Assembly: GCA_035489505.1 (NCBI GenBank) | Contig: DATHKF010000684.1 | Location: forward strand, 1-32,281 | Origin: Bacteroidia bacterium | GTDB taxonomy: Bacteria; Bacteroidota; Bacteroidia; Palsa-965 | DNA length: 32,281 nucleotides | Direction: 5' to 3' | In this document: positions 1 to 32,281 of the stretch, piece by piece | Position numbering within the stretch: position 1 is the first letter of the stretch | How the letters are laid out: each line of letters starts with the position of its first letter | Translations under genes and position numbers: made by a program | The notes under the pieces: model-generated | Databases searched by the model: none | What the model saw: the letters and a program-made list of their open reading frames with translations, nothing else | Told to the model about the DNA's origin: nothing

Positions 1-2
1 CA

Positions 3-818
3 GCAGAAAAAGGACTTGATCTCAGCGGAGTTTCCGGCACCGGCGATTATGGCCGTGTGGTGAAACGCGACATTGCCACCTGGCATCCCGGCAAAATGGG
101 CGGACTTGCATTTGGCAGCCCGGTTATCAATACCACCGAAGGATTTACCGAAGAACCTGTTTCGCAAATGCGTAAAACCATTGCGCGCCGTTTGTCGGAA
201 AGCAAATATGCCGCACCGCATTTCTATCTCACGATGGAAATCGACATGGACCAGGCTGTAAAATCGCGTGAAGCCATCAATGCGCTTTCACCCGTGAAAG
301 TTTCATTCAACGACATGGTGATCCGTGCCTGTGCAGCTTCGTTGCGCCAGCACCCGAAAGTGAATTCATCGTGGCTCGGAGATAAGATCCGTTACAACCA
401 GCATATTCACATTGGTGTTGCGGTGGCCGTTGAAGACGGACTGCTCGTGCCTGTGGTGCGTTTCGCCGACCAGAAATCGTTTGTGCAGATCGGAAATGAG
501 GTTCGTGATCTTGCGAAGAAAGCCAAAGAGAAAAAACTCCAGCCTTCCGAATGGGAAGGAAACACATTCACGATTTCCAATCTCGGGATGTTTGGAATAG
601 ACGAATTCACAGCCATCATTAATCCACCGGATGCATGCATTCTCGCTGTAGGCGGAATTAAAGACACACCGGTAATTCGCAACGGACAAGTTGTTCCGGG
701 CAAAGTGATGAAAGTTACTTTAAGCTGCGATCACCGCGTGGTGGATGGAGCAACAGGCGCAGCGTTTTTGCAGACGCTGAAGATGATGTTGGAGAACCCG
801 GTGACGATACTCATTTAA
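3..818 (+). CDS. pdhC: Dihydrolipoamide acetyltransferase (E2 of the pyruvate dehydrogenase complex), 5'-truncated by the window edge
   Basis: The frame is open from nt 3. AEKGLDLSGVSGTGDYGRVVKRDI is a peripheral-subunit (E3)-binding domain. It is followed by the 2-oxoacid dehydrogenase acyltransferase catalytic domain with SCDHRVVDGATGA (DHRxxDG active site). The sequence closely resembles mitochondrial-type PDC-E2. TAA stop at 816-818. Confidence 0.92.
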   Translation, partial: AEKGLDLSGVSGTGDYGRVVKRDIATWHPGKMGGLAFGSPVINTTEGFTEEPVSQMRKTIARRLSESKYAAPHFYLTMEIDMDQAVKSREAINALSPVKVSFNDMVIRACAASLRQHPKVNSSWLGDKIRYNQHIHIGVAVAVEDGLLVPVVRFADQKSFVQIGNEVRDLAKKAKEKKLQPSEWEGNTFTISNLGMFGIDEFTAIINPPDACILAVGGIKDTPVIRNGQVVPGKVMKVTLSCDHRVVDGATGAAFLQTLKMMLENPVTILI

Positions 819-819
819 T

Positions 820-968
820 TTAACCGCAGAGGCGCGGAGGCGCAGAGAAATTGGTTTGGCGCAGCCTGCAATGGTCGCTGAGCCTTTCATTGGTGCATAC
901 CGTAAACTCTGCGAACATTGCTGACTCTTTAAGTAATGTGCTCTGCGACTCCGCGACTCCGCGGTAAA
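820..968. repeat. Palindromic element, family C copy 1 (arms ACCGCAGAGGCGCGGAGGCGCAGAG / CTCTGCGACTCCGCGACTCCGCGGT)
   Basis: The 25-nt arms at 823-847 and 941-965 pair at 22 of 25 positions. The termini are the same as in the copy at 12427-12556. The element starts 2 nt after the E2 stop codon. Confidence 0.8.
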
Positions 969-991
969 AATTTCATCCCTGGCTTATCATG

Positions 992-1025
992 AAAAAAAAG
1001 TACCAGGAGGGGAACTGCCTGGCAC
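992..1025 (-). terminator. Candidate intrinsic terminator of the 1084-1581 gene
   Basis: The minus strand reads GTGCCAGG-cagttcccct-CCTGGTAC followed by TTTTTTTT. The stem is 8 bp with one mismatch plus a T8 run, about 60 nt downstream of the stop. Confidence 0.5.
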
Positions 1026-1083
1026 CATGCGGTCGGATTGATGGGGGCATCAATCTGTATATTTCAGATATAGGGAATGCGGT

Positions 1084-1581
1084 TTACAGGTCGGCTGTTT
1101 CTTTTTCGCTCGGATTGATCCGGACATTACGGTGATACTGCCTGTTGTATTCAAAGTCTTTCGTTTTCTCGTGGTAGTTGATGTGCGCTACAGGAAAATC
1201 ATCAAACGTGTTGGGCTCAGCATTATTGGGGATAAATGTGATGAGGTAACGGAACGTGTAGCTTTTAGAAAGACCTTCTTCAGGAACGTGCGTATCAATA
1301 AGCAGCACGCGTTCTTTATATCCTTCTTTCACGAATTTGATCGCATAGTTCCGGTTCAGGTCGAGATCGAAGAACACTTCTTTTCTCGCATCCACGAAGA
1401 ATGTATCGGTCGGCGCACCATTCTCGAAAACATAGACCCAGTAATTACTCACTACTTTTCCACCTACGGCCATGTTGCCAGAAAGGAGTACAATGTGCTC
1501 AGCCGGCTTCTCTTTGGCTTCGTCGGCGTTAACGGTTAATCCTGCAAGGAGGAAGGTGAGTGTGATTAATGCAGTTTTCAT
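1084..1581 (-). CDS. Secreted hypothetical protein (signal peptide MKTALITLTFLLAGLTVNA)
   Basis: I chose the ATG at 1581 inside ORF 1084-1605 because it starts a canonical signal peptide. I recognised no family motif. Confidence 0.7.
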   Translation of the reverse strand: MKTALITLTFLLAGLTVNADEAKEKPAEHIVLLSGNMAVGGKVVSNYWVYVFENGAPTDTFFVDARKEVFFDLDLNRNYAIKFVKEGYKERVLLIDTHVPEEGLSKSYTFRYLITFIPNNAEPNTFDDFPVAHINYHEKTKDFEYNRQYHRNVRINPSEKETADL

Positions 1582-1602
1582 CAGTTGTTGTTTTTGATGA
1601 AG

Positions 1603-1610
1603 CAAACCTA
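1603..1610 (-). promoter_or_regulatory. Bacteroidota -7 promoter box TAGGTTTG
   Basis: Exact match to TAnnTTTG on the minus strand, 21 nt upstream of the ATG at 1581. Confidence 0.4.
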
Positions 1611-1691
1611 CTGCGGCCGGGGCGGCGGTTAAAACCAGTGCTGGTCAAATCTTTGCGGATGTAAGATTCTGCCGGAAATTGTATAAAAAAC

Positions 1692-1929
1692 GACAGTGTC
1701 TCAGTTTGAACATTTGCTATTTGACACGGCGACACGGCGCATTTTTACGGTATTTCTTATTCTAAGCCCGGGCGCTCACGGCGAGATAACGGTAACTTCA
1801 CTATAGAATGAAAGATTTCCGCTTGGCGGAAATACAATTGGTCTCGCCGTGAACGCGCGGGCTTAGAACGGGTTTTGTGCTTCTTTTAGCGCCGTGTCGC
1901 CGTGTCAAAAAGCAAAGTGAGACACTACC
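1692..1929. mobile_element. MITE-like nested palindromic element, family A copy 1
   Basis: The ends are GACAGTGTCTCAGTTTGAA... and ...GTGAGACACTACC. There is a perfect 20-bp inner inverted repeat, TTGACACGGCGACACGGCGC (1721-1740 / 1889-1908), and a third nested palindrome TTCTAAGCCCGGGCGCTCACGGCGAG. The 8-nt flanks are TAAAAAAC and AAAAAAAC. The interior is ~95% identical to 9699-9901. Confidence 0.6.
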
Positions 1930-2171
1930 AAAAAAACCGTCCCCTCCTGGTTCCGAAGTTTCGGGAGGGAGGGGATGGTGGGTCCTGTATCTGTCATCGG
2001 GGGACTGATGACAAGTGTTCAGGATTTGAAAATGAGGTGCCTGTGCTTCCGGTTGACGGTGGCAAACATACAAAACGGTCGCCGGATTTTAAATTCAAAT
2101 TCGACGTAGTGCAGAATTAGTGGTTACATAAGACAACATTGAGTCAAAAATTGTGTAAATTTTTGTAGGAT

Positions 2172-2498
2172 ATGGGCTACAAACCAGATCCTACGAAGAA
2201 ATTTTTAGAAGCCGTTGGCGATAACATCCGTTATTATCGCAAGAAGCGCGGATTTACACTTGAGGCTCTCGGTGAAGATATCGGTGTCGACAAAGCAAGG
2301 ATGCACAAAATCGAGCGTGGTCAGAACCTTACATTACTCACGTTGCTCCGGCTTTCAGCCTTTCTTGAAGTCACCATCGCGAAACTGATCGATACCGACA
2401 TCTACGTTTCCTGTGAGGATACGGAGCGTTACGTGAAGGGCAAACAGACCCGTCGCGCACGGCCAAAGAAGGCAAAGAAAGTTGTGAAGAAAAAATAA
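2172..2498 (+). CDS. XRE-family helix-turn-helix transcriptional regulator with a lysine-rich C-terminal tail
   Basis: IRYYRKKRGFTLEALGEDIGVDKARMHKIERGQNLTLLTLLRLSAFL has the typical HTH_XRE layout. The tail reads RRARPKKAKKVVKKK. Confidence 0.75.
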   Translation: MGYKPDPTKKFLEAVGDNIRYYRKKRGFTLEALGEDIGVDKARMHKIERGQNLTLLTLLRLSAFLEVTIAKLIDTDIYVSCEDTERYVKGKQTRRARPKKAKKVVKKK

Positions 2499-2502
2499 CG
2501 GA

Positions 2503-3144
2503 TTATTCCTTCGCTTTCTTCTTTCGTTTTTTAGGTATCACCACCTTCACTTCCGAAGTCTGAGGCCCGAGCCGTTTGGGCCACCACGTTATTCCGGCTG
2601 AGAACGACATGGCCAATGGCGCTCCCGGCGTGAATCCTGCATTGACGTCAAATTCCTCCGACACTTTCCAATGCCAGGCAAATTCTCCGCCAATCGGAAA
2701 GATCTTCCATTGAACATCGCCGATGTTGCGCGAATGATAACGGTTGAAAAAGCCTTTGTCTTCGTATTCATCAAAGCGATTCCAGTCCTCGCGGTAGTAC
2801 AACAGCGGACCAAGTCCCAGCATGAAGCGGTGTTTCTTTTTCTCGAATACCAGCGCGCGGACTCCGATGTGCGTAAAGCCACCCCATCCACCTGAGCAAT
2901 CGGTAAAGAATCCCTGCATGCCGGTTACGCAGATAAGATCTTTGTACACGTAGTGATCAACAGACGCGAATCCCCCAAAGTTGAGAACGAATCGCGCCTG
3001 TTTGTCGAGCTTATACGGCTGTATACTCGCAGTCTGGTCACCAAACGGATGAATCGTCATTCCAAAATACCGGAATGAAAAACTCGTTTGCCCGCTTGCT
3101 TCCAGTACGAATACCAGGAAGAAAAAACAGAAGAGCTTTTTCAT
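2503..3144 (-). CDS. Secreted hypothetical protein, probably an outer-membrane beta-barrel
   Basis: The ATG at 3144 gives the signal peptide MKKLFCFFFLVFVLEASGQ. The mature part has alternating aromatic/Gly-rich strands. Its start overlaps the upstream stop (TAATG at 3142-3146). The longer ORF to 3267 overlaps the upstream gene, so I rejected it. Confidence 0.65.
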   Translation of the reverse strand: MKKLFCFFFLVFVLEASGQTSFSFRYFGMTIHPFGDQTASIQPYKLDKQARFVLNFGGFASVDHYVYKDLICVTGMQGFFTDCSGGWGGFTHIGVRALVFEKKKHRFMLGLGPLLYYREDWNRFDEYEDKGFFNRYHSRNIGDVQWKIFPIGGEFAWHWKVSEEFDVNAGFTPGAPLAMSFSAGITWWPKRLGPQTSEVKVVIPKKRKKKAKE

Positions 3145-3965
3145 TATTTCTTCAATAACCAGATGAGTGGTTCCAGGGCGGATTTCGCCAGGCGATGAAT
3201 CACATTGTACTTGCCGTATTTTTGCACAAACCCCGGCGACCAGCTGTAATACCAGCGCACAAACCATCTGCCCGCTCCTGATTTTTGCAACGTGTTATCG
3301 CGGAAACGACGGAGCACCCAAACTTCCGGCGCATCGTAACTTCCATACACCATCGTAGCGATGTAACAACCGCTGTCGCTGCCTGAACTGCCTGAATCAC
3401 TACCGGAACTGCCTGAATCGCTGCTTGAACTATCGCTGCTGTTGCCGGAACTGGTATTGCTGCTGTCTGCACTTTCTGCAGAAGCCCACACCGATACACC
3501 GATCAAACCGATCGTGAGAACGAGACCGATAAGGATCATGAGCAAAAGCGAAAGCGCCGACATGGATTGAATGAACGAAGCGCGGCCATCAAATCCCATC
3601 AAGGCAACCTGCTTGATGTTGTTTTTCGGAATGGCAACGAGCGTTGAATCCGACAGCGGAATATTTTCGTCCTGCATGTAGATGTTCATGTCGTTTTTGT
3701 GATGCTTGCTTTTTCCAGTGGTCAGCGCCGAAGAATCAACACGTACTGCGTAACCATACATTGTATCACCGGATGTGTACACATTGTTCACGCGGAATAT
3801 ACCGTCGGAGTTGTGCATATACACGTTGTACCCGGAGAGGTAATCTGCAATCTCATTATCACTGAAAAGAACTTCCGTAGGTTGTTCAACCGGTTTGTAA
3901 ACGCGGCAGGCACCCATTAACAAAACAAAAAACGTAATCGCGACAAATCGTAGCGTTGTTTTCAT
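3144..3965 (-). CDS. Lipoprotein with an internal TM helix, a Ser/Gly/Asp low-complexity linker and a C-terminal CYIATxVYGS...LRRFRD domain
   Basis: Lipobox LLMGAC. TM segment LSLLLMILIGLVLTIGLIGVSVW. Linker SSNTSSGNSSDSSSSDSGSSGSDSGSSGSDSG. C-terminus CYIATMVYGSYDAPEVWVLRRFRDNTL..WFVRWYYSWSP, which from memory resembles the 'CFI-box' C-terminal motif. Confidence 0.7.
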   Translation of the reverse strand: MKTTLRFVAITFFVLLMGACRVYKPVEQPTEVLFSDNEIADYLSGYNVYMHNSDGIFRVNNVYTSGDTMYGYAVRVDSSALTTGKSKHHKNDMNIYMQDENIPLSDSTLVAIPKNNIKQVALMGFDGRASFIQSMSALSLLLMILIGLVLTIGLIGVSVWASAESADSSNTSSGNSSDSSSSDSGSSGSDSGSSGSDSGCYIATMVYGSYDAPEVWVLRRFRDNTLQKSGAGRWFVRWYYSWSPGFVQKYGKYNVIHRLAKSALEPLIWLLKK

Positions 3966-4161
3966 AGCATGTTGTTTAGTGAATAGCTGAAAGATAGATA
4001 GTGATCCACAAATGCCGCGCCATATTCAGGCACATTTCAGGCGATTTTCTCTTGTTCATTTGTTGGTACAAGTTAAATTTACCGGTTGTCGAAAATCAAC
4101 AACAGGTTATCGACGATCATGTTGTAACCCGATTCAAACTATTGAATAAGTAAATTCGCAC

Positions 4162-6267
4162 GTGGCAGACAGTTTTCTCGATACGCCGGTAGAATTTTTG
4201 AAAGGAGTTGGTCCTGAACGTGCGCGTGTACTTAAAACTGAATTCGATATTCAAACGTTTGGCGACCTGCTGAAGTGGTATCCGTACCGGCATGTTGACC
4301 GCACAAAATTTTACTCCACGTCGGAAATTCACGCAGACCTTCCATACGTGCAGTTGAAAGGACAAATCCTGAACCTGCAGATTATCGGCAAGCAAAAAGG
4401 TCAGCGTGCAGTTGCACAACTGGTCGATGGAAAAGGAAGTCTTGAACTCGTTTGGTTCCAGGGATTGAAATGGTTGCAGGGAAAATATGTTCCGGGAAAA
4501 GAGTACATCGTTTTCGGGAAGCCAACAGTGTACGGTGGAAAAATAAATATTGCACATCCCGATATCGAAGAAGTCAAAGAAGAAAATGCTCCGCGTGCGA
4601 ATGTTCTTCAGCCCATGTATTCTTCATCAGAGAAAGCCAAATTCAAGGGCCTTGATTCCAAAGGAATTTTGAAACTGATGAAAGTGCTTGTGCCAATGGC
4701 TGAAGGCAAGGTGCCGGAAATTCTACCCGCGTCGGTGATTGAAAAACTGAAAATGCTCCCGCGTTCTGAAGCACTGAAGCAGATTCATTTTCCTTCGGAT
4801 GCAGCGATTCTTCGCCGGGCAGAAGCACGGATCAAGTTCGAGGAATTCCTGATGATCCAGTTGCGTTTGCTGCGCGTGAAGAACCTGCGGAAAACAAATT
4901 TCAAAGGATTTGATTTTGGAACCGTTGGTGAAAAGTTCAACAGCTTTTACAAAGACAATCTTCCGTTCCCGCTTACGAATGCACAGAAGCGTGTGATTAA
5001 AGAAATCCGCGCCGACATGGGAAGCGGTAAACAAATGAATCGTTTGCTGCAGGGAGACGTGGGCAGCGGGAAAACCGTTGTTGCACTCATGTGCATGCTC
5101 ATTGCAAACGATAACGGTTTCCAGGCCTGTCTCATGGCGCCAACGGAAATTCTGGCGAACCAGCATTTTCATTCCATCAGCGAATTGCTGCATGGACTTC
5201 CGGTGCGGATTGCGATGCTTACCGGAAGTTCGAAGCGATCGGAACGAAAAGTATTGCATGAAGCGTTGCGCAATGGCGAAATCGATATTCTGATTGGTAC
5301 TCACGCGCTCATCGAAGATGAAGTGAAGTTCCGCAACCTTGGCTTTGTGGTGATCGACGAGCAGCATCGTTTTGGTGTAGAGCAGCGGTCGAAACTCTGG
5401 AAGAAGAATACGAATCCACCGCACATTCTCGTCATGACTGCAACGCCTATTCCGCGTACGCTCGCAATGACGTTGTACGGCGATCTTGATACTTCGGTAA
5501 TCGATGAACTACCGCCGGGACGCAAGCCGATTAAAACCGTTCATTATTTCGACTCGCAACGTTTGCGTGTGTTTGGTTTTATGAAAGAGCAGATCGAACT
5601 GGGAAGACAGGTCTACGTGGTGTATCCATTGATCCAGGAATCGGAGAAGATGGATTACAAAGATCTCATGGATGGATACGAGAGCATATCGCGTGCGTTT
5701 GCACCACCGGAATTTCGCGTGAGTATTGTTCACGGAAAAATGAAACACGCCGACAAAGATTTCGAAATGCAGCGGTTTGTGAAACGCGAAACGCACATCA
5801 TGGTTGCCACAACGGTGATTGAAGTGGGCGTGAATATTCCGAACGCCAGCGTGATGGTGATTGAGAGTGCAGAACGTTTCGGCTTGTCGCAACTTCACCA
5901 GCTGCGCGGAAGGGTGGGGCGTGGTGCGGAACAATCTTTCTGCATCCTGATGACCGGAAGTAAACTGAGCAAAGATTCGAAACTGCGCATGGACACCATG
6001 GTGCGTACAAACGATGGGTTCGAAATTGCGGAAGTCGACCTGAAGCTCCGTGGCCCCGGTGATCTCGAAGGAACACAACAGAGCGGACTAACCGGTTTGC
6101 GGCTTGCCGACATTACTAAAGACGTAAGCATTTTGAAGCACGCGCGCGGAGTAGCTGCGGAAATTCTCGATGCTGATCCGGCGCTGGAGAAAAAAGAGAA
6201 TGCGCCGCTGTATGCGGAACTGGCGCGGGAGCAGAGTAGTTCGGTGAATTGGGGACGAATCAGTTAA
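4162..6267 (+). CDS. recG: ATP-dependent DNA helicase RecG
   Basis: 701 aa. The N-terminus has LKGVGPERA and a wedge/OB region. Walker A is GDVGSGKT and motif II is VIDEQHRFGV. TATPIPRTL and QLHQLRGRVGRG are also present. GTG start. Confidence 0.97.
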   Translation: MADSFLDTPVEFLKGVGPERARVLKTEFDIQTFGDLLKWYPYRHVDRTKFYSTSEIHADLPYVQLKGQILNLQIIGKQKGQRAVAQLVDGKGSLELVWFQGLKWLQGKYVPGKEYIVFGKPTVYGGKINIAHPDIEEVKEENAPRANVLQPMYSSSEKAKFKGLDSKGILKLMKVLVPMAEGKVPEILPASVIEKLKMLPRSEALKQIHFPSDAAILRRAEARIKFEEFLMIQLRLLRVKNLRKTNFKGFDFGTVGEKFNSFYKDNLPFPLTNAQKRVIKEIRADMGSGKQMNRLLQGDVGSGKTVVALMCMLIANDNGFQACLMAPTEILANQHFHSISELLHGLPVRIAMLTGSSKRSERKVLHEALRNGEIDILIGTHALIEDEVKFRNLGFVVIDEQHRFGVEQRSKLWKKNTNPPHILVMTATPIPRTLAMTLYGDLDTSVIDELPPGRKPIKTVHYFDSQRLRVFGFMKEQIELGRQVYVVYPLIQESEKMDYKDLMDGYESISRAFAPPEFRVSIVHGKMKHADKDFEMQRFVKRETHIMVATTVIEVGVNIPNASVMVIESAERFGLSQLHQLRGRVGRGAEQSFCILMTGSKLSKDSKLRMDTMVRTNDGFEIAEVDLKLRGPGDLEGTQQSGLTGLRLADITKDVSILKHARGVAAEILDADPALEKKENAPLYAELAREQSSSVNWGRIS

Positions 6268-6348
6268 TGTGCTGATGTGAAAATGTGCTAATTGATCCTT
6301 CGGCAAGCTCAGGACGCGCCTGCGGCAGCAAGGAATTTTTTCTTTTGT

Positions 6349-6418
6349 GTTATTAACCCCGGGTTACGATCCTTCGGATCTCACCCGGGGTTAATAACAT
6401 TCGACCCCTTCAGGGTCG
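6349..6418. other. Nested hairpins downstream of recG
   Basis: GTTATTAACCCCGGGT (6349-6364) pairs perfectly with ACCCGGGGTTAATAAC (6383-6398) and encloses the mini-hairpin GATCC-TTC-GGATC. A second hairpin, CGACCC-cttca-GGGTCG, lies at 6402-6418. No T-run follows. Confidence 0.6.
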
Positions 6419-6507
6419 TGCAATTCACAAAGAAGCAAATGCCGGGACTTTCAAAGTTGCGCGACCGTGAAGGGGGCGAATGTCCCTTGAACGAAGTGAA
6501 AGGGAAA

Positions 6508-6639
6508 AATGATTTGCTAAAATCTTTGTCGACTTCGATACAATTAACTGTTGTCACTTCGAGTGTCCGACGAAGGAGGAGGTATCGAGAAGCGACAACA
6601 GTTAATCACTCAGTCTGACAAAGATTTTAGCAAATCATT
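6508..6639. repeat. Palindromic element, family B copy 1
   Basis: The 110-nt core (6519-6628) is ~96% identical to 18438-18546, and the first 62 nt are identical. The copy-specific outer stem AATGATTTGCT (6508-6518) / AGCAAATCATT (6629-6639) is perfect. The right arm contains the TGA stop (6635-6637) of the DUF2723 gene. Confidence 0.85.
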
Positions 6640-9600
6640 CCATCGGAATCTTCAACGCATCCATCTCTTTCTTCCACTGCGTAGTGAGCGCGGTTTGTCC
6701 GTACAGATCAGCGAGGCTGTAGAGCAATTGAATCTGCCCGATCTTATTGCCCTGGTCGCCGGAAGGACGCGGAAGTGTGTCGTACCATTTCACACATTGT
6801 ATAAAATGCGTGAATGCTTCGTTCGCAATTTTGTTGGCGAGTACATTATCGCCGCTCATCCATGCCGCATCGGTGAGACTGATCCAATAATCGTCGGGCA
6901 GAATTTGCGAAGCAGGAATACGTTCCGTGCAGATGCGTACAAGATCAGCCGCTTCATCGTTCATTCCTGCTTCTGCGAGTGCATGTGCAGTAACTGCGCA
7001 TGAATACCTGTACGGATCGCTGAACATGCGTTGCGTGGTTTCATCGGCATACACATCCGGATTTTCAAGTCCGCCCCAGCTGAATTTCTCTGTGAAAAGC
7101 CGGTAGCATTTTTCAAGATTCACCAAAGGACGCTCGGTGAGATCAGGATCTTCGCGGTGATTGAACGTTGGTACAAAACGGTACGTTAATCCTTCGAGCT
7201 GCAGGTAATTTCCAAGACCACCGTAGCAGCTCATAGGCATATTCACAGCGAAATGAATCGGACGTTTCCATTCGTTGTGTGCAAGAATATCCAGGATGAT
7301 GATCTGATCTTTCAAAAGATAACTTCCCGGAATCGTCCAGACTACTTCACCCGAATCATTGTCCGCCGCAATTTTCACGAAGCGTGTGGGAATATAATTC
7401 ACCGTATCGCCCGACATGGTTTCATACTTGTACTGAAAATCTTCCTGCGTAAAAAATGTAACCACATTTTCCAGGAGCATGGTGTCCTTACCGGCATCAA
7501 TGCTCAGCCAGTCGCGGGTTCCTTCGCGGTATTGCCACGGATCGAGGGAAATAGGCATAGGCTCGGATGTGTATTGTTTTTTCTTGGCCTGGTCGATGTA
7601 CCAATCGCTGCGGAACAGGGAAAGACAAACAATACGCACATCGCGACGAATGCCTAAAACTTCCTGGGCGTACCACAAAGGGAAAGTATCATTGTCGGCG
7701 TACGTAAACAGGATTGCATTTTTCTCGCACGATTCCAGCATACTTACGGCCAGGTCGCGCGCTACGGTACGGTGTGAGCGATTGTGATCGTCCCAGTTCT
7801 GCACGAGCACAATAGTGGGAACAATTCCGCTTACGGCAACTGCAGCAACGAGCGTGAGTGTTCTGCCCACGCTTTTTTTCAGATCATAAAGAACCATCAC
7901 ACCGAGCCCGATCCAGATGGCGAATGCGTAGAACGAACCCACATAGGCATAATCACGCTCACGTGGTTGCCACGGCGTTTGATTGAGATAAACAACAACA
8001 CAGAGACCCGTGAATAAAAACAAGAGCGTTGTAACCAGCGCATCGCGCTTTGCCCACATGAAGTGATAAATGATCCCGATGATTCCCAGTATGAGCGGAA
8101 GAAACCAATACCCGTTGCGCGCTTTGTTGTTTTTTAAAAGTGTGGGTTCAATATCGTGATCACCGATACGGAAATCATCGAGGAATGAAATGCCCGATCG
8201 CCAGTTACCTTCTGCATCACCGCCATAGCCGGCGAAATCGTTTTGTCGTCCAACAAAATTCCACATGAAGTAACGGAGATACATCCAGCCTACCTGGTAC
8301 GTAGTGAAGAACCGCATGTTTTCGCTGAACGTTGGAATATTGACAACGGCGCTCTTCCCATCTTCATTCGCGAAATCAACTTCGTTGCCTTTGATCTCTA
8401 CCCAGTTGGTGTACGCACTTTTGTGGCCGGAGCTGTACATGCGCGGGAAAAATACGCAACCGCGGCTGTCGTAATTCAGAACGGTTCCTTTGCGTGAATC
8501 ACTCACGATGTAGCGACCCGATTTTTCATCTTTCACGTAAACCGGGTTTCCATCGGCCCACGGTTCTTTTGCATCCTGCGGCGAATTGAACTGCGGCCCG
8601 TACAGCAAAGGCCAGTCGCCATACTGTTCGCGATTGAGGTACGACAACAAACTCACCGGATCGGAAGGATTGTTTTCATTGATCGGAGTTCCTGCATTGG
8701 CGCGAATCACGATCACGAGAAAACTGGAATAGCCAAGCAGCAATACCGTGAAAGCGAGAACAGATGTATTGAGCCAGCGGATTTTATTTTTGATGGACCA
8801 CCACAATCCGAACACAATCAGTGCGGCCAGCAAAACAAAAAAGGCGATGATCCCGGAATTGAACCGCATGCCCATTTCGTTCACAAAAAATAATTCACTC
8901 TTCCCGGCAAGTTTTACAATTCCCGGAATGAGTATGTCTTGTATGCCACCAAGCAGCACGAGTGCAGTAACAAATGTGATGAGGAATCCGCGCCACGTGA
9001 TGCGTTGTGTTTTCCGGAAGTACCAGATGAAAACGAGTGCGGGAATTGCAAGAAGGTTCAACAGATGCACTCCGATGGACATTCCGATGAGTGCCGCAAT
9101 CAATACAATCCAGCGGTCGCTGCGCGGATCGTCGGCCTGGTCTTCCCAGCGCAACATCGCCCAGAAAACAATGGCGGTGAAAAGTGATGACAACGCGTAC
9201 ACTTCGCCTTCCACTGCCGAAAACCAAAACGAATCGGTGAATGCATACGTGAGCGATCCGCACATGCCGGCAAGCATCACGAGTACCAGTCGTCCCTGCG
9301 AGAAAGGTTGCTGGTAACGGAGAATAATTTTCTTCGCGAGATGCGTGATGGTCCAGAACAAAAACATGACGGTTGCAGCGCTCGCCAGTCCCGACATGCA
9401 ATTCACCAGCCAGGCTACGTTTTCATTATTTCCGAATGACAGTAATCCAAAAGCGCGACCGAGAATCATGAAGAACGGCGCTCCCGGAGGGTGACCGCTT
9501 TCGAGTCCCCAGGCGCAGGCAATGTATTCGCCGCAATCCCAGAAACTGGCTGTTGGTTCGAGTGTGAGCAGGTAAACAATTGCCGCGATGGCAAAGACGA

Positions 9601-9649
9601 TCCAACCGGTAATAATGTTGAGAAGACGGTATTGTGGAGGAAGGTTCAT
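6635..9649 (-). CDS. DUF2723-family polytopic membrane protein (glycosyltransferase-like, ~1000 aa)
   Basis: LTLEPTASFWDCGEYIACAWGLESGHPPGAPFFMILGR is the hallmark N-terminus of Bacteroidota DUF2723 proteins. The protein has many TM helices and a large C-terminal soluble region. I prefer the ATG at 9649; a TTG at 9658 is the alternative but overlaps the -7 box. Confidence 0.85.
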   Translation of the reverse strand: MNLPPQYRLLNIITGWIVFAIAAIVYLLTLEPTASFWDCGEYIACAWGLESGHPPGAPFFMILGRAFGLLSFGNNENVAWLVNCMSGLASAATVMFLFWTITHLAKKIILRYQQPFSQGRLVLVMLAGMCGSLTYAFTDSFWFSAVEGEVYALSSLFTAIVFWAMLRWEDQADDPRSDRWIVLIAALIGMSIGVHLLNLLAIPALVFIWYFRKTQRITWRGFLITFVTALVLLGGIQDILIPGIVKLAGKSELFFVNEMGMRFNSGIIAFFVLLAALIVFGLWWSIKNKIRWLNTSVLAFTVLLLGYSSFLVIVIRANAGTPINENNPSDPVSLLSYLNREQYGDWPLLYGPQFNSPQDAKEPWADGNPVYVKDEKSGRYIVSDSRKGTVLNYDSRGCVFFPRMYSSGHKSAYTNWVEIKGNEVDFANEDGKSAVVNIPTFSENMRFFTTYQVGWMYLRYFMWNFVGRQNDFAGYGGDAEGNWRSGISFLDDFRIGDHDIEPTLLKNNKARNGYWFLPLILGIIGIIYHFMWAKRDALVTTLLFLFTGLCVVVYLNQTPWQPRERDYAYVGSFYAFAIWIGLGVMVLYDLKKSVGRTLTLVAAVAVSGIVPTIVLVQNWDDHNRSHRTVARDLAVSMLESCEKNAILFTYADNDTFPLWYAQEVLGIRRDVRIVCLSLFRSDWYIDQAKKKQYTSEPMPISLDPWQYREGTRDWLSIDAGKDTMLLENVVTFFTQEDFQYKYETMSGDTVNYIPTRFVKIAADNDSGEVVWTIPGSYLLKDQIIILDILAHNEWKRPIHFAVNMPMSCYGGLGNYLQLEGLTYRFVPTFNHREDPDLTERPLVNLEKCYRLFTEKFSWGGLENPDVYADETTQRMFSDPYRYSCAVTAHALAEAGMNDEAADLVRICTERIPASQILPDDYWISLTDAAWMSGDNVLANKIANEAFTHFIQCVKWYDTLPRPSGDQGNKIGQIQLLYSLADLYGQTALTTQWKKEMDALKIPME

Positions 9650-9655
9650 GAGGGG

Positions 9656-9663
9656 CAAAGATA
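9656..9663 (-). promoter_or_regulatory. Bacteroidota -7 promoter box TATCTTTG
   Basis: Exact TAnnTTTG on the minus strand, 6 nt upstream of the ATG at 9649. This implies a leaderless or near-leaderless mRNA. Confidence 0.45.
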
Positions 9664-9698
9664 TTCTTTACCTGTGACTTTAAGCACCGATGCAGGGG

Positions 9699-9901
9699 GG
9701 CAGTGTCTCACTTTGCTTTTTGACACGGTCCGATAGCAATCGGGAGCGCATTTTTACGGCATTTCTTATTCTAAGCCCAGGCGCTCACGGTGAGATAACG
9801 GTAACGCGCCGTGAGCGCCCGGGCTTAGAACGGGTTTCGTGCTTCTTTTAGCGCCGTGTCACCGTGTCAAAATTATCAAATGTTCAAACTGAGACACTAC
9901 C
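9699..9901. mobile_element. MITE-like nested palindromic element, family A copy 2
   Basis: The ends are GGCAGTGTCTCAC... and ...CAAACTGAGACACTACC. The interior is the same as copy 1 at ~95% identity, but the short and long end types are swapped. The left inner arm is interrupted by the mini-hairpin CCGAT-AGCA-ATCGG (9730-9743). Confidence 0.6.
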
Positions 9902-9940
9902 GGGGAGGGAATACACTCTTTTCGGGAGCCGGCTTTTATT

Positions 9941-9948
9941 TACCTTTG
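9941..9948 (+). promoter_or_regulatory. Bacteroidota -7 promoter box TACCTTTG
   Basis: Exact TAnnTTTG, 6 nt upstream of the pheT ATG at 9955. Confidence 0.45.
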
Positions 9949-9954
9949 TCCTCT

Positions 9955-12426
9955 ATGAAAATATCGCTGAATTGGCTGAAGGAATACTATCAAACCGGAT
10001 TGTCTGCGGAGGAAATTGCTGCGGCATTAACCGGGTCGGGACTTGAAGTAGAAAGCATCGAATCGTTTGAAAGTCTTCCGGGCGGATTGCGTGGCGTGGT
10101 AATTGGTGAGGTGAAGGAAAAAGAGAAACATCCGAACGCCGATAAATTATCGCTCACCAAAGTGGATGTGGGTGGCGACCAATTGCTGAGTATTGTGTGT
10201 GGCGCGCCGAATGTGGAAGCAGGACAGAAAGTTGTTGTTGCTACGGTTGGTGCCATGCTGTACCCAACCGAGGGTGAAGCGTTCGAAATAAAAAAATCAA
10301 AAATCCGGGGCGAACTTTCCGAAGGAATGATCTGCGCGGAAGATGAAATAGGTTTGGGAAAATCGCACGCCGGCATTATGGTTCTTGATGCCGATGTGAA
10401 GGTGGGAACGCCCGCTGCAGAATATTTCAATGTTTCTTCAGACACCGTTCTGGAAATTGGTCTTACACCGAACCGCGCCGATGCGGCTTCGCATTTTGGT
10501 GTAGCGCGTGACCTTGCCGCTGTTGTTTTGGCGCAGGCACTGATCAACGACATTCACGCAGAATCACCCGGGCCATCTTTCCCCGCGGTATCTGCATTGA
10601 CGGAAGAACTTCCGGCCTGTGACATCACCGTGGAAATCGAAGATGCGAATGCCTGCAAACGTTACTCCGGGTTAATCCTGAACAACGTGCAGGTTGGCCC
10701 TTCGCCGTCGTGGCTGCAGGATCGCTTGAAAGCCATTGGACTTCGCCCGATCAACAACATCGTGGACATCACCAATTACGTGATGCACGAAACAGGTCAG
10801 CCTTTGCATGCATTCGACGCAGCAAAAATTGAGGGCGGAAAAATAATCGTGAAGAAAGTGGTTGAAGGAACAAAGTTCACCACGCTCGACGGAACGGAAC
10901 GCACGCTTACTGCAAACGACCTCCTGATTTGTGATGCAACAAAACCGATGTGCATTGCCGGTGTGTTCGGCGGACTCGATTCCGGTGTAACAGAAAACAC
11001 CAAACGTGTATTTCTCGAGAGTGCGGCGTTTGACGCTGTGCACGTGCGTAAGACCGGGAAACATCACCAGTTGAAAACCGATTCATCGTTTCGCTTTGAA
11101 CGCGGATCAGACCCGGAAATAACTGTGCAGGCTTTGTTGCGTGCAACATTTCTTGTGGAGGAGACAGGGGCCGGTGAAATTGCATCACAGGTCACAGATA
11201 TTTATCCTGGCAAAACAGAACAAATCGAAATTGCTTTTTCATTCGATTACTGCGACCAGCTCGTTGGAAAAACAATTGACCGGCAGATCATCCGTAAAAT
11301 CCTGACGGCGCTGGGCATCCAGATTATTTCCGATGGAAAAGATGCGTTGCTGCTTTCGGTTCCGCATTACAAAGTAGATGTAACACGCCCGGCCGATGTG
11401 GTGGAAGAAATTCTCCGCGTGTACGGATACAACAATATCGGTTTCCCGGAGAAGCTGCAGATCTCTGCATCGCCAATGAAACATCCGGATCCGGAAAATG
11501 TCCGCGAAACGGTGGCGAATACACTTGCAGCACGCGGCTTCCGTGAGTTGCTGAATAATTCGCTGACAAAAACTTCGTACTACGAACAGCTGCAAGGCTA
11601 TGAAGCAGAATACGCAGTGAAATTGATCAACCCGTTGAGCTCCGATCTCGGTATGATGCGCATGAGTTTACTTTTCGGCGCGTTGGAATCTGTAACGTAT
11701 AACCAGAACCGAAAAAATCCGGATCAGCGTGTGTTTGAATTCGGGAAAGTGTACGGGACAAAAGCGGAAGCGGATAAGGAAGGCTGGATGTGGGACGAGC
11801 AGGAGCAATTGATTTTGCTGATGACCGGCCGCAAAAGTCCGGAGAGCTGGTCGGCCGATTCAACACCGATTTCCTTTGGCGATTTGCGCCGTGAAACAGA
11901 AACGATCCTTCAGCGCCTGCGTTTGCAGGGAGTCAAATGGCAGCCGCTTGAAAATGCATTGTACACCGAAGGACTTGCCGGATTTGTGGGCAAGCATGAA
12001 GTGGCGCGCATGGGAATGGTTGCCGGGAAAGTCCTGAAGCAGACCGATACGCAATCGGCTGTTTATGCGGCAGAGTTTGAATGGAGTACTATTCTTCGCG
12101 TGCTGAATAAAATGAAAGACACACGCTTTGAAGAAGTTTCCAAATTCCCTGCAGTACGTCGCGATCTTGCGCTGGTCATCGACAAAGTCGTGAAGTACCA
12201 GCAGCTCGAAGAAATTGCCTGGAACACCGAACGGAAATTGTTGCGCGGCATCAACCTGTTCGACGTGTACGAAGGTGACAAGCTGGGCTCCGGAAAAAAA
12301 TCATACGCGTTGAGTTTCACCTTGCAGGATAACGATGCCACGCTGACCGATAAGCAGATTGATAAGACGATGGAAAGGTTGCAGAAGGCGTTTGAAGAAC
12401 AGGTGGGCGCCAGCATCAGGAGTTAA
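9955..12426 (+). CDS. pheT: Phenylalanine--tRNA ligase beta subunit
   Basis: The canonical N-terminus MKISLNWLKEY begins at 9955, followed by a tRNA-binding OB domain, B3/4 and B5 domains and a C-terminal FDX-ACB domain (ALSFTLQDNDATLTDKQID). The ORF-track start at 9856 would read through repeat A2, so I rejected it. Confidence 0.97.
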   Translation: MKISLNWLKEYYQTGLSAEEIAAALTGSGLEVESIESFESLPGGLRGVVIGEVKEKEKHPNADKLSLTKVDVGGDQLLSIVCGAPNVEAGQKVVVATVGAMLYPTEGEAFEIKKSKIRGELSEGMICAEDEIGLGKSHAGIMVLDADVKVGTPAAEYFNVSSDTVLEIGLTPNRADAASHFGVARDLAAVVLAQALINDIHAESPGPSFPAVSALTEELPACDITVEIEDANACKRYSGLILNNVQVGPSPSWLQDRLKAIGLRPINNIVDITNYVMHETGQPLHAFDAAKIEGGKIIVKKVVEGTKFTTLDGTERTLTANDLLICDATKPMCIAGVFGGLDSGVTENTKRVFLESAAFDAVHVRKTGKHHQLKTDSSFRFERGSDPEITVQALLRATFLVEETGAGEIASQVTDIYPGKTEQIEIAFSFDYCDQLVGKTIDRQIIRKILTALGIQIISDGKDALLLSVPHYKVDVTRPADVVEEILRVYGYNNIGFPEKLQISASPMKHPDPENVRETVANTLAARGFRELLNNSLTKTSYYEQLQGYEAEYAVKLINPLSSDLGMMRMSLLFGALESVTYNQNRKNPDQRVFEFGKVYGTKAEADKEGWMWDEQEQLILLMTGRKSPESWSADSTPISFGDLRRETETILQRLRLQGVKWQPLENALYTEGLAGFVGKHEVARMGMVAGKVLKQTDTQSAVYAAEFEWSTILRVLNKMKDTRFEEVSKFPAVRRDLALVIDKVVKYQQLEEIAWNTERKLLRGINLFDVYEGDKLGSGKKSYALSFTLQDNDATLTDKQIDKTMERLQKAFEEQVGASIRS

Positions 12427-12556
12427 TTCACCGCAGAGGCGCAGAGTCCATTGTTGGAAGTGAGCAAAGGTCGCGGAGGTTTTGAGATAGTGTAAAATAA
12501 AAAATGGCAGCGAATTTTCGCTGCCATTTTTTATTTCTCTGCGTCTCCGCGGTGAA
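12427..12556. repeat. Palindromic element, family C copy 2, filling the whole convergent gap
   Basis: TTCACCGCAGAGGCGCAGAG (12427-12446) pairs with CTCTGCGTCTCCGCGGTGAA (12537-12556) with 2 mismatches. It starts 1 nt after the pheT TAA and ends 1 nt before the stop of the TPR gene. Confidence 0.8.
12499..12532. terminator. Bidirectional intrinsic terminator
   Basis: AAAAAA-TGGCAGCGAA-tt-TTCGCTGCCA-TTTTTT: a perfect 10-bp stem flanked by A and T runs, between convergent genes. Confidence 0.85.
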
Positions 12557-12557
12557 A

Positions 12558-13769
12558 TTATTTTATTAGCTGCGTTTCGATATACGTCTTAATCCGCGCC
12601 CGGTTTCCTTCCGCATCGCGGAATGCTTTGTACTGGTTCCAGAACGAAATGTGGAACATGCTTACCATTGCGAAGCAATCAAGGTAACCTTGTTCCTGCA
12701 TCTTGCGTGCAAAACCGATTTCTTTGTCTTCGGTGTCTGATTTCTTCAGCATGTATTCCCAGCTGTACACTTCCAGGTATTTCTGTTCGGTAACGGTTTG
12801 CGATTTGGTAACTACACCGTCATCATCGCAATAATCATACAGTTTGTCTTTTGCGTTGCGGTAGAAATTCCATGGCTCCTCGTCTGGTGTTGACTGGGAA
12901 GTTACGCTCATCATGTTCGGGAAATAATCGCGCGACATCCAGTGACGTTTAAACGTTTTGTCTTTCTTATCGCAGGCTTCTTCGAGTGAAGTGAAATATC
13001 CCACGTGAGGATACTGGATAATTGCTTCAATACACGCACTGTATACCTCGTCCCACTTCTTGTCTGATTTGAGACATTCGATCATGTAGTAACGCGGGGT
13101 GAGCATTTCCGGCTGCAGGGCGCTTGCTTTTGCAAACCAGGTAACGGCTTTGTCCCATTTCTCGTCTTTGTAGTAGCAGAAGCCAATGTCCAAAGTTGCC
13201 GAATAGTAATTCGGTTCTTCGTCGATTGCTTTCTGGTACTGGCGGATTGCCGCAGTGTAATTCTGCTTGGAATATTCTTCATCACCTTTCGAGCGGAGTT
13301 CTTTCGCATCATCGCTGATGGTTGTATCCACTGTAGGCTCAATGATCATATCGTGCAGGATCGACGACGCCAGGATCTGGTTATTGGCATAGTTGGTAGC
13401 CATGTAGCACGCAACGAGCAATTCGCCGCGGTACTGTGTTGATTTGAGTTTGTCAAAATCAACGTTCACAGTTCCGCTCTTTCCGGCTTTCTTAATGAGT
13501 CCGGCAATGTCTTTCGAAAACTGAACATTGTACCGTGTGTTCTCATAAATGATGCGGAGGGTCCACAATTCTTCATCGTAAATGTGTGCCATCTGCACTT
13601 TGGTAATGGTGCTGATGGCTTTGTCGTACTTTCCTTTATTGTAAAGGACTTTCGACTTCTCTACAGATTTTGTTTCGGCTGCAGTGTAATTCTGGGCGAA
13701 TGCAGGAGCAGCAATCAGAAAGGCGATCAGGGCAGTGAACAGGCCTTTCACTAGCGTGTTTTTTGACAT
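12558..13769 (-). CDS. Secreted tetratricopeptide-repeat protein
   Basis: The ATG at 13769 gives the signal peptide MSKNTLVKGLFTALIAFLIAAPAFAQ. TPR-like pairs are present (YNKGKYDKAISTI; YSKQNYTAAIRQYQKAIDEEPNYYSATLDIGFCYYKDEKWDKAVTWFAKASALQPE). Confidence 0.75.
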   Translation of the reverse strand: MSKNTLVKGLFTALIAFLIAAPAFAQNYTAAETKSVEKSKVLYNKGKYDKAISTITKVQMAHIYDEELWTLRIIYENTRYNVQFSKDIAGLIKKAGKSGTVNVDFDKLKSTQYRGELLVACYMATNYANNQILASSILHDMIIEPTVDTTISDDAKELRSKGDEEYSKQNYTAAIRQYQKAIDEEPNYYSATLDIGFCYYKDEKWDKAVTWFAKASALQPEMLTPRYYMIECLKSDKKWDEVYSACIEAIIQYPHVGYFTSLEEACDKKDKTFKRHWMSRDYFPNMMSVTSQSTPDEEPWNFYRNAKDKLYDYCDDDGVVTKSQTVTEQKYLEVYSWEYMLKKSDTEDKEIGFARKMQEQGYLDCFAMVSMFHISFWNQYKAFRDAEGNRARIKTYIETQLIK

Positions 13770-13786
13770 AGGTGTTATTTGCTTGT

Positions 13787-14212
13787 TTATTGACGGGTCA
13801 GCGTTGCAGTACATGTATCAATTGAACTTCCGTCGTTAACGGTGTAGCTCATATTGATACTGTTGTTTCCGTTCATACTTCCGCTTCCCTGCAACTGGCT
13901 GGCGTTGTACGTTTGATTGGCCAACGTCAGATTAGATCCCGAAACAGTAGCTACTGCTTTGAAGCCGAAACCAACATTGTAAAAATTTTCCATCAGAACC
14001 TGCGTCGTGCTTGTGGTCGACAGGTTAATGTGTACGTCGTATGGAGTTTGTCCGATCTGTGAACTCTGCTCTACGCAGTGCCACACATCAACAAACTTGT
14101 CGCGGTCATCGGTCGGCTCTGCTTCGTCGGGCTGACAGGAAACTGCAAAAAAAGCAACCGGCACGAGGGCCAGAATGAGCTTTTTGAATGGGATTGATTT
14201 CAACATTTTCAT
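13787..14212 (-). CDS. Small lipoprotein of unknown function
   Basis: MKMLKSIPFKKLILALVPVAFFAVSC lipoprotein signal. The gene ends 17 nt upstream of the TPR gene, so the two are likely co-transcribed. Confidence 0.65.
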   Translation of the reverse strand: MKMLKSIPFKKLILALVPVAFFAVSCQPDEAEPTDDRDKFVDVWHCVEQSSQIGQTPYDVHINLSTTSTTQVLMENFYNVGFGFKAVATVSGSNLTLANQTYNASQLQGSGSMNGNNSINMSYTVNDGSSIDTCTATLTRQ

Positions 14213-14315
14213 AGCAAATATGGCATTTTTAGAGGTATATGGCAAATGGAATGCCACAAACTATCCCAAAACGGATGCTTGAAATCTGGCTGGAACGACC
14301 CTATAAGTGGTTAAA

Positions 14316-14717
14316 TCAGTGCTGTGGGGAAATTTTCTGCTCCAGTTCATGCCGCAAACTGCGGTCATATTTCACAAAAATATTGAGCCAGATGTTGCGT
14401 GCCAGCCTGAAGAACAGGGGGAATGCGAGGATATACACGGTAAGCACAAACCCGAGGAGCACGACAAAACTCACGTCAAAAAGCAGGTAGAGGAGATAAC
14501 CGGGAATAAACATGGCACCCACCGATAGGGCATAACTCACGTACATGGCGCCGTAGTAAAATCCGGTTTCAGGTTCGTAAGCCTGGCCGCATTTTTCGCA
14601 TTTCGTTTTCATTTGTCCGAGTTTGGACAGGTGATACGGGTTGTTGTCGACGTACAGGTTATCGAGATTGCAGCGGGGACATTTGGAGTTGATGACACTG
14701 TTGAGGAAGCCTTCCAT
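14316..14717 (-). CDS. DUF983-family membrane protein
   Basis: N-terminal CPRC...CEKC zinc-ribbon-like pair followed by two TM helices (YGAMYVSYALSVGAMFIPGYLLYLLF...), which is the DUF983 layout. Confidence 0.7.
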   Translation of the reverse strand: MEGFLNSVINSKCPRCNLDNLYVDNNPYHLSKLGQMKTKCEKCGQAYEPETGFYYGAMYVSYALSVGAMFIPGYLLYLLFDVSFVVLLGFVLTVYILAFPLFFRLARNIWLNIFVKYDRSLRHELEQKISPQH

Positions 14718-14853
14718 AGGTCATGTATTTGGTTGTATAAAATTACAAAGGAAGGCAGGAAAAAAGAATGATTTTCGTCAGGTAAACGGGATTAATCGGT
14801 GAATGAACGGCTGTCGCTAATGGCTCACCGGAAATCAAATTCCAGACCTGTCA

Positions 14854-15213
14854 TTACTTGTATGCCTGGATTAAAACTTCGGTTGGAATTTTCAAACTAT
14901 CGTGTAGCAATCGAATCATTTCCAAAGTCAACTTTCGCTTACGGCTCAGTATTTCACTTGCACGACTTTTCAGGCCGACAATATTTGCCAGGTCACTTTG
15001 AGTATATCCCATTTGTTCCATGCGGAATTTTATAGCCTCGATGGGATCCGGAAATCCTATTGGAAAGTGCTCATCTTCGTATTTCTCAATCAGGATTGCA
15101 AGGATTTCGAGTTCATCGCCCTCACGCGAACCTTTTTTTGCATCAAAAATGACTTCCAGCCGTGCAAGTGCATTTTGATAATCCTTTTTGTTTTTAATGG
15201 GTTTTATTGTCAT
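14854..15213 (-). CDS. higA: HigA-family (YgjM-like) type II antitoxin / HTH regulator, apparently orphan
   Basis: IKNKKDYQNALARLEVIFDAKKGSREGDELEILAILIEKYEDEH...PDPIEAIKFRMEQMGYTQSDLANIVGLKSRASEILSRKRKLTLEMIRLLHDSLKIP matches the HigA/COG5499 pattern. Confidence 0.85.
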   Translation of the reverse strand: MTIKPIKNKKDYQNALARLEVIFDAKKGSREGDELEILAILIEKYEDEHFPIGFPDPIEAIKFRMEQMGYTQSDLANIVGLKSRASEILSRKRKLTLEMIRLLHDSLKIPTEVLIQAYK

Positions 15214-15218
15214 GGTTT

Positions 15219-15263
15219 CTAAATATTATTTGCGGCCACTTTGTCGTACTCGGCGAAGTTATT
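15219..15263 (-). pseudogene. higB: Relic of the 3' end of a HigB (YgjN-type) toxin gene
   Basis: The minus-strand frame reads NNFAEYDKVAANNI*, with a TAG at 15219-15221 that lies 5 nt before the higA ATG. HigB toxins of this family end in ...TH(A/K)EYDK.... The frame is closed by a TGA at 15264-15266, so only 14 codons remain. Confidence 0.5.
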
Positions 15264-15271
15264 TCAAATGG

Positions 15272-15874
15272 TCAATCCATCAATTTTCTTCGGATGAACA
15301 TTTTCCGGATGGAGTTCGTAAACCGCTTGTCGGTCGGGTATTTACGGTCCGTGGTGATGTTGTTAAAAATCAGCGCGACAACGAAAAGTATGAGCGTGCC
15401 GGTCAACACCGGTGACAGTACATACCAGTAACCGAGCGCTTTGATTTTTTCCGAACCGATCACCGCAATCAATGCCGTAGCACCGCCGGGAGGATGCAGG
15501 GTTTTGGTGATCTGCATGAATACAATGGAAAGTGCAACTGCCAGCGGAGCGGTAATCCAGATAATGTCAGGCAGAAATTTGTAGATTGTTACGCCGATCA
15601 ATGCAGAAATGACGTGACCGCCGATTAAGTTCCGCGGCTGCGCCAGTGGACTTTGAATGGCACCGTAAACCAAAACGCTCGATGCTCCAAAAGAACCGAT
15701 CAGGAAAATGTTTTCATCCCGGCTCAATAAACTTCCCTGGAAAAAAGCAATTAATCCGATGCCGATGAATGCTCCGATGAACGACCAGAAGTGTTCTTTG
15801 TAGTCGACTAAAGTTTCTTTGTAAATGACGTATCGTGAAACGCGCAGTCCACGCTTTATCCCTTTTTTAACCAT
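15272..15874 (-). CDS. HPP-family integral membrane protein
   Basis: Multi-TM protein containing the signature TKTLHPPGGATALIAV. Confidence 0.85.
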   Translation of the reverse strand: MVKKGIKRGLRVSRYVIYKETLVDYKEHFWSFIGAFIGIGLIAFFQGSLLSRDENIFLIGSFGASSVLVYGAIQSPLAQPRNLIGGHVISALIGVTIYKFLPDIIWITAPLAVALSIVFMQITKTLHPPGGATALIAVIGSEKIKALGYWYVLSPVLTGTLILFVVALIFNNITTDRKYPTDKRFTNSIRKMFIRRKLMD

Positions 15875-15920
15875 TCACTTAAAGTTCTGTTTTGCAATAC
15901 TTATTGAATTCTGTTTTTTT

Positions 15921-16030
15921 ATTGAAACCGCTTAAGCGGTTGAACCTCCAGTTGTATTCATTGCCGGGGGCTTAAGCCCCCGGCAATAGAAAAGGGCGGG
16001 TTGCCAAAACGGTTTTTAACCGTTTTTTCG
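15921..16030. repeat. Three-hairpin module, family E free copy
   Basis: AACCGCTTAAGCGGTT (15926-15941, perfect palindrome); ATTGCCGGGGG-CTTAAG-CCCCCGGCAAT (15960-15987); AAAACGGTT-ttt-AACCGTTTT (16006-16026). The same three modules, in the same order, occur inside element A3 at 22911-23005. Confidence 0.8.
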
Positions 16031-16060
16031 AATACATTTTTATGCCCCTCGAATTTCTTT

Positions 16061-16094
16061 AAAAACAAAAAAAACATGCCTTACAGCATGTTTT
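16061..16094 (-). terminator. Intrinsic terminator of the cold-shock gene
   Basis: The minus strand reads AAAACATGC-tgtaag-GCATGTTTT followed by TTTTGTTTTT, 32 nt after the stop. Confidence 0.8.
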
Positions 16095-16125
16095 AATAAT
16101 TCCAAAATGGAATTGGGATTGGGAA

Positions 16126-16317
16126 TTAAGCCAATTGAACGCGTACTGCGTTTGGTCCTTTTTTCCCCTGCTCAACTTCAAATTTTACTTTGTCGTTTTC
16201 GCGAACCTCGTCGATTAATCCTGTAACGTGTACGAAGATTTCTTCTTGTGAATCGTCGCTTACAATAAATCCAAATCCTTTGGAATTATTAAAAAATTTT
16301 ACTGTACCTGTTCTCAT
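16126..16317 (-). CDS. Cold-shock protein (CspA family)
   Basis: 63 aa. GTVKFFNNSKGFGFI (RNP1) and FVHVTGL (RNP2-like). Confidence 0.95.
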   Translation of the reverse strand: MRTGTVKFFNNSKGFGFIVSDDSQEEIFVHVTGLIDEVRENDKVKFEVEQGKKGPNAVRVQLA

Positions 16318-16416
16318 TAGATTGATTAATTAATTGAATAATGGTGTAGAGGGTAAATTTACGACTATATCGCCAATAAATTGCACTGCATGCGATATTA
16401 GCCAATTTTGGCAGGT

Positions 16417-17148
16417 TTATGCCTGTTTTCCGATGCGAAAGAAGAGCGGAAAGTCCAATTCGAACTTTTTGAGGCCCGTTGCCGCCAAACGGGTTTTGAG
16501 CTCAGGCAACGGATTATGCGACGTTTTTTTCAGGTAATGCTGCAACGCAGACCAGGTTGAAAAGTATCCCATGAACTGATCGATGTCCCAGGAATAGGTC
16601 ATGTGATATTTTTTTAATTCAATTTCCCGGAACGGAAAAGGGATCGTTGTGTATGCTTCATCAATCAGTTTACGTTCCCGGTCCCAGTACGGTCCTACGA
16701 TGTTGTGGTAAAAATCCTGGATGATCGCATCAGTCACCGGATCTGATCGCATAACGCCGTACCCGATCAGTGCAACGATTCCGTTTTTTTTGAGCACGCG
16801 TTTTACTTCGGCATAGAACGCGTCGAAATCAAACCAGTGCACGGCCTGCGCAACGGTAACAAGATCAACACTGTGATTTGAGAACGCCGTAGTTCCTGAA
16901 TCGCTGATGCTGTAATCGACGTTTGATTTTTTCGCGGCGTTGGCCAGTTGCTTTTCGCTGATATCCGTTCCGGTAACGCGCGTAAAATGTTCAGCGAGCA
17001 TCACGGCCAGTTGTCCATTTCCGGTTCCGGCATCCCAGGCGAGATCGTGTGATGCGCACAACGAAGAAATTTCTTCAACCAGTTCCGCAGGGTATGTCGG
17101 ACGAAATTTTGCGTACTCGGAAGATTGGGTGGAGAAGAGATCTTTCAA
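16417..17148 (-). CDS. Class I SAM-dependent methyltransferase
   Basis: Motif I is LAWDAGTGNGQLAVMLAEHF. The N-terminus KDLFSTQSSEYAKFRPTYP is typical of this subfamily. The only available start is the TTG at 17148, because a stop lies 3 codons upstream. Confidence 0.8.
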   Translation of the reverse strand: MKDLFSTQSSEYAKFRPTYPAELVEEISSLCASHDLAWDAGTGNGQLAVMLAEHFTRVTGTDISEKQLANAAKKSNVDYSISDSGTTAFSNHSVDLVTVAQAVHWFDFDAFYAEVKRVLKKNGIVALIGYGVMRSDPVTDAIIQDFYHNIVGPYWDRERKLIDEAYTTIPFPFREIELKKYHMTYSWDIDQFMGYFSTWSALQHYLKKTSHNPLPELKTRLAATGLKKFELDFPLFFRIGKQA

Positions 17149-17180
17149 GTGACAAATTTAGCAATTGGTCGCTTGTACTG

Positions 17181-17247
17181 CGTCATCGCGAGGCACGAAG
17201 CGATCCCATCTCTTAAAGAAGGGACTGCTTCGTGCCTCGCAGTGACG
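17181..17247. repeat. Palindromic element, family D copy 1
   Basis: CGTCATCGCGAGGCACGAAGC...GCTTCGTGCCTCGCAGTGACG. The reverse complement aligns with 23063-23132. It ends exactly at the TAA (17248-17250) of the next gene. Confidence 0.75.
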
Positions 17248-18312
17248 TTACCGCGGTCTTGGAGAACGAGGCACTGGTCGTGGCTGCGGACGCGGTGCCG
17301 GAGTTGGCCGTGGAGCCGGTGCAGGATTTACACGTGGCCTTGGCGCAGGTGCCGGTTGTGGTTTCACATCTGGTCGTGGTGCAGGCGCAGGCGGTGGTTG
17401 CACATTATCCTTGCGTTGCGGTGCCGGTGCGGGTTGTGCATTGTCTTTTCGTTGCGGCGGTGACGGATCACCACGCTGTTGTGGTGCATTCGACGGAGTT
17501 GCGGTTGATTTACGCGGCGGATCGTTTGCACGTGGTTTTCCACCGGTTGCATCTGCGTAACGCGTGCGTGCTCCTTCAGTACGCTGCTCGACACTGGTTG
17601 AAGTTACGCGTCGCGGTTGGTACACGGAGTGCGCGTCGTGCATGTGATACGCCGGTGCGCAGCAATAGTAGTAATCGTGATAGACGTAGACCCAACCATA
17701 GTACGTGTAATAAGGATAGGGTGCCCACGGATCGTACCAGTATGGATAATACGCCCAGTAGTACGGCGAAACCCAGATTACATAACCGGGATAGTATACG
17801 TATTGCACACAAGGCCAGTACCAGACATTCACAAACACCCATTGCGGCGCTGCGAATTCCTGCCAGTGTGCATCGTCTGTCGCAGTTGAATCTTCATTGC
17901 GCGGTTCCACGATGTAATTTTTTCCGTAGAGCAATTCATCACCGATGATCTGCACCTGCGCGGAATTATCATCGCGTTTTTCCAATTCGATCACGGCAAC
18001 GTCCTGCGATTCTTTATCGTTGACCGGAACGCGCAACACGAAGGCATGCGCATTGTCTTTTTTCAGATCGTGCACGGTGATGTAATCGACGTTGCCGTCG
18101 CCGTTCAGGTCCAGGTTGTTGACTTTCGAATCTTTGGAGTTGAGGCGCTTCTCAAAATTTTCCGGCGAACTTGATTTTTTGAAAAGATCAAGTGTTGCGC
18201 GAAGATCAAGGTGATCTCCGGGCAGGCCAGTAGAATCAGGATTGTCTGCCAATGCTGGTGTAAAAAAACCAAGCGATGCAGAAGCGACGATACATACAAT
18301 GAACTTTTTCAT
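17248..18312 (-). CDS. Secreted protein with an EF-hand-like loop, an extreme Tyr/Trp-rich block and a Pro-rich basic tail
   Basis: The ATG at 18312 gives the signal peptide MKKFIVCIVASASLGFFTPALA. DLNGDGNVDYITVHD is a Ca-loop-like motif. The 66-aa block at 17644-17841 has 22 Tyr and 8 Trp. The C-terminus reads PAPAPRPDVKPQPAPAPRPRVNPAPAPRPTPAPRPQPRPVPRSPRPR. Confidence 0.75.
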   Translation of the reverse strand: MKKFIVCIVASASLGFFTPALADNPDSTGLPGDHLDLRATLDLFKKSSSPENFEKRLNSKDSKVNNLDLNGDGNVDYITVHDLKKDNAHAFVLRVPVNDKESQDVAVIELEKRDDNSAQVQIIGDELLYGKNYIVEPRNEDSTATDDAHWQEFAAPQWVFVNVWYWPCVQYVYYPGYVIWVSPYYWAYYPYWYDPWAPYPYYTYYGWVYVYHDYYYCCAPAYHMHDAHSVYQPRRVTSTSVEQRTEGARTRYADATGGKPRANDPPRKSTATPSNAPQQRGDPSPPQRKDNAQPAPAPQRKDNVQPPPAPAPRPDVKPQPAPAPRPRVNPAPAPRPTPAPRPQPRPVPRSPRPR

Positions 18313-18429
18313 AACGCACAGGATTTGCTTTCTATACAAAACATGCGGCAAGAACTATTCCATGTGGAAATTGGGTTGTTTTGATCGGTTGGGTGAAATG
18401 GGGTGGGGAAGTACGTACACAGTATTACG

Positions 18430-18554
18430 CAAATTCCAAAATCTTTGTCGACTTCGATACAATTAACTGTTGTCACTTCGAGTGTCCGACGAAGGAGGAC
18501 GTATCGAGAACGACAACGGTTAATCACTCAATCTGACAAAGATTTTGGAATTTG
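18430..18554. repeat. Palindromic element, family B copy 2
   Basis: The core at 18438-18546 is ~96% identical to 6519-6628. The copy-specific outer stem CAAATTCC (18430-18437) / GGAATTTG (18547-18554) is perfect. The element ends 2 nt before the hutU TGA. Confidence 0.85.
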
Positions 18555-18556
18555 AC

Positions 18557-20563
18557 TCAGGAAAGTCCGTCGAGCAACGAATCATCCACCAAATTCGGCA
18601 TCGTCACTTTCAACCCCGGCGTACGTTTCATTTCGCGTTCCGCAGTGAACATCGCTTCTTTATTCCGCGCCCAGCTTCTGCGTGCAATTCCGTTGTTCAC
18701 ATCCCAGAACAACATCGATTGCAAACGACGTTCAGAATCGTCACTGCCATCGAGCACCATTCCGAATCCTCCGTTGATCACTTCGCCCCAGCCAACACCG
18801 CCACCGTTGTGCAGTGAAATCCATGTGGCGCCGCGGAAGCCGTCACCGACAAAATTCTGCACCGCCATATCGGCAGTGAACTGTGAGCCGTCATAAATAT
18901 TCGACGTTTCGCGGTACGGCGAATCTGTTCCGGAAACGTCGTGGTGATCGCGGCCGAGAACAACGGGTGCGGAAACTTTTCCGGATGCAATAGCTGTATT
19001 CATGGCTGAAGCAATACGAATGCGTGCTTCTGCATCGGCGTACAAGATGCGCGCCTGCGATCCGACAACAAGATTATTTTTCATCGCGTCCTGGATCCAG
19101 ATGATATTATCGCTCAGCTGCTGCTTGATTTCTGCAGGAGCATGTTTGTACATGTCTTCGAGAACTTCGATCGCAATCGCATCGGTTACTGCAAGGTCTT
19201 TCGCATCGCCGGAAGTACACACCCAGCGGAACGGACCGAATCCGTAATCGAAACACATCGGGCCGAGAATATCCTGAACGTATGATGGATATTTAAACGT
19301 ACCGTCTTCGTTCTTGATATTGGCACCCGCGCGCGAAGCTTCCAGCAGAAACGCATTTCCGTAATCGAAGAAATACATGCCCTCTGCAGCAAGTTTGTTT
19401 ATCGCTTCGGCATGACGGCGCAGCGAAGAACGCACTGCGTCGCCAAATTTCATTGGGTTTTCCGACATGAGCTGATTGGATTCCTCCAGCGAATATCCAA
19501 CCGGGTAATATCCTCCGGCCCATGGATTGTGCAGCGAAGTCTGATCGGTACCCAAATCAACTTTGATTTTTTCTTCCACGAGTTTTTCCCAGAGATCAAC
19601 TACGTTGCCCTGGTAAGCGAGCGAAACAGCTTCTTTTCCGGCACGCGCTTTTTTGATCCGCGCAACCAGTTCGTTGAGATCGCTGTACGATTCATCAACC
19701 CATCCTTGCGAATGACGTGTTTGCGTTGCTTTCGGATTGATCTCCGCAACAACTGCAACCAGCCCGGCAATTTTTCCGGCCTTCGGCTGAGCGCCACTCA
19801 TTCCGCCTAACCCACACGTCACAAATAATTTTCCACGGCGATCTTCTTCGCTCGTCGAAATTTTTCGTGCGGCATTCATCACTGTAATTGTTGTGCCGTG
19901 CACAATTCCCTGCGGACCGATGTACATGAACGAGCCCGCGGTCATTTGTCCGTATTGTGTTACGCCAAGCGCATTGAATTTTTCCCAATCATCAGGTTTG
20001 GAATAATTCGGGATCATCATACCGTTGGTGATCACCACGCGTGGAGAATCTTTGTGCGAAGGAAATAATCCAAGCGGGTGACCGGAATACATCACGAGTG
20101 TTTGCCCGTCGGTCATTGTGGCGAGATACTGCATCGTGAGCAGGTACTGCGCCCAGTTCTGAAAAACCGCGCCGTTACCACCGTACGTAATCAATTCATC
20201 CGGGTGCTGTGCTACTGCGTGATCGAGATTGTTCGACAGCATGTGCATGATTGCAGCGGCCTGTATGCATTGGTACGGGTAATCGTGAATCGGTCGTGCG
20301 TAAATTTTATACCCGGGACGAAACCGGTACATGTAGATCCGGCCGAAAGTTTTTAGTTCTGCTGCGAATTCTTTGGCGAGGACTGGATGATGTTCCGCAG
20401 GAAAATAACGCAGGGCATTGCGGATGGCCAATTTCTTTTCAGCTGCGGAAAGAATATCTTTTCGTTTGGGCGCATGATTGAGCGCAGGATCAAACGACTT
20501 TGCAGCAGGAAGTTTTTCCGGGATCCCGGAGAGGATATGTTTACGAAACTCGTCGCGATGCAT
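18557..20563 (-). CDS. hutU: Urocanate hydratase
   Basis: 668-aa long-form urocanase with collinear conserved blocks (GGNGAVFQNWAQY, TCGLGGMSGAQP, GVGWGEVINGGFG). Confidence 0.96.
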   Translation of the reverse strand: MHRDEFRKHILSGIPEKLPAAKSFDPALNHAPKRKDILSAAEKKLAIRNALRYFPAEHHPVLAKEFAAELKTFGRIYMYRFRPGYKIYARPIHDYPYQCIQAAAIMHMLSNNLDHAVAQHPDELITYGGNGAVFQNWAQYLLTMQYLATMTDGQTLVMYSGHPLGLFPSHKDSPRVVITNGMMIPNYSKPDDWEKFNALGVTQYGQMTAGSFMYIGPQGIVHGTTITVMNAARKISTSEEDRRGKLFVTCGLGGMSGAQPKAGKIAGLVAVVAEINPKATQTRHSQGWVDESYSDLNELVARIKKARAGKEAVSLAYQGNVVDLWEKLVEEKIKVDLGTDQTSLHNPWAGGYYPVGYSLEESNQLMSENPMKFGDAVRSSLRRHAEAINKLAAEGMYFFDYGNAFLLEASRAGANIKNEDGTFKYPSYVQDILGPMCFDYGFGPFRWVCTSGDAKDLAVTDAIAIEVLEDMYKHAPAEIKQQLSDNIIWIQDAMKNNLVVGSQARILYADAEARIRIASAMNTAIASGKVSAPVVLGRDHHDVSGTDSPYRETSNIYDGSQFTADMAVQNFVGDGFRGATWISLHNGGGVGWGEVINGGFGMVLDGSDDSERRLQSMLFWDVNNGIARRSWARNKEAMFTAEREMKRTPGLKVTMPNLVDDSLLDGLS

Positions 20564-20565
20564 AA

Positions 20566-20757
20566 TTATTCAGGTGTGCGGTTGTTGTTCACGTCCTTAT
20601 CGAAACGGCCGGTTTTTTTATTGTACCCGTACGGACAATGTTTACATCCATTCTGGCAACAATATCCTCTTTTCAGGAGGTACTTCGCAGTGAAGACTAC
20701 ATATCCTTCCGGTGAAAAATAGTAATCGTCTTTGTCCAGTTCGCTCAATAACGACAT
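20566..20757 (-). CDS. Small Cys-rich protein, DUF5522-like
   Basis: 63 aa. YYFSPEGYVVFTAKYLLKRGYCCQNGCKHCPYGY. The stop lies 2 nt before the hutU ATG. Confidence 0.6.
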   Translation of the reverse strand: MSLLSELDKDDYYFSPEGYVVFTAKYLLKRGYCCQNGCKHCPYGYNKKTGRFDKDVNNNRTPE

Positions 20758-20876
20758 CAGGGGTAAAGTTACTCGAAGAAGCCCGTCTGCGGCATTTGAA
20801 AACTGAGATTTCGACGTTTTTTTTCTGTTATTGGTCGAATGGTTAATTGATGCAATGCTTTTGCTATTTTTCCACT

Positions 20877-21998
20877 ATGAAAACCAAAGTGGTTCTTGCG
20901 TTGCTTTGCATGGCGGTAATCGTTGTGAATTGCCGTAAAGATCCGGCGCTGGAACCTACGTCGGCTAGCGGACCGGTTTTACCAGCGGTTCCTTACGATT
21001 ACGTGGGCGATGTTGCCGGCATTCCGCAATGGATGTTGAGCGCGCCGCTGAATTTTCTGAATACAGAACCGTCTTCGAATCCCGTAACGAATTGGGGAGT
21101 AACGCTGGGACGGGTTTTATTCTACGACAAAAATTTATCGGCAAACAATACGGTTGCGTGCGGATCATGTCACCATCAGGATCACGCGTTTGCTGATACA
21201 GGTGCAGTAAGCACCGGGTTCCAGGGCGGACATACTTCGAGAAGTTCGATGGCGATTGTCAACCTGCGTTTTTCCAGAACGTTCTTCTGGGATTTACGCG
21301 CAAACGGTCTCGAACAACAATCGATCATGCCGATTCTGAACGCTCTCGAAATGGGTATGGACTCCGTTTCGCTGGTGAACAAAGTGACAGCGCTCAGTTA
21401 TTATCCGGGCTTATTCGAAAAAGCATTCGGAACGCCGGATGTAACGCTACAGCGCATCCAGTTTGCGATCGCACAATTTTTGCGTGCAATGGTTTCGTAC
21501 CGGTCTAAGTACGATGAAGGCGTAGTCAACGGTTTCGTGAACTTTACGCCACTGGAAAACGATGGAATGAATTTATTTTTCAGTGGAACGTTCAGCTGCA
21601 ACCATTGTCATTCGACACAGAATTTTTACGAACGCGATGCACGAAACAACGGATTGGATTCTGTGCATACGGATATCGGCCGTGCGGAAATTACCGGCGA
21701 CCCGAATGACATTGGTAAATTCCGGGTACCCACCTTGCGTAACATTGCGTTGACTGCACCATACATGCACGACGGACGGTTGCGCACGCTCGAAGAAGTG
21801 GTGGAGCACTACAACAGCGGAATTCTCCCAAGTCCAACACTCGATGATCGCATTACAGTGAACCAGACAACGGGTGGCCCGCCTGTGCAGATGAACATGA
21901 CCGCGTATGAGAAAACCGCGCTGGTTGCATTCATGCATACGCTCACGGATCAAACGTTCATCACTGATCCGAAATTTTCTGATCCATTCCAACGGTAA
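20877..21998 (+). CDS. Di-haem cytochrome c peroxidase (CCP/MauG family)
   Basis: Two CxxCH haem motifs (CGSCHHQDHAF; CNHCH) plus PTLRNIALTAPYMHDG. Signal peptide from the ATG at 20877. Confidence 0.9.
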   Translation: MKTKVVLALLCMAVIVVNCRKDPALEPTSASGPVLPAVPYDYVGDVAGIPQWMLSAPLNFLNTEPSSNPVTNWGVTLGRVLFYDKNLSANNTVACGSCHHQDHAFADTGAVSTGFQGGHTSRSSMAIVNLRFSRTFFWDLRANGLEQQSIMPILNALEMGMDSVSLVNKVTALSYYPGLFEKAFGTPDVTLQRIQFAIAQFLRAMVSYRSKYDEGVVNGFVNFTPLENDGMNLFFSGTFSCNHCHSTQNFYERDARNNGLDSVHTDIGRAEITGDPNDIGKFRVPTLRNIALTAPYMHDGRLRTLEEVVEHYNSGILPSPTLDDRITVNQTTGGPPVQMNMTAYEKTALVAFMHTLTDQTFITDPKFSDPFQR

Positions 21999-21999
21999 T

Positions 22000-22863
22000 A
22001 TGATTCAGCTTGCATCCGAAGAGTTAATCACGAACTACTTTCCCGGGATAAAATTACTGGGATTTTTGCGGCTCGATCTTCCCGATCCCGTTGCAGGCGG
22101 TAACAAAAGTTACAAGCTGAAATACCATCTCGAAATTTTCAGGCAAACGGGTTGCGACTACCTGCTTTCTTTTGGCGGTGCATGGTCTAACCACATTGCA
22201 GCGCTGGCATACGCTGGAAAAATTGGCTCGTTCCAAACAATCGGAGTGATCCGTGGAGATGAACTCAATGAAAATTCGAATCCGATGTTGAAGTTCGTTG
22301 CAGCATGCGGAATGAAACTCGAATTTATTTCGCGCGAGAATTACAGGAAGAAAGAAGACACTTCGTTTGTTCTCGACATGATCGACCGGTACGGAACGGT
22401 ATTTTTTGTTCCGGAAGGCGGAGCCGGAGAACAGGGTGTAATTGGTTGCATGGAAATTCTGGATGCAAGCTGCGATCCGTTTGATGAAATCATTGTTCCG
22501 GTGGGTACAGGTGCAACACTGGCAGGACTGGTACGATCAGCGAAAGCACATCAGCGTCTCACGGGCATTGCGGTTCTTGAAGGACAAGGTTACCTGGAGG
22601 ATCGCGTGACAGAACAGCTCGGCGAAGAAACTCCGGCGGCTGCATGGAACCTGATTCATGATTTTACGCTGGGCGGTTACGCAAACAAGTCGGAGGAACT
22701 GAAGAATTTTATCAGCATCATGCAACAACGTTTTGATCTGCCGCTTGATCACGTGTATTCCGGAAAATCGCTTTTTGCTTTGCATAAAATGGCAGCGGCA
22801 GGATCGTTCCGGGGAAGGAATGTGCTGTTCGTGCATACGGGCGGATACGCGTTTGCGGAGTAG
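22000..22863 (+). CDS. PLP-dependent enzyme of the ACC deaminase / D-cysteine desulfhydrase family
   Basis: GGNKSYKLKYHL (PLP lysine region), GGAWSNHIAALAYAG, PEGGAG and HTGG. The ATG is 1 nt after the upstream TAA. Confidence 0.8.
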   Translation: MIQLASEELITNYFPGIKLLGFLRLDLPDPVAGGNKSYKLKYHLEIFRQTGCDYLLSFGGAWSNHIAALAYAGKIGSFQTIGVIRGDELNENSNPMLKFVAACGMKLEFISRENYRKKEDTSFVLDMIDRYGTVFFVPEGGAGEQGVIGCMEILDASCDPFDEIIVPVGTGATLAGLVRSAKAHQRLTGIAVLEGQGYLEDRVTEQLGEETPAAAWNLIHDFTLGGYANKSEELKNFISIMQQRFDLPLDHVYSGKSLFALHKMAAAGSFRGRNVLFVHTGGYAFAE

Positions 22864-22880
22864 TCCGGAGTAGGGAGTTC

Positions 22881-23044
22881 GGTAGTGTCTCAGTTTGGCC
22901 ATTGGGGATTTTTGAAAACCGCTTAAGCGGTTGAATGTTTAGGACTGTTCATTGCCGGGGGGCAATGAACCCGGTAAACCAGCTCAACGGTTTTAACCGT
23001 TTCCATGCCACAAATCTTAACTGATTTCAAACTGAGACACTACC
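22881..23044. mobile_element. MITE-like element, family A copy 3, carrying family E cargo
   Basis: Perfect 16-bp TIRs GGTAGTGTCTCAGTTT / AAACTGAGACACTACC, with a perfect 8-bp direct repeat GGGAGTTC immediately outside both ends (22873-22880, 23045-23052). Confidence 0.7.
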
Positions 23045-23062
23045 GGGAGTTCGGAGGCTAGC

Positions 23063-23132
23063 CGTCACTGCGAACGCTCTTCAGCGAAGCAGTCCCCTCT
23101 TTGAAGACGGGATTGCTTCGTTCCTCAATGAC
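23063..23132. repeat. Palindromic element, family D copy 2 (degenerate)
   Basis: CGTCACTGCGA...GAAGCAGTCCCCTCTTTGAAGACGGGATTGCTTCGTTCCTCAATGAC aligns with the reverse complement of 17181-17247. The left arm is disrupted. Confidence 0.6.
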
Positions 23133-23192
23133 ATTGACCCGACTCGCGCCTTCGCACCCCTTACTCCAAACTTATTTTACTACTTTTCACCC

Positions 23193-23882
23193 GTGGCCAC
23201 GCTACTCACATGTAACGCAGTTTTCCTTCATGTTCCCAAAACAGGTGGAATGTACGTGCGCACGATTTTTACCAAACTCAATCTCATCCGTTTCGATTTC
23301 AGCCGCGATCATTCCGATATGCAACGCACGCTGAATACGTCGCAGTACTATCCCGGAAATTTTTACAAGCGTTCATTGCAGCTGGGAAAAAATCTGGACC
23401 GGCATGTGAAACCGCTTTATAAGTTCTGTGTCGTGCGTAATCCGTTCAGCTGGTACGAATCGTACTGGAGATTTATGCAGGACCGCAACTGGAGTTCGCT
23501 TCTTCCAACGCAAACGAGAACGCGTTTCGGTTTCCGGTACGATCAGTGGCATCCGTTTGCGCCGCTGGAACTATGCGCCGATCCTGATTTCAATCACTTC
23601 ATGGAAAAAGTGATTGAAAAACAGCCGGGCTATCTCACCCGATTATTTGAGTCGTATGCCGATCCGCAGCACATCAGTTATGTGGCGAAACAGGAAACGC
23701 TTGAAGACGATCTCCGAAAAATTTTCGATCAGCTGAATGTGAAATACGACAATAGCGTGTTTGCTTCAACGGAGAAAGTGAATGCGAGTAAAACGTCAAA
23801 GCCCACCTGGGATGAGGGGCTGCGCAAGTCTATTTGTTCCGCGGAAGCCGGAGTTTTTGAAAAGTACAGTTACGATATCTGA
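23193..23882 (+). CDS. Sulfotransferase-family protein
   Basis: FLHVPKTGG (5'-PSB loop) and VVRNPFSWYES (3'-PB region). GTG start, which is uncertain. Confidence 0.75.
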   Translation: MATLLTCNAVFLHVPKTGGMYVRTIFTKLNLIRFDFSRDHSDMQRTLNTSQYYPGNFYKRSLQLGKNLDRHVKPLYKFCVVRNPFSWYESYWRFMQDRNWSSLLPTQTRTRFGFRYDQWHPFAPLELCADPDFNHFMEKVIEKQPGYLTRLFESYADPQHISYVAKQETLEDDLRKIFDQLNVKYDNSVFASTEKVNASKTSKPTWDEGLRKSICSAEAGVFEKYSYDI

Positions 23883-23886
23883 ATTT

Positions 23887-23996
23887 TGCCACTAAGGCGC
23901 TAAGTCTCCAAGTCGCACTAAGAAATTTCTTAAGAAATAAGTGAGAAAGTCATATTCTCCTTTGTGTTTCTTAGTGGCTTTGTGTCTTCGTGGCCA
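23887..23996. repeat. Imperfect palindromic element built from xxCTAAG / CGAAG sub-repeats (family H)
   Basis: GCCACTAAG (23888-23896) pairs with CTTAGTGGC (23970-23978). The left arm is GCCACTAAG-GCGCTAAG-TCTCCAAG-TCGCACTAAG and the right arm is CTTAGTGGC-TTTGTGTCTTCGTGGCC. The centre has two palindromes, AGAAATTTCT and TTCTTAAGAA. Confidence 0.6.
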
Positions 23997-24072
23997 TTTT
24001 CCCTCTGTCTTCTTAACAAATAGCTGTTCATAGATCGAAGTCCTTCACTTCTGGCTCATGGTGCATTGCGGC

Positions 24073-24080
24073 TAGTTTTG
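24073..24080 (+). promoter_or_regulatory. Bacteroidota -7 promoter box TAGTTTTG
   Basis: Exact TAnnTTTG, 23 nt upstream of the ATG at 24104. Confidence 0.4.
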
Positions 24081-24103
24081 TTTCGTCCCGTATACTACCG
24101 GCT

Positions 24104-25045
24104 ATGAAACGACAAATCGTTTTGGTCTTCGTATTGCTGTTTTCTTCGGTACTGGCTTTTGCACAGCCGGCGGAAAAGAAAAACACACCCCAGGATTACA
24201 TTGATCTGTATAAGGACGATGCGATCCGCGAGATGCAGTTGTTCAAAGTTCCGGCGAGCATTACGCTTGCGCAGGGAATGCTTGAATCCGACAATGGGAA
24301 TAGCGCACTTGCTGTGTACGCCAATAATCATTTTGGAATCAAGTGTCACAAAGAGTGGACGGGCGAAACATATACACAGGACGATGACACGAAAGATGAA
24401 TGCTTCCGCAAATACGGAACGGTGTATGATTCGTACGTCGATCATTCCGAATTTCTGAAATCGCGTCCACGGTATGCGTCATTGTTTGAGTTGAAGCTCA
24501 CCGACTACAAAGGCTGGGCGAAAGGGCTGAAGTCGGCCGGTTACGCAACAGATCCGAAATACGCAGATCGCCTGATCGATATTATCGAACGGTATAAACT
24601 CCACGAGTTTGATAAACTGGAAGGACTTCCACCGGTAGCTGCAGAACCGAGGAAGACAGAAGGAAACAAAACAGTTTCAACGAATGTTTCCCGCCGCGAA
24701 ATTTACTTCAACAACAACATCAAGTATGTGATTGTAAAGCCCGGCGATACGTTCATGAAAATTGCGCAGGAGCTGGACATGGGTGTGTGGCAGTTGTACA
24801 AGTACAACGACATGAATAAAAACACCGTGCTCAAGCCGGGACAGATTCTTTACATACAACCGAAACGTCGCAAAGCAGAACCGGATAAACACCAGATGAA
24901 ACCGGGGGAGACTATGCACGATGTTTCTCAGAAGTACGGCATCAAGCTGAAGAAGCTTTATAAGTACAACGAGATGGAGCAGGGGACGGAGCCGAAGGCG
25001 GGGCAGGTGATCTATCTTCGAAAGCGGAAGCCAGTCAGGAAATAG
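24104..25045 (+). CDS. Secreted N-acetylglucosaminidase (FlgJ/mannosyl-glycoprotein endo-beta-GlcNAcase domain) with two LysM domains
   Basis: ASITLAQGMLESDNGNSALAVYANNHFGIKC...YDSYVDHSEFL is the glucosaminidase domain. The two LysM repeats are YVIVKPGDTFMKIAQEL...LKPGQILYI and HQMKPGETMHDVSQKYG...PKAGQVIYL. Confidence 0.9.
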   Translation: MKRQIVLVFVLLFSSVLAFAQPAEKKNTPQDYIDLYKDDAIREMQLFKVPASITLAQGMLESDNGNSALAVYANNHFGIKCHKEWTGETYTQDDDTKDECFRKYGTVYDSYVDHSEFLKSRPRYASLFELKLTDYKGWAKGLKSAGYATDPKYADRLIDIIERYKLHEFDKLEGLPPVAAEPRKTEGNKTVSTNVSRREIYFNNNIKYVIVKPGDTFMKIAQELDMGVWQLYKYNDMNKNTVLKPGQILYIQPKRRKAEPDKHQMKPGETMHDVSQKYGIKLKKLYKYNEMEQGTEPKAGQVIYLRKRKPVRK

Positions 25046-25216
25046 TGTCGGTATCAGTGTCAGTCAGGGCGTGCACGGATACTGTGCTTTCGTTTAACAA
25101 TTGCCTTCAAAAATTAACCACTCTCCTGTCTCTGTGATTAAATGGTGATGACCGTAAATAATGTCAGAGCCGCAGTCGTTGTTGATACGCCATGACACTG
25201 ACGCTGATACCGACAC
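25046..25216. repeat. Palindromic element filling a convergent gap (family F)
   Basis: GTGTCGGTATCAGTGTCAGTCAG (25046-25068) pairs with CATGACACTGACGCTGATACCGACAC (25191-25216); the outer 13 bp are perfect. It starts 1 nt after the TAG at 25043-25045 and ends 7 nt before the GATase stop. Confidence 0.75.
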
Positions 25217-25223
25217 TTTTTCA

Positions 25224-25781
25224 TCAAGCTTTCATTTCCAAAAAATTTCCCAGAAGCCGCTTTCCGCTTTCACCTGAAACTTCCGGATGAAACTGAATTC
25301 CCCACAACGGTAAATACGGATGCCGCATCGCTTCAATGGCGTAGTCATCGGAAAATGCAAGATGCACGAATTGCGCTGGCAGAGAAATTCCTTCGGTGTG
25401 ATCTTCTGCCATCGTGGTTGTTGACGTCAATCCTTTGAAGAGTCCGTCATCTTTCACGATGTGAATGGGAATGGCGGTGCGTACTTCTTTTCCGCGGAAT
25501 ATCTGGGCGCCGTGTAAAATACCCATGACCTGGTGACCGAAGCAAATGCCGAGCACCGGAACTTTTCCTTCTTTGATGCAGGAAAACCGTTCGTGGTAAG
25601 GCGCATGATCAACTTCCGTGAGAAAAGTGGGCGAGCCGCTGAAAATGATTTTGTTCTGCTTGCCGTAGTATGCAGCGGAAAACTCATTCCACTTTTTTTC
25701 TTCGCAGTCGTAGCCGAGTTCTTTCACCACGGAAAGAATTTTTGGTGTTTTGGTGGAGCCGAAGTTGATAACGGTGATCAT
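25224..25781 (-). CDS. Stand-alone class I glutamine amidotransferase
   Basis: VLGICFGHQVM (nucleophile Cys elbow) and IQFHPE (catalytic His/Glu). Confidence 0.85.
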   Translation of the reverse strand: MITVINFGSTKTPKILSVVKELGYDCEEKKWNEFSAAYYGKQNKIIFSGSPTFLTEVDHAPYHERFSCIKEGKVPVLGICFGHQVMGILHGAQIFRGKEVRTAIPIHIVKDDGLFKGLTSTTTMAEDHTEGISLPAQFVHLAFSDDYAIEAMRHPYLPLWGIQFHPEVSGESGKRLLGNFLEMKA

Positions 25782-25829
25782 CGCGTTGGTATGGCTACGT
25801 AAATATAGCGCGATCTCCCGCCAGAACCG

Positions 25830-25911
25830 GGTAATGTCTCAGTTTTATTCAGGCCGCGAATTACACGAATTACGCTAATCACTCCTTAGCGTAATTCGTG
25901 TAATTCGCGGC
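25830..25911. repeat. Solo family-A end followed by a perfect 26-bp-stem hairpin
   Basis: GGTAATGTCTCAGTTT (25830-25845) matches the A TIR at 15 of 16 positions. GCCGCGAATTACACGAATTACGCTAA (25853-25878) and TTAGCGTAATTCGTGTAATTCGCGGC (25886-25911) are perfectly complementary, with the loop TCACTCC. Confidence 0.8.
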
Positions 25912-25943
25912 TAACTTTATATCGCTCGCCAGACCTATGACTT

Positions 25944-26651
25944 TTATTCCGCATCCTTCTTCCTTCCAAACAAAAACCGCATTCCGAAACTGAGATTGGC
26001 CGGCACGGTGCGTGCGTTAAAGCCTCTGTTCAATCCCTGGAACGTGAGGTGTAACGGAAATCCTGCGATAATGTCGAAGTGAAACACGCGACCTCCGATG
26101 CCCCACATGAAGAAAGGTTCGGTGAGCATGTAACTCGAACCGAGCCGATCGCCGGTATTGAGATACTGACCGGTGTACATGAAATAACTGGCTTTGAGTC
26201 CGAGCATCGCATCGCCTTTTACTTTCCAGAAGAGTTTGGCGCCGGTTTTTCCGGAATTGATCTGGATGAATGGACGAATAAAATGTCCCTGGTAATCGAT
26301 GTTCGAATATGTCGTGTCGTGATAACCCCAGTTGTTTCCCCAGCCAACTCCGGCCGCAAGAAAATCGCAGTGACTTTCTTTACTCCGGTATAAACCTACT
26401 GCGAATTCGTAATCTCTCGAGCGGTACCTGCCAAGTCCATTGGCATATTGTCCCATCACGGCAATGTGATTGGTTATCGACACGGAACCTTTGGCAGATA
26501 CGCCGGAGGTGCCAATATCACCGGCAACATTCACTTCACCGGCTTCTTTGAACAAAGCGGGATTCGCTGTGGGCATGTAATACCGGTATGAACCGCAGGA
26601 GGCGAAGAAGAGACAAACAACGGAACACAAAATAACCAGGCCAGTTCTCAT
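25944..26651 (-). CDS. Lipoprotein / outer-membrane beta-barrel-like hypothetical protein
   Basis: The ATG at 26651 gives MRTGLVILCSVVCLFFASC. The sequence has alternating beta-strand patterns and a C-terminal ...FGMRFLF. Confidence 0.65.
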   Translation of the reverse strand: MRTGLVILCSVVCLFFASCGSYRYYMPTANPALFKEAGEVNVAGDIGTSGVSAKGSVSITNHIAVMGQYANGLGRYRSRDYEFAVGLYRSKESHCDFLAAGVGWGNNWGYHDTTYSNIDYQGHFIRPFIQINSGKTGAKLFWKVKGDAMLGLKASYFMYTGQYLNTGDRLGSSYMLTEPFFMWGIGGRVFHFDIIAGFPLHLTFQGLNRGFNARTVPANLSFGMRFLFGRKKDAE

Positions 26652-26795
26652 ATCATCGTTTTTTTGGTTTGGATAAATGTGCTGAAAAATATTCACTTAA
26701 ACATCCCCCATTTGGGGGAGGAGTGTGTGATCGGGTGTTATCTGGTGTTGCTTAATAGGAACGCGGACCGCTCGCTGCGCTTGCGGCGCGGATTG

Positions 26796-27013
26796 AAAAG
26801 GATTGACGCGGATGATCGCTACGCGATCGGGATTACTTGCGAAACTTAATGGTACGCGGATGTCACCTTCGGTGACGCATAGAAAAAACGGATTGGAGCG
26901 GATGATCGCTACGCGATCGATATGAATGGTACACGGAACACGCAGAACTTCACGGAAACCATAAAACAAAATTCCGTGTCAATCTGTGTATTCCGTGCAT
27001 TCTGTGTACCATT
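26796..27013. repeat. Composite repeat region (family G)
   Basis: Perfect 22-nt direct repeat GCGGATGATCGCTACGCGATCG at 26808-26829 and 26898-26919 (90-bp period), each followed by AATGGTAC(G/A)CGGA (26848, 26925). AATGGTACAC (26925-26934) pairs with GTGTACCATT (27004-27013). Mini-hairpin GTCACC-ttc-GGTGAC at 26861-26875. Confidence 0.7.
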
Positions 27014-27100
27014 TTTCATTTCATCCCGAAGCATCAGGAGCGCGCAGCGATTCAAATCTGTCACAATCTGCTTGATCCGTTAAATCCGCGTTCTATTTGA

Positions 27101-27135
27101 TAAAAAAATCCCCTCTCGTTTTCACAAGAGGGGAT
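27101..27135 (-). terminator. Intrinsic terminator of the TSP3-OmpA gene
   Basis: The minus strand reads ATCCCCTCT-tgtgaaaacg-AGAGGGGAT followed by TTTTTTT, 30 nt after the stop. Confidence 0.8.
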
Positions 27136-27164
27136 CGTTTCACAAGTTCGCGATGACGTTTTAA

Positions 27165-29735
27165 TTATTTCTGATCCTCGATGATCAGCATCTCCACACG
27201 CCTGTTTTTCTGTCTTCCTTCAGGTGTTGTGTTTGGCGCAATTGGCCGCGTCTGTCCAAACCATTCGGTAATGAGGCGCTTCTCGTCAATTCCTTTTTTC
27301 ACGAGGTATGCCTTCACCGCTTTCGCACGTTTTTCAGACAGCTTCATGTTTGCCGGTGCTTTACCTACGTTATCGGTGTGACCAGTGATACGAAGTTTCC
27401 ACTCCGGTTTCTTCTTCATGAGTTCTGCAAGTTCATCAAGCGATGCAAACGATTCCGGTTTGATGATGTCTTTTCCTGATTCGAATTCGAGGTTGTCGAA
27501 TGCTTTCTTCAGGATCTCCTGTTCTTCTTTCGTCAATACAGGAACAACATCTTTCACTTCTTCTTTCTTCAGACCGTTACCGAGTGGCTTCGGAATATCG
27601 AAACGGAAGAGACCATCAGACTGGCTGCGCAATGCACGTTTCGGCAATCCGTTCACGATCACTTTTACTTCGTTCACACCAATCGTTTTGTCAGGATCGC
27701 CATCTAAACGGAATACGCAAATGGAATCCGCAGGAAGTGACTCGTAAGTAAAGCTTCCGTCTTTTGCCTGCTTGGCCGACTTCAGACTCTGACCAGCAAG
27801 GTCAACAAGGTTCAGGATTACTTCAGGACAACCTTCGTTCTCCACAGGACCTGGTTTCTCCGGACAGATGTCAATCTTATCCATCACACCGTCGCCGTCT
27901 TTATCCGGGCAACCTTTGAATTCAGGAAGACCTTTTTCATCCGGACAGTCATCTTCTTTGTCAATGATCTTGTCGCCGTCTTTGTCAGGACATCCGTTGA
28001 ATTCCTGCAAGCCCGGATCGTCCGGACATGCATCCTGCTTGTCGATGATCTGGTCATTGTCGCGGTCAGGACAACCGTTGAATTGTTTGAGACCCGGCTC
28101 ATCCGGACAAACGTCTTCAGAATCCTGAACGTGGTCACCGTCTCTGTCAGGGCAACCCAGGAATTCCCAGATTCCAGGTGTGTCAACACACTTGTCTTTC
28201 TTGTCAGACACTTTGTCTTTGTCGCGATCCTTCGGCTCTTTAAAGTGAAGCGGAATGCGCGTTCCAAAGTAGATGTTGGTCCCGTAGATGGTTCCTTTTT
28301 TGCCAAACAGCGATCCTAAATCCGTACTTCCTACGAAGAGCGGACCGACGCGGAGACAAGCGCCAACATTGAAATCTTTGTATTGGTTGTACGACATCGG
28401 TACCATGATGCCTACCCATTTGTAATCCCAGCGCGGAGTAAGTGCAACGTATGACAGATCGTGAACTTTGTTCGCATTTCTTTTCCATTGAACCGCGTAA
28501 GCAAACTGGAAGTTCACGTAAAAATCTTTCCAGATCTGGTAATCAACATCGCCTCTGAACGCGGTCGGCAAATTCACCCGGTACGTTTTAGATGTTTCTT
28601 CGAATACAAAAAGGGAGCGCAATGTATCATCAAGTGCCTGGATTGGAAAATCGGTAGTCTCCGGCATTGTATCCTGCAATTCGATATCGCGGAAATACCA
28701 GTGATCAATTCCGCCACTGAAGTTTCCGCTTCCTTCCGCCCTGTTGAATTTGATCCACCCGATATCGGTGATTGAAAATCCAGCCTTGACTTTGTACTTG
28801 GTTTTTGAACGCATCCAGAGATTGGTTTCTCCGTCCATGTCGTATTTGTAGTCCTGGTAATCCGGGCGCCACTCGTATGTGAAACCAATATCGAGACCCA
28901 ATCCAGGGTGGGCAAAAGCTTCGGAGTAGTTGTATTTGGCTGCGCTGTTGTCGCCGGTTCCATTCGGGAAATCGAAGTTTTTACTGTGGCCGTATTGCAC
29001 TTCTGAACCGAGGATCGTTACCGTATCGTTGTTGTTTGGTTCGTACTGCAATTTGTCGGCGTAAAAATACATGGAGCCCAAACCAAGTTCAAGTTTCGGA
29101 CGAATACCGACTTTCCAGAAGTTTGCACCGTCGTCTTTGATCACGCGTGCAAAACCGAAACCGATTTCGTGCCAGGTCATCATCTGGATACTGGCGTTGT
29201 TGTTTGTGAACGATGAATTCCACAGTACCGAATCACTGAAGTCACTGTAAAGAATATCCGCAAGCTCTGTTCCGATCCCGTCGATGTTGGTGATCATACG
29301 AAACTCTCCGGTAATGGAAAACGAATTCTTTTCATCGTGCGACCACATGAACGACAATGGAAGCATAACGCGTGTGCCCAAATACACCGAACGTGTATCC
29401 ACTCCGTCTTTCTTATGCACGTACATGTCCTGGAATCCGTCGTCTTCGAAAAGAGAAAATGCAGTAGTATCATTCCGGTAGGAGAGTCCCGCACCGATAG
29501 CAGACTTTCCTTTGAAAGCCGACTGGTCCATACCCAGGTAATTGTTCGTAAACCCGAAATCGATGGCGATCAAATTAACGTCCATTTTCATCCTATTGTC
29601 GGCAATGGAAGAAGGGTTGAAATCGATGCCGTAAACACCTGCATAATTGGTGTTGGTCAGCCCCATAAAGTTCTGGGCGTTCAGCGACGATGCAATAGAA
29701 AAGAATACCGCGAGGAGTGTAAGGACTCGTTTCAT
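27165..29735 (-). CDS. OmpA-family outer-membrane protein with thrombospondin type-3 repeats
   Basis: Signal peptide MKRVLTLLAVFFSIASSLNAQ, then a large N-terminal beta-rich domain. Four GCPDxDxDxxxDxxDxCPDxxG Ca-binding repeats follow. The C-terminal OmpA-like domain has RITGHTDNVG, LSEKRAKAVKAYL and NRRVEMLI. Confidence 0.92.
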   Translation of the reverse strand: MKRVLTLLAVFFSIASSLNAQNFMGLTNTNYAGVYGIDFNPSSIADNRMKMDVNLIAIDFGFTNNYLGMDQSAFKGKSAIGAGLSYRNDTTAFSLFEDDGFQDMYVHKKDGVDTRSVYLGTRVMLPLSFMWSHDEKNSFSITGEFRMITNIDGIGTELADILYSDFSDSVLWNSSFTNNNASIQMMTWHEIGFGFARVIKDDGANFWKVGIRPKLELGLGSMYFYADKLQYEPNNNDTVTILGSEVQYGHSKNFDFPNGTGDNSAAKYNYSEAFAHPGLGLDIGFTYEWRPDYQDYKYDMDGETNLWMRSKTKYKVKAGFSITDIGWIKFNRAEGSGNFSGGIDHWYFRDIELQDTMPETTDFPIQALDDTLRSLFVFEETSKTYRVNLPTAFRGDVDYQIWKDFYVNFQFAYAVQWKRNANKVHDLSYVALTPRWDYKWVGIMVPMSYNQYKDFNVGACLRVGPLFVGSTDLGSLFGKKGTIYGTNIYFGTRIPLHFKEPKDRDKDKVSDKKDKCVDTPGIWEFLGCPDRDGDHVQDSEDVCPDEPGLKQFNGCPDRDNDQIIDKQDACPDDPGLQEFNGCPDKDGDKIIDKEDDCPDEKGLPEFKGCPDKDGDGVMDKIDICPEKPGPVENEGCPEVILNLVDLAGQSLKSAKQAKDGSFTYESLPADSICVFRLDGDPDKTIGVNEVKVIVNGLPKRALRSQSDGLFRFDIPKPLGNGLKKEEVKDVVPVLTKEEQEILKKAFDNLEFESGKDIIKPESFASLDELAELMKKKPEWKLRITGHTDNVGKAPANMKLSEKRAKAVKAYLVKKGIDEKRLITEWFGQTRPIAPNTTPEGRQKNRRVEMLIIEDQK

Positions 29736-29777
29736 AGGAGGTGTGGTTAAGAAGGCTAAAGATATAAAAAATCGTGT

Positions 29778-29970
29778 GCGGGAAGCAGGGAAGAGGGGAC
29801 AGGAAGGCGGGGGTCAGGAGGCAGGAAGACAGGGGTTCAGGAGGCAGGGAAACAGGGATTCAGGGGGGCAGGAAAACAGGGATTCAGGGGGCAGGAAGAC
29901 AGGGGTTCAGGAGGCAGGGAAACAGGGATTCAGGGGGCAGGGAAACAGGAGGTCAGGAGGCAGGAATAGA
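29778..29970 (+). repeat. Purine-rich degenerate tandem array (unit ~22-24 nt, GCAGGRAAACAGGGRTTCAGGRG), upstream flank of the four-helix cassette
   Basis: About 7 units. A 45-nt block is exactly duplicated (29821-29865 = 29891-29935). Contains the G4-type run GGGG-N11-GGG-N5-GGG-N5-GGGGGG at 29831-29867. Confidence 0.9.
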
Positions 29971-30115
29971 GTTCGTTGCGGGGAAGAAAGATGTGGCGGA
30001 TAAAGGCGCGTGGAAACGTTTACAAACGACTACAAACGTTTACATCCGACTACAAGTACTTAAATACCGACTAGTTCCAGGGAAGGCAATTACCATTGCA
30101 AAAAATCAAAAAGTT

Positions 30116-30511
30116 ATGACACAAAACAAAGGTTACCGTTCGTTGATTGCCTACCAGAAATCTTTTAATCTGGCAATGGCCATTTTTCGTTTAACTAAAA
30201 AATTTCCAGCAGAGGAGAGATATGAGTTAACCAGCCAGATCAGAAGATCATCGAGGTCGGTTTGTGCAAACCTGGTTGAGGGCTATCGTAAAAGCATGTA
30301 TCCTAAACTCTTCATGAACAAACTGGTTATTTCAGACGGTGAATGCTCGGAAACGTTGCTATGGCTGGAATTTGCTGTGGCATGTGAATACATTTCTACC
30401 GAGGAATTTACCAAGTACGAATTGCTTATCGAAGAGGTCGGCAAATTGTTGGGGGCGATGATTAAAACGCCGGAGAGATTTGGAGCGATGCGGGGACGGG
30501 TAGCTAAGTAG
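30116..30511 (+). CDS. Four-helix-bundle protein (23S rRNA intervening-sequence protein / Avd-like family)
   Basis: 131 aa. YRSLIAYQKSFNLAMAIFRLTKKFPAEERYELTSQIRRSSRSVCANLVEGY...ECSETLLWLEFA is the canonical TIGR02436/PF05635 pattern. The upstream part of ORF 29774-30511 is only a translated tandem repeat. Confidence 0.88.
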   Translation: MTQNKGYRSLIAYQKSFNLAMAIFRLTKKFPAEERYELTSQIRRSSRSVCANLVEGYRKSMYPKLFMNKLVISDGECSETLLWLEFAVACEYISTEEFTKYELLIEEVGKLLGAMIKTPERFGAMRGRVAK

Positions 30512-30680
30512 GGCGGGTGGCAGGAAAGCAGGGGTTCAGGAGGCAGGGAAATCAGGAGGCAGGAAAAGCAGGTATTCAGGTAGCAGGAAATCAGGTGGCA
30601 GGAAAGCAGGTATTCAGGTAGCAGGGAGATCAGGTGGCAGGAAAGCAGGAGGCAGGTATTCAGGAGTTCAGGATGCAGGA
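30512..30680 (+). repeat. Purine-rich degenerate tandem array, downstream flank of the four-helix cassette
   Basis: About 8 units of GCAGGAAAGCAGGTATTCAGGTA / GCAGGRARATCAGGTG type on the same strand as the upstream array. It shares GGGGTTCAGGAGGCAGGGAA with that array. Confidence 0.9.
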
Positions 30681-30739
30681 ACTCTGAGAGCCGATCTCTC
30701 GCTCCCTGCCTCCTGAACTCCTGAATACCTGCCTCCTGC
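30645..30739. repeat. Long hairpin closing the cassette (29-bp perfect inverted repeat)
   Basis: GCAGGAGGCAGGTATTCAGGAGTTCAGGA (30645-30673) is exactly complementary to 30711-30739, and 5 further bp extend the stem. The right arm overlaps by 1 nt the TAG (30739-30741) of the minus-strand gene. Confidence 0.9.
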
Positions 30740-32281
30740 TACTGCAGCGAATACGCAGTCAGATACTTACCATTGATTCCTCCGATGACGGTCAGCCCAT
30801 TCTCGCCGTTCAGTTTACCAATACTAAACGCTGTTTGGCCCGGCATTGGGAAGCCTTCGGAATCGGCGCCGCCTTTATTGAGCAGGTGAATTTCGGAAGC
30901 CTGCGGACAAGTAATTCCGATGCGGATATCGTTGTCGCCGAAACGGAAAATGGTGGCACGGGTTTGTGCTGGTGATTCAAAACCGAAACTCATCGCCGTG
31001 AGTTTATCCTGGTTGAACACAATGAGTTTTTCCGGGGAAAGGAAAATGTATTCGAGACTTCCATCACCGTTGATGTCGCGGTATTCAAACCACGGTGTTG
31101 CATTGAAATCCAGGAAATGCAAACGTTCAAGTTCATCGGTGAATGTAAGCCGGTATACATTGCCCAATGAATCGGCGCTTACGATCCGGGTCCGCGACAA
31201 ATCTTTTCCCTGCTCCAGGAAAAATTGCGTGACCGGTGTGCCCAGTTGTTCTTTCAGAGTCAAACGTGTTGCTCCTTGCCGGTCGGTAATGTAAGTATGA
31301 CCGCTGCGATCAACAATCACCACGTAATCTTTTCCGGCGACAACCGTATGCTGCACAGGCGCAACAACAATATCACTGGTAACCGGAATTTTCCACCCGT
31401 CAACTTTCACACCTTTCGCAGTGTAGTTGTAGACTTTTTTGTCTTCGCATGCGATAAGTAAACGGTACTCGCGCGTGTTTTCATAATCCATCACGCGAAC
31501 TCCATTGGTGGCCGTTGCAGGAAGTTTTACCGGGAAAATGGAAATCGCATCTCCGTTGCGGTCCATGGCAAACAACGAATCGCGCGTGTTGAATACAATC
31601 TGCAGCTTGCCGTTTTTCAGCACGTCCACCTGTTGCACTTCGCTCATGATGGGCTGGCTCAGTTGTTTCTTCCAGAAAACCGTGCCGGTACTGCTCACGA
31701 GGTAAATTGTATTCGCATCGTCCTGTACAAAAATGTCCAGCCCTTTTGTGTTGTGATTCGTGAGCAACCACGGTTTGCCGCTGAACGTGGTATCGAGTTG
31801 CGTTTCCCAGAGCGAAGCAAAATTTTTCTTGGTCTGCGGATTATGACGAAGGAACGCATTGGTGTAATGAAGGTTTCCTTCGTCGATGTTGTATTGCAAA
31901 ACAATTCCGTCGAACCGTTTCAGCAAATCTGCGTGATGCGTAACATCTGCACGGAAACCGGTTTCAGCGCGCTCTTCGATCAGCCCTTGTGTTTTTGGAA
32001 CAGCTGCGTAAAACGTTACACTGGCTTCGGTAGCCATATTGGTGGCAAAGTCGGCGTAGCTGCGGTCTTTGCGCAGGGTACGTCCAAATTCTGCGGCAAT
32101 GATAAACGCGCGCACAGTATTTTCATCCGTTCCAAAAATTACGTAGTGACTGGTGATGGCATAAAACGCTTCGCGAAACTCGCTGAACAAGCCGCCGAAT
32201 GTAGCAGGAAGCATTTCCGGAACGGGTACCGAACGAACGAGAACTCCGGTGGAATCAAATGGCGGTGCAACTGATCCGGTA
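30739..32281 (-). CDS. Large hypothetical protein with a beta-propeller-like C-terminal region, 5'-truncated by the window edge
   Basis: The frame stays open from 32214 to the window end (...TGSVAPPFDSTGVLVRSVPVPEMLPATF...). It has repeated beta-strand blades and an FG-GAP-like loop DINGDGSLEYIF. I am not confident of the family; it may be DUF3352-like. Confidence 0.7.
   Translation of the reverse strand, partial: TGSVAPPFDSTGVLVRSVPVPEMLPATFGGLFSEFREAFYAITSHYVIFGTDENTVRAFIIAAEFGRTLRKDRSYADFATNMATEASVTFYAAVPKTQGLIEERAETGFRADVTHHADLLKRFDGIVLQYNIDEGNLHYTNAFLRHNPQTKKNFASLWETQLDTTFSGKPWLLTNHNTKGLDIFVQDDANTIYLVSSTGTVFWKKQLSQPIMSEVQQVDVLKNGKLQIVFNTRDSLFAMDRNGDAISIFPVKLPATATNGVRVMDYENTREYRLLIACEDKKVYNYTAKGVKVDGWKIPVTSDIVVAPVQHTVVAGKDYVVIVDRSGHTYITDRQGATRLTLKEQLGTPVTQFFLEQGKDLSRTRIVSADSLGNVYRLTFTDELERLHFLDFNATPWFEYRDINGDGSLEYIFLSPEKLIVFNQDKLTAMSFGFESPAQTRATIFRFGDNDIRIGITCPQASEIHLLNKGGADSEGFPMPGQTAFSIGKLNGENGLTVIGGINGKYLTAYSLQ

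What the first reader, a model, noticed from the sequence alone, without database searches (positions are those of the whole stretch)
820..30739. Intergenic DNA is saturated with at least eight palindrome families whose arms are built from 8-10-nt tandem sub-repeats
At least 14 of the 19 gaps longer than about 100 bp contain such elements (families A-H plus the cassette arrays). Within the arms the sequence is periodic. Examples are GAGGCGCG/GAGGCGCA; GACACGGC x2; GAATTACAC/GAATTACGC; GCCACTAAG/GCGCTAAG/TCTCCAAG; ATTCCGTGT/ATTCCGTGC/ATTCTGTGT; and CAGGAGGC/AGGAAGAC. Palindromes are nested inside the loops, and even the arms, of other palindromes. This density and architecture is not explained by terminators alone, and I do not recognise it from the named bacterial repeat families (REP/BIME, ERIC, BOX, RUP, Correia/NEMIS, Nezha).
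Basis: partly seen in the sequence, partly recalled or inferred. Interest (0 to 1): 0.62.

Follow-up and report, generated by a model that had tools for sequence, protein, structure and literature searches.

The report
Hairpin repeats with periodic arms
The gaps between genes of this soil Bacteroidota genome are packed with hairpin-forming repeats, many with arms made of 6-10-base tandem units; two of the arm sequences recur almost unchanged in many bacterial phyla, where they sometimes enclose small genes, a repeat class I found no description of.

Summary
Fourteen of 19 gaps of 90 nt or more fold far better than shuffles (z -4.6 to -12; coding controls -0.55). Inverted-repeat arms cover 12% of gap DNA against 0.2% of coding DNA. 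The arms usually abut stop codons.

Periodic arms are real in families C, E, F, G and H, in the second-tier arms of A, and in the arrays around the four-helix-bundle gene. They are absent from B, D and the three-hairpin block. The saturation is composite:
- Family A is an ordinary MITE, with 17-bp inverted ends and an 8-bp target duplication.
- The rest are hairpins without target duplications.

The families are not confined to the window. They recur along the 76 kb I could walk. Several reach 10-40 times baseline depth in the source metagenome.

The two arm words I tested, C and E, occur near-identically across many phyla and in viral contigs. They mostly occur without a gene, and sometimes enclose PD-(D/E)XK nuclease, PIN or Y1-transposase genes. 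Relatives of the window's four-helix-bundle gene are bracketed by similarly built arms.

Among family E copies the arms are 90-100% conserved while the 5-nt loop is random.

Best reading: horizontally spread, REP-like non-autonomous hairpin elements recognised through their arms. The mobilising enzyme and any RNA role remain unknown.

The parts
820..968 (.). Family C copy 1. Arms 824-847 (AGAGGCGC/GGAGGCGC units) and 941-964, with a 93-nt loop. It starts 2 nt after the stop of the 2-oxoacid dehydrogenase E2 gene.
   Evidence: The arm is 25/26 identical to an arm in a gammaproteobacterial MAG (L269).
1692..1929 (.). Family A copy 1, MITE-like, a four-level nested palindrome. Outer ends are 1695-1708 and 1913-1929. 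Second-tier arms 1713-1740 and 1889-1916 contain GACACGGC x2. Third-tier arms are 1760-1786 and 1842-1868. An apical mini-hairpin lies at 1806-1840.
   Evidence: Metagenome depth is about 10 times baseline.
6348..6484 (.). Two adjacent hairpins, 6348-6399 (perfect 17-bp stem) and 6397-6484. The left one belongs to a high-copy family.
   Evidence: Depth is 51 against about 5, with 15 contigs carrying different flanks at 6316/6317.
6508..6639 (.). Family B copy 1, not periodic. The 110-nt core is 6519-6628. An 11-bp copy-specific outer stem overlaps the stop codon of the minus-strand gene 6635-9658.
9699..9901 (.). Family A copy 2, about 95% identical to the interior of copy 1.
   Evidence: Copies 84-96% identical occur in JGI soil contigs.
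12427..12556 (.). Family C copy 2. It fills the whole convergent gap between pheT and the TPR gene. Arms are 12429-12446 and 12537-12554. It encloses the bidirectional terminator-like hairpin 12495-12536.
15921..16030 (.). Three-hairpin block, not periodic. It also occurs inside family A copy 3 and at contig position 44590-44700.
   Evidence: Depth is 104 against about 5.
17181..17247 (.). Family D copy 1, not periodic: a 31-bp-arm hairpin that ends exactly at the stop of gene 17248-18351.
18430..18554 (.). Family B copy 2. The core is 96% identical to copy 1, but the outer stem is different and again perfect.
22873..23052 (.). Family A copy 3. Inverted ends are 22881-22897 and 23028-23044. 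The 8-bp direct duplication GGGAGTTC lies at 22873-22880 and 23045-23052. The cargo is the three-hairpin block.
23064..23132 (.). Family D copy 2.
23888..23994 (.). Family F. The left arm 23888-23922 is built of units ending in CTAAG or CCAAG. The right arm is 23970-23994.
   Evidence: A similar element lies at contig position 87626-87750.
25039..25222 (.). Family H. Arms with 6-nt GTNTCA units enclose a 132-nt loop and fill a convergent gap.
   Evidence: The same arms with an 18-nt loop occur elsewhere in the metagenome.
25853..25911 (.). Family E. A perfect 26-bp-arm hairpin (GAATTACAC, GAATTACGC) with a 7-nt gap between the arms.
   Evidence: (sharp ends at 25853 and 25911, depth about 15 times baseline, no duplication).
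26745..26920 (.). CGCGGAT-word repeat region, with direct copies at 26796-26829 and 26886-26919 and local hairpins. It is the highest-copy family.
   Evidence: an 89% copy at contig 89701-89775; depth up to 230 against 5.9.
26925..27013 (.). Family G. The arms are built from ATTCYGTGY units.
29778..29970 (+). Left G-rich array of CAGGNNNN units (super-period about 23 nt), upstream of the four-helix-bundle gene. Its length differs by 70 nt either way among three assemblies.
30014..30053 (+). Four tandem 10-nt units (AAACGTTTAC/AAACGACTAC) upstream of the four-helix-bundle gene. The stretch is multi-copy in the metagenome.
30116..30511 (+). 131-aa four-helix-bundle gene (Pfam 23S_rRNA_IVP, bAvd-like), the only cargo gene among the window's elements.
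30512..30740 (.). Right G-rich CAGG array (30512-30680) and the single C-rich arm (30705-30738). The C-rich arm pairs locally with 30644-30679 and could also pair with the left array.

Best explanation
The saturation is a mixture of small non-coding repeats.

**Family A** is a classical MITE.

**Families C, E, F, G and H and the arrays around the four-helix-bundle gene** are one kind of thing. They are non-autonomous, horizontally spread hairpin elements. Each arm is a short head followed by about 2.5-3 tandem units of 6-10 nt.

The arms are the recognised and conserved part. What lies between them is free:
- a few random bases
- another hairpin
- a terminator
- in a minority of copies elsewhere, a small gene (four-helix-bundle/IVP, PD-(D/E)XK 'GxxExxY' nuclease, PIN, Y1 transposase)

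**What is shown:**
- Copies are discrete, multi-copy units without target duplication.
- They pile up at gene 3' ends, hard against stop codons.
- They nest inside each other's loops.
- For the two words tested (C and E), the arm words are shared across phyla.

**What is inferred:**
- They are copied REP-style, as single-stranded DNA hairpins, by an enzyme that reads the repeated units. That could be an HUH/Y1 transposase or a cassette-borne nuclease acting in trans.
- Once transcribed as 3' tails, the stems behave like the stems of rRNA intervening sequences. They would be cut or would block exonucleases, which makes the insertions harmless or mildly useful.

Families B and D and the three-hairpin block are plain palindromic repeats that share the same niche.
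For: **Real and non-random.** Fold z-scores and arm coverage. Density is 0.29 strong palindromes per kb, against 0.073 per kb in 80 other Bacteroidota pheT neighbourhoods.

**Discrete multi-copy units.** Family E has sharp ends at 25853 and 25911, with six contigs of differing flanks on each side. Its depth is about 82-93 against 5.9, and there is no duplication. Families A, 6317-6400, the three-hairpin block and 26767-26830 reach 10-40 times baseline. One JGI soil sample holds the exact E arm on at least 20 large contigs.

**Arms constrained, loops free.** Among 15 full-length E copies the right arm, which was not used as search key, is 90-100% conserved per column. The 5 loop columns are 30-45% conserved.

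**Cross-phylum words.**
Nearly all read CCACGAATTACACGAATTACACGAAT. They come from Bacteroidota, Planctomycetota, Verrucomicrobiota, Chloroflexota, Acidobacteriota and others, cultured isolates included. Forty-eight have a partner arm.
- GGAGDCGC x2.5 gave 120 loci where about 10 were expected by chance, 64 with a partner. L269 matches window 822-847 at 25 of 26 bases. L317 carries the same head around a PDDEXK_3 gene.
- Twelve viral contigs carry the 21-mer.

**Same build around small genes.** Eighteen of 24 relatives of the window's four-helix-bundle gene, from about ten phyla, sit between inverted arrays of 7-8-nt units. PDDEXK_3, PIN_3 and Y1_Tnp genes occur in long loops.

**Position.** Seven of 8 convergent gaps hold a strong palindrome. 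Thirteen of 21 arm-to-stop distances lie within 9 nt.

**Nesting and modular cargo.**. L427 has a family A MITE inside an E hairpin.

**DNA-like stems.** Mismatches are rarely G.U and show no strand bias.

**Family A as a MITE.** Inverted ends plus the perfect 8-bp duplication. Copies 84-96% identical lie in JGI soil contigs from other genomic contexts.
Against: - No mobilising enzyme was found. The 76 kb walked holds no transposase, and the whole genome could not be searched.
- No empty site or insertion polymorphism was caught. The apparent gene-less junction 29965-30542 turned out to be another locus.
- If all copies were young transposition products, their loops should be as alike as their arms, and they are not. 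So either the arms are held by selection in place, or the loop is remade at each copying.
- Cargo genes sit next to the two tested words in only about 3-5% of loci. The link between gene-less hairpins and gene cassettes therefore rests on shared build and, for family C, shared sequence.
- The units of the window's own four-helix-bundle arms (CAGGNNNN) match none of its gene-less hairpins.
- Docking at stop codons would also fit a host function.
- No RNA data could be obtained.
Confidence: 0.55

Rival explanations
1. Host-serving RNA structures. The hairpins would be 3'-UTR elements kept by selection. They would stabilise mRNA against 3' exonucleases, act as RNase III sites, insulate convergent transcripts, or couple translation of adjacent genes. 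Repeated units would give many pairing registers and so fast, robust folding.
For: - The arms abut stop codons, and 7 of 8 convergent gaps are occupied.
- Pure promoter gaps are unstructured.
- The arms are far more conserved than the loops.
- In other Bacteroidota, the gap after the pheT stop holds analogous but unrelated periodic palindromes.
- rRNA intervening sequences with the same gene family are cut by RNase III in their stems (PMC4990558).
- Xanthomonas heptamer repeats are transcribed (PMC4692102).
Against: - The stems are near-perfect Watson-Crick, with few G.U pairs and no strand bias. Selected RNA helices usually show both.
- Many unrelated word families do the same job in one genome, and the same words occur in distant phyla. 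That fits spread better than local selection.
- Content turns over between relatives about 92% identical.
- Five of 10 divergent (promoter) gaps also hold elements.
- The closest available relative, L001, has none around pheT.
Confidence: 0.2
2. Local mutational by-product. Replication slippage would make tandem units. Template switching (quasi-palindrome correction) would copy one arm onto the other and grow the palindrome outward until it meets coding sequence. No mobility or recognition would be involved.
For: - Family B copies share a 96% identical core, yet each has a different, perfect outer stem that reaches the stop codon.
- Unit-number changes are seen: 70 nt more or fewer in the CAGG array among assemblies, and 4 of 21 E copies lack one unit in one arm.
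- The stems are DNA-perfect.
Against: - It cannot produce the same 23-26-nt arms, heads included, at dozens of loci and in many phyla.
- It cannot explain the sharp common boundaries.
- Asymmetric unit loss persists uncorrected in some copies.
Confidence: 0.1
3. Arrays of binding sites for a DNA- or RNA-binding host protein, or G-quadruplex-type structural repeats, acting in regulation or chromosome organisation.
For: - The arms have a fixed number of units (about 2.5-3) and conserved words.
- G-rich heptamer repeats of Xanthomonas and Nostoc form G4 in vitro and prefer four units (PMC4692102).
- Cold-shock proteins bind heptamer repeats (reviewed in PMC4679880).
Against: - At least eight different words occur in one genome, most of them not G-rich (GAATTACAC, CTAAG).
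- The elements come as inverted pairs rather than simple arrays.
- They are under-represented in pure promoter gaps.
- Distribution among related genomes is patchy.
Confidence: 0.08

Closest known systems
REP / BIME / REPIN elements mobilised by RAYT (Y1, IS200/IS605-like) transposases
   Same: Both are short extragenic hairpins. Both are multi-copy, lie mostly downstream of genes, lack target duplication, and have conserved stems with variable loops. Both are often nested or clustered. One Y1_Tnp gene flanked by related arrays was seen (L233).
   Different: Arms here are 18-37 nt, against 5-13 bp. They are built of tandem units. They have no unpaired GTAG or CGTC tag (PMC3733652). Loops range from 5 to more than 130 nt and can hold genes. 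For the two words tested, the same arm sequence is shared across phyla. No RAYT was found in the 76 kb available.
Tandem heptamer intergenic repeats: cyanobacterial STRR, GGGAATC of Xanthomonas and GGGGAYT of Nostoc (PMC4692102), TAACTGA of Beggiatoaceae, Cyanobacteria and Bacteroidetes (PMC4679880)
   Same: Both have tandem units of 7 or so bases in non-coding DNA, a preferred small number of units, and a position within about 50 nt of stop codons. Both are under-represented between divergent genes. Inverted pairs are noted in both. The same unit occurs in unrelated phyla with no known transfer mechanism.
   Different: Units here are mostly 8-9 nt and of many different words in one genome. 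The inverted-pair (hairpin) form dominates. Arms have a defined head and end. Some copies enclose small genes. None of these points is described in those papers.
23S rRNA intervening sequences carrying the S23p / four-helix-bundle ORF (Leptospira, Coxiella; PMC4990558)
   Same: The gene family is the same (PF05635). In both, the gene lies between inverted sequences able to form a long stem. Both show a sporadic, horizontally transferred distribution.
   Different: The element here lies between protein-coding genes, not in rRNA. Its flanks are tandem-unit arrays, two of them on the same strand plus one inverted arm. RNase III excision is untested. Most elements in the window have no gene.
MITEs (Correia/NEMIS, Nezha and others)
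   Same: Family A has 17-bp terminal inverted repeats, an 8-bp target duplication, no coding capacity and many copies.
   Different: The periodic-arm families show no target duplication. Family A carries two unrelated interiors between the same ends.
Integron gene cassettes with attC sites
   Same: Both involve small promoter-less genes of toxin, nuclease and unknown types, associated with imperfect palindromes.
   Different: Here the two arms bracket the gene, whereas attC is a local hairpin after it. No integrase and no attC core motif was looked for or seen, and most copies are gene-less.

Membership tests
REP (GTAG- or CGTC-tagged, PMC3733652) | Short stem (5-13 bp) with a loop of 2-20 nt | tested here: not met
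   Arms are 18-37 nt, and the distance between arms runs from 0 to over 150 nt.
REP (GTAG- or CGTC-tagged, PMC3733652) | Unpaired GTAG or CGTC tetranucleotide at one end | tested here: not met
   Families C, E, F, G and H have no such tag. Family D begins with CGTC, but it is paired with GACG inside the stem.
REP (GTAG- or CGTC-tagged, PMC3733652) | A RAYT gene flanked by the repeats somewhere in the genome | not testable with these tools
There is none in the 76 kb walked.
REP (GTAG- or CGTC-tagged, PMC3733652) | Extragenic, mostly downstream of genes, multi-copy, no target duplication | tested here: met
MITE | Terminal inverted repeats plus a direct target-site duplication, non-coding, multi-copy | tested here: met
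   Met for family A only: ends 22881-22897 and 23028-23044, with GGGAGTTC on both sides, and depth about 10 times baseline. Not met for family E, which has no duplication at 25853 or 25911.
Tandem heptamer repeat class (STRR, GGGAATC, TAACTGA) | Head-to-tail units of 7 nt in intergenic DNA | tested here: inconclusive
   Tandem units are present, but the period is 6-10 nt, mostly 8-9. Relatives of the four-helix-bundle gene do have 7-nt units.
Tandem heptamer repeat class (STRR, GGGAATC, TAACTGA) | Close to stop codons and rare between divergent genes | tested here: met
   Thirteen of 21 distances lie within 9 nt of a stop. Unstructured gaps are promoter gaps. Family A MITEs are the exception.
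23S rRNA intervening sequence with S23p ORF | Inserted in a 23S rRNA helix | tested here: not met
   The cassette lies between an OmpA-family gene and a beta-propeller gene, and the window has no rRNA.
23S rRNA intervening sequence with S23p ORF | ORF of the PF05635 family between terminal inverted repeats | tested here: met
   PF05635 at E 1.7e-32. The C-rich arm 30705-30738 is complementary to units of both G-rich arrays.
23S rRNA intervening sequence with S23p ORF | Excision of the element from the transcript by RNase III | not testable with these tools
   No RNA run holds this organism.
Any Rfam RNA family | Match at the family's gathering score | tested here: not met
   No matches at gathering score. 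Only sub-threshold eukaryotic miRNA-precursor models hit the long hairpins.
Integron attC cassette | attC core sites and an integron integrase | not tested
   Considered only. The arrangement differs, since the arms bracket the gene.

The most novel reading that the evidence does not exclude
Periodic-arm hairpins would be an undescribed, phylum-spanning class of selfish element. A dedicated protein would read the tandem units one by one. Candidates are the pentameric Avd-like four-helix-bundle protein, the GxxExxY PD-(D/E)XK nuclease, or a Y1 transposase. That protein would copy or home the arms, with or without cargo, into the single-stranded loops of existing hairpins at gene ends. This would tie together cyanobacterial STRRs, the Xanthomonas heptamer repeats, rRNA intervening sequences and the very abundant 'four-helix-bundle' and 'GxxExxY' orphan genes.
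Probability: 0.25. Interest if true: 0.85.

Novelty: new variant of a known kind. Interest (0 to 1): 0.7.

Why it matters
Intergenic tandem 7-9-nt repeats have been noted since the cyanobacterial STRRs, without any function or mechanism.

The window shows three things together:
- Such repeats mostly come as hairpins with defined ends.
- For the two words tested, the arm sequences are conserved far beyond what vertical descent allows, across phyla and in viral contigs.
- The same arms sometimes enclose two of the commonest orphan gene families of environmental bacteria.

This gives a testable link between several unexplained features.

It also matters in practice. These elements break short-read assemblies. 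Gene callers extend the four-helix-bundle gene into the upstream array, giving 232 or 245 residues instead of 131. The elements also fill a quarter of the non-coding DNA of this genome.

Tried and rejected
- **Own genome.** I walked the public contig instead and used metagenome depth.
- **RNA evidence.**
  - Only DNA runs hold the window.
  - Runs found for a Flavobacterium locus with an E-type array were contig-level, with even depth and a gap over the array. They say nothing about processing.
  - The Sphingomonas search gave only weak holders.
- **Empty site for the four-helix-bundle gene.** The junction 29965 to 30542 matched only about 20 nt on each side. It belongs to another locus with a similar array. 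Rejected as an empty site.
- **G.U wobble and strand bias as a test of RNA selection.** There were too few mismatches: 3 sense, 7 antisense, 28 other. The result leans weakly against RNA selection.
- **Terminators.** The scan was not enriched over shuffles.
- **Rfam.** The e-value hits are generic long-hairpin matches to miRNA precursors.
- **CGTC-REP membership of family D.** Rejected, because the CGTC is paired and the stem is three times too long.
- **CRISPR.** The only array lies outside the window, next to cas9, and is unrelated.
- **Cyanobacterial origin (HIP1).** My first guess, dropped after one GCGATCGC hit and the PheT relatives.
Full report
**What the window is**

Pfam matches and PheT relatives place the window in Bacteroidota. 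The best PheT match is 62% identical, to a Bacteroidia MAG. The window is positions about 46918-79268 of a 150,580-bp contig of a public soil metagenome assembly.

I therefore walked the contig gene by gene and obtained 76.4 kb. I used the sequencing runs that hold the window as a proxy for copy number.

Yes.
- Of 19 gaps of at least 90 nt, 14 fold with z-scores from -4.6 to -12.1 against dinucleotide shuffles. Coding pieces of the same lengths average -0.55.
- The five unstructured gaps are promoter-side gaps.
- Over the 76 kb, gapless inverted-repeat arms cover 12.4% of gap bases, 0.19% of coding bases and none of shuffled gaps. The palindromes span about a quarter of all gap DNA.
- The density of strong palindromes is 0.29 per kb, against 0.073 per kb in 80 pheT neighbourhoods of other Bacteroidota.
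- Terminator-like sites are not enriched over shuffles. Only about three of the palindromes have a hairpin followed by a T run.

**Periodicity of the arms**

It is real but not universal. Eleven of 29 strong arms have a self-shift identity of at least 0.57, mostly at a period of 6-9 nt (one of the 11 at 5 nt). The mean is 0.51, against 0.40 for coding controls and 0.42 for shuffled arms.
- Families C, E, F, G and H are periodic. So are the second-tier arms of family A and the arrays around the four-helix-bundle gene.
- Families B and D and the three-hairpin block are not.

**Anatomy and position**

Seven of 8 convergent gaps, 7 of 18 tandem gaps and 5 of 10 divergent gaps hold a strong palindrome. 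Of 21 distances between an outer arm and the adjacent stop codon, 13 lie within 9 nt, and several arms overlap the stop.

Family A is a MITE.
- It has 17-bp inverted ends, and copy 3 has a perfect 8-bp duplication, GGGAGTTC.
- Two copies share one interior. The third carries the three-hairpin block, which also occurs free at 15921-16030 and at contig position 44590-44700.

Family B has two copies with a 96% identical 110-nt core. Each is extended by a different, perfect outer stem that reaches the neighbouring stop codon. This fits either insertion at the centre of an older palindrome or outward growth by template switching.

The stems are almost pure Watson-Crick. Among 52 mismatched positions only 24 could be G.U on either strand, with no bias to the transcribed strand.

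**Not confined to the window**

Outside the window, the same contig holds further copies of families C, D and F, of the CGCGGAT family and of the three-hairpin block. It also holds new periodic hairpins with other words: GCAAAG, GCAGATTAC, GTAGGCAA, GCTGAGAC.

In the run that holds the window, baseline depth is about 5-6. It rises:
- to 62-67 over family A
- to 51 over 5912-6575
- to 104 over the three-hairpin block
- to 82-93 over family E
- to 150-230 over 26782-26794

Contigs with unlike flanks begin exactly at 25853 and end exactly at 25911. So family E is a discrete 59-bp unit without target duplication.

A relative about 92% identical in the genes has different content in several of the same gaps. 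The left array of the four-helix-bundle cassette differs by 70 nt either way among three assemblies.

**The arm words cross phyla**

This was the main surprise.

*Word E.*
- Nearly all hits read CCACGAATTACACGAATTACACGAAT.
- They come from Bacteroidota, Planctomycetota, Verrucomicrobiota, Chloroflexota, Acidobacteriota, Ignavibacteria, Cloacimonadota and others, including cultured isolates.
- Forty-eight have an inverted partner, mostly with loops under 250 nt.

*Word C.*
- The pattern GGAGDCGC x2.5 gave 120 loci where about ten were expected by chance, 64 of them with a partner.
- One gammaproteobacterial arm matches window 822-847 at 25 of 26 bases.
- A betaproteobacterial locus has the same head (AACCGCAGAGGCGC) around a 122-aa PDDEXK_3 (GxxExxY) gene.

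*Shared features.*
- The arms have a preferred size of about 2.5-3 units and a conserved head: TTCA before word C, and a C preceded by T/A-rich sequence before word E.
- Twelve viral contigs carry the 21-mer.
- Long loops hold PDDEXK_3, PIN_3 and Y1_Tnp genes. Such cargo is a small minority.

**The four-helix-bundle gene**

The one gene-bearing element in the window is a 131-aa PF05635 protein, of the family found in 23S rRNA intervening sequences and in DGR Avd.

Its relatives at 29-60% identity are scattered over about ten phyla. Of 24 inspected, 18 lie between inverted arrays of 7-8-nt units such as GGCAGTT, GGGAGTC, GGAGACGC, TCGGTAA and GTCGTAA.

The GGAGACGC word of family C's right arm is among them.

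**Arms constrained, loops free**

A scan of JGI metagenomes with the exact 23-nt E arm found 51 loci. At least 20 are on large contigs of one soil sample.
- Among 15 full-length copies the other arm is 90-100% conserved per column, while the five loop columns are 30-45% conserved, close to random.
- Four of 21 copies lack one unit in one arm.
- One copy has a family A MITE inserted in it.
- Family A copies in those contigs are 84-96% identical to the window's.

Equal neutral decay cannot give this contrast. Either the arms are held by selection or conversion, or the loop is made anew at each copying.

**Interpretation**

I read the periodic-arm families as REP-like non-autonomous elements whose arms are the recognised part. 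They spread within and between genomes, collect at gene 3' ends, and tolerate any filling between the arms.
- *Shown:* their reality, multiplicity, sharp ends, position, nesting, arm conservation, cross-phylum spread (for the two words tested), and shared build with small-gene cassettes.
- *Inferred:* the copying route (single-stranded hairpin DNA read by an HUH/Y1 enzyme or a cassette nuclease) and the RNA behaviour of the stems (by analogy with RNase III cutting of rRNA intervening sequences, PMC4990558).

A host RNA function is the main rival. Slippage plus template switching probably shapes the elements, but cannot create the shared arms.

**Literature**

I found no description of palindromes with tandem-unit arms that enclose these genes. 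The nearest accounts are:
- the GTAG/CGTC REP catalogue (PMC3733652), whose defining features are not met
- the Xanthomonas/Nostoc heptamer repeats (PMC4692102)
- the TAACTGA repeats shared by Beggiatoaceae, Cyanobacteria and Bacteroidetes (PMC4679880)

The last two report tandem repeats in intergenic DNA and leave their function open. PMC4692102 places them near stop codons. PMC4679880 notes an unexplained cross-phylum distribution.

Earlier notes of this scan on other genomes describe the same class. I used them as leads and repeated the key tests here.

Noticed in passing
window 14809-15272: In a relative about 92% identical (run X4), the higA-like HTH gene 14854-15213 is absent and 15 other bases stand in its place. 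The orphan antitoxin is therefore a variable insertion.
   Followed up: no
window 29774-30511; L082 1902-2600: Gene callers extend the 131-aa four-helix-bundle gene upstream into the G-rich array, giving 232 or 245 residues. The array is open in that frame, so database entries of this family may carry spurious repeat-derived N-termini.
   Followed up: partly
window 30014-30053: The 10-nt tandem repeat AAACGTTTAC/AAACGACTAC upstream of the four-helix-bundle gene occurs on at least three other contigs of the source metagenome, each with different flanks. It may be a shared leader of paralogous cassettes.
   Followed up: partly
L086 1-7000 (contig about 99-106 kb, outside the window): A type II-C CRISPR-Cas9 locus (cas9, a DUF72 gene, cas1, cas2) with an array of 47-nt repeats, GTTGTGCTTGACAAGAACGAAGATACAATCTGAAAGCAATTCACAAC. 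Next to it lies a 486-aa SNIPE/T5orf172/MUG113 protein.
   Followed up: no
L233 6040-6990: A Y1 (IS200-like) transposase gene lies between 22-29-bp inverted ends. Outside these are arrays of GGTAATTCGG units on one side and CCCGAGTTTC units on the other. This is a possible link between periodic arrays and HUH transposases.
   Followed up: partly
L196 1-2400: Two consecutive cassettes are bracketed by CACGAATTA arms about 400-570 nt apart. One holds a frameshifted PDDEXK_3 gene, so cassettes can stand in tandem.
   Followed up: partly
window 6292-6320; contig 89410 and 93495: The motif CCTTCG(A/G)CA(A/G)GCTCAGGAC recurs at three gene ends. From memory, I know it as the source of 'FDKLRT'-type spurious peptides in many MAG annotations.
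   Followed up: no
L384, L389-L391, L402, L403, L408, L411, L412, L419: In the JGI soil sample, the E hairpin is usually embedded in a larger composite repeat: ...GGAACGGGATTAAATTTT, then the hairpin, then AAAAAATATTGCGGTGATTGAT... The window's own copy does not have this context.
   Followed up: no
L025 5400-5671, L064 5409-5506, L039 5402-5458, L040 5506-5596: In Daejeonella, Mucilaginibacter, a Cytophagaceae MAG and Spirosoma, the gap right after the pheT stop also holds a palindrome with tandem-unit arms (8-nt in most). The words are AT-rich and unrelated to the window's.
   Followed up: partly

Follow-up and report, generated by a model that had tools for sequence, protein, structure and literature searches.

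Nested layers of a palindromic MITE family occur in two orientations across a Bacteroidia genome, probably through rare inversion followed by transposition

The stretch of DNA analysed here (the window) is 32,281 nucleotides long and comes from contig DATHKF010000684.1 of a Bacteroidia bacterium (lineage Palsa-965; assembly GCA_035489505.1), whose genome is a fragmented metagenome bin of 810 contigs (4.45 Mb, 47.7% GC, 83% complete). The window contains two related intergenic elements, copy 1 (1692-1929) and copy 2 (9699-9901), and an element of a different family that has the same terminal repeat. The parts of these elements are listed below, where L and S denote the long and short ends and M a mini-hairpin carried on one arm.

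1684-1691, no strand: left target duplication of copy 1, TAAAAAAC, matching 1930-1937 (AAAAAAAC) at 7/8 positions
1692-1720, plus strand: L end of copy 1, terminal repeat GACAGTGTCTCAGTTTG (a degenerate GGTAGTGTCTCAGTTTG) followed by subterminal AACATTTGCTAT
1721-1740, plus strand: stem 1 of copy 1, 5' arm, TTGACACGGCGACACGGCGC, with two CACGGCG heptamers; breakpoint arm of the end/interior inversion
1741-1760, plus strand: loop A of copy 1, ATTTTTACGGTATTTCTTAT, unpaired in the fold and used as an orientation marker
1761-1786, plus strand: stem 2 of copy 1, 5' arm, pairing with 1842-1868 in the fold
1787-1841, plus strand: apical region of copy 1, remnant of the apical module of the long subfamily, with a mini-hairpin at 1815-1833
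1842-1868, plus strand: stem 2 of copy 1, 3' arm, from the DNA fold
1869-1888, plus strand: loop B of copy 1, CGGGTTTTGTGCTTCTTTTA, from the fold and marker typing
1889-1908, plus strand: stem 1 of copy 1, 3' arm, perfect inverted repeat with 1721-1740
1909-1929, plus strand: S end of copy 1, terminal repeat ...CAAAGTGAGACACTACC; 1900-1929 is 97% complementary to 9699-9728
1930-1937, no strand: right target duplication of copy 1, AAAAAAAC
9699-9721, plus strand: S end of copy 2, GGCAGTGTCTCACTTTGCTTTTT
9722-9749, plus strand: stem 1 of copy 2, 5' arm, in which the M mini-hairpin TCCGATAGCAATCGGGA (9729-9745) replaces the second CGACACGG unit
9750-9769, plus strand: loop A of copy 2, from marker typing
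9770-9830, plus strand: stem 2 arms of copy 2 and the 10-nt apical loop TAACGGTAAC of the short subfamily
9831-9850, plus strand: loop B of copy 2, from marker typing
9851-9868, plus strand: stem 1 of copy 2, 3' arm
9869-9901, plus strand: L end of copy 2, AAAATTATCAAATGTTCAAACTGAGACACTACC; 9871-9898 is 93% complementary to 1695-1722
22881-23044, plus strand: member of another MITE family that shares the terminal repeat and is flanked by a perfect 8-bp duplication, GGGAGTTC

A sequence-only reading of the window had described the two copies as sharing an interior in one orientation whilst their asymmetric ends were swapped, and the alignments bore this out. The interiors were 95% identical over 1737-1796 and 9746-9805 and 94% identical over 1845-1910 and 9807-9872, both on the plus strand, and the S and L ends of one copy were complementary to those of the other. 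The perfect 20-bp inverted repeat that it placed at 1721-1740 and 1889-1908 was present, as were loop A (ATTTTTACGG(T/C)ATTTCTTAT), loop B (CGGGTTT(T/C)GTGCTTCTTTTA), the apical mini-hairpin of copy 1 (ATTTCCGC-TTG-GCGGAAAT, 1815-1833) and the CCGAT-AGCA-ATCGG hairpin of copy 2 (within 9729-9745). Loops A and B are mutually non-complementary. Folded as single-stranded DNA, copy 1 reached -76 kcal/mol (z = -13.6) and copy 2 -52 kcal/mol (z = -7.3); the 20-bp arms of copy 1 paired with each other, and the two loops stayed largely unpaired, together forming one large internal loop. The 46 nt counted as extra in copy 1 also exist, but they were not added to it: they are the remainder of a ~92-nt apical module, characteristic of an older subfamily of 285 nt, after a 47-nt deletion.

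A search of the whole genome recovered 64 regions related to both copies, corresponding to a family of ~60 copies. All 64 regions were intergenic (between long ORFs), and the elements, 176-285 nt in length, had no transposase gene inside. Every complete copy was bounded by GGTAGTGTCTCA(G/C)TTTG in inverted orientation at its two ends, as part of 17-bp terminal inverted repeats (GGTAGTGTCTCAGTTTG). Amongst 69 elements bounded by these repeats, the 8-bp flanks matched at 7/8 positions or better in 51, and other duplication lengths between 2 and 12 bp gave no signal. Terminal inverted repeats combined with 8-bp target duplications identify these elements as true MITEs, moved in trans by a DDE transposase; copies 1 and 2 are thus small non-coding mobile elements. 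These ends and duplications, and with them the transposon nature of the copies, had been missed in the sequence-only reading. The body of this MITE was not found in 24 other species of the genus, making the family species-specific, and the family itself is new.

CACGGCG heptamers, three per arm in direct order, are the building blocks of the body, which is a long quasi-palindrome. This palindrome is layered, with concentric stems separated by asymmetric parts, namely the L and S ends, the optional M mini-hairpin on one arm, the 20-nt loops A and B, and the apical region. The terminal repeat is not confined to this body. In this genome at least three further cargo types have it at their ends, including the element at 22881-23044, and it encloses additional types in other species of the genus. 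The ends therefore constitute a transposon 'shell' common to several kinds of cargo. The genome also contains a second palindrome family, lacking terminal inverted repeats, of at least 56 copies with CACGGCG at their ends.

The transposase that mobilises the family most likely belongs to the IS1 family, an assignment that is well supported, not proven. The GGTAGTG ends fit the GGnnnTG consensus and the 8-bp duplication falls within the 8-9 bp direct repeats tabulated for IS1-family elements (PMC10425158). ISAba3-like elements generate 8-bp duplications and have the terminal repeat GGTGGTGTTTCA... (PMC6382973), with which the repeat of our family matches at 10/12 terminal bases. A congeneric IS1-like element with ends GGTAATGTATCA... 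and GGTTTTGTATCGGTTTG, which are related to but not identical with the family ends, adjoins a 60-nt MITE carrying those same ends. Searching the genome with PF03400 returned a single IS1-type gene (C756:12059-12708, 29.8 bits), a frameshifted transposase pseudogene with no matching ends beside it. Neither this fragmented genome nor its relatives yielded an intact autonomous insertion sequence with the exact family ends: the related-locus search of the genome contigs returned no parent element, long-range pairs of the terminal repeat enclosed ordinary genes, and the IS1-like genes of relatives lacked the exact ends. In its GGnnnTG ends and 8-bp duplication the family resembles IS1-family insertion sequences and their MITEs, such as the ISAba3-like group (PMC10425158, PMC6382973). 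It differs in that its body is a CACGGCG-iteron palindrome and not the deleted interior of an insertion sequence, and no transposase gene lies within the element.

Typing of the copies relied on six markers: the two ends (L and S), the two loops (A and B), an apical motif (P) and the M mini-hairpin. Amongst 40 complete copies, 29 had the order S-A-P-B-L (type I, as in copy 2), ten had L-A-P-B-S (type II, as in copy 1) and one was of the form S...S, an assembly chimera contradicted by a second assembly (see below). Inclusion of partial copies at contig ends raised the counts to ~44 type I and ~14 type II. Across the 64 regions the alignments contained no intermediates between long and short ends, and the ends therefore form a clean two-state character, a pattern well outside chance expectation; the continuum of end variants that the sequence-only reading had named as refuting evidence was not seen.

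Independently of orientation, the copies fell into two subfamilies. Members of the long subfamily (~285 nt), which is older, have two extra apical hairpins and the T variant of loop B; their interiors match that of copy 1 at ~86-92% identity, and their mean pairwise identity over the full alignment is 83%. Those of the younger, short subfamily (~190-205 nt) have one common apical deletion and the C variant of loop B and are ~94% alike. Each subfamily contained both type I and type II copies. The type II copies of the short subfamily had the same loop-B C variant and apical deletion as short type I copies, and five of nine of them carried a GATC variant that was found in no type I copy. Copy 1 and C109 are type II members of the long subfamily, with the T variant and a common 47-nt apical deletion. 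The closest relative of copy 1 was a long type I copy, C552 (92%), which also has the L-end variant GAACATTTGCTATTTG of copy 1.

Further heterogeneity was apparent at the inner layers. The M module was present in ~19 copies, usually between S and loop A, but in C111 and C527 its reverse complement was on the other arm, and C753 and L013 read L-M-A. Its presence was unlinked to interior haplotypes, with C753 combining M and the type II GATC variant. In one long (C83) and one short (C537) copy the apical region alone was reverse-complemented, and both cases were confirmed in a second assembly.

The inversion of the interior relative to the asymmetric ends, as first proposed from copies 1 and 2, was thus upheld across the family, with breakpoints inside the arms of inverted repeats, and it involves more than one event and more than one nested level. 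All breakpoints lay inside such an arm; that of the outer flip is 22 nt long (TTTTGACACGGCGACACGGCGC), and that of the apical flip in the short form has 13 perfect nt (GGCGCTCACGGCG). Because both subfamilies contain both states, the outer stem (stem 1) has evidently flipped at least twice, once in the short and once in the long subfamily, a count that rests on few indel and SNP hallmarks. The apical flips of C83 and C537 evidently represent two further independent events. A CCCAAG haplotype common to two type II and two type I short copies hints at a third stem-1 event.

A maximum-likelihood tree of the interior (109 usable columns) was almost unresolved. The best tree needs six state changes, whilst strongly supported branches force only one, and it is for this reason that the flip count depends on indel and SNP hallmarks. 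The lack of linkage between M and the interior haplotypes indicates that gene conversion between copies has also shaped the mosaic, and such conversion could mimic some of the apparently independent flips. The ancestral state is probably S-A...B-L, since C498, a decayed copy of ~80% identity, is both long and type I.

Flipped copies have also moved as flipped copies. Type II elements occupied at least ten loci, each with its own target duplication (matching at 7/8 or better in eight of ten). These separate duplications, together with private SNPs, indicate that both forms transposed after flipping, and the presence of common variants at ten or more loci indicates that type II copies spread as type II. 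The orientation of the body is therefore irrelevant to mobility. On these hallmarks, the flipped states are inherited as lineages.

Type II copies might have arisen in silico, by an assembler traversing the palindrome the wrong way or joining halves of different copies. Chimeras do exist in these data and many contigs end inside an element. We compared the source genome with another assembly made independently from the same population (JGI Ga0193752/Ga0193753, with contigs reaching 146 kb), which supplied 30 loci whose flanks were 98-100% identical to those of the source genome, nearly all of them 100%. Of 31 elements that could be compared, 27 had the same architecture in both assemblies, amongst them C83 and C537 with their flipped apices. 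None of the four discordant elements showed a flip. Two belong to the tandem C334 pair, where the S-to-L order is unchanged, and two are S...S forms. One of these S...S forms, metagenome contig L020, has the left flank of the C594 locus but the right flank of C635; the second, C649 of the source genome, lies at the edge of a contig and reads L...S in the other assembly. Both S...S forms are assembly chimeras.

Type II copies behaved differently from these two. Most have matching 8-bp duplications on both flanks, five of the nine short ones carry the private GATC variant, and they therefore cannot be chimeras. They were also reproduced in independent assemblies. The locus of copy 1 was base-for-base identical over its whole 590-bp intergenic region in ENA ERZ27268082 and identical over the covered parts in ERZ27268085 and JGI 3300020034; an exact-protein look-up did not find the copy-2 locus in other assemblies. 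Final assembler k-mers are normally longer than 22 nt (here k is hinted at only by 'k141' in contig names), and the perfect arms, at ~22 nt, would be expected to fall below that size. The probability that assembly artefacts account for the two orientations is close to negligible.

The same comparison bears on whether the interior is an active invertible DNA switch, flipped at single loci in the living population by a recombinase or by frequent recombination. A perfect inverted repeat of 20-22 bp encloses the flipped segment, every breakpoint contains inverted CACGGCG heptamers that could serve as a protein site, and inversion of Correia elements in culture has been reported (review PMC10969869). 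The sequence-only reading had named both orientations at one locus as the sign of an invertible segment. At the consensus level, however, the copy-1 locus showed one orientation in all four assemblies, and neither the 27 concordant loci nor the discordant ones showed a flip. Flipped copies carried lineage-specific SNPs and indels, which also speaks against switching in place. Relative to the flanking genes there was no orientation bias of the ends (12:8) or of the interior (7:13); inspection of the element sequence by eye revealed no promoter-like motif, and Rfam gave no match in the window. Since the copies are dispersed over ~60 loci, a linked invertase is not to be expected. Taken together, a switch of this kind is very improbable.

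The heptamers allow a more specific version, in which they are putative sites of a recombinase or unconventional transposase that mobilises the family without terminal inverted repeats and also catalyses the flips. On this view the flips would depend on specific sites and would still occur at low frequency, changing the direction in which the T-rich loops face with respect to adjacent genes. We regard this as highly unlikely.

The absence of orientation bias likewise led us to reject an oriented regulatory role. A structured RNA was rejected because, besides the missing Rfam match, the stems gather one-sided mismatches, with a double change in only 5 of 68 pairs. The conservation of the unpaired loops had been attributed to recent common descent or to a binding site. 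Diversity was 0.023 in loop A and 0.059 in loop B, compared with 0.06-0.07 in stem 2 and the terminal repeats; only loop A is somewhat less diverse, and a binding site is not convincing. Together with the lack of orientation bias and of an Rfam match and with the decay of the stems, these values leave recent common descent as the main source of loop conservation. A link to RAYT/REPIN systems was also considered and discarded, as none of five PF01797 (Y1) genes had CACGGCG arrays or the terminal repeat nearby.

The two orientations might instead reflect nested insertion, a mobile palindromic hairpin having repeatedly entered an L+S terminal-repeat shell in either direction. The several unrelated cargos inside the same terminal repeat fit this idea, and the CACGGCG-iteron architecture is common to the body and the abundant palindrome family that lacks terminal repeats. 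However, we found no empty shell, and the shortest pairs of ends (138-140 nt) proved to be internally deleted copies. 'Naked' interior copies, which would have represented an independent body, were rejected, as the best and sole look-alike without terminal repeats was a decayed family copy (~80% identical) with flanks that are still L/S-like. Both orientations were present in each of two deletion-defined subfamilies with exactly the same junctions, and the same flip was seen at the inner layers of C83 and C537, where insertion is inconceivable. Repeated insertion therefore seems distinctly improbable.

Exchange between copies offers another route, in which copies in opposite orientation recombine ectopically or undergo gene conversion, creating the two arrangements with no inversion within an element. 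Some information has evidently passed between copies, as the M module shows through its independence of haplotype and its coexistence with GATC in C753. Reciprocal exchange of arms would, however, yield S...S and L...L products and break the target duplications, whereas each reliable copy has exactly one L and one S end and type II copies retain matching 8-bp duplications. These observations indicate that the inversions were intramolecular, and we consider inter-copy exchange an unlikely explanation of the two states.

We favour, with a probability of roughly three in four, a MITE whose nested inverted-repeat layers are rarely flipped by intramolecular inversion and whose isomers are then spread by transposition. 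In this model an inverted repeat brackets each asymmetric layer, and an occasional inversion between its arms would turn that layer around relative to the layers outside it. Flips would be rare compared with transposition, and a flipped copy would stay mobile, its descendants forming a sub-lineage. Copy 2 would thus represent the ancestral S-A...B-L arrangement, and copy 1 would belong to a small sub-lineage, within the older long subfamily, whose entire interior became inverted (L-A...B-S).

The likeliest route to inversion would be template switching, or fold-back of the nascent strand, during passage of a replication fork through the hairpin, with short-homology recombination as a less likely alternative. 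RecA-dependent recombination in E. coli needs roughly 23-27 bp for efficiency. Hairpin-related indels were frequent in the family; in some M was lost precisely, and in others the two arms of stem 1 were shortened in step. Arms at or below the RecA length and the abundance of such indels together favour template switching, which we infer to be the mechanism. Template switching has reportedly been invoked for quasi-palindrome mutation by Ripley (1982) and by Dutra and Lovett (2006). It has also been invoked for recurrent palindrome-associated inversions in chloroplast spacers (PMC2903610).

Inversion of palindrome-bounded DNA as such has precedents, in Correia elements and in chloroplasts. The Correia elements of Neisseria (CREE/NEMIS), with a directional core, terminal inverted repeats and alternative end variants (PMC2649163), are the closest, being small non-coding MITEs for which inversion is reported in a review (PMC10969869, citing Elbeyioglu et al. 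2017). Correia elements have a TA duplication and no known transposase, whereas the family described here has an 8-bp duplication and IS1-type ends. Tested promoters and IHF and RNase III sites are documented for Correia ends alone, and the present elements flip at three nested internal stems and not only between the terminal repeats.

The small hairpin-associated inversions of chloroplast non-coding DNA are homoplastic and need no dedicated recombinase (PMC2903610), as Kelchner and Wendel reportedly also found in 1996. The likeness lies in recurrent inversion of a segment bounded by short, hairpin-forming inverted repeats with no dedicated recombinase. Here, too, the inverted segment is exactly bounded by hairpin arms at both the outer and the apical level, and it appears to recur, with at least two stem-1 and two apical events in addition to the arm changes of M, although the tree alone cannot confirm this. 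Chloroplast inversions, however, affect single-copy organelle loci across species, whilst those described here lie in a multi-copy transposon, which amplified them, and at several layers.

Other two-state systems are less similar. Invertons, such as fimS and the polysaccharide promoters of Bacteroides, likewise consist of an inverted-repeat-flanked segment in two orientations, but their segment carries a promoter and is switched at a single locus through a site-specific recombinase. None of these features was seen in this family, promoter motifs having been sought by eye and the orientations at single loci compared at the consensus level. In parvovirus flip/flop the asymmetric interior of a terminal palindrome also occurs in two orientations, but it flips in each replication round to near 1:1, whereas the ratio here is ~3:1 (29:10) and the states are bound to lineages. 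REPINs (REP doublets mobilised by RAYT) are comparable as abundant, intergenic, long imperfect hairpins of repeated short motifs. They have neither terminal inverted repeats nor target duplications; our family has both and is not associated with Y1 genes.

Flips of this kind would be expected as a side effect when palindromic DNA is copied and, on present evidence, do not amount to a functional genetic switch. With ~60 copies, two states and nested layers, this family provides a cleanly documented case in which palindromic elements diversify by flips of their layers and spread both isomers, and it illustrates that an IS1-type terminal-repeat 'shell' can hold the hairpin body of another repeat class. 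Elements of this kind break short-read assemblies and produce chimeric contigs, and a regulatory switch or a structured RNA may be wrongly inferred from them. Flips of their layers are homoplastic characters and mislead the classification of repeats. If minority orientations were found at single loci, the family would offer a tractable model of recombinase-independent DNA inversion in the Bacteroidia.

Decayed old copies of the MITE family were found on contigs of G000, the genome assembly that contains the window:

C498:1490-1715, long-form copy, ~80% identical, terminal repeats eroded nearly past recognition
C498:2300-2390, half copy, ~80% identical to the long form, terminal repeats likewise eroded
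C298:8000-8100, half copy, as the preceding
C92:2040-2130, half copy, as the preceding

The architecture of the decayed copy at C498:1490-1715 is type I (S-A...B-L), which suggests that type I, together with the long form, is the ancestral state of the family. Two elements with short ends on both sides (S...S) are assembly chimeras. In the metagenome contig Ga0193752_1000177 (L020), the left flank of C594 was fused to the right flank of C635 through their common interior, creating a false S...S element. The other (G000 C649:30-223) is sited at a contig edge and reads L...S in another assembly. Many contigs end inside the MITE, in G000 and ERZ27268085 alike.

Small hairpins of one pattern (stem 6-8 bp, loop 3-6 nt) were carried repeatedly, as interchangeable modules, by several G000 repeat families. 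These included AATCGC-TAAA-GCGATT, TTCCGC-TTA-GCGGAA, CCGAT-AGCA-ATCGG and ACCGC-TTAA-GCGGT, with locations as follows:

G000 C552:1948-2232, example of a long copy with such hairpins in its apical region
Window 1815-1833, small hairpin
Window 9729-9745, small hairpin
Window 22915-22935, small hairpin

Small-hairpin gain, along with precise loss (the optional mini-hairpin M), looks like a process apart. The terminal repeat of the MITE family also enclosed a further cargo type, reading GGTAATGTCTCAGTTT... followed by the hairpin GCCGCGAATTACACGAATTACGC:

Window 25830-25911, one end only
G000 C436:12678-12816
G000 C321:4163

A second abundant palindromic family in G000 (at least 56 complete copies, each ~190 nt) had no terminal inverted repeats and zero copies in the window. 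Examples are:

G000 C152:1381-1574
G000 C407:1473-1673
G000 C475:1127-1320

Its ends read ACCACGG-(CGNCACGG)n-CGC ... GCG-(CCGTGNCG)n-CCGTGGT, the left side having an A-run and the right side a T-run. Common to this family and the MITE body is an architecture of a CACGGCG-iteron stem leading through asymmetric ~18-nt internal loops to a second stem.

Searching G000 and four congeneric genomes rich in the MITE terminal repeat (G012, G013, G018, G024) with PF03400 at E <= 0.001 returned a sole match:

G000 C756:12059-12708, minus strand, IS1-family transposase gene

The gene has discernible zinc-finger, HTH and DDE parts and a single frameshift close to the C-terminus; no terminal repeats were recognisable around it. 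An IS1-like element was present in another congener:

L060 (G020:C153), about 1170-2300, IS1-like element of ~1 kb with a broken reading frame

This element, with ends GGTAATGTATCAAATTA / GGTTTTGTATCGGTTTG, is immediately adjoined by a 60-nt MITE whose two ends are identical to its own, and the pair may represent parent and derivative.

What the first reader, a model, noticed from the sequence alone, without database searches (positions are those of the whole stretch)
6508..6639. Family B: a 96%-identical 110-nt core enclosed by copy-specific but perfectly self-complementary outer stems
The cores at 6519-6628 and 18438-18546 differ by 3 substitutions and 1 indel, and their first 62 nt are identical. 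Each core folds as AAAATCTTTGTC...GACAAAGATTTT with the inner stem ATTAACTGTTGTC / GACAAC(A/G)GTTAAT. Immediately outside the core, the two copies share no sequence, yet each is a perfect stem: AATGATTTGCT / AGCAAATCATT (11 bp) at copy 1 and CAAATTCC / GGAATTTG (8 bp) at copy 2. There are two possible readings. The structure may be under selection, making this a structured RNA or DNA element with covarying closing helices. Alternatively, the core may insert into the loop of pre-existing gene-end hairpins. Both copies sit at the 3' end of minus-strand genes; the DUF2723 stop lies inside the outer stem, and the hutU stop is 2 nt away.
Basis: partly seen in the sequence, partly recalled or inferred. 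Interest (0 to 1): 0.66.

Follow-up and report, generated by a model that had tools for sequence, protein, structure and literature searches.

The report
Mobile hairpin repeat with mirrored flanks
A 110-base hairpin-forming repeat sits just after the stop codons of two unrelated genes in an uncultured Bacteroidia genome, and at each site the DNA on one side of it is a reverse-complement copy of the DNA on the other, which looks like an unusual insertion scar and not a conserved RNA helix.

Summary
There are two copies of a 110/109-nt core, differing by 3 substitutions and 1 indel. Each has a 12-bp terminal inverted repeat and a 13-bp inner stem. Each is enclosed by unrelated but perfectly complementary flanks of 11 bp and 8 bp.

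The "covarying closing helix of a structured RNA" reading is not supported. The outer arms are flank DNA, not part of the repeat. At copy 1 the gene-side arm holds the last codon and stop codon of the DUF2723 gene, at the same position as in relatives. Relatives have neither the core nor the opposite arm.

The window is a whole contig of a Bacteroidia MAG. About 64 kb of the same genome, seen in four assemblies, holds only these two copies. Public genome, metagenome, viral, plasmid, phage, protein and Rfam searches found no others.

The "insertion into pre-existing gene-end hairpins" reading is possible but weak. The reconstructed empty sites would be loop-less AT-rich palindromes that barely fold and share no consensus.

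My best explanation (about 45%) is a MITE-like hairpin element whose paired ends primed fold-back (template-switch) DNA synthesis. That synthesis copied 8-11 nt of the gene-side flank in reverse complement. With two copies and no empty allele, this stays unproven.

The parts
6508..6639 (.). Copy 1, whole hairpin (outer arms plus core), between the convergent recG (+) and DUF2723 (-) genes
   Evidence: 23-nt perfect inverted arms (I19). Fold -62.9 kcal/mol, z -12.4.
6508..6518 (.). Copy 1 gene-distal outer arm AATGATTTGCT. Inferred to be the newly made reverse-complement copy of 6629-6639.
   Evidence: Perfect complement of 6629-6639. Nothing corresponding in the relatives, where the two genes lie 1-12 nt apart.
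6519..6628 (.). Copy 1 core (the dispersed repeat), 110 nt
   Evidence: 96% identical to 18438-18546. CM R1 scores 144 bits.
6519..6530 (.). Copy 1 left terminal inverted repeat AAAATCTTTGTC
6543..6555 (.). Copy 1 inner stem, 5' arm ATTAACTGTTGTC
   Evidence: 13-bp perfect pairing with 6594-6606.
6594..6606 (.). Copy 1 inner stem, 3' arm GACAACAGTTAAT
6617..6628 (.). Copy 1 right terminal inverted repeat GACAAAGATTTT
6629..6639 (.). Copy 1 gene-proximal outer arm AGCAAATCATT. This is the ancestral 3' end of the DUF2723 gene: last 2 nt of the final Glu codon, the stop at 6635-6637, and 6 nt of 3' flank.
   Evidence: The ORF ends at 6635. Orthologues end at the same residue and position. On the gene strand, GAATGATTTGCT aligns with GAATAATTGGTT of L008.
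18430..18554 (.). Copy 2, whole hairpin, between the hutU stop and the start of the next minus-strand gene
   Evidence: 20-nt perfect inverted arms (I21). Fold -53.7 kcal/mol, z -9.6.
18430..18437 (.). Copy 2 gene-distal outer arm CAAATTCC
   Evidence: Perfect complement of 18547-18554.
18438..18546 (.). Copy 2 core, 109 nt
18438..18449 (.). Copy 2 left terminal inverted repeat
18462..18474 (.). Copy 2 inner stem, 5' arm
18512..18524 (.). Copy 2 inner stem, 3' arm GACAACGGTTAAT (one G.T)
18535..18546 (.). Copy 2 right terminal inverted repeat
18547..18554 (.). Copy 2 gene-proximal outer arm GGAATTTG, 2 nt from the hutU stop codon (18557-18559)

Best explanation
Family B is a small non-coding, hairpin-forming dispersed repeat. 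It is MITE-like, with a 12-bp terminal inverted repeat, a 13-bp inner stem and 25-nt-spaced sub-repeats that look like protein-binding sites. It has landed 6 and 10 nt downstream of the stop codons of two unrelated genes.

The copy-specific outer stems are not part of the element and not a selected helix. They are a scar. When the strand carrying [gene-side flank + element] is single-stranded, the two terminal repeats pair. That places the 3' end of the element opposite the gene-side flank. A polymerase then extends that end for 8-11 nt using the flank as template (fold-back priming, or template switching) before synthesis or joining returns to the other side. The result is a reverse-complement copy of the gene-side flank on the far side, in place of the usual direct target-site duplication.

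Shown: the element is a recent dispersed repeat; the arms are flank DNA; the gene-side arm of copy 1 is ancestral; the far arm is absent from relatives. Inferred: the copying mechanism, its timing (at or soon after insertion) and the direction at copy 2.

The consequence is a 20-23-bp perfect duplex at the base of a very stable hairpin in the 3' UTR of both genes. That hairpin may stabilise, terminate or expose the transcript to processing, but no such function is required to explain the pattern.
For: 1. The core is 96% identical between sites while the arms are unrelated (3 of 8 positions equal). All double-sided changes lie in the arms. This fits flank DNA, not drift of a helix.

2. At copy 1 the gene-side arm contains the final GAA codon and the stop. 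Orthologues at 78-80% identity end at the same residue and position (...IPLE*...VAVE*), and their 3' flank GAATAATTGGTT resembles GAATGATTTGCT. That arm was therefore there first.

3. In those orthologues DUF2723 and recG are 1-12 nt apart, so the far arm has no ancestral counterpart.

4. The hutU orthologue at 89% identity has neither the core nor the palindrome. Its spacer is 114 nt. The window has 244 nt, and 244 minus the 125-nt hairpin is 119.

5. The arms abut the terminal repeats with no loop remnant, are perfect, and differ in length (11 and 8). This is expected of polymerase copying, not of a staggered cut.

6. The reconstructed palindromes alone fold at -8.8 and -2.4 kcal/mol, the latter no better than shuffles. 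Real gene-end hairpins here and in a relative fold at -25.4 and -15.6 kcal/mol. The two half-sites match at 4 of 11 positions, so there is no consensus.

7. The core alone folds as ssDNA (-24.8 and -21.6 kcal/mol) with its 3' end at the flank, which is the geometry fold-back priming needs.

8. Template switching is an established way to create and lengthen perfect inverted repeats in one event (PMC8794818, PMC5941160, abstract of PMC13100816).
Against: There are only two copies, and no empty allele from the same species, so the ancestral state of the far arms is inferred from relatives whose intergenic DNA is too diverged to align.

The other hairpin-forming MITE family in the same window (Family A) has ordinary direct duplications and no mirrored flanks. 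The effect is therefore not a general property of hairpins in this genome.

Generic template switching should also tidy up the internal mismatched loops of the hairpin, yet these are identical and uncorrected in both copies.

No described bacterial transposition pathway is known to me to leave inverted flank copies, and exact-phrase literature searches for inverted target (site) or flanking duplications found no such term; the hits were all for "palindromic target site".

The direction of copying at copy 2 is unknown.
Confidence: 0.45

Rival explanations
1. Palindrome or hairpin targeting. The element inserts exactly at the centre of pre-existing palindromes at gene ends, as IS1397 and IS110-family elements insert into REP palindromes, so the two arms of the old palindrome now flank it.
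For: Both copies lie within 10 nt of a stop codon, where hairpins are common. This genome and its relatives do have gene-end hairpins, including one overlapping the hutU stop in L040 (TGTCAGGAT-CCCA-ATCCTGACA, -15.6 kcal/mol) and a 20-bp one at 12495-12536. Loop-less perfect palindromes of 16-28 bp exist in the window (15926-15941, 15960-15987, 22917-22932) and are enriched over a Markov model. IS elements that target palindromic repeats are documented (PMC3184786, PMC12288879). The inverted flanks are specific to this family, which suits a family-specific target preference.
Against: The inferred targets would be perfect, loop-less, AT-rich palindromes with no shared consensus (4 of 11 positions). 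One does not fold at all as a hairpin, so neither sequence-specific nor structure-specific recognition is convincing. At copy 1 the palindrome would have to overlap the last codon and stop of DUF2723, at a junction where relatives have only 1-12 nt between convergent genes. An extra, unexplained event would then be needed to create the far arm before the insertion. No loop nucleotides remain at either site.
Confidence: 0.28
2. Functional structured RNA or 3'-UTR element. The whole 125-132-nt hairpin is a selected RNA, such as an mRNA stabiliser, terminator or processing site, and the closing helix is kept complementary by selection.
For: The fold is very stable on both strands. Both copies have the same orientation relative to the upstream gene and lie immediately after a stop codon. 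The single stem substitution is A-U to G.U on the + strand. A U-rich run follows the copy-1 hairpin on the gene strand.
Against: There is no Rfam family. No homologue was found in 185,579 species genomes, JGI metagenomes, or the viral, plasmid and phage sets, and none in relatives at 78-89% protein identity. That is no conservation beyond one species, the opposite of a selected RNA. Replacing 8-11 pairs wholesale while the core changes by 3.6% cannot arise by compensatory substitution. The G.U lies on the strand opposite to the genes; on the gene-sense RNA it is a C.A mismatch. There is no U-tract at copy 2.
Confidence: 0.07
3. Longer element with variable tips. The mobile unit is the whole 125-132-nt hairpin, and the two copies come from sub-families with different outermost inverted repeats.
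For: Complementarity runs uninterrupted from the shared repeat into the arms. No direct duplication is seen outside the arms either.
Against: At copy 1 one tip would have to supply the final codon and the stop of DUF2723 at exactly the ancestral position, and the displaced original gene end is not found on the far side. The tips are unrelated in sequence and length while the rest is 96% identical.
Confidence: 0.05

Closest known systems
Bacterial MITEs (for example Correia/NEMIS, ERIC/IRU, Nezha; and Family A in this same window)
   Same: Small (about 110 nt) and non-coding, with perfect terminal inverted repeats. Folds into a long hairpin, is intergenic and close to gene ends, and occurs as near-identical dispersed copies.
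   Different: Classical MITEs are flanked by direct target-site duplications (PMC3184786). Family A here shows 7-8-bp direct repeats. Family B has none and instead has reverse-complement flanks of variable length. No cognate transposase or full-length IS with these ends was found.
REP/REPIN elements mobilised by RAYT transposases
   Same: A hairpin of about 100 nt built from inverted halves, extragenic and often between convergent genes, with no target duplication.
   Different: No GTAG/CGTC-type REP head (PMC3733652). No RAYT (Y1 transposase) gene among the genes called or Pfam-annotated in about 64 kb. Only two copies seen. REPINs are not reported to have mirrored flanks.
IS1397/ISKpn1 and IS110-family (IS621, ISPpu9) insertion into REP palindromes
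   Same: After insertion into a palindrome, the two arms of the palindrome flank the element as inverted repeats.
   Different: Those targets are members of a conserved repeat family with a recognisable consensus (PMC3184786, PMC12288879). Here the two palindromes are unique, unrelated, loop-less and weak. Here the inserted element is 110 nt and has no gene.
Template-switch (quasipalindrome) mutations that create or extend perfect inverted repeats
   Same: A reverse-complement copy of adjacent sequence is made in one step. It yields a perfect stem of arbitrary sequence and explains multi-base 'compensatory' change without selection (PMC8794818, PMC5941160).
   Different: Described for correcting or creating short stems in place. 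It has not been described as a regular accompaniment of a mobile hairpin's insertion, and here the interior mismatches of the hairpin were not corrected.
Integron attC sites
   Same: Imperfect palindromes of 57-141 bp at the 3' ends of genes, recognised by structure and not sequence. The inner stem ends ATTAAC/GTTAAT, faintly like RYYYAAC/GTTRRRY (my own knowledge of attC).
   Different: That motif is internal, not at the element boundaries. The neighbours are large housekeeping genes conserved in synteny with relatives, not cassettes. No integrase lies nearby. Not a member.

Membership tests
MITE (DDE-transposase-mobilised) | Short non-coding element | tested here: met
   109-110 nt. All six frames are broken or trivial. 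No protein hit.
MITE (DDE-transposase-mobilised) | Terminal inverted repeats | tested here: met
   12-bp perfect AAAATCTTTGTC/GACAAAGATTTT in both copies.
MITE (DDE-transposase-mobilised) | Direct target-site duplication of fixed length | tested here: not met
   Flanks are reverse complements, not direct repeats (4 of 11 identical when compared directly), with lengths 11 and 8. There is no direct repeat outside the arms.
MITE (DDE-transposase-mobilised) | Multiple dispersed copies, with empty sites in relatives | tested here: inconclusive
   Two copies in about 64 kb and none elsewhere. Relatives lack the element at both loci but are 11-22% diverged in protein.
MITE (DDE-transposase-mobilised) | Autonomous IS with the same ends | not testable with these tools
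   No transposase in the 64 kb available.
REP/REPIN | REP units with a conserved GTAG/CGTC head, high copy number and an associated RAYT gene | tested here: not met
   The core starts AAAATC and has no such head. Two copies only. No Y1 transposase among the annotated genes. RAYT absence genome-wide is untested.
Known structured RNA family (Rfam) | Match to a curated covariance model | tested here: not met
   No hit at gathering thresholds. In E-value mode only miRNA-precursor models at 15-25 bits against cut-offs of 70-119.
Selected RNA helix | Compensatory covariation across homologous sequences | tested here: inconclusive
   Five double-sided changes, all in non-homologous flank positions. 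The 25 core pairs are invariant except one G.U. Two sequences cannot support a covariation test.
Intrinsic terminator | G+C-rich stem-loop followed by a U-tract on the gene strand | tested here: not met
   The scan finds none at either element. Copy 1 has a U-rich run after an AT-rich stem; copy 2 has none.
IS-into-palindrome targeting (IS1397 / IS110 type) | The target is a recognisable palindromic repeat family with a consensus | tested here: not met
   The two inferred palindromes are unique in 64 kb and share 4 of 11 half-site positions.
Template-switch-generated inverted repeat | One arm ancestral, the other a perfect reverse-complement copy absent from the ancestor | tested here: inconclusive
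   Met at copy 1 as far as relatives allow: the gene-side arm is conserved in position and the far arm has no counterpart. Copy 2 is not resolvable. There is no same-species empty allele.
Integron attC | R''/R' core sites at the boundaries, cassette context, and an integrase | tested here: not met
   The boundaries are AAAATC/GATTTT. The neighbours are syntenic housekeeping genes and there is no integrase.

The most novel reading that the evidence does not exclude
Family B reports an insertion pathway whose regular signature is an inverted, not direct, duplication of the target flank. One end of a hairpin element is joined or copied first, whether by DNA transposition through a single-strand intermediate or by target-primed copying of a hairpin RNA/ssDNA template. 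The free 3' end then snaps back on the terminal repeat and copies 8-11 nt of flank before the second junction is sealed. If general, every copy in the genome would carry a unique mirrored flank, and the element would automatically build a 20+-bp perfect duplex at each gene end it enters.
Probability: 0.2. Interest if true: 0.8.

Novelty: new variant of a known kind. Interest (0 to 1): 0.5.

Why it matters
If the mirrored flanks are made by fold-back copying, this would be a natural case in which a mobile hairpin lengthens its own stem with host sequence. It would leave an inverted instead of a direct target duplication. That signature is not used by MITE or IS finders and would be misread as covariation by RNA-discovery pipelines.

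It also gives a concrete caution. Perfect "compensatory" closing helices around a dispersed repeat can be a mutational scar and need not indicate a selected RNA structure.

If instead the element homes to palindrome centres, it would be a small non-autonomous example of structure-directed or symmetry-directed targeting in Bacteroidota, where such elements are poorly described.

Either way, the element places a hairpin of -52 to -64 kcal/mol directly after the stop codons of a urocanase gene and a DUF2723 gene, which should affect their transcripts.

Tried and rejected
**Searches for more copies (all negative)**
- Terminal-repeat-pair pattern over 185,579 species genomes: 7 hits, none resembling the core.
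- 22-mer over JGI metagenomes: 0 hits.
- Terminal-repeat-pair pattern over metagenomes: 21 hits, none resembling the core.
- 20-mer over viral contigs: 0 hits.
- blastn against plasmids and phages: no match.
- Six-frame peptides of the core against 5.8 billion proteins: nothing.
- blastn and a covariance model over about 250 kb of fetched loci, including 64 kb of the same genome: nothing new.

The metagenome collection evidently does not hold JGI sample 3300020034, which does contain the element.

**Ideas rejected**
- A TA (IS630-like) duplication fits copy 1 trivially (CTAG centre) but not copy 2 (CA...TG).
- A Tn10-like symmetric target is excluded because the flanks are not direct repeats.
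- attC: see the membership test.
- Bridge-RNA-like guide loops are excluded because the loops are identical while the targets differ.
- A tRNA-derived origin: ARAGORN finds no tRNA in the window.
- Homology between the core and the relative's hutU spacer: alignment no better than shuffles.
- A repeat status for the remaining 240 nt of the recG-DUF2723 spacer: unique in the data.
- Assembly artefact: four assemblies agree.

**Not pursued**
An apparent pseudoknot-like cross-pairing of the loop segments (CTTCGATAC with GTATCGAGAAG; GAGTG with CACTC) was judged too short to be significant and was not pursued.

Full report
**What is there**

The window carries two copies of a 110/109-nt sequence, at 6519-6628 and 18438-18546. 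They differ by three substitutions and one indel, and their first 62 nt are identical.

Each copy starts with AAAATCTTTGTC and ends with its complement. Each also holds a 13-bp inner stem, ATTAACTGTTGTC/GACAAC(A/G)GTTAAT.

Directly outside the shared sequence the two loci have nothing in common, yet each is perfectly self-complementary:
- copy 1: AATGATTTGCT / AGCAAATCATT, 11 bp;
- copy 2: CAAATTCC / GGAATTTG, 8 bp.

This gives uninterrupted perfect stems of 23 and 20 bp (I19 and I21).

The whole hairpins fold at -62.9 and -53.7 kcal/mol as RNA, with z-scores of -12.4 and -9.6. As DNA they fold at -38 and -31.6 kcal/mol.

The stop codon of the DUF2723 gene (6635-6637, minus strand) lies inside the copy-1 outer arm. 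The hutU stop (18557-18559) is 2 nt from the copy-2 arm.

Chance complementarity of 11 and 8 nt exactly abutting a repeat has a probability of about 4e-12.

**Where the sequence comes from, and whether it is real**

The window is an entire 32,281-bp contig of a third-party-annotated MAG called "Bacteroidia bacterium".

The same organism is present in three other assemblies: ENA ERZ27268082, ENA ERZ27268085 and JGI 3300020034. Their contigs are 99.95-100% identical to the window and carry both copies at the same sites with the same flanks. This excludes an assembly artefact.

By walking along the 150,580-bp ENA contig I obtained about 64 kb of contiguous genome. blastn and a covariance model built from the two cores (R1) found no third copy there.

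**Search for relatives**

The following searches found nothing related:
- Rfam at gathering thresholds. In permissive mode it gave only generic hairpin hits far below threshold.
- Scans of 185,579 species-representative genomes, of the JGI metagenome collection (two patterns) and of viral contigs. The hits were chance matches to the two 11-mers; none resembles the core.
- Plasmid and phage collections.
- Six-frame peptides of the core against 5.8 billion predicted proteins.

The family is thus known only from this species and, so far, from two copies.

**The arms are flank DNA, and one of them is ancestral**

The cores differ by about 3.6%. The outer arms agree at 3 of 8 comparable positions, which is the chance level. 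All five double-sided "compensatory" changes lie in the arms, and none lies in the 25 core pairs. Gradual covariation cannot replace a whole helix while the adjacent 110 nt stay nearly identical. The arms are simply the local sequence on either side of a recently dispersed repeat.

At copy 1 the gene-side arm can be dated. Read on the gene strand, the sequence is ...CCG ATG GAA TGA TTTGCT | core | AGCAAATCATT TTTCCC... Orthologous DUF2723 genes at 78-80% identity (L008, L010, L011) end at the same residue and position...CTG GAA TAA in L008 and ...GTG GAG TGA in L010. The L008 3' flank GAATAATTGGTT resembles GAATGATTTGCT. So the last codon, the stop and the next few bases predate the element.

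In L008 and L011 the convergent recG gene follows after only 12 and 1 nt, so the far arm AGCAAATCATT has no ancestral counterpart. In the window this spacer has grown to 367 nt.

At copy 2, a hutU orthologue at 89% identity (L040/L041) keeps the same downstream gene. It has neither the core (alignment no better than shuffles) nor the palindrome. Its spacer is 114 nt. The window has 244 nt, and 244 minus the 125-nt hairpin is 119.

**Testing the "pre-existing hairpin" reading**

Gene-end hairpins certainly exist in this lineage:
- The L040 hutU gene ends in TGTCAGGAT-CCCA-ATCCTGACA, which overlaps its stop (-15.6 kcal/mol).
- The window has a 20-bp bidirectional terminator-like hairpin at 12495-12536 (-25.4 kcal/mol).

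The sites that Family B would have entered look nothing like these. With the core removed they would be loop-less perfect palindromes, AATGATTTGCTAGCAAATCATT and CAAATTCCGGAATTTG. These fold at -8.8 kcal/mol and -2.4 kcal/mol, and the latter is no better than shuffles.

Their half-sites agree at 4 of 11 positions, so a sequence-specific symmetric target is not evident either.

Loop-less palindromes of 16 bp or more are rare in the window. There are three, all inside another repeat family, although this is more than a Markov model predicts.

At copy 1 the palindrome would also have had to be created first, across the stop codon, by some other event. Targeting is therefore possible (I give it about 0.28) but needs more assumptions.

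**Preferred mechanism**

The pattern has four features:
- perfect complementarity of arbitrary sequence;
- a start exactly at the element's ends;
- no loop remnant;
- different lengths at the two sites, with one arm ancestral and the other new.

This is what fold-back (template-switch) synthesis produces. In a single strand carrying the gene-side flank and the element, the two terminal repeats pair. The core alone folds at -24.8 and -21.6 kcal/mol as ssDNA. That pairing puts the 3' end of the element opposite the flank, and a few nucleotides of extension write the reverse complement of the flank on the far side.

Template switching of this kind is well documented. It corrects quasipalindromes, creates perfect stems in one event, and expands inverted repeats (PMC8794818; PMC5941160; abstract of PMC13100816).

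I cannot tell whether the copying happened during insertion or later. Two facts argue that it is tied to this family's insertion and is not a general hairpin effect:
- The other hairpin-forming MITE family in the window (Family A; terminal repeat GGTAGTGTCTCAGTTTG) has ordinary 7-8-bp direct duplications, for example GGGAGTTC at 22880-23047.
- The internal mismatched loops of Family B were not "corrected" in either copy.

I found no description of inverted target duplications in the literature library under the exact phrases tried. The nearest concept there is the statistical "palindromic target site" model for eukaryotic transposons (PMC2577343).

**Anatomy of the core**

Each half holds two 25-nt-spaced direct sub-repeats: TTGTCGACTTCGA at 6526-6538 and TTGTCACTTCGA at 6551-6562, mirrored imperfectly in the right half (read). 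This arrangement is typical of multiple protein-binding sites at transposon ends. It supports a DNA-level mobile element over an RNA gene, though that is an inference.

No transposase, recombinase or reverse transcriptase is encoded in the 64 kb examined.

**Function**

Nothing requires a function. The consequence, however, is a very stable hairpin with a 20-23-bp perfect duplex immediately after the stop codons of two genes, in the same orientation relative to both.

On the gene strand, copy 1 is followed by a U-rich run and copy 2 is not. The terminator scan finds neither.

The single stem substitution is a G.U on the + strand but a C.A mismatch on the gene-sense RNA. This does not favour selection on the mRNA structure.

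**Verdict**

The "covarying RNA helix" interpretation is not supported. The "insertion into hairpins" interpretation is a live but weaker rival.

The best-supported reading is a MITE-like mobile hairpin that carries an inverted copy of its gene-side flank, made by fold-back synthesis.

With two copies and no empty allele, confidence is moderate (0.45). The complete genome and the raw reads of the source samples would settle the matter quickly.

Noticed in passing
window 1695-1929, 9699-9902, 22880-23047: Family A is a different MITE-like repeat with terminal inverted repeats (C)GGTAGTGTCTCAGTTTG...CAAACTGAGACACTACC(G). It is flanked by ordinary direct duplications of 7-8 bp (GGGAGTTC at 22880-23047; AAAAAAC at 1695-1929). 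It serves as an internal control showing that normal target duplications occur in this genome.
   Followed up: partly
window 15924-16025 and 22909-23010; third copy about 2.2-2.3 kb left of the window start in L036/L043: A three-hairpin module (AACCGCTTAAGCGGTT; ATTGCC...GGCAAT; AAACGGTT..AACCGTTT) recurs three times, once inside a Family A element. Its stems show paired changes between copies: TTCC/GGAA versus GTTC/GAAC outside ATTGCC/GGCAAT, and an outermost A-T versus G-C in the third hairpin. One copy has its loop GGGG expanded to the perfect palindrome GGGGGCTTAAGCCCCC. This suggests arm-to-arm copying or selection on structure.
   Followed up: partly
window 6268-6507: The recG-DUF2723 spacer is 367 nt here against 1-12 nt in relatives. 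Besides Family B it holds 240 nt that are unique in the available data and packed with hairpins, for example TGTTATTAACCCCGGGT...ACCCGGGGTTAATAACA (17-bp stem, 6348-6399) enclosing GATCC-GAA-GGATC. The origin is unknown. Contigs from two other assemblies break at 6320-6332.
   Followed up: partly
window 29792-29977 and 30491-30740: Purine-rich tandem repeats with a 23-nt period (GGGGTTCAGGAGGCAGGAAAACA and variants) lie on both sides of a four-helix-bundle gene (23S_rRNA_IVP/bAvd family; ORF 29774-30511, whose 5' part overlaps the first array). The two arrays are partly inverted relative to each other. This is the only region where the assemblies differ by indels, and the gene is called as 245, 232 or 131 aa in different assemblies.
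   Followed up: no
window 17181-17247, 23075-23140; a further copy about 1.4 kb right of the window end in L038/L042: Another dispersed hairpin family is built on GTCA(T/C)(T/C)GCGAGGCACGAAGC...GCTTCGTGCCTCGCAGTGAC.
   Followed up: no
window 25853-25911 and 12495-12536: There are two long perfect hairpins. One has a 26-bp stem and 7-nt loop. The other is a 20-bp A-tract/T-tract bidirectional terminator-like hairpin between the convergent pheT and TPR genes.
   Followed up: no
L002 7317-7521 (Flavobacterium sp. UW10123, NZ_JBEWQE010000009.1): A cluster of nested hairpins shares short strings with the Family B core: AAATCTTTGTCGA(G)CTTCG, CGACGAAGGAG (twice, inverted) and several CTTTGTC/GACAAAG motifs. 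The locus was picked up through the terminal-repeat pattern, so part of the match is by construction. The CM score is 18.9 bits. It could be a very distant Bacteroidota relative or chance.
   Followed up: partly
L040 12000-12030 (hutU orthologue, 89% identity): The relative's hutU gene is 5 codons longer and ends in a 9-bp hairpin with a CCCA loop that overlaps its own stop codon (TGTCAGGAT-CCCA-ATCCTGACA, -15.6 kcal/mol).
   Followed up: partly
L004 833-948 (Phycisphaerales MAG, JAKSDK010001423.1): An unrelated long imperfect hairpin happens to share the 12-nt ends AAAATCTTTGTC/GACAAAGATTTT. It too has complementary bases just outside them (TTGTG/CACAA). The interior is not similar to Family B.
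   Followed up: no

What the first reader, a model, noticed from the sequence alone, without database searches (positions are those of the whole stretch)
15921..16030. The hairpin 'cargo' is modular: the same three-hairpin block occurs free and inside family-A TIRs
Three hairpins occur in the same order at 15921-16030 and at 22911-23005: AACCGCTTAAGCGGTT, then CATTGCCGGGGG...CCCCCGGCAATG (collapsed to CATTGCC-ggg-GGCAATG in the second copy), then AACGGTT(T)TTAACCGTT. The first block has no family-A ends. The second is bracketed by the perfect family-A TIRs. Meanwhile, the other two family-A copies carry a completely different cargo (the TGACACGG and CTAAGCCCGGGCGC palindromes). So ends and interiors assort independently, which recalls the modular BOX or BIME elements but with different sequences. 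All three module centres are TTAA-type palindromes, and two contain CTTAAG.
Basis: seen in the sequence. Interest (0 to 1): 0.6.

Follow-up and report, generated by a model that had tools for sequence, protein, structure and literature searches.

The report
Hairpin repeat living free and inside transposons
A 105-base block of three DNA hairpins is a high-copy mobile repeat that most likely belongs to a single-copy IS200-like (Y1) transposase elsewhere in the genome. The same block is also carried inside an unrelated miniature transposon and is the only seen landing site of a third element.

Summary
The three-hairpin block "E" (15922-16027) is a sharply bounded repeat of about 105 nt with 123 loci in this 4.45-Mb Bacteroidia MAG.

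- **Two states of E.** Of 88 full-length copies with usable flanks, 32 lie between family-A inverted ends and 38 have no A end. In 17 of those bare flanks a long open frame ends 10-30 nt from E. That leaves no room for an A arm (at least 32 nt).
- **Family A is a true MITE.** It has a 17-nt TIR, and 42 of 71 pairs have a perfect 8-bp duplication. It carries four cargo types. The main other cargo never occurs free (33 of 34 have both ends).
- **The three hairpins do not assort independently here.** H2 never occurs alone.
- **New lead.** A single-copy Y1/HUH transposase gene on contig C124 (subclass 1.2, published as having no partner repeats) is bracketed by four E copies. Relatives of this gene in other species carry H1-like or H2-like hairpins.

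I read E as a REP-like element moved by that enzyme, and A::E as a chimera moved by a second transposase. An IS4-family element inserts only in the H2 apex.

Earlier notes of this scan reported subclass-1.2 hairpin flanks in other genomes.

The parts
15922..16027 (+). Free copy of the E element: three hairpins, no A ends, no target duplication. It lies between the terminator of a csp-like gene (16126-16317, minus strand) and the start of the HPP gene (15874).
   Evidence: (8/17 and 8/17 matches to the A end, equal to the null)
15926..15941 (+). H1 hairpin AACCGCTTAAGCGGTT (6-bp stem, 4-nt loop)
15959..15988 (+). H2 hairpin CATTGCCGGGGGCTTAAGCCCCCGGCAAT(A), stem of about 13 bp. Its apex GGGCTTAAGCCC is the IS4 target elsewhere in the genome.
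16008..16024 (+). H3 hairpin AACGGTTTTTAACCGTT
22881..23044 (+). A::E chimera: a family-A MITE (17-nt perfect inverted ends) carrying one E copy as its interior
22873..22880 (.). Left copy of the 8-bp target-site duplication GGGAGTTC
23045..23052 (.). Right copy of the 8-bp target-site duplication GGGAGTTC
22913..23004 (+). E copy inside the A element. H1 is at 22917-22932 and H3 at 22986-23001. H2 is collapsed to CATTGCCGGGGGGCAATG (22950-22967) by loss of 12 nt of the apex.
1692..1929 (.). Family-A MITE with cargo class 1 (TGACACGG / CTAAGCCCGGGCGC palindromes)
9699..9901 (.). Family-A MITE with cargo class 1
25830..25846 (+). Solo family-A end (15/17) beside a 26-bp-stem hairpin. The same hairpin type is the interior of a complete A pair on contig C436 (cargo class 4).

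Best explanation
**What E is.** E is a REP-like (BIME-like) non-autonomous element. It consists of three sequence-conserved hairpins (H1, H2, H3) joined by two fast-diverging linkers of fixed length.

**How bare E most likely moves (inferred).**
- It is copied in trans by a single-copy Y1/HUH single-strand-DNA transposase, encoded on contig C124 (149 aa, TnpA-Y1 subclass 1.2).
- That enzyme would recognise the hairpins and insert E without a target duplication.
- Insertions often lie a few bases after stop codons.

**How E came to sit inside A (inferred).**
- One E copy came to lie between the inverted ends of a family-A MITE. Family A has a 17-nt TIR and an 8-bp duplication, which is IS1-like in style.
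- That chimera, A::E, then spread by a DDE-type cut-and-paste transposase and diversified into subfamilies.
- So the same 105-nt block exists in two states with two mobilisation routes.

**Side features (shown).**
- The long perfect H2 palindrome is repeatedly lost by deletion.
- Its apex GGGCTTAAGCCC is the insertion site at every junction found of a 1460-bp IS4-family element, which makes a 12-bp duplication.

**Shown versus inferred.**
- Shown: the copy numbers, the two states, the duplications, the gene-repeat bracket and the IS4 targeting.
- Inferred: that the C124 enzyme moves E, and the order of events that produced A::E.
For: **E is a discrete family.**
- 123 loci, 93 full length, with sharp edges.

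**Bare E is real and not a decayed A element.**
- 38 of 88 full-length copies have no A end at 12 or more of 17 matches, and 33 of them have 10 or fewer on both sides, as at random sites.
- 43 have flanks that match no other E flank.
- 17 flanks of bare copies have an open frame of at least 120 aa ending 10-30 nt from E. By their sequence some look like an RND pump, an adenylate cyclase and T9SS-tail proteins. The A arm plus TIR needs 32-45 nt. TIR-bounded copies show no such distance between 2 and 38 nt.
- Control: the class-1 cargo has both A ends in 33 of 34 full copies and is never free.
- Bare E has no target duplication beyond chance. By contrast, 42 of 71 A pairs have a perfect 8-bp duplication against 0.65 expected.

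**Link to the Y1 gene.**
- C124 is the only contig with four E copies. They bracket the 564-bp gap that holds the Y1 gene (Poisson P about 8e-8).
- The gene body is single copy, while its flanks have about 200 BLAST matches.
- The protein has the motifs DHVH, WQ and YIANQKEHH, which is the subclass 1.2 signature in Table 1 of PMC6006769.
- It aligns to solved IS200/IS605-type TnpA structures (ISHp608 and others).

**Co-variation across species.**
- The homologues in G011 and G014 (47% and 46% identity) are flanked by AACCGTTTAAACGGTT. This is H1 with one compensating C-G to T-A pair change.
- The 55% homologue in G015 lies beside CATTGCC...GGCAATG-framed hairpins like H2.
- E itself was not found in the 40 relatives searched, and no close orthologue of the gene was found either.

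**Evolution pattern.**
- Stems are about 97% conserved and linkers only about 50%.
- TIR-bounded copies are young (nearest-neighbour identity 0.92). Bare ones are each unique in their linkers (0.82).
Against: - No activity data exist. The enzyme-repeat link rests on one locus plus hairpin resemblance next to three homologues.
- The protein is not a class-2 RAYT: NF047646 scores 23.7 bits against a cut-off of 80.
- E lacks the GT[AG]G foot of canonical REPs.
- The E copies on the two sides of the gene are in the same orientation, not inverted.
- 18 copies with only one recognisable A end show that some A::E copies do decay. Part of the 'bare' class could therefore be old chimeras.
- Several bare copies keep short arm-like motifs.
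- Hairpin conservation 27-fold tighter than the linkers could also reflect a host function.
- In G011 and G014 the H1-like hairpin has only 4-5 copies, so the partnership does not always lead to spread.
- No 'empty' A element lacking E was found, so the direction of capture is unknown.
- The MAG is 83% complete and in 810 contigs.
Confidence: 0.6

Rival explanations
1. All E copies began as A::E MITEs. The 'free' copies are old insertions whose inverted ends and arms decayed or were deleted. The hairpins survived because they are selected or self-correcting. The E copies around the Y1 gene are incidental.
For: - There is a graded series: 32 copies with two ends, 18 with one and 38 with none.
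- One-end and no-end copies look older, with nearest-neighbour identity 0.84 and 0.82 against 0.92.
- Some 'free' flanks keep arm-like motifs such as GGTGCTGATGA and CATTCC.
- Flank composition is mirror-symmetric.
Against: - 17 flanks have an open frame of at least 120 aa ending 10-30 nt from E, which is too close for an arm plus TIR.
- In C567 such frames lie 13 nt away on both sides.
- The class-1 cargo of the same MITE family never lost its ends (33 of 34).
- The four E copies bracketing the Y1 gene have no A ends.
- Relatives of the gene carry H1-like hairpins without any A element.
Confidence: 0.12
2. E is kept mainly for a host function, for example as a protein-binding site, an mRNA 3' end stabiliser or a terminator. 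Its spread is secondary, and the hairpin conservation reflects selection at each locus.
For: - Stems are about 97% conserved while linkers have drifted to about 50%.
- Many copies sit 0-30 nt after stop codons.
- H2-type palindromes stand alone at gene ends with T-rich tails in three Dyadobacter genomes.
Against: - E was not found in the 40 related genomes searched, including 24 of the same genus. It is therefore not a conserved host feature.
- Sequence rather than pairing is conserved: there are few compensatory changes, and broken pairs are at least as common.
- H2 is repeatedly deleted without loss of the rest.
- No Rfam family reaches its threshold.
Confidence: 0.13
3. E is the miniature derivative (a PATE-type element) of a classical IS200/IS605 insertion sequence. 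The C124 locus is the last full copy of that insertion sequence, not a domesticated REP-type partnership.
For: - The protein passes the IS200/IS605 model NF033573 (65.6 bits against a cut-off of 55).
- It aligns best to IS200/IS605-type TnpA structures.
- E has no target duplication.
Against: - The gene lies between whole E units, not between a left part and a right part of E.
- The gene is single copy.
- Subclass 1.2 is described as low-copy and lacking IS200-type ends.
Confidence: 0.1

Closest known systems
REPtron / REP-RAYT systems (E. coli TnpAREP with REP/BIME; Pseudomonas REPINs; PMC6006769, PMC3116915, PMC8266576)
   Same: - A single-copy HUH/Y1 gene is bracketed by copies of a palindromic repeat.
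- That repeat is scattered in more than 100 intergenic copies.
- There is no target duplication.
- Several such genes occur in one genome, four of the five with repeats in their flanks.
   Different: - The enzyme belongs to subclass 1.2 (IS200-like) and not to class 2. Table 1 of PMC6006769 lists 'no' repeats for that subclass.
- There is no GT[AG]G foot.
- The unit is three different hairpins, not a REP doublet, and its linkers do not pair.
- The flanking copies are in direct orientation.
BIMEs of enterobacteria
   Same: Both are mosaics of several palindromic units joined by linkers of fixed length. They lie in intergenic positions after genes and are targets for insertion sequences.
   Different: The sequences are unrelated. 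The composition here is fixed (H1-H2-H3), with only H2 loss as a variant, so there is no combinatorial assortment.
Bacterial MITEs derived from IS1-type elements
   Same: A::E has 17-nt inverted ends, an 8-bp duplication, no ORF, dozens of copies and subfamilies.
   Different: Its interior is a repeat that also spreads on its own without the ends. No intact partner transposase is present in the MAG. There is only an IS1-like pseudogene without A ends.
Insertion sequences that target REP/BIME palindromes (IS1397, ISKpn1, ISPpu9; PMC12288879), and site-selective IS4-family elements such as IS231 (PMC2266710)
   Same: An insertion sequence is found only inside one palindromic repeat, at one position. 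Its duplication is about one helix turn, as is typical of the IS4 family.
   Different: Here the element is an IS4-family member with a 12-bp duplication of the palindrome apex GGGCTTAAGCCC. In at least one case its target lies inside a MITE, which gives three nested layers.

Membership tests
REP/RAYT (REPtron) | Single-copy Y1/HUH transposase gene | tested here: met
   PF01797 scores 85 bits. The gene body has no other BLAST match in the genome.
REP/RAYT (REPtron) | Gene flanked on both sides by its repeat | tested here: met
   There are two E copies upstream and two downstream, with gaps of 10, 564 and 29 nt.
REP/RAYT (REPtron) | Same repeat dispersed at high copy between genes | tested here: met
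   123 loci on 112 contigs. Only 6 of 88 overlap a long ORF.
REP/RAYT (REPtron) | Class-2 RAYT protein signature (NCBIfam NF047646) | tested here: not met
   The score is 23.7 bits against a cut-off of 80. The protein passes the IS200/IS605 model instead. Its motifs fit subclass 1.2.
REP/RAYT (REPtron) | GT[AG]G tetranucleotide at the hairpin foot | tested here: not met
   The consensus TGAAAACCGCT...CCATTGCC...AAACGGTT has none.
REP/RAYT (REPtron) | Enzyme binds and cleaves its repeat | not testable with these tools
   This needs biochemistry.
REPIN | Two inverted REPs whose whole length folds into one long hairpin | tested here: not met
   Left and right linkers of a copy pair no better than linkers of different copies (mean score 2.20 against 2.15 expected by re-pairing; reported 2.20 against 1.95, P = 0.23).
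MITE (family A) | Terminal inverted repeats plus a fixed-length target duplication, no ORF, many copies | tested here: met
   This applies to A::E and to the other A elements. There are 228 end matches against 12 in random sequence, 71 pairs, and 42 perfect 8-bp duplications. It is not met for bare E.
IS1 family (as source of family A) | Intact IS1-type transposase between A-type ends | tested here: not met
   There is only a PF03400 fragment within a broken ORF on C756. No A end with 5 or fewer mismatches lies nearby. The MAG is incomplete.
IS200/IS605 miniature derivative (PATE) | Left and right ends of a multi-copy full-length element fused together | tested here: not met
   The gene sits between whole E units and is single copy.
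Pneumococcal BOX-type modular repeat | Modules present in variable number and combination | tested here: not met
   H2 never occurs alone. H1 and H3 outside E occur together as H2-deleted copies.
IS4 family (element in the H2 apex) | Single DDE transposase ORF, short inverted ends, duplication of about one helix turn | tested here: met
   NF033592 scores 141 bits against a cut-off of 115. The element has a 441-aa ORF and is 1460 bp long. It has 14-nt inverted ends and a 12-bp duplication. The family traits are taken from PMC2266710.

The most novel reading that the evidence does not exclude
A subclass-1.2 Y1 transposase, published as having no partner repeats, drives a three-hairpin REP-like element. 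That element has also been captured as the payload of a DDE-type MITE and is the only seen landing pad of an IS4 element. One 105-nt sequence would then be replicated by two unrelated transposition chemistries and parasitised by a third. The extreme hairpin conservation would reflect selection for being copied, not for a host function.
Probability: 0.45. Interest if true: 0.72.

Novelty: new variant of a known kind. Interest (0 to 1): 0.6.

Why it matters
- **A possible partner for an orphan enzyme subclass.** REP-type repeats and their tyrosine transposases are understood mainly in Proteobacteria. The subclass found here, common in Bacteroidota and Cyanobacteria, is on record as having no cognate repeats. 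This genome offers a high-copy repeat, its probable enzyme and matching hairpins next to related enzymes.
- **A repeat with a second route of spread.** It is a natural case of one short repeat riding inside a cut-and-paste MITE. I found no paper describing such a chimera. It could explain 'modular' repeat mosaics in other genomes.
- **A practical point for assembly.** These layers of repeats probably explain why this MAG is in 810 pieces.

Tried and rejected
- **Strict PWM for A ends.** It proved too harsh. I replaced it with match counts against a genomic null.
- **Target-duplication search around bare E.** Nothing was found beyond chance.
- **Pairing between the two linkers.** No signal, so E is not a REPIN-type long hairpin.
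- **Structure-type covariation in the stems.** There are only a handful of compensatory changes, so there is no RNA-like signal.
- **Rfam.** Nothing reached a gathering score. Below threshold there were only hairpin look-alikes: Termite-leu 26.5 of 51 bits, Acido-Lenti-1 19.1 of 37 and naRNA4 20.5 of 59.5.
- **Long-range A-end pairs as a full-length partner.** Two weak pairs without duplications were found, and I rejected them.
- **PF01609.** No hit in the MAG.
- **Cargo classes 1 and 3 against the flanks of the five Y1 genes.** No match.
- **Metagenome contigs Ga0193752/3.** They are 100% identical to the MAG, so they give no filled-versus-empty sites.
- **H2 in Dyadobacter.** No Y1 gene there is flanked by it.

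Full report
**Setting.** The window is contig C684 of a 4.45-Mb MAG in 810 contigs (GC 47.7%, about 83% complete). Its PheT protein is at most 62% identical to those of other Bacteroidia or Bacteroidota MAGs.

**The observation.**
- Both blocks are present as described.
  - Copy 1 (15922-16027) has H1 AACCGCTTAAGCGGTT, H2 CATTGCCGGGGGCTTAAGCCCCCGGCAAT and H3 AACGGTTTTTAACCGTT.
  - Copy 2 (22913-23004) has the same order, but H2 has lost 12 nt of its apex.
- Copy 2 lies between perfect 17-nt inverted ends (GGTAGTGTCTCAGTTTG). An 8-bp duplication, GGGAGTTC, flanks those ends.
- As single-stranded DNA the block folds into three separate hairpins, z = -6.3 for copy 1 and -8.2 for the consensus.

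**Genome-wide inventory of E.**
- Iterated nhmmer gives 240 hits that collapse to 123 loci, because E is quasi-palindromic and hits both strands. Of these, 93 are full length.
- Information content falls to zero within 2-3 nt outside TGAAAACCG...CGGTTTTC, so E is a discrete unit.
- The hairpins do not occur singly. H2 is never outside E. H1 and H3 outside E loci mostly occur as pairs in copies that have lost H2.
- H2 loss happened independently in at least three A::E subfamilies. This is the expected behaviour of a long perfect palindrome (established knowledge).

**Family A.**
- The 17-mer has 228 matches with 3 or fewer mismatches, against 12 in random sequence.
- There are 71 pairs 130-290 nt apart.
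- 42 of the 71 have a perfect 8-bp flanking duplication, against 0.65 expected. Family A is therefore a genuine MITE family.
- Its interiors fall into four unrelated classes:
  - class 1: 42 pairs, the cargo of the window copies at 1692 and 9699;
  - class 2: E, 24 pairs;
  - class 3: 4 pairs;
  - class 4: a single pair, whose hairpin matches the one beside the solo A end at 25830.

Five results bear on it.
1. Of 88 full-length E copies with flanks, 32 have both ends, 18 have one and 38 have none at 12 or more of 17 matches. Of the 38, 33 are at or below 10 of 17 on both sides, like random sites.
2. 43 copies have flanks that match no other E flank.
3. In bare copies, 17 flanks have a long open frame ending 10-30 nt from E.
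   - The A arm plus TIR occupies 32-45 nt, so it would not fit.
   - By their sequence some of these frames look like an RND pump, an adenylate cyclase and T9SS-tail proteins.
   - Copies with both ends show no such distance between 2 and 38 nt.
4. As a control, the class-1 cargo has both ends in 33 of 34 full copies and is never free.
5. Bare E has no target duplication beyond chance.

Some decay does occur: there are 18 one-ended copies, and some bare flanks keep arm-like motifs. A minority of the bare class may therefore be old chimeras.

**Evolutionary pattern.**
- Stem positions are about 97% identical across all classes. The two linkers agree with the consensus at only about 50% of positions.
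- Changes in stems are rarely compensatory, and the linkers of one copy do not pair with each other.
- The constraint is therefore on the sequence of three separate hairpins.
- Copies with both A ends form young subfamilies (nearest-neighbour identity 0.92). Bare copies are each unique in their linkers (0.82).

**The probable driver.**
- A search for Y1 transposases found five genes in the MAG.
- One of them, C124:4680-5126, lies in the 564-bp gap between two E copies upstream and two downstream.
- C124 is the only contig with four E loci (Poisson P about 8e-8).
- The gene body is single copy, while its flanks have about 200 matches in the genome.
- The 149-aa protein carries DHVH, WQ and YIANQKEHH.
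  - This is the signature of TnpA-Y1 subclass 1.2 in Quentin et al. 2018.
  - That paper describes the subclass as low-copy, found in Bacteroidetes and Cyanobacteria, and lacking IS200-type ends. Its table lists 'no' associated repeats (PMC6006769).
- The protein passes the IS200/IS605 NCBIfam model but not the RAYT model. It aligns to solved IS200/IS605-type TnpA structures (ISHp608 and others).
- Four of the five Y1 genes in the MAG, including C124, have repeated sequences in their flanks. C618 shows none.

**Comparison with other genomes.**
- E was not found in the 40 related genomes searched. The closest homologue of the gene is only 55% identical.
- The homologues are nevertheless informative.
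  - Those of G011 and G014 (47% and 46% identity) are flanked by AACCGTTTAAACGGTT. This is H1 with one compensating pair change. It has 4-5 copies per genome.
  - The G015 homologue lies beside hairpins framed by CATTGCC...GGCAATG, like H2.
- This is the co-variation expected of an enzyme and its cognate hairpins. It rests on few lineages.

**Interpretation.**
- Bare E behaves like a REP/BIME-type element served by the C124 enzyme.
- A::E is a chimera in which the same block is the payload of a DDE-type MITE.
- How E entered A cannot be decided. It may have inserted into a MITE, or into an IS that was later deleted down. No E-less version of the A::E arms exists in the MAG.
I found an 8-bp duplication consistent with that, and an IS1-like pseudogene on C756, but it has no A ends.

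**A third layer.**
- An element with ends AATGTCATTAAGTT sits in the H2 apex at every junction found. There are at least 10 junctions with distinct E linkers in the MAG and 10 on metagenome contigs of the same population.
- A complete copy (L113:2193-3652, 1460 bp) encodes a 441-aa IS4-family transposase (NF033592, 141 bits).
- It duplicates the 12-bp apex GGGCTTAAGCCC and lies inside an A::E. That makes three nested elements.
- IS4-family elements make duplications of about one helix turn, and some are site-selective (PMC2266710).

**Relation to earlier notes of this scan.** Several earlier notes on other genomes report subclass-1.2 Y1 genes flanked by hairpin repeats. The enzyme-repeat idea is therefore not new to the scan. 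The dual state of one repeat and the IS4 targeting are new.

**Limits.**
- The assembly is fragmented and incomplete.
- There are no activity data.
- No strain comparison was possible.

Noticed in passing
L113:2193-3652 (metagenome contig Ga0193753_10013307), and MAG contig ends C703, C573, C171, C784, C438, C274, C294, C694, C555, C297: A 1460-bp IS4-family element (441-aa transposase, 14-nt inverted ends AATGTCATTAAGTT) lies in the apex of the E H2 hairpin at every junction seen. It makes a 12-bp duplication, GGGCTTAAGCCC. One copy sits inside an A::E MITE.
   Followed up: yes
window 30014-30053; also L092:1370-1420 (C124), C735:10650-10700, L096-L099 upstream regions: A conserved leader of TACAAACG-type repeats (for example AAACGTTTACAAACGACTACAAACGTTTACATCCGACTAC) precedes Y1 transposase genes in this genome and in several relatives. 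It also precedes the four-helix-bundle (23S rRNA IVS-type, TIGR02436) gene in the window. It may be a shared promoter or operator.
   Followed up: partly
L114-L119 (Dyadobacter sp. CY326, CY347, D. alkalitolerans): The exact 28-nt core of H2 (ATTGCCGGGGGCTTAAGCCCCCGGCAAT) occurs alone in three Dyadobacter genomes. It lies at gene ends with A/T-rich palindromic extensions, and once as a tandem array with 88-nt spacing. H1 and H3 are absent, and it is not next to the Y1 genes of those genomes. Whether this reflects shared ancestry, transfer or chance is open.
   Followed up: partly
contigs C698:7400-7610, C735:10310-10615 and 11330-11390, C354:467-782: Three of the four other Y1 transposase genes of this MAG (two of subclass 1.2, one of subclass-2.6 type) each have their own hairpin-repeat family in the flanks. 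These have 7 to 84 BLAST matches elsewhere in the genome. C618 shows none.
   Followed up: partly
C756:12050-12720 (minus strand): A broken IS1-like single-ORF transposase (zinc ribbon, HTH, DDE fragment, in-frame stops). No family-A end lies within 1 kb.
   Followed up: partly
contigs C779, C304, C413, C176 and window 22950-22967: The H2 palindrome has been lost independently, precisely or nearly so, in different A::E subfamilies. C357 and C275 instead carry a 16-nt insert in the H2 loop.
   Followed up: partly
window 16126-16317 (minus strand): A 63-aa cold-shock-type ORF with a terminator-like hairpin at 16071-16094 lies just right of the free E copy. It falls below the 80-aa ORF listing.
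   Followed up: no
class-3 A elements, e.g. C306:5848-6041: The class-3 cargo has a central small hairpin, CATTGCC-AAA/TTT-GGCAATG. It shares the outer 7-bp stem of H2.
   Followed up: no

What the first reader, a model, noticed from the sequence alone, without database searches (positions are those of the whole stretch)
22873..23052. MITE-like element with perfect 16-bp terminal inverted repeats and a perfect 8-bp flanking duplication
GGTAGTGTCTCAGTTT (22881-22896) is exactly complementary to AAACTGAGACACTACC (23029-23044). The 8 nt immediately outside both ends are identical: GGGAGTTC at 22873-22880 and 23045-23052. TIRs plus a target-site duplication are the signature of transposase-mediated insertion. 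However, the 164-bp element has no coding capacity, and no transposase gene is present anywhere in this window. The same ends bound two more elements. The copy at 1692-1929 has flanks TAAAAAAC / AAAAAAAC (7 of 8 identical), and the copy at 9699-9901 has no clear duplication. A solo end lies at 25830-25845. I do not recognise this terminus as a named IS or MITE family.
Basis: partly seen in the sequence, partly recalled or inferred. Interest (0 to 1): 0.72.

Follow-up and report, generated by a model that had tools for sequence, protein, structure and literature searches.

The report
IS1-family miniature transposon (MITE) insertion
This is a real 164-bp non-coding mobile element, cut down from an IS1-type insertion sequence, that inserted between two genes of an uncultured Bacteroidia bacterium; it is a newly described but ordinary example of a well-known kind of element.

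Summary
Window 22881-23044 is a 164-bp element with 17-bp perfect terminal inverted repeats (GGTAGTGTCTCAGTTTG). It is flanked by a perfect 8-bp direct repeat, GGGAGTTC.

- **Empty site.** A related metagenome contig (L120) is 81-88% identical in both flanking genes. It has one GGGAGTTC and no element.
- **Parent family.** The same terminus bounds elements of 34 bp to 4.8 kb in many phyla. The long ones encode a ~295-aa single-ORF transposase that matches Pfam DDE_Tnp_IS1. Its stop codon lies inside the repeat. NCBI and JGI name its homologues "IS1 family transposase".
- **Family traits.** The ends fit the IS1 signature GGnnnTG. In two censuses, 26 of 53 and 23 of 48 paired elements have perfect 8-bp duplications.
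- **Other window copies.** The copy at 9699-9901 belongs to a sub-family with at least 40 copies (84-96% identical) in JGI metagenome Ga0193752/3. The copy at 1692-1929 is its close relative.
- **Transposase.** No IS1 transposase lies in the window or in 16 kb more of its contig, so mobilisation in trans is inferred, not shown.

Verdict: an IS1-family MITE. This is a new member of a known kind, of modest interest.

The parts
22873..22880 (.). Left copy of the 8-bp target-site duplication, GGGAGTTC
   Evidence: The empty site in L120 has this octamer once.
22881..23044 (.). MITE copy c3, 164 bp and non-coding. Its core holds three short hairpins.
   Evidence: It lies 17 nt after the stop codon of the PALP gene and upstream of a Sulfotransfer_2 gene.
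22881..22897 (+). Left terminal inverted repeat, GGTAGTGTCTCAGTTTG (17 bp). It fits the IS1 signature GGnnnTG.
23028..23044 (-). Right terminal inverted repeat, the exact complement of the left one
23045..23052 (.). Right copy of the 8-bp target-site duplication, GGGAGTTC
1692..1929 (.). MITE copy c1, 238 bp. It is the c2 type with about 47 extra bp in the central loop. Its ends have 2 and 1 mismatches, and its flanks match at 7 of 8.
   Evidence: A relative in L136 is 85% identical.
9699..9901 (.). MITE copy c2, 203 bp, lying between the TMEM260-like gene and pheT. Its flanks match at only 4 of 8, so no duplication is preserved.
   Evidence: It is 84-96% identical to at least 40 copies in Ga0193752/3 loci.
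25830..25845 (+). Solo end, GGTAATGTCTCAGTTT (1 mismatch), next to an unrelated repeated hairpin with a 27-bp stem at 25850-25912. The possible partner end, AAACTGAGA at about 25985, lies inside a coding region and is probably chance.
15918..16030 (.). Three-hairpin module 74-80% identical to the c3 core but without IS1 ends. It is probably a decayed c3-type copy or an independent hairpin repeat.

Best explanation
The element at 22881-23044 is a non-autonomous deletion derivative (MITE) of an IS1-family insertion sequence of the single-ORF type. It keeps only the roughly 17-22 bp terminal inverted repeats that the IS1-type DDE transposase recognises. Its interior is a short hairpin-rich filler.

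Inferred mechanism: a transposase supplied in trans, from a full-length relative elsewhere in the genome or on an incoming replicon, binds both ends. It joins them to a target cut with an 8-bp stagger, and repair of the gaps produces the GGGAGTTC duplication.

- **Shown:** the insertion itself (filled versus empty site), the 8-bp duplication as a family-wide trait, the multi-copy state, and the link between this terminus and IS1-type transposase genes.
- **Inferred:** trans-mobilisation, the identity and location of the active transposase, and the choice between copy-in and cut-and-paste chemistry. No effect on the neighbouring genes was shown.
For: 1. **Perfect ends and duplication.** The element has a 17-bp perfect inverted repeat and a perfect 8-bp duplication.
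2. **Empty site.** L120 (JGI 3300048071) is 81.5% identical in the upstream PALP gene and 88% identical in the downstream gene. Removing window 22881-23052 gives ...CGGAGTAGGGAGTTCGGAGGC..., which aligns to L120 ...CGGAGCCGGGAGTTCGGAGGT....
3. **Wide distribution.** The exact 16-mer occurs in more than 118 stretches from Acidobacteriota, Alpha-, Beta- and Deltaproteobacteria, Bacteroidota, Binatia, Planctomycetota and cyanobacteria. Conservation continues as GGTAGTGTCTCAGTTTGAAAT. Paired ends bound elements of 34 bp to 4.8 kb.
4. **8-bp duplication is a family trait.** Perfect duplications occur in 26 of 53 pairs, with 11 more at 7 of 8. The control maximum is 6 of 8, and none extends to 9 bp.
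5. **IS1-type transposase in long elements.** L017, L105, L002, L104 and about 25 others encode a 276-304 aa ORF. It hits Pfam PF03400 DDE_Tnp_IS1 at 35.5 bits (cut-off 24.1) and NCBIfam transpos_IS1 at 66 bits, its best family. NCBI and JGI name the homologues 'IS1 family transposase', and at least 8000 clusters match.
6. **Stop codon inside the repeat.** The transposase stop codon lies within the terminal repeat (...ATT TCA AAC TGA GACACTACC). From my own reading of the IS1 sequence, not a tool result, the insB stop codon of E. coli IS1 likewise lies inside its right end.
7. **Ends resemble known IS1 ends.** The right end of E. coli IS1 is GGTAATGACTCCAACTT (verified). An ISAba3-like IS1 member has GGTGGTGTTTCAAAAAGTATGCTG with 8-bp duplications (PMC6382973).
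8. **Lineage-specific amplification.** 48 paired copies of 140-298 bp were found in 0.5 Mb of Ga0193752/3 loci. Of these, 23 have perfect duplications and 12 have 7 of 8.
Against: - No IS1-type transposase was found in the window, in 16.3 kb of additional contig, or in 499 kb of MITE-bearing Ga0193752/3 loci. The only hit there is a fragment in L164, which comes from another metagenome. A resident mobilising enzyme is therefore unproven.
- The NCBIfam IS1 equivalog score (66 bits) is below its cut-off (100 bits). The transposases are therefore distant from classical IS1 and lack its two-ORF frameshift layout.
- Copy c2 has no duplication, and c4 is a lone end.
- The empty site comes from a relative only about 81-88% identical. 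Strictly, it shows presence/absence polymorphism and cannot separate insertion from precise loss.
Confidence: 0.9

Rival explanations
1. It is a MITE of another family that makes 8-bp duplications and has similar GG...TG...CA ends, such as IS6/IS26 or IS1595, rather than IS1.
For: The terminus loosely resembles IS26 and IS1595 ends (GGCACTGTTGCAAA type, from memory). The transposases also give weak hits to IS6 models: NCBIfam transpos_IS6 at 30 bits and Pfam DDE_Tnp_IS240 at 23 bits.
Against: The IS1 models score best. Pfam PF03400 is above its cut-off, whereas PF13610 is below its own. NCBIfam scores IS1 at 66 bits and IS6 at 30 bits. Public annotation says IS1 family. The PF12762 (IS1595) model gives no hit.
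Confidence: 0.05
2. It is a REP/REPIN-type palindromic element moved by a RAYT (IS200/IS605-like tyrosine transposase). The cue is the GTAG near the 5' end and the hairpin-forming body.
For: The ends contain GTAG. All copies fold into long hairpins, with z-scores of -6.7 to -11.6. Other hairpin repeat families coexist in the genome.
Against: REPINs do not make fixed-length target duplications, whereas an 8-bp duplication is family-wide here. The same ends bound IS1-type DDE transposase genes, not RAYT genes. Elements as short as 34 bp, made only of the two ends, still carry 8-bp duplications.
Confidence: 0.02
3. It is a host structural or regulatory palindrome, such as a terminator, an sRNA or a protein-binding site, and the flanking octamer identity is coincidental.
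For: It is intergenic, sits just after a stop codon and is strongly structured.
Against: The relative has an empty site with one octamer. There is no Rfam hit and no terminator-like or promoter-like site. The terminus is shared across phyla and is attached to transposase genes.
Confidence: 0.03

Closest known systems
IS1 family, single-ORF members (for example the ISAba3-like elements bounding Tn6645 in Moraxella osloensis; PMC6382973)
   Same: The ends fit GGnnnTG: GGTAGTG here against GGTGGTGTTTCA... in the ISAba3-like element. Both make 8-bp target duplications. Both have a single DDE transposase ORF with an N-terminal helix-turn-helix domain that matches Pfam DDE_Tnp_IS1.
   Different: The window element carries no transposase. 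The related transposases score below the NCBIfam IS1 equivalog cut-off. Many full-length relatives carry passenger genes and an extra small conserved ORF at the opposite end.
Classical IS1 of Enterobacteriaceae (768 bp, insA/insB' frameshift)
   Same: The terminal sequences are related: the IS1 right end is GGTAATGACTCCAACTT, against GGTAGTGTCTCAGTTT here. IS1 makes 8-9 bp duplications. From my own reading of the IS1 sequence, not a tool result, its transposase stop codon also lies inside the right end.
   Different: IS1 makes its transposase by a programmed -1 frameshift between two ORFs, whereas this clade has one continuous ORF. Their host ranges differ.
Bacterial MITEs in general (for example MITEAba12, 113 bp, IS5-type ends, 9-bp duplication; PMC6382973)
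   Same: All are short, non-coding and multi-copy. All have terminal repeats copied from a parent IS, a fixed-length duplication and insertion polymorphism between relatives.
   Different: The parent family here is IS1 and the duplication is 8 bp. Sub-families share only the roughly 17-22 bp ends and have unrelated hairpin-rich cores.

Membership tests
MITE (non-autonomous element with terminal inverted repeats) | Small size and no coding capacity | tested here: met
   The element is 164 bp and its longest internal ORF is 35 aa.
MITE (non-autonomous element with terminal inverted repeats) | Terminal inverted repeats | tested here: met
   The inverted repeat is 17 bp and perfect.
MITE (non-autonomous element with terminal inverted repeats) | Target-site duplication of fixed length across copies | tested here: met
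   The duplication is 8 bp here. It is perfect in 26 of 53 and 23 of 48 paired copies elsewhere, controls never exceed 6 of 8, and none extends to 9 bp.
MITE (non-autonomous element with terminal inverted repeats) | Multiple dispersed copies | tested here: met
   The window holds 3 paired copies plus 1 solo end. At least 40 c2-type copies occur in Ga0193752/3 loci.
MITE (non-autonomous element with terminal inverted repeats) | Presence/absence polymorphism with a single target copy at the empty site | tested here: met
   L120 has a single GGGAGTTCGGAGG between the same two genes.
MITE (non-autonomous element with terminal inverted repeats) | Ends shared with an autonomous IS in the same genome | tested here: inconclusive
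   Autonomous elements with identical ends were found in many other genomes, including Bacteroidota (L002, L104). None was found in the 48.6 kb of the source contig or the 499 kb of related loci examined. The full MAG could not be searched.
IS1 family | IS1-type DDE transposase | tested here: met
   Tested in full-length elements with the same ends. Pfam PF03400 scores 35.5 and 25.1 bits against a cut-off of 24.1. NCBIfam transpos_IS1 is the best hit at 66 and 59 bits but is below its equivalog cut-off of 100. Public annotation reads 'IS1 family transposase'. No transposase is present in the window element itself.
IS1 family | Ends of the form GGnnnTG (ISfinder family signature, recalled from memory) | tested here: met
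   The terminus is GGTAGTG. Compare IS1 GGTAATG and ISAba3-like GGTGGTG.
IS1 family | 8-9 bp target duplication | tested here: met
   The duplication is 8 bp.
IS1 family | Two ORFs (insA, insB') joined by a programmed frameshift, as in the classical IS1 group | tested here: not met
   The relatives have one continuous ORF of about 295 aa. This places them with the single-ORF IS1 members, not classical IS1.
REP/REPIN-RAYT | No target duplication, and association with a RAYT gene | tested here: not met
   A consistent 8-bp duplication is present, and the ends are associated with DDE transposases.
IS6/IS26 family | IS6-type transposase | tested here: not met
   The IS6 models score below the IS1 models and below their own cut-offs.

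The most novel reading that the evidence does not exclude
This IS1 sub-clade keeps an almost invariant 17-22 bp end across at least seven phyla, while its transposases diverge to about 56-70% identity. MITEs with these ends could therefore be mobilised by any incoming clade member. That would allow large MITE families, such as the roughly 200-bp family in this Bacteroidia lineage, to persist and re-amplify in genomes with no resident transposase. The cores may be recruited from, or decay into, the host's independent hairpin repeat families.
Probability: 0.2. Interest if true: 0.45.

Novelty: new member of a known kind. Interest (0 to 1): 0.28.

Why it matters
- **Annotation.** The result assigns an unrecognised repeat in an uncultured Bacteroidia genome to the IS1 family and supplies a simple end motif, GGTAGTGTCTCAGTTTG. 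That motif flags both MITEs and full-length elements across many phyla.
- **Assembly.** These repeats fragment metagenome assemblies. One JGI contig from the same organism ends inside copy c1.
- **Population markers.** The copies are insertion-polymorphic, so they can serve as strain markers.
- **Limits.** No new mechanism or biology is implied.

Tried and rejected
- **RNA genes.** Rfam at gathering thresholds and a tRNA scan of the window found nothing.
- **Regulatory signals.** The promoter and terminator scan around c3 found nothing.
- **Literature.** No paper holds the terminus string, and none describes IS1-derived MITEs of this kind. 'ISMhu11' does not occur in the library, so sub-group placement rests on memory.
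- **First look-up failed.** The 318-aa ORF of the PLP enzyme was not on record because the real start gives 287 aa.
- **Global alignment misled.** The MAFFT alignment of filled and empty sites forced the element against unrelated sequence. It was replaced by an alignment made after removing the element.
- **Resident transposase not found.** tblastn found nothing in the window, in the contig flanks, or in the 499 kb of Ga0193752/3 loci, apart from a fragment in L164 from another metagenome. Walking further along the contig was not possible, because look-ups accept only window proteins.
- **Small conserved ORF of long elements.** It has no Pfam, NCBIfam or PDB-sequence hit.
- **Second end for c4.** AAACTGAGA at about 25985 was considered as a degenerate second end. 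It was rejected as probably chance because it lies inside a called gene.

Full report
**Observation**

GGTAGTGTCTCAGTTT lies at 22881-22896 and its exact reverse complement at 23029-23044. One more base pairs on each side, so the perfect inverted repeat is 17 bp. GGGAGTTC abuts both ends, at 22873-22880 and 23045-23052, and the identity does not continue outward.

Allowing 3 mismatches, the 16-mer occurs 7 times in the window against 0.14 expected, and none of 100 shuffles reached 7. These hits define four features:
- c1 at 1692-1929;
- c2 at 9699-9901;
- c3 at 22881-23044, the finding itself;
- a lone end at 25830-25845.

c1 and c2 share a core at about 94-95% identity, and c1 has about 47 extra bases in the central loop. 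c3 and the lone end have unrelated interiors. All of them fold into long hairpins.

c3 has no ORF longer than 35 aa. It lies 17 nt after the stop codon of a PLP-dependent enzyme gene (PF00291) and upstream of a Sulfotransfer_2 gene (PF03567). Rfam and tRNA scans of the window are empty.

**Empty site**

The PLP enzyme has an exact match in a 'MAG TPA: Bacteroidia bacterium' record. The window is part of ENA ERZ27268082 contig k141_382621 (150,580 bp), and contig position equals window position plus 46917. A second assembly, ERZ27268085 (L119), is 99.9% identical and also carries c3, so c3 is not an assembly artefact.

A relative from JGI sample 3300048071 (L120, 1008 bp) is 81.5% identical across the PLP-enzyme gene and 88% identical across the downstream gene. 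Between the two genes it reads ...ggagccGGGAGTTCGGAGGTgtag..., with one copy of the octamer and no element. After removing window 22881-23052, the two loci align straight through the junction.

It shows that the element and the second octamer arrived, or left, as a unit.

**What the ends belong to**

I estimate that a database of this size would give a few hundred chance hits. These hits are not chance, for two reasons:
- The conserved sequence continues as GGTAGTGTCTCAGTTTGAAAT.
- Many stretches hold a second end in inverted orientation.

The hosts span Acidobacteriota, Alpha-, Beta- and Deltaproteobacteria, Bacteroidota, Binatia, Planctomycetota, Nitrospirota and cyanobacteria.

The paired ends bound elements from 34 bp (two ends back to back) to 4.8 kb. 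Of 53 pairs, 26 have perfect 8-bp duplications and 11 more have 7 of 8. A shifted-flank control never exceeds 6 of 8, and no perfect duplication extends to 9 bp.

The long elements encode a 276-304 aa protein with an N-terminal helix-turn-helix domain:
- It hits Pfam DDE_Tnp_IS1 above the gathering score (35.5 and 25.1 bits against 24.1).
- Its best NCBIfam hit is transpos_IS1 (66 and 59 bits), which is below the equivalog cut-off of 100.
- About 30 of the 118 stretches have this gene next to the terminus.
- Homologues on plasmids of cultured bacteria, and in the large protein collection, are named 'IS1 family transposase'. At least 8000 clusters match.

The stop codon of the gene lies inside the terminal repeat (...ATT TCA AAC TGA GACACTACC). 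That helps explain why the repeat is conserved.

The terminus fits the IS1 family signature GGnnnTG, which I recall from ISfinder. It also resembles two ends checked here:
- the right end of E. coli IS1, GGTAATGACTCCAACTT;
- an ISAba3-like IS1 member, GGTGGTGTTTCAAAAAGTATGCTG, which also makes 8-bp duplications (PMC6382973).

**Copies in this lineage**

A scan of JGI metagenomes for the c1/c2-specific end returned 53 stretches, nearly all from Ga0193752/Ga0193753. One Ga0193753 contig carries a protein identical to a window protein and breaks inside c1. The window organism is therefore in that sample, and its assembly fragments at these repeats.

The 499 kb retrieved hold 120 ends and 48 paired elements of 140-298 bp. 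Of these, 23 have perfect 8-bp duplications and 12 more have 7 of 8. c2 is 84-96% identical to at least 40 of them. c3-type copies also occur there, often with decayed ends. The c3 core module also occurs without ends, including at window 15918-16030.

**What is not shown**

No IS1-type transposase was found in any of these places:
- the window;
- the 16.3 kb of contig flanking the window, which also holds no further ends;
- the 499 kb of Ga0193752/3 loci, apart from a fragment in L164 from another metagenome.

Mobilisation in trans is therefore an inference from the shared ends. The source of the enzyme is unknown. c2 has no preserved duplication (4 of 8), and the feature at 25830 is a single end beside an unrelated repeated hairpin. 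No effect on neighbouring genes was tested, and simple promoter and terminator scans of c3 are empty.

**Rivals**

- **IS6/IS26 or IS1595 parentage.** This is disfavoured because the IS1 models score best and the IS6 models fall below their cut-offs.
- **REP/REPIN-RAYT.** This is contradicted by the fixed 8-bp duplication and the DDE transposase link.
- **Purely structural host palindrome.** This is contradicted by the empty site.

**Comparison with known elements and verdict**

This is a MITE of the IS1 family, derived from the single-ORF branch rather than from classical two-ORF IS1. The literature library holds no paper with this terminus and none describing IS1-derived MITEs of this kind, so the element appears undescribed. 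Its anatomy and inferred mechanism are standard. I rate it a new member of a known kind, with modest interest.

The most novel reading still open is that the near-invariant end lets MITEs in transposase-free genomes be mobilised by any incoming member of the clade.

Noticed in passing
window 6519-6628 and 18438-18546: A second, unrelated repeat of about 110 bp, 97-99% identical, with sharp borders and its own inverted ends (AAAATCTTTGTC ... GACAAAGATTTT). It has no direct duplication. Instead, the flanks of each copy are inverted complements of each other and differ between copies (TGATTTGCT|element|AGCAAATCA and CAAATTCC|element|GGAATTTG). This looks like insertion into the centre of a palindrome.
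   Followed up: partly
window 15918-16030; also Ga0193752 loci such as L148 1792-1891 and L161 7457-7526: A three-hairpin module 74-85% identical to the core of c3 occurs both inside IS1-type ends and without any ends. At least 12 copies lie in the related metagenome loci. It may be a decayed MITE or an independent hairpin repeat.
   Followed up: partly
window 17182-17246 and 23083-23132: A short hairpin repeat lies just downstream of c3. It has another copy in the window and at least 8 copies in Ga0193752 loci.
   Followed up: no
window 25850-25912; L171 5758-5796 and 6001-6039: A hairpin with a perfect 27-bp stem is repeated at least 8 times in related loci, mostly without IS1 ends. In L171 a 192-bp MITE sits between the two arms of such a hairpin.
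   Followed up: partly
window 29792-29977 and 30491-30692: Arrays of G/A-rich 23-nt tandem repeats overlap the two ends of the ORF at 29774-30511. The corresponding gene calls in two assemblies carry the 23S_rRNA_IVP/bAvd domain (PF05635, PF22296). The two assemblies differ in repeat length here.
   Followed up: no
L017 3881-4126, L005 5628-5819, L105 3801-4064, L104 7107-7340, L002 170-421: Full-length and mid-size elements with these ends carry a conserved small ORF of 60-87 aa (...ATGE...GGKARA..LT.E.RSEIAKKAA.ARW). It lies at the end opposite the transposase and in the same orientation. It has no Pfam, NCBIfam or PDB-sequence hit.
   Followed up: partly
L002 357-2037, L005 5124-5585, L104 6622-7110: Many elements carry passenger genes between the small ORF and the transposase. 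Examples are a 367-aa ORF that I read by eye as an XRE/ImmA-IrrE-like fusion (not scanned against any profile library) plus a 206-aa ORF in a Cytophagales MAG. Another is a DUF4440/SnoaL protein in an 817-bp transposase-less element of Mesorhizobium calcicola.
   Followed up: no
L044 7627-7660, L103 6473-6513, L061 7050-7096: These minimal elements of 34-47 bp consist only of two terminal repeats back to back. They still have 8-bp duplications: perfect in L044 and L103, and 7 of 8 in L061.
   Followed up: no

What the first reader, a model, noticed from the sequence alone, without database searches (positions are those of the whole stretch)
29778..30739. Avd/IVS-type four-helix-bundle gene packaged as an opposite-strand cassette between same-strand purine arrays and closed by a 29-bp perfect inverted repeat
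The 131-aa four-helix-bundle gene (30116-30511, +) lies between two minus-strand genes. Both of its flanks are degenerate tandem arrays with the G/A-rich strand on + (29778-29970 and 30512-30680). The only C-rich copy is the terminal arm at 30704-30739. This arm forms a 29-bp perfect hairpin with the adjacent array. Its first 14 nt, CCCTGCCTCCTGAA (30704-30717), are also exactly complementary to TTCAGGAGGCAGGG at 29835-29848 and 29905-29918 upstream of the gene, and at 30535-30548. A long-range helix could therefore bracket the whole ORF. That is the architecture of 23S rRNA intervening sequences, which carry this protein family in the loop of an RNase III-processed stem. The family also includes the DGR accessory protein Avd. 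Here there is no rRNA and no reverse transcriptase, so this looks like a free-standing IVS-like cassette that may be mobile or processed.
Basis: partly seen in the sequence, partly recalled or inferred. Interest (0 to 1): 0.72.

Follow-up and report, generated by a model that had tools for sequence, protein, structure and literature searches.

The report
IVS-like four-helix-bundle gene cassette
A small, conserved four-helix-bundle gene sits between two arrays of 7-8-base repeats that can pair with each other, which is the layout of the intervening sequences cut out of some bacterial 23S rRNAs but here lies between ordinary genes; the same layout surrounds most relatives of this gene in several phyla, and I found no paper that describes it.

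Summary
Window 30116-30511(+) encodes a PF05635/TIGR02436 four-helix-bundle protein. It is flanked by CAGG-core 7-8-nt tandem arrays (about 22 units upstream, 21 downstream). A single C-rich arm (30705-40) forms a 36-nt hairpin (30 bp perfect) and also pairs with the upstream array.

The layout is not specific to this locus. Of 80 homologous loci (Bacteroidota, Acidobacteriota and others), 82% have complementary arms beyond the control 95th percentile. The arms are heptamers (nDKCAGT upstream, the reverse complement downstream), always in the same polarity, and complementary in a locus-specific way. Six of seven cyanobacterial plasmid copies carry G-rich heptamer arrays, four with a convergent partner. 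A true 23S rRNA IVS (Azospirillum) has the same layout, and published Coxiella IVS data report heptamers, a stem and RNase III cleavage.

Four relatives with the same neighbouring genes lack the cassette. One has a gene-less heptamer hairpin in that slot.

Best reading: a free-standing IVS-type cassette inserted in a terminator slot. This copy belongs to an antisense-oriented subfamily with its own conserved promoter-like leader. RNA processing and any mobility mechanism are inferred, not shown. No strand-specific wobble signal was found. Novelty: new variant of a known kind.

The parts
29757..29764 (-). Promoter-like box TATCTTTA of the OmpA-like gene. It marks the edge of the inserted segment.
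   Evidence: The box is conserved in the window and in all four cassette-free relatives, directly upstream of the gene. Reading it as a Bacteroidota -7 element is an inference from established knowledge.
29786..29972 (+). Upstream array U: 22 tandem CAGG-core units of 7-8 nt, G/A-rich on the + strand. It is the 5' arm of the bracket.
   Evidence: TRF rows at 29809-29966. Unit parsing. Pairs with 30694-30738 over 45 nt at 80-82%. Copy number differs by +/-70 nt between otherwise identical contigs.
30010..30115 (+). Conserved leader: period-10 repeats (30014-30055, CGTTTACAAA type) and a promoter-like -7 box TACCATTG (30091-30098), 18 nt before the ATG.
   Evidence: TRF period 10/20. Blocks are conserved in five cassettes at different loci although synonymous sites are saturated. 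L004 and L088 carry the perfect TAGGTTTG at the same place.
30116..30511 (+). Four-helix-bundle protein gene (131 aa), PF05635 / TIGR02436.
   Evidence: PF05635 at 112.2 bits (cut-off 33.8). TIGR02436 at 107.8 bits (cut-off 24). PDB 2RLD/2GSC at E about 1e-10. dN/dS is about 0.1 or less against its closest relatives.
30521..30690 (+). Downstream direct array D1: 21 CAGG-core units of 7-9 nt, in the same orientation as U. Its last 36 nt form the 5' half of the local hairpin.
30644..30740 (.). Local hairpin: arms 30644-30679 and 30705-30740, with a 25-nt loop. It lies between the convergent 4HB gene and the 910-aa gene, and the arm touches that gene's stop codon.
   Evidence: 36 nt at 97% complementarity. 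Minus-strand RNA folds at -86.6 kcal/mol, z -12.9. No U-run follows on either strand.
30694..30740 (+). C-rich arm D2 (5 units read on the minus strand). It is the 3' arm of the long-range bracket and the only C-rich copy.
   Evidence: It closes the MFE and centroid folds with U.
27165..29735 (-). Neighbouring gene: DUF5723/OmpA-family protein (856 aa).
   Evidence: Pfam. Its orthologues were used to find the cassette-free sites.
30739..32281 (-). Neighbouring gene: 910-aa beta-propeller-like protein, cut by the window end. Its stop codon is at 30739-30741.
   Evidence: The full length comes from contig L001.

Best explanation
This is a free-standing copy of the element type known from 23S rRNA intervening sequences: a PF05635 four-helix-bundle gene carried between two convergent arrays of 7-8-nt repeats that are complementary to each other.

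The cassette occupies the slot between the stop codon of the 910-aa gene and the promoter of the OmpA-like gene. In relatives that slot holds nothing, or a small heptamer hairpin that looks like a terminator. The cassette was most likely gained in this lineage.

This copy belongs to a subfamily that sits antisense to its neighbours and carries its own conserved leader and promoter-like box. The protein is therefore probably expressed from inside the bracket.

Inferred steps:
- The 30-bp perfect hairpin (30644-30740) probably defines or protects the 3' ends of both convergent transcripts.
- In transcripts that read through the whole cassette, which here means the neighbours' strand, the G-rich 5' arm and C-rich 3' arm probably pair. 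That would fold the insert out as a long dsRNA stem, a substrate for RNase III as in rRNA IVSs, and so keep the insertion harmless to the host genes.

Shown: the anatomy, family-wide recurrence, fixed polarity, locus-specific complementarity, absence in relatives, and purifying selection on the protein.

Inferred: pairing in vivo, RNase III cleavage, terminator activity, and the way the cassette arrived.
For: Anatomy.

Folds: the long-range closing helix appears in both MFE and centroid. The local hairpin folds at -86.6 kcal/mol.

Family-wide bracket:
- 82.5% of 80 loci exceed the 95th percentile of displaced controls.
- AGT spacing of 7 nt occurs 221 times upstream against 9 in the control orientation; ACT spacing of 7 nt occurs 201 times downstream against 31.
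- Arrays of 4 or more units: 108 near the gene against 17 in about 360 kb elsewhere.
- A locus's own arm is the best partner in 23 of 78 loci, p 7.6e-26.
- Typical cassettes sit in co-directional gene strings with gaps of about 85 nt and fold with a closing helix.

True IVS with the same layout. The Coxiella IVS has heptamers, copy-number variation, a 28-bp stem and RNase III cleavage (PMC4990558).

Four relatives lack the cassette; one has a gene-less bracket followed by a U-run.

The subfamily occurs at different loci and shares a leader. dN/dS is about 0.1 or less.
Against: - Arm mismatches show no strand-specific wobble signature: 72 G:U against 68 A:C. RNA-level selection on one strand is therefore not demonstrated, and a DNA-level process could keep the arms alike.
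- In this copy the promoter-like box lies downstream of the 5' arm, so the gene's own mRNA may never form the long helix.
- The local hairpin competes with the long-range helix for the single C-rich arm.
- No U-run follows the hairpin.
- No transposase, recombinase or target-site duplication was seen.
- Copy-number differences between contigs could be assembly artefacts.
Confidence: 0.58

Rival explanations
1. The arrays are ordinary simple-sequence repeats of the heptamer class, made by replication slippage and kept alike on both sides by template switching between inverted repeats. They have no function of their own. The 4HB gene is an ordinary small gene that happens to lie in repeat-prone intergenic DNA.
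For: The upstream array differs by whole 70-nt blocks between otherwise identical contigs. Unit sequences differ from locus to locus and even within the closest subfamily. There is no strand bias in wobble-type mismatches. Heptamer arrays without any 4HB gene exist in the window and elsewhere. Over-representation of heptamer repeats in bacteria is documented (PMC4692102).
Against: Arrays are about 20-fold denser per base next to 4HB genes. Polarity is constant. The bracket persists at ffh|folD across at least four genera although synonymous sites are saturated in this family. The same layout occurs inside a 23S rRNA gene, where the stem is known to be cut by RNase III in another species.
Confidence: 0.17
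2. The arms act at the DNA level, as recombination or landing sites that let the ORF-plus-leader move between heptamer hairpins. The route could be homologous exchange between similar arrays, cruciform or hairpin intermediates, or an unidentified recombinase. RNA pairing would be a by-product.
For: Closely related cassettes (65-76% protein identity) sit at unrelated loci. The same slot holds a gene-less bracket in a relative. Proteins are 50-57% identical across phyla. The polarity is symmetric and no RNA strand signature was found.
Against: No recombinase or transposase lies next to the cassettes (and the gene tables). No target-site duplication or shared terminal sequence is seen; arm units differ between loci. 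Some cassettes have stayed at one site across genera.
Confidence: 0.13
3. The arrays are binding sites for the pentameric 4HB protein itself, one heptamer per subunit, in the manner of TRAP on its triplet repeats. This would give autoregulation or packaging of the flanking RNA or DNA.
For: The commonest arm length is 5 units, with a sharp drop above that. Solved homologues are pentamers (5 chains per entry; homopentamer stated in PMC4990558). The family has invariant charged and polar residues. Gene and arrays co-occur in several phyla.
Against: The repeat core differs (CAGG here, CAGT in the 65-76% identical relatives) without an obvious matching change in the protein. Arrays also occur without the gene. 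No binding data exist.
Confidence: 0.1
4. It is a remnant of a diversity-generating retroelement, with the 4HB protein acting as Avd.
For: There is a weak similarity to Avd models (bAvd 37.5 bits; NF033474 32.6 bits).
Against: Both scores are below their cut-offs (40 and 80). No reverse transcriptase and no template/variable repeat pair is present in the window. There are no phage or viral relatives.
Confidence: 0.02

Closest known systems
23S rRNA intervening sequences that carry an S23p/PF05635 ORF (Coxiella burnetii, Leptospira; Azospirillum lipoferum AZO_p2 fetched here as L098)
   Same: The ORF family is homologous. The ORF lies in the loop of a long stem made by terminal inverted repeats. 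The 5' arm is built from tandem heptamers with a CAG-type core (GACAGAT in Coxiella, GACAGAG/GACGGAG in L098). Copy number varies between strains. The G-rich arm is on the 5' side.
   Different: This copy is not in an rRNA gene; it lies between protein-coding genes. It is antisense to its neighbours and has its own promoter-like leader. Its arrays are much longer (22 and 21 units), and an extra direct array makes a local hairpin. The protein is under purifying selection, whereas the Coxiella ORF is reported to be decaying. RNase III cleavage has not been tested here.
Intergenic heptamer tandem repeats: STRR of Calothrix/Nostoc, GGGAATC of Xanthomonas, GGGGAYT of Nostoc, TAACTGA of Beggiatoaceae, cyanobacteria and Bacteroidetes
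   Same: They share the unit length (7 nt), the intergenic position close to the upstream gene's 3' end, frequent convergent pairs (70-75 in Xanthomonas), presence/absence between close relatives, and a CAGT/ACTG core in the TAACTGA class (PMC4692102; PMC4679880).
   Different: Neither of the two repeat papers read here mentions these genes ('four helix', '23S', 'intervening' and 'S23' do not occur in them). Here the arrays are the two arms around such a gene. The window's units are CAGG-core 7-8-mers.
Avd, the accessory protein of diversity-generating retroelements
   Same: It has the same four-helix-bundle superfamily fold and a pentameric ring.
   Different: The score is below the Avd model cut-off. 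There is no reverse transcriptase and no template/variable repeats.
Intrinsic terminators and REP-type 3' hairpins
   Same: The hairpin starts at the stop codon of the upstream gene and lies between convergent genes. The gene-less version in a relative is followed by a U-run.
   Different: No U-run follows in the window. The stem is far longer than usual, is built from tandem units, and encloses or adjoins a gene.

Membership tests
PF05635 / TIGR02436 four-helix-bundle protein (23S rRNA IVS protein, 'S23p') | Scores above the curated cut-offs of the family models | tested here: met
   PF05635 at 112.2 bits against 33.8. TIGR02436 at 107.8 bits against 24.
PF05635 / TIGR02436 four-helix-bundle protein (23S rRNA IVS protein, 'S23p') | Conserved Q-x-R-R-S-x-x-S...N-x-x-E-G-Y and D-x-E-x-x-E-T-x-x-W motifs | tested here: met
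   These residues are invariant or nearly invariant in the 24-sequence alignment that includes the window protein.
PF05635 / TIGR02436 four-helix-bundle protein (23S rRNA IVS protein, 'S23p') | Four-helix-bundle fold, pentameric ring | tested here: inconclusive
   The protein matches solved structures 2RLD and 2GSC by sequence (E about 1e-10, 5 chains each). No structure was predicted here.
23S rRNA intervening sequence (IVS) | Inserted in a helix (25, 45 or 9) of a 23S rRNA gene | tested here: not met
   No rRNA in the window. The flanking genes encode proteins.
23S rRNA intervening sequence (IVS) | Terminal inverted repeats that form a long stem enclosing the ORF | tested here: met
   45-nt arms at 80-82% complementarity. 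They close the MFE and centroid folds.
23S rRNA intervening sequence (IVS) | Tandem heptamer units in the 5' arm, with variable copy number | tested here: met
   22 units of 7-8 nt. Contigs differ by +/-70 nt. Compare Coxiella and L098.
23S rRNA intervening sequence (IVS) | Excision by RNase III | not testable with these tools
   This needs RNA end mapping or an in vitro cleavage assay.
DGR accessory protein Avd | Scores above the Avd equivalog cut-off | tested here: not met
   NF033474 at 32.6 bits against 80. bAvd at 37.5 bits against 40.
DGR accessory protein Avd | Adjacent reverse transcriptase and template/variable repeats | tested here: not met
   No RT domain among 23 window ORFs scanned.
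Heptamer simple-sequence arrays (STRR class) | Head-to-tail units of about 7 nt in intergenic DNA | tested here: met
   units are 7-8 nt. In relatives the spacing is sharply 7 nt.
Intrinsic terminator | G+C-rich hairpin followed by a U-run | tested here: not met
   The hairpin is present, but the scan found no terminator-like site and no T-run follows it.
Transposon / MITE | Near-identical copies elsewhere, target-site duplication, or a transposase | tested here: not met
   The closest relative is only 76% identical in protein. Arm sequences differ between loci. No transposase is nearby. Target-site duplication was not specifically resolved.
CRISPR array | Repeats of about 24-48 nt separated by unique spacers | tested here: not met
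   The units are 7-8 nt and contiguous, with no spacers.

The most novel reading that the evidence does not exclude
PF05635 genes bracketed by convergent heptamer arrays form a large, cross-phylum class of IVS-like elements that has gone undescribed. On this reading, rRNA IVSs are the special case that landed in rRNA hairpin loops. The long-unexplained heptamer arrays (STRR, GGGAATC, TAACTGA classes) are the arms or gene-less relics of such elements. The pentameric protein acts on the arrays, by binding about five heptamers, to promote their processing, maintenance or spread.
Probability: 0.2. Interest if true: 0.85.

Novelty: new variant of a known kind. Interest (0 to 1): 0.65.

Why it matters
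Three things have been described separately and left unexplained:
- the ORF-bearing intervening sequences of 23S rRNA;
- the very numerous 'four helix bundle / S23p' genes of Bacteroidota, cyanobacteria and other phyla;
- the over-represented intergenic heptamer repeats.

This locus and its relatives show all three as one architecture. That makes the origin of rRNA IVSs, and the function of both the protein family and the repeats, testable in ordinary cultivable bacteria. The tests would be RNase III dependence, protein-repeat binding, and gain or loss of cassettes.

It also gives annotators a rule. Short-unit arrays next to these genes are part of the element. They are not CRISPR-like arrays or assembly noise, although they do break short-read assemblies.

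Tried and rejected
- Rfam at gathering threshold over the whole window gave no match.
- PADLOC gave no defence-system match for the protein.
- tblastn of the protein against the window found no paralogue or pseudogene, so the gene-less brackets are not recognisable remnants.
- Phage records (tblastn) and IMG/VR viral contigs gave no relatives, so no Avd/phage control set could be built.
- An exact 17-mer from the array searched in metagenome contigs gave only single, scattered matches.
- The sigma-70 promoter and terminator consensus scan found nothing in 29600-30900.
- The G:U versus A:C mismatch test, meant to tell RNA-level from DNA-level constraint, came out even at 72:68. It is inconclusive.
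- The idea that the upstream array is an N-terminal coding extension (ORF 29774-30511 is open in frame) was rejected. The array period is not a multiple of 3, and contigs differ by 70 nt.
- G-quadruplex formation as the general mechanism was rejected. The window's upstream array has G-runs, but the common CAGT-type arms of relatives do not.
- I could not catalogue paralogues in the source genome or inspect its 23S rRNA genes. Only the window and short contig pieces are available.

Full report
OBSERVATION

The ORF at 30116-30511(+) encodes 131 aa and lies between two minus-strand genes. One is a DUF5723/OmpA-family gene (27165-29735). The other is a beta-propeller-like gene whose stop codon is at 30739-30741.

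Tandem Repeats Finder reports arrays at 29809-29966 (periods 23, 46 and 70; 85-90% matches) and at 30519-30680. Split at CAGG, they resolve into 22 and 21 units of 7-8 (rarely 9) nt.

CAGGAGGCAGG with at most one mismatch occurs 14 times, all between 29815 and 30738, against 0.19 expected. Only the two copies at 30705-30738 are on the other strand.

That C-rich arm forms a 36-nt, 97% complementary hairpin with 30644-30679, of which 30 bp are perfect. It is also 80-82% complementary over 45 nt to two registers of the upstream array.

THE GENE

The protein is a clear member of PF05635 (112 bits, cut-off 34) and TIGR02436 (108 bits, cut-off 24). It falls below the cut-offs of both Avd models. It matches the solved pentameric bundles 2RLD and 2GSC at E about 1e-10.

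The window holds no rRNA. No reverse transcriptase was found among 23 ORFs scanned.

Against its four closest relatives with DNA in hand, dN is 0.07-0.31 while dS is saturated. The ratio is therefore about 0.1 or less, which means the gene is maintained by selection.

THE SAME ANATOMY AROUND RELATIVES

I fetched 80 loci encoding relatives that are 50-71% identical. Most are Bacteroidota, with some Acidobacteriota, Anaerolineales, Ignavibacteria and a Scalindua.

Almost all show short tandem units ending in AGT upstream of the ORF and the reverse complement downstream. The numbers are as follows.

- The best local complementarity between the 400 nt upstream and the 300 nt downstream has a median score of 34.5, against 19 for 281 displaced controls. 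82.5% of loci exceed the control 95th percentile.
- Successive AGT are exactly 7 nt apart 221 times upstream, against 9 for the opposite orientation. Successive ACT are 7 nt apart 201 times downstream, against 31. The unit consensus is n-D-K-C-A-G-T.
- Arrays of four or more units number 108 within 450 nt of the ORFs and 17 in the remaining 360 kb or so.
- The complementarity is locus-specific. A locus's own downstream arm is the best partner of its upstream arm in 23 of 78 loci and among the best three in 36 (Mann-Whitney p 7.6e-26).

The polarity is constant, with the G-rich strand running 5'->3' into the cassette from both sides. Because this pattern is symmetric, it does not depend on which way the ORF points.

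Typical cassettes are co-oriented with both neighbours in 55 of 81 loci. The upstream neighbour is co-oriented in about 89%. Gaps are only about 89 and 82 nt, which leaves no room for a promoter of their own.

Two such cassettes fold with a closing helix from the stop codon of the upstream gene to just before the next start codon (L028 z -2.5, L074 z -7.7).

In Flavobacteriaceae a cassette sits between ffh and folD in at least four genera.

LINK TO TRUE IVSs AND TO CYANOBACTERIA

In the plasmid collection the protein hits 30 records, 28 of them cyanobacterial.

I inspected seven cyanobacterial loci.
- Four have G-rich heptamer arrays upstream and their complement downstream. In two Nostoc plasmids the unit is (A)GCAGGG, the same CAGG core as the window.
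- One has G-rich arrays on both sides in direct orientation.
- One has only a downstream C-rich array.
- One has only a trace.

The eighth locus, on Azospirillum lipoferum AZO_p2, is a 23S rRNA gene (Rfam LSU, 1108 bits). Its insertion carries a homologous ORF between TCAGAGGACGGATGACAGAGGACGGAGGACAGA and the complement of that sequence. The fold is closed by these arms (z -10).

The window's cassette therefore shares the defining anatomy of ORF-bearing IVSs, except for its location.

PRESENCE AND ABSENCE

Orthologues of the OmpA-like gene at 84, 82, 75 and 69% identity lie in the same gene order. Their intergenic regions are only 87, 131, 127 and 51 nt long, and none holds a 4HB gene.

The variable slot runs from the stop codon of the 910-aa gene to a conserved TATCTTTA box in front of the OmpA-like gene.

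One relative (L085) has a gene-less CAGT-type bracket in that slot. It folds as a hairpin followed by a U-run, so it is terminator-like (z -5).

Three other contigs of the same species are identical to the window, except that the upstream array is longer or shorter by one 70-nt block. This is either real variation or an assembly effect.

A SUBFAMILY WITH ITS OWN LEADER

The closest relatives (65-76% identity) are all antisense to both neighbours, like the window. They sit at unrelated loci: next to DUF3467, between pth and rplY, and next to bactofilin.

They share a leader of about 100 nt with period-10 CGTTTACAAA repeats. The leader ends in a TAnnTTTG-type box 17-24 nt before the ATG: TAGGTTTG in two of them, TACCATTG in the window at 30091-98. 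TAnnTTTG is the Bacteroidota -7 promoter element. That is established knowledge that I recall, not something tested here. In the window, exact copies lie just upstream of several gene starts.

Their arms are of the CAGT type, while the window's are CAGG. The arms therefore change faster than the ORF and the leader.

HOW IT MOST LIKELY WORKS

Shown: the anatomy, its recurrence, the fixed polarity, the locus-specific complementarity, the absence in relatives, and selection on the protein.

Inferred:
- The cassette was gained in a terminator slot.
- The protein is expressed from its own promoter.
- The 30-bp hairpin between the convergent genes sets or protects both 3' ends, although it lacks a U-run.
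- In read-through transcripts of the neighbours' strand, the G-rich 5' arm and C-rich 3' arm pair and fold the insert out as dsRNA, a substrate for RNase III as in rRNA.

On the + strand the thermodynamic fold also closes with the long-range helix. The promoter position makes it doubtful that this RNA exists.

One speculative reason for the fixed polarity is that a C-rich arm transcribed first would be exposed as a Rho loading site, whereas a G-rich arm would not.

WHAT WEAKENS THE RNA READING

Mismatches in 66 brackets are 72 G:U against 68 A:C. Nothing therefore says that one RNA strand is under selection. Slippage plus template switching between inverted repeats could keep the arms alike at the DNA level.

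Arrays also exist without the gene.

No recombinase or target duplication explains how the cassette moved.

The modal arm length of five heptamers, together with the pentameric protein, invites a binding model. However, the core differs between close relatives, which argues against a strict match.

LITERATURE

Full-text searches found papers on heptamer arrays:
- GGGAATC in Xanthomonas with 70-75 convergent pairs, and GGGGAYT in Nostoc (PMC4692102);
- TAACTGA in Beggiatoaceae, cyanobacteria and Bacteroidetes, with presence/absence between relatives (PMC4679880).

They also found papers on IVSs. None links the arrays to PF05635 genes or describes free-standing IVS-like cassettes.

A CRISPR-discovery paper lists '23S rRNA IVP' in the abbreviation key of a figure on CRISPR-associated genes (PMC10910872). 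If these genes scored as CRISPR-linked there, I suspect the flanking arrays are the reason.

Absence from this library is not proof that the link is unknown.

VERDICT

The finding is real, and its interpretation is largely right. It is a new variant of a known kind: an IVS-type element outside rRNA. The window's copy is an atypical member, being antisense, self-promoted and carrying very long CAGG arrays, of what looks like a large undescribed class.

Noticed in passing
window 822-846 / 941-964, and 12470-12550: Gene-less convergent arrays of 8-mers (CGCAGAGG/CGCGGAGG, then the complement) enclose 94 nt. The same unit type flanks a 20-bp perfect hairpin at 12495-12536.
   Followed up: partly
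window 1713-1916 and 9740-9870: Arms of GACACGGC x2 and the complement enclose 148 nt that contain a nested 27-nt palindrome (1760-1868). A second, shorter copy of the inner element plus the 3' arm lies upstream of pheT. This looks like a small repeated palindromic element.
   Followed up: partly
window 25039-25064 / 25197-25222, and 22880-22897 / 23028-23045: Two further gene-less brackets with 132 and 130 nt inside. The first has CAGT-type units (GTGTCGGTATCAGTGTCAGT), which is the type that flanks 4HB genes in other genomes.
   Followed up: partly
window 6508-6639 and 18430-18554: Two near-identical MITE-like elements: perfect 20-23-nt inverted arms ending in AAAATCTTTGTC around interiors of about 85 nt.
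   Followed up: no
window 17181-17247 and about 23060-23140: REP-like palindromes of the CGTCATCGCGAGGCACGAAGCGATCC type occur in two intergenic regions.
   Followed up: no
window 25853-25911: A perfect 26-bp hairpin built from two GAATTAC(A/G)C 9-mers per arm lies downstream of the GATase gene.
   Followed up: no
window 25944-27165: There are about 1.4 kb between the GATase and OmpA-like genes, where relatives have 126-300 nt. The stretch contains an unscanned 250-aa ORF (25944-26696, minus strand) and several short repeats (26700-27010).
   Followed up: no
window 29809-29966 compared with L001 and L002: Otherwise identical metagenome contigs differ by exactly one 70-nt block of the upstream array (one more, one fewer). 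This is either true copy-number variation or an assembly collapse.
   Followed up: partly
L085 2870-3000: At the orthologous site of a relative, a gene-less CAGT-heptamer hairpin followed by UUUUU occupies the slot that the cassette fills in the window. Heptamer hairpins may therefore serve as terminators.
   Followed up: partly
L008, L028, L060, L075 (and, by gene sizes, L010, L018, L037): Flavobacteriaceae of at least four genera keep a 4HB cassette between ffh and folD, co-oriented with both, with arrays filling the 33-117-nt gaps.
   Followed up: partly
L098 (Azospirillum lipoferum 4B plasmid AZO_p2, 13701-15430): This 23S rRNA gene carries an unannotated 4HB ORF inside an intervening sequence with heptamer-array arms. 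The PLSDB gene table, which does not list RNA genes, shows no feature there.
   Followed up: yes
80 homologous loci, arm lengths: The longest run of heptamers per arm is most often 5 and drops sharply at 6 or more. Solved members of the protein family are pentamers.
   Followed up: partly
window 3376-3431: A CTGCCTGAA-type repeat resembles the arrays but lies inside ORF 3144-3965 (minus strand). By eye it encodes a Ser/Gly/Asp-rich linker. It appears unrelated to the cassette.
   Followed up: no
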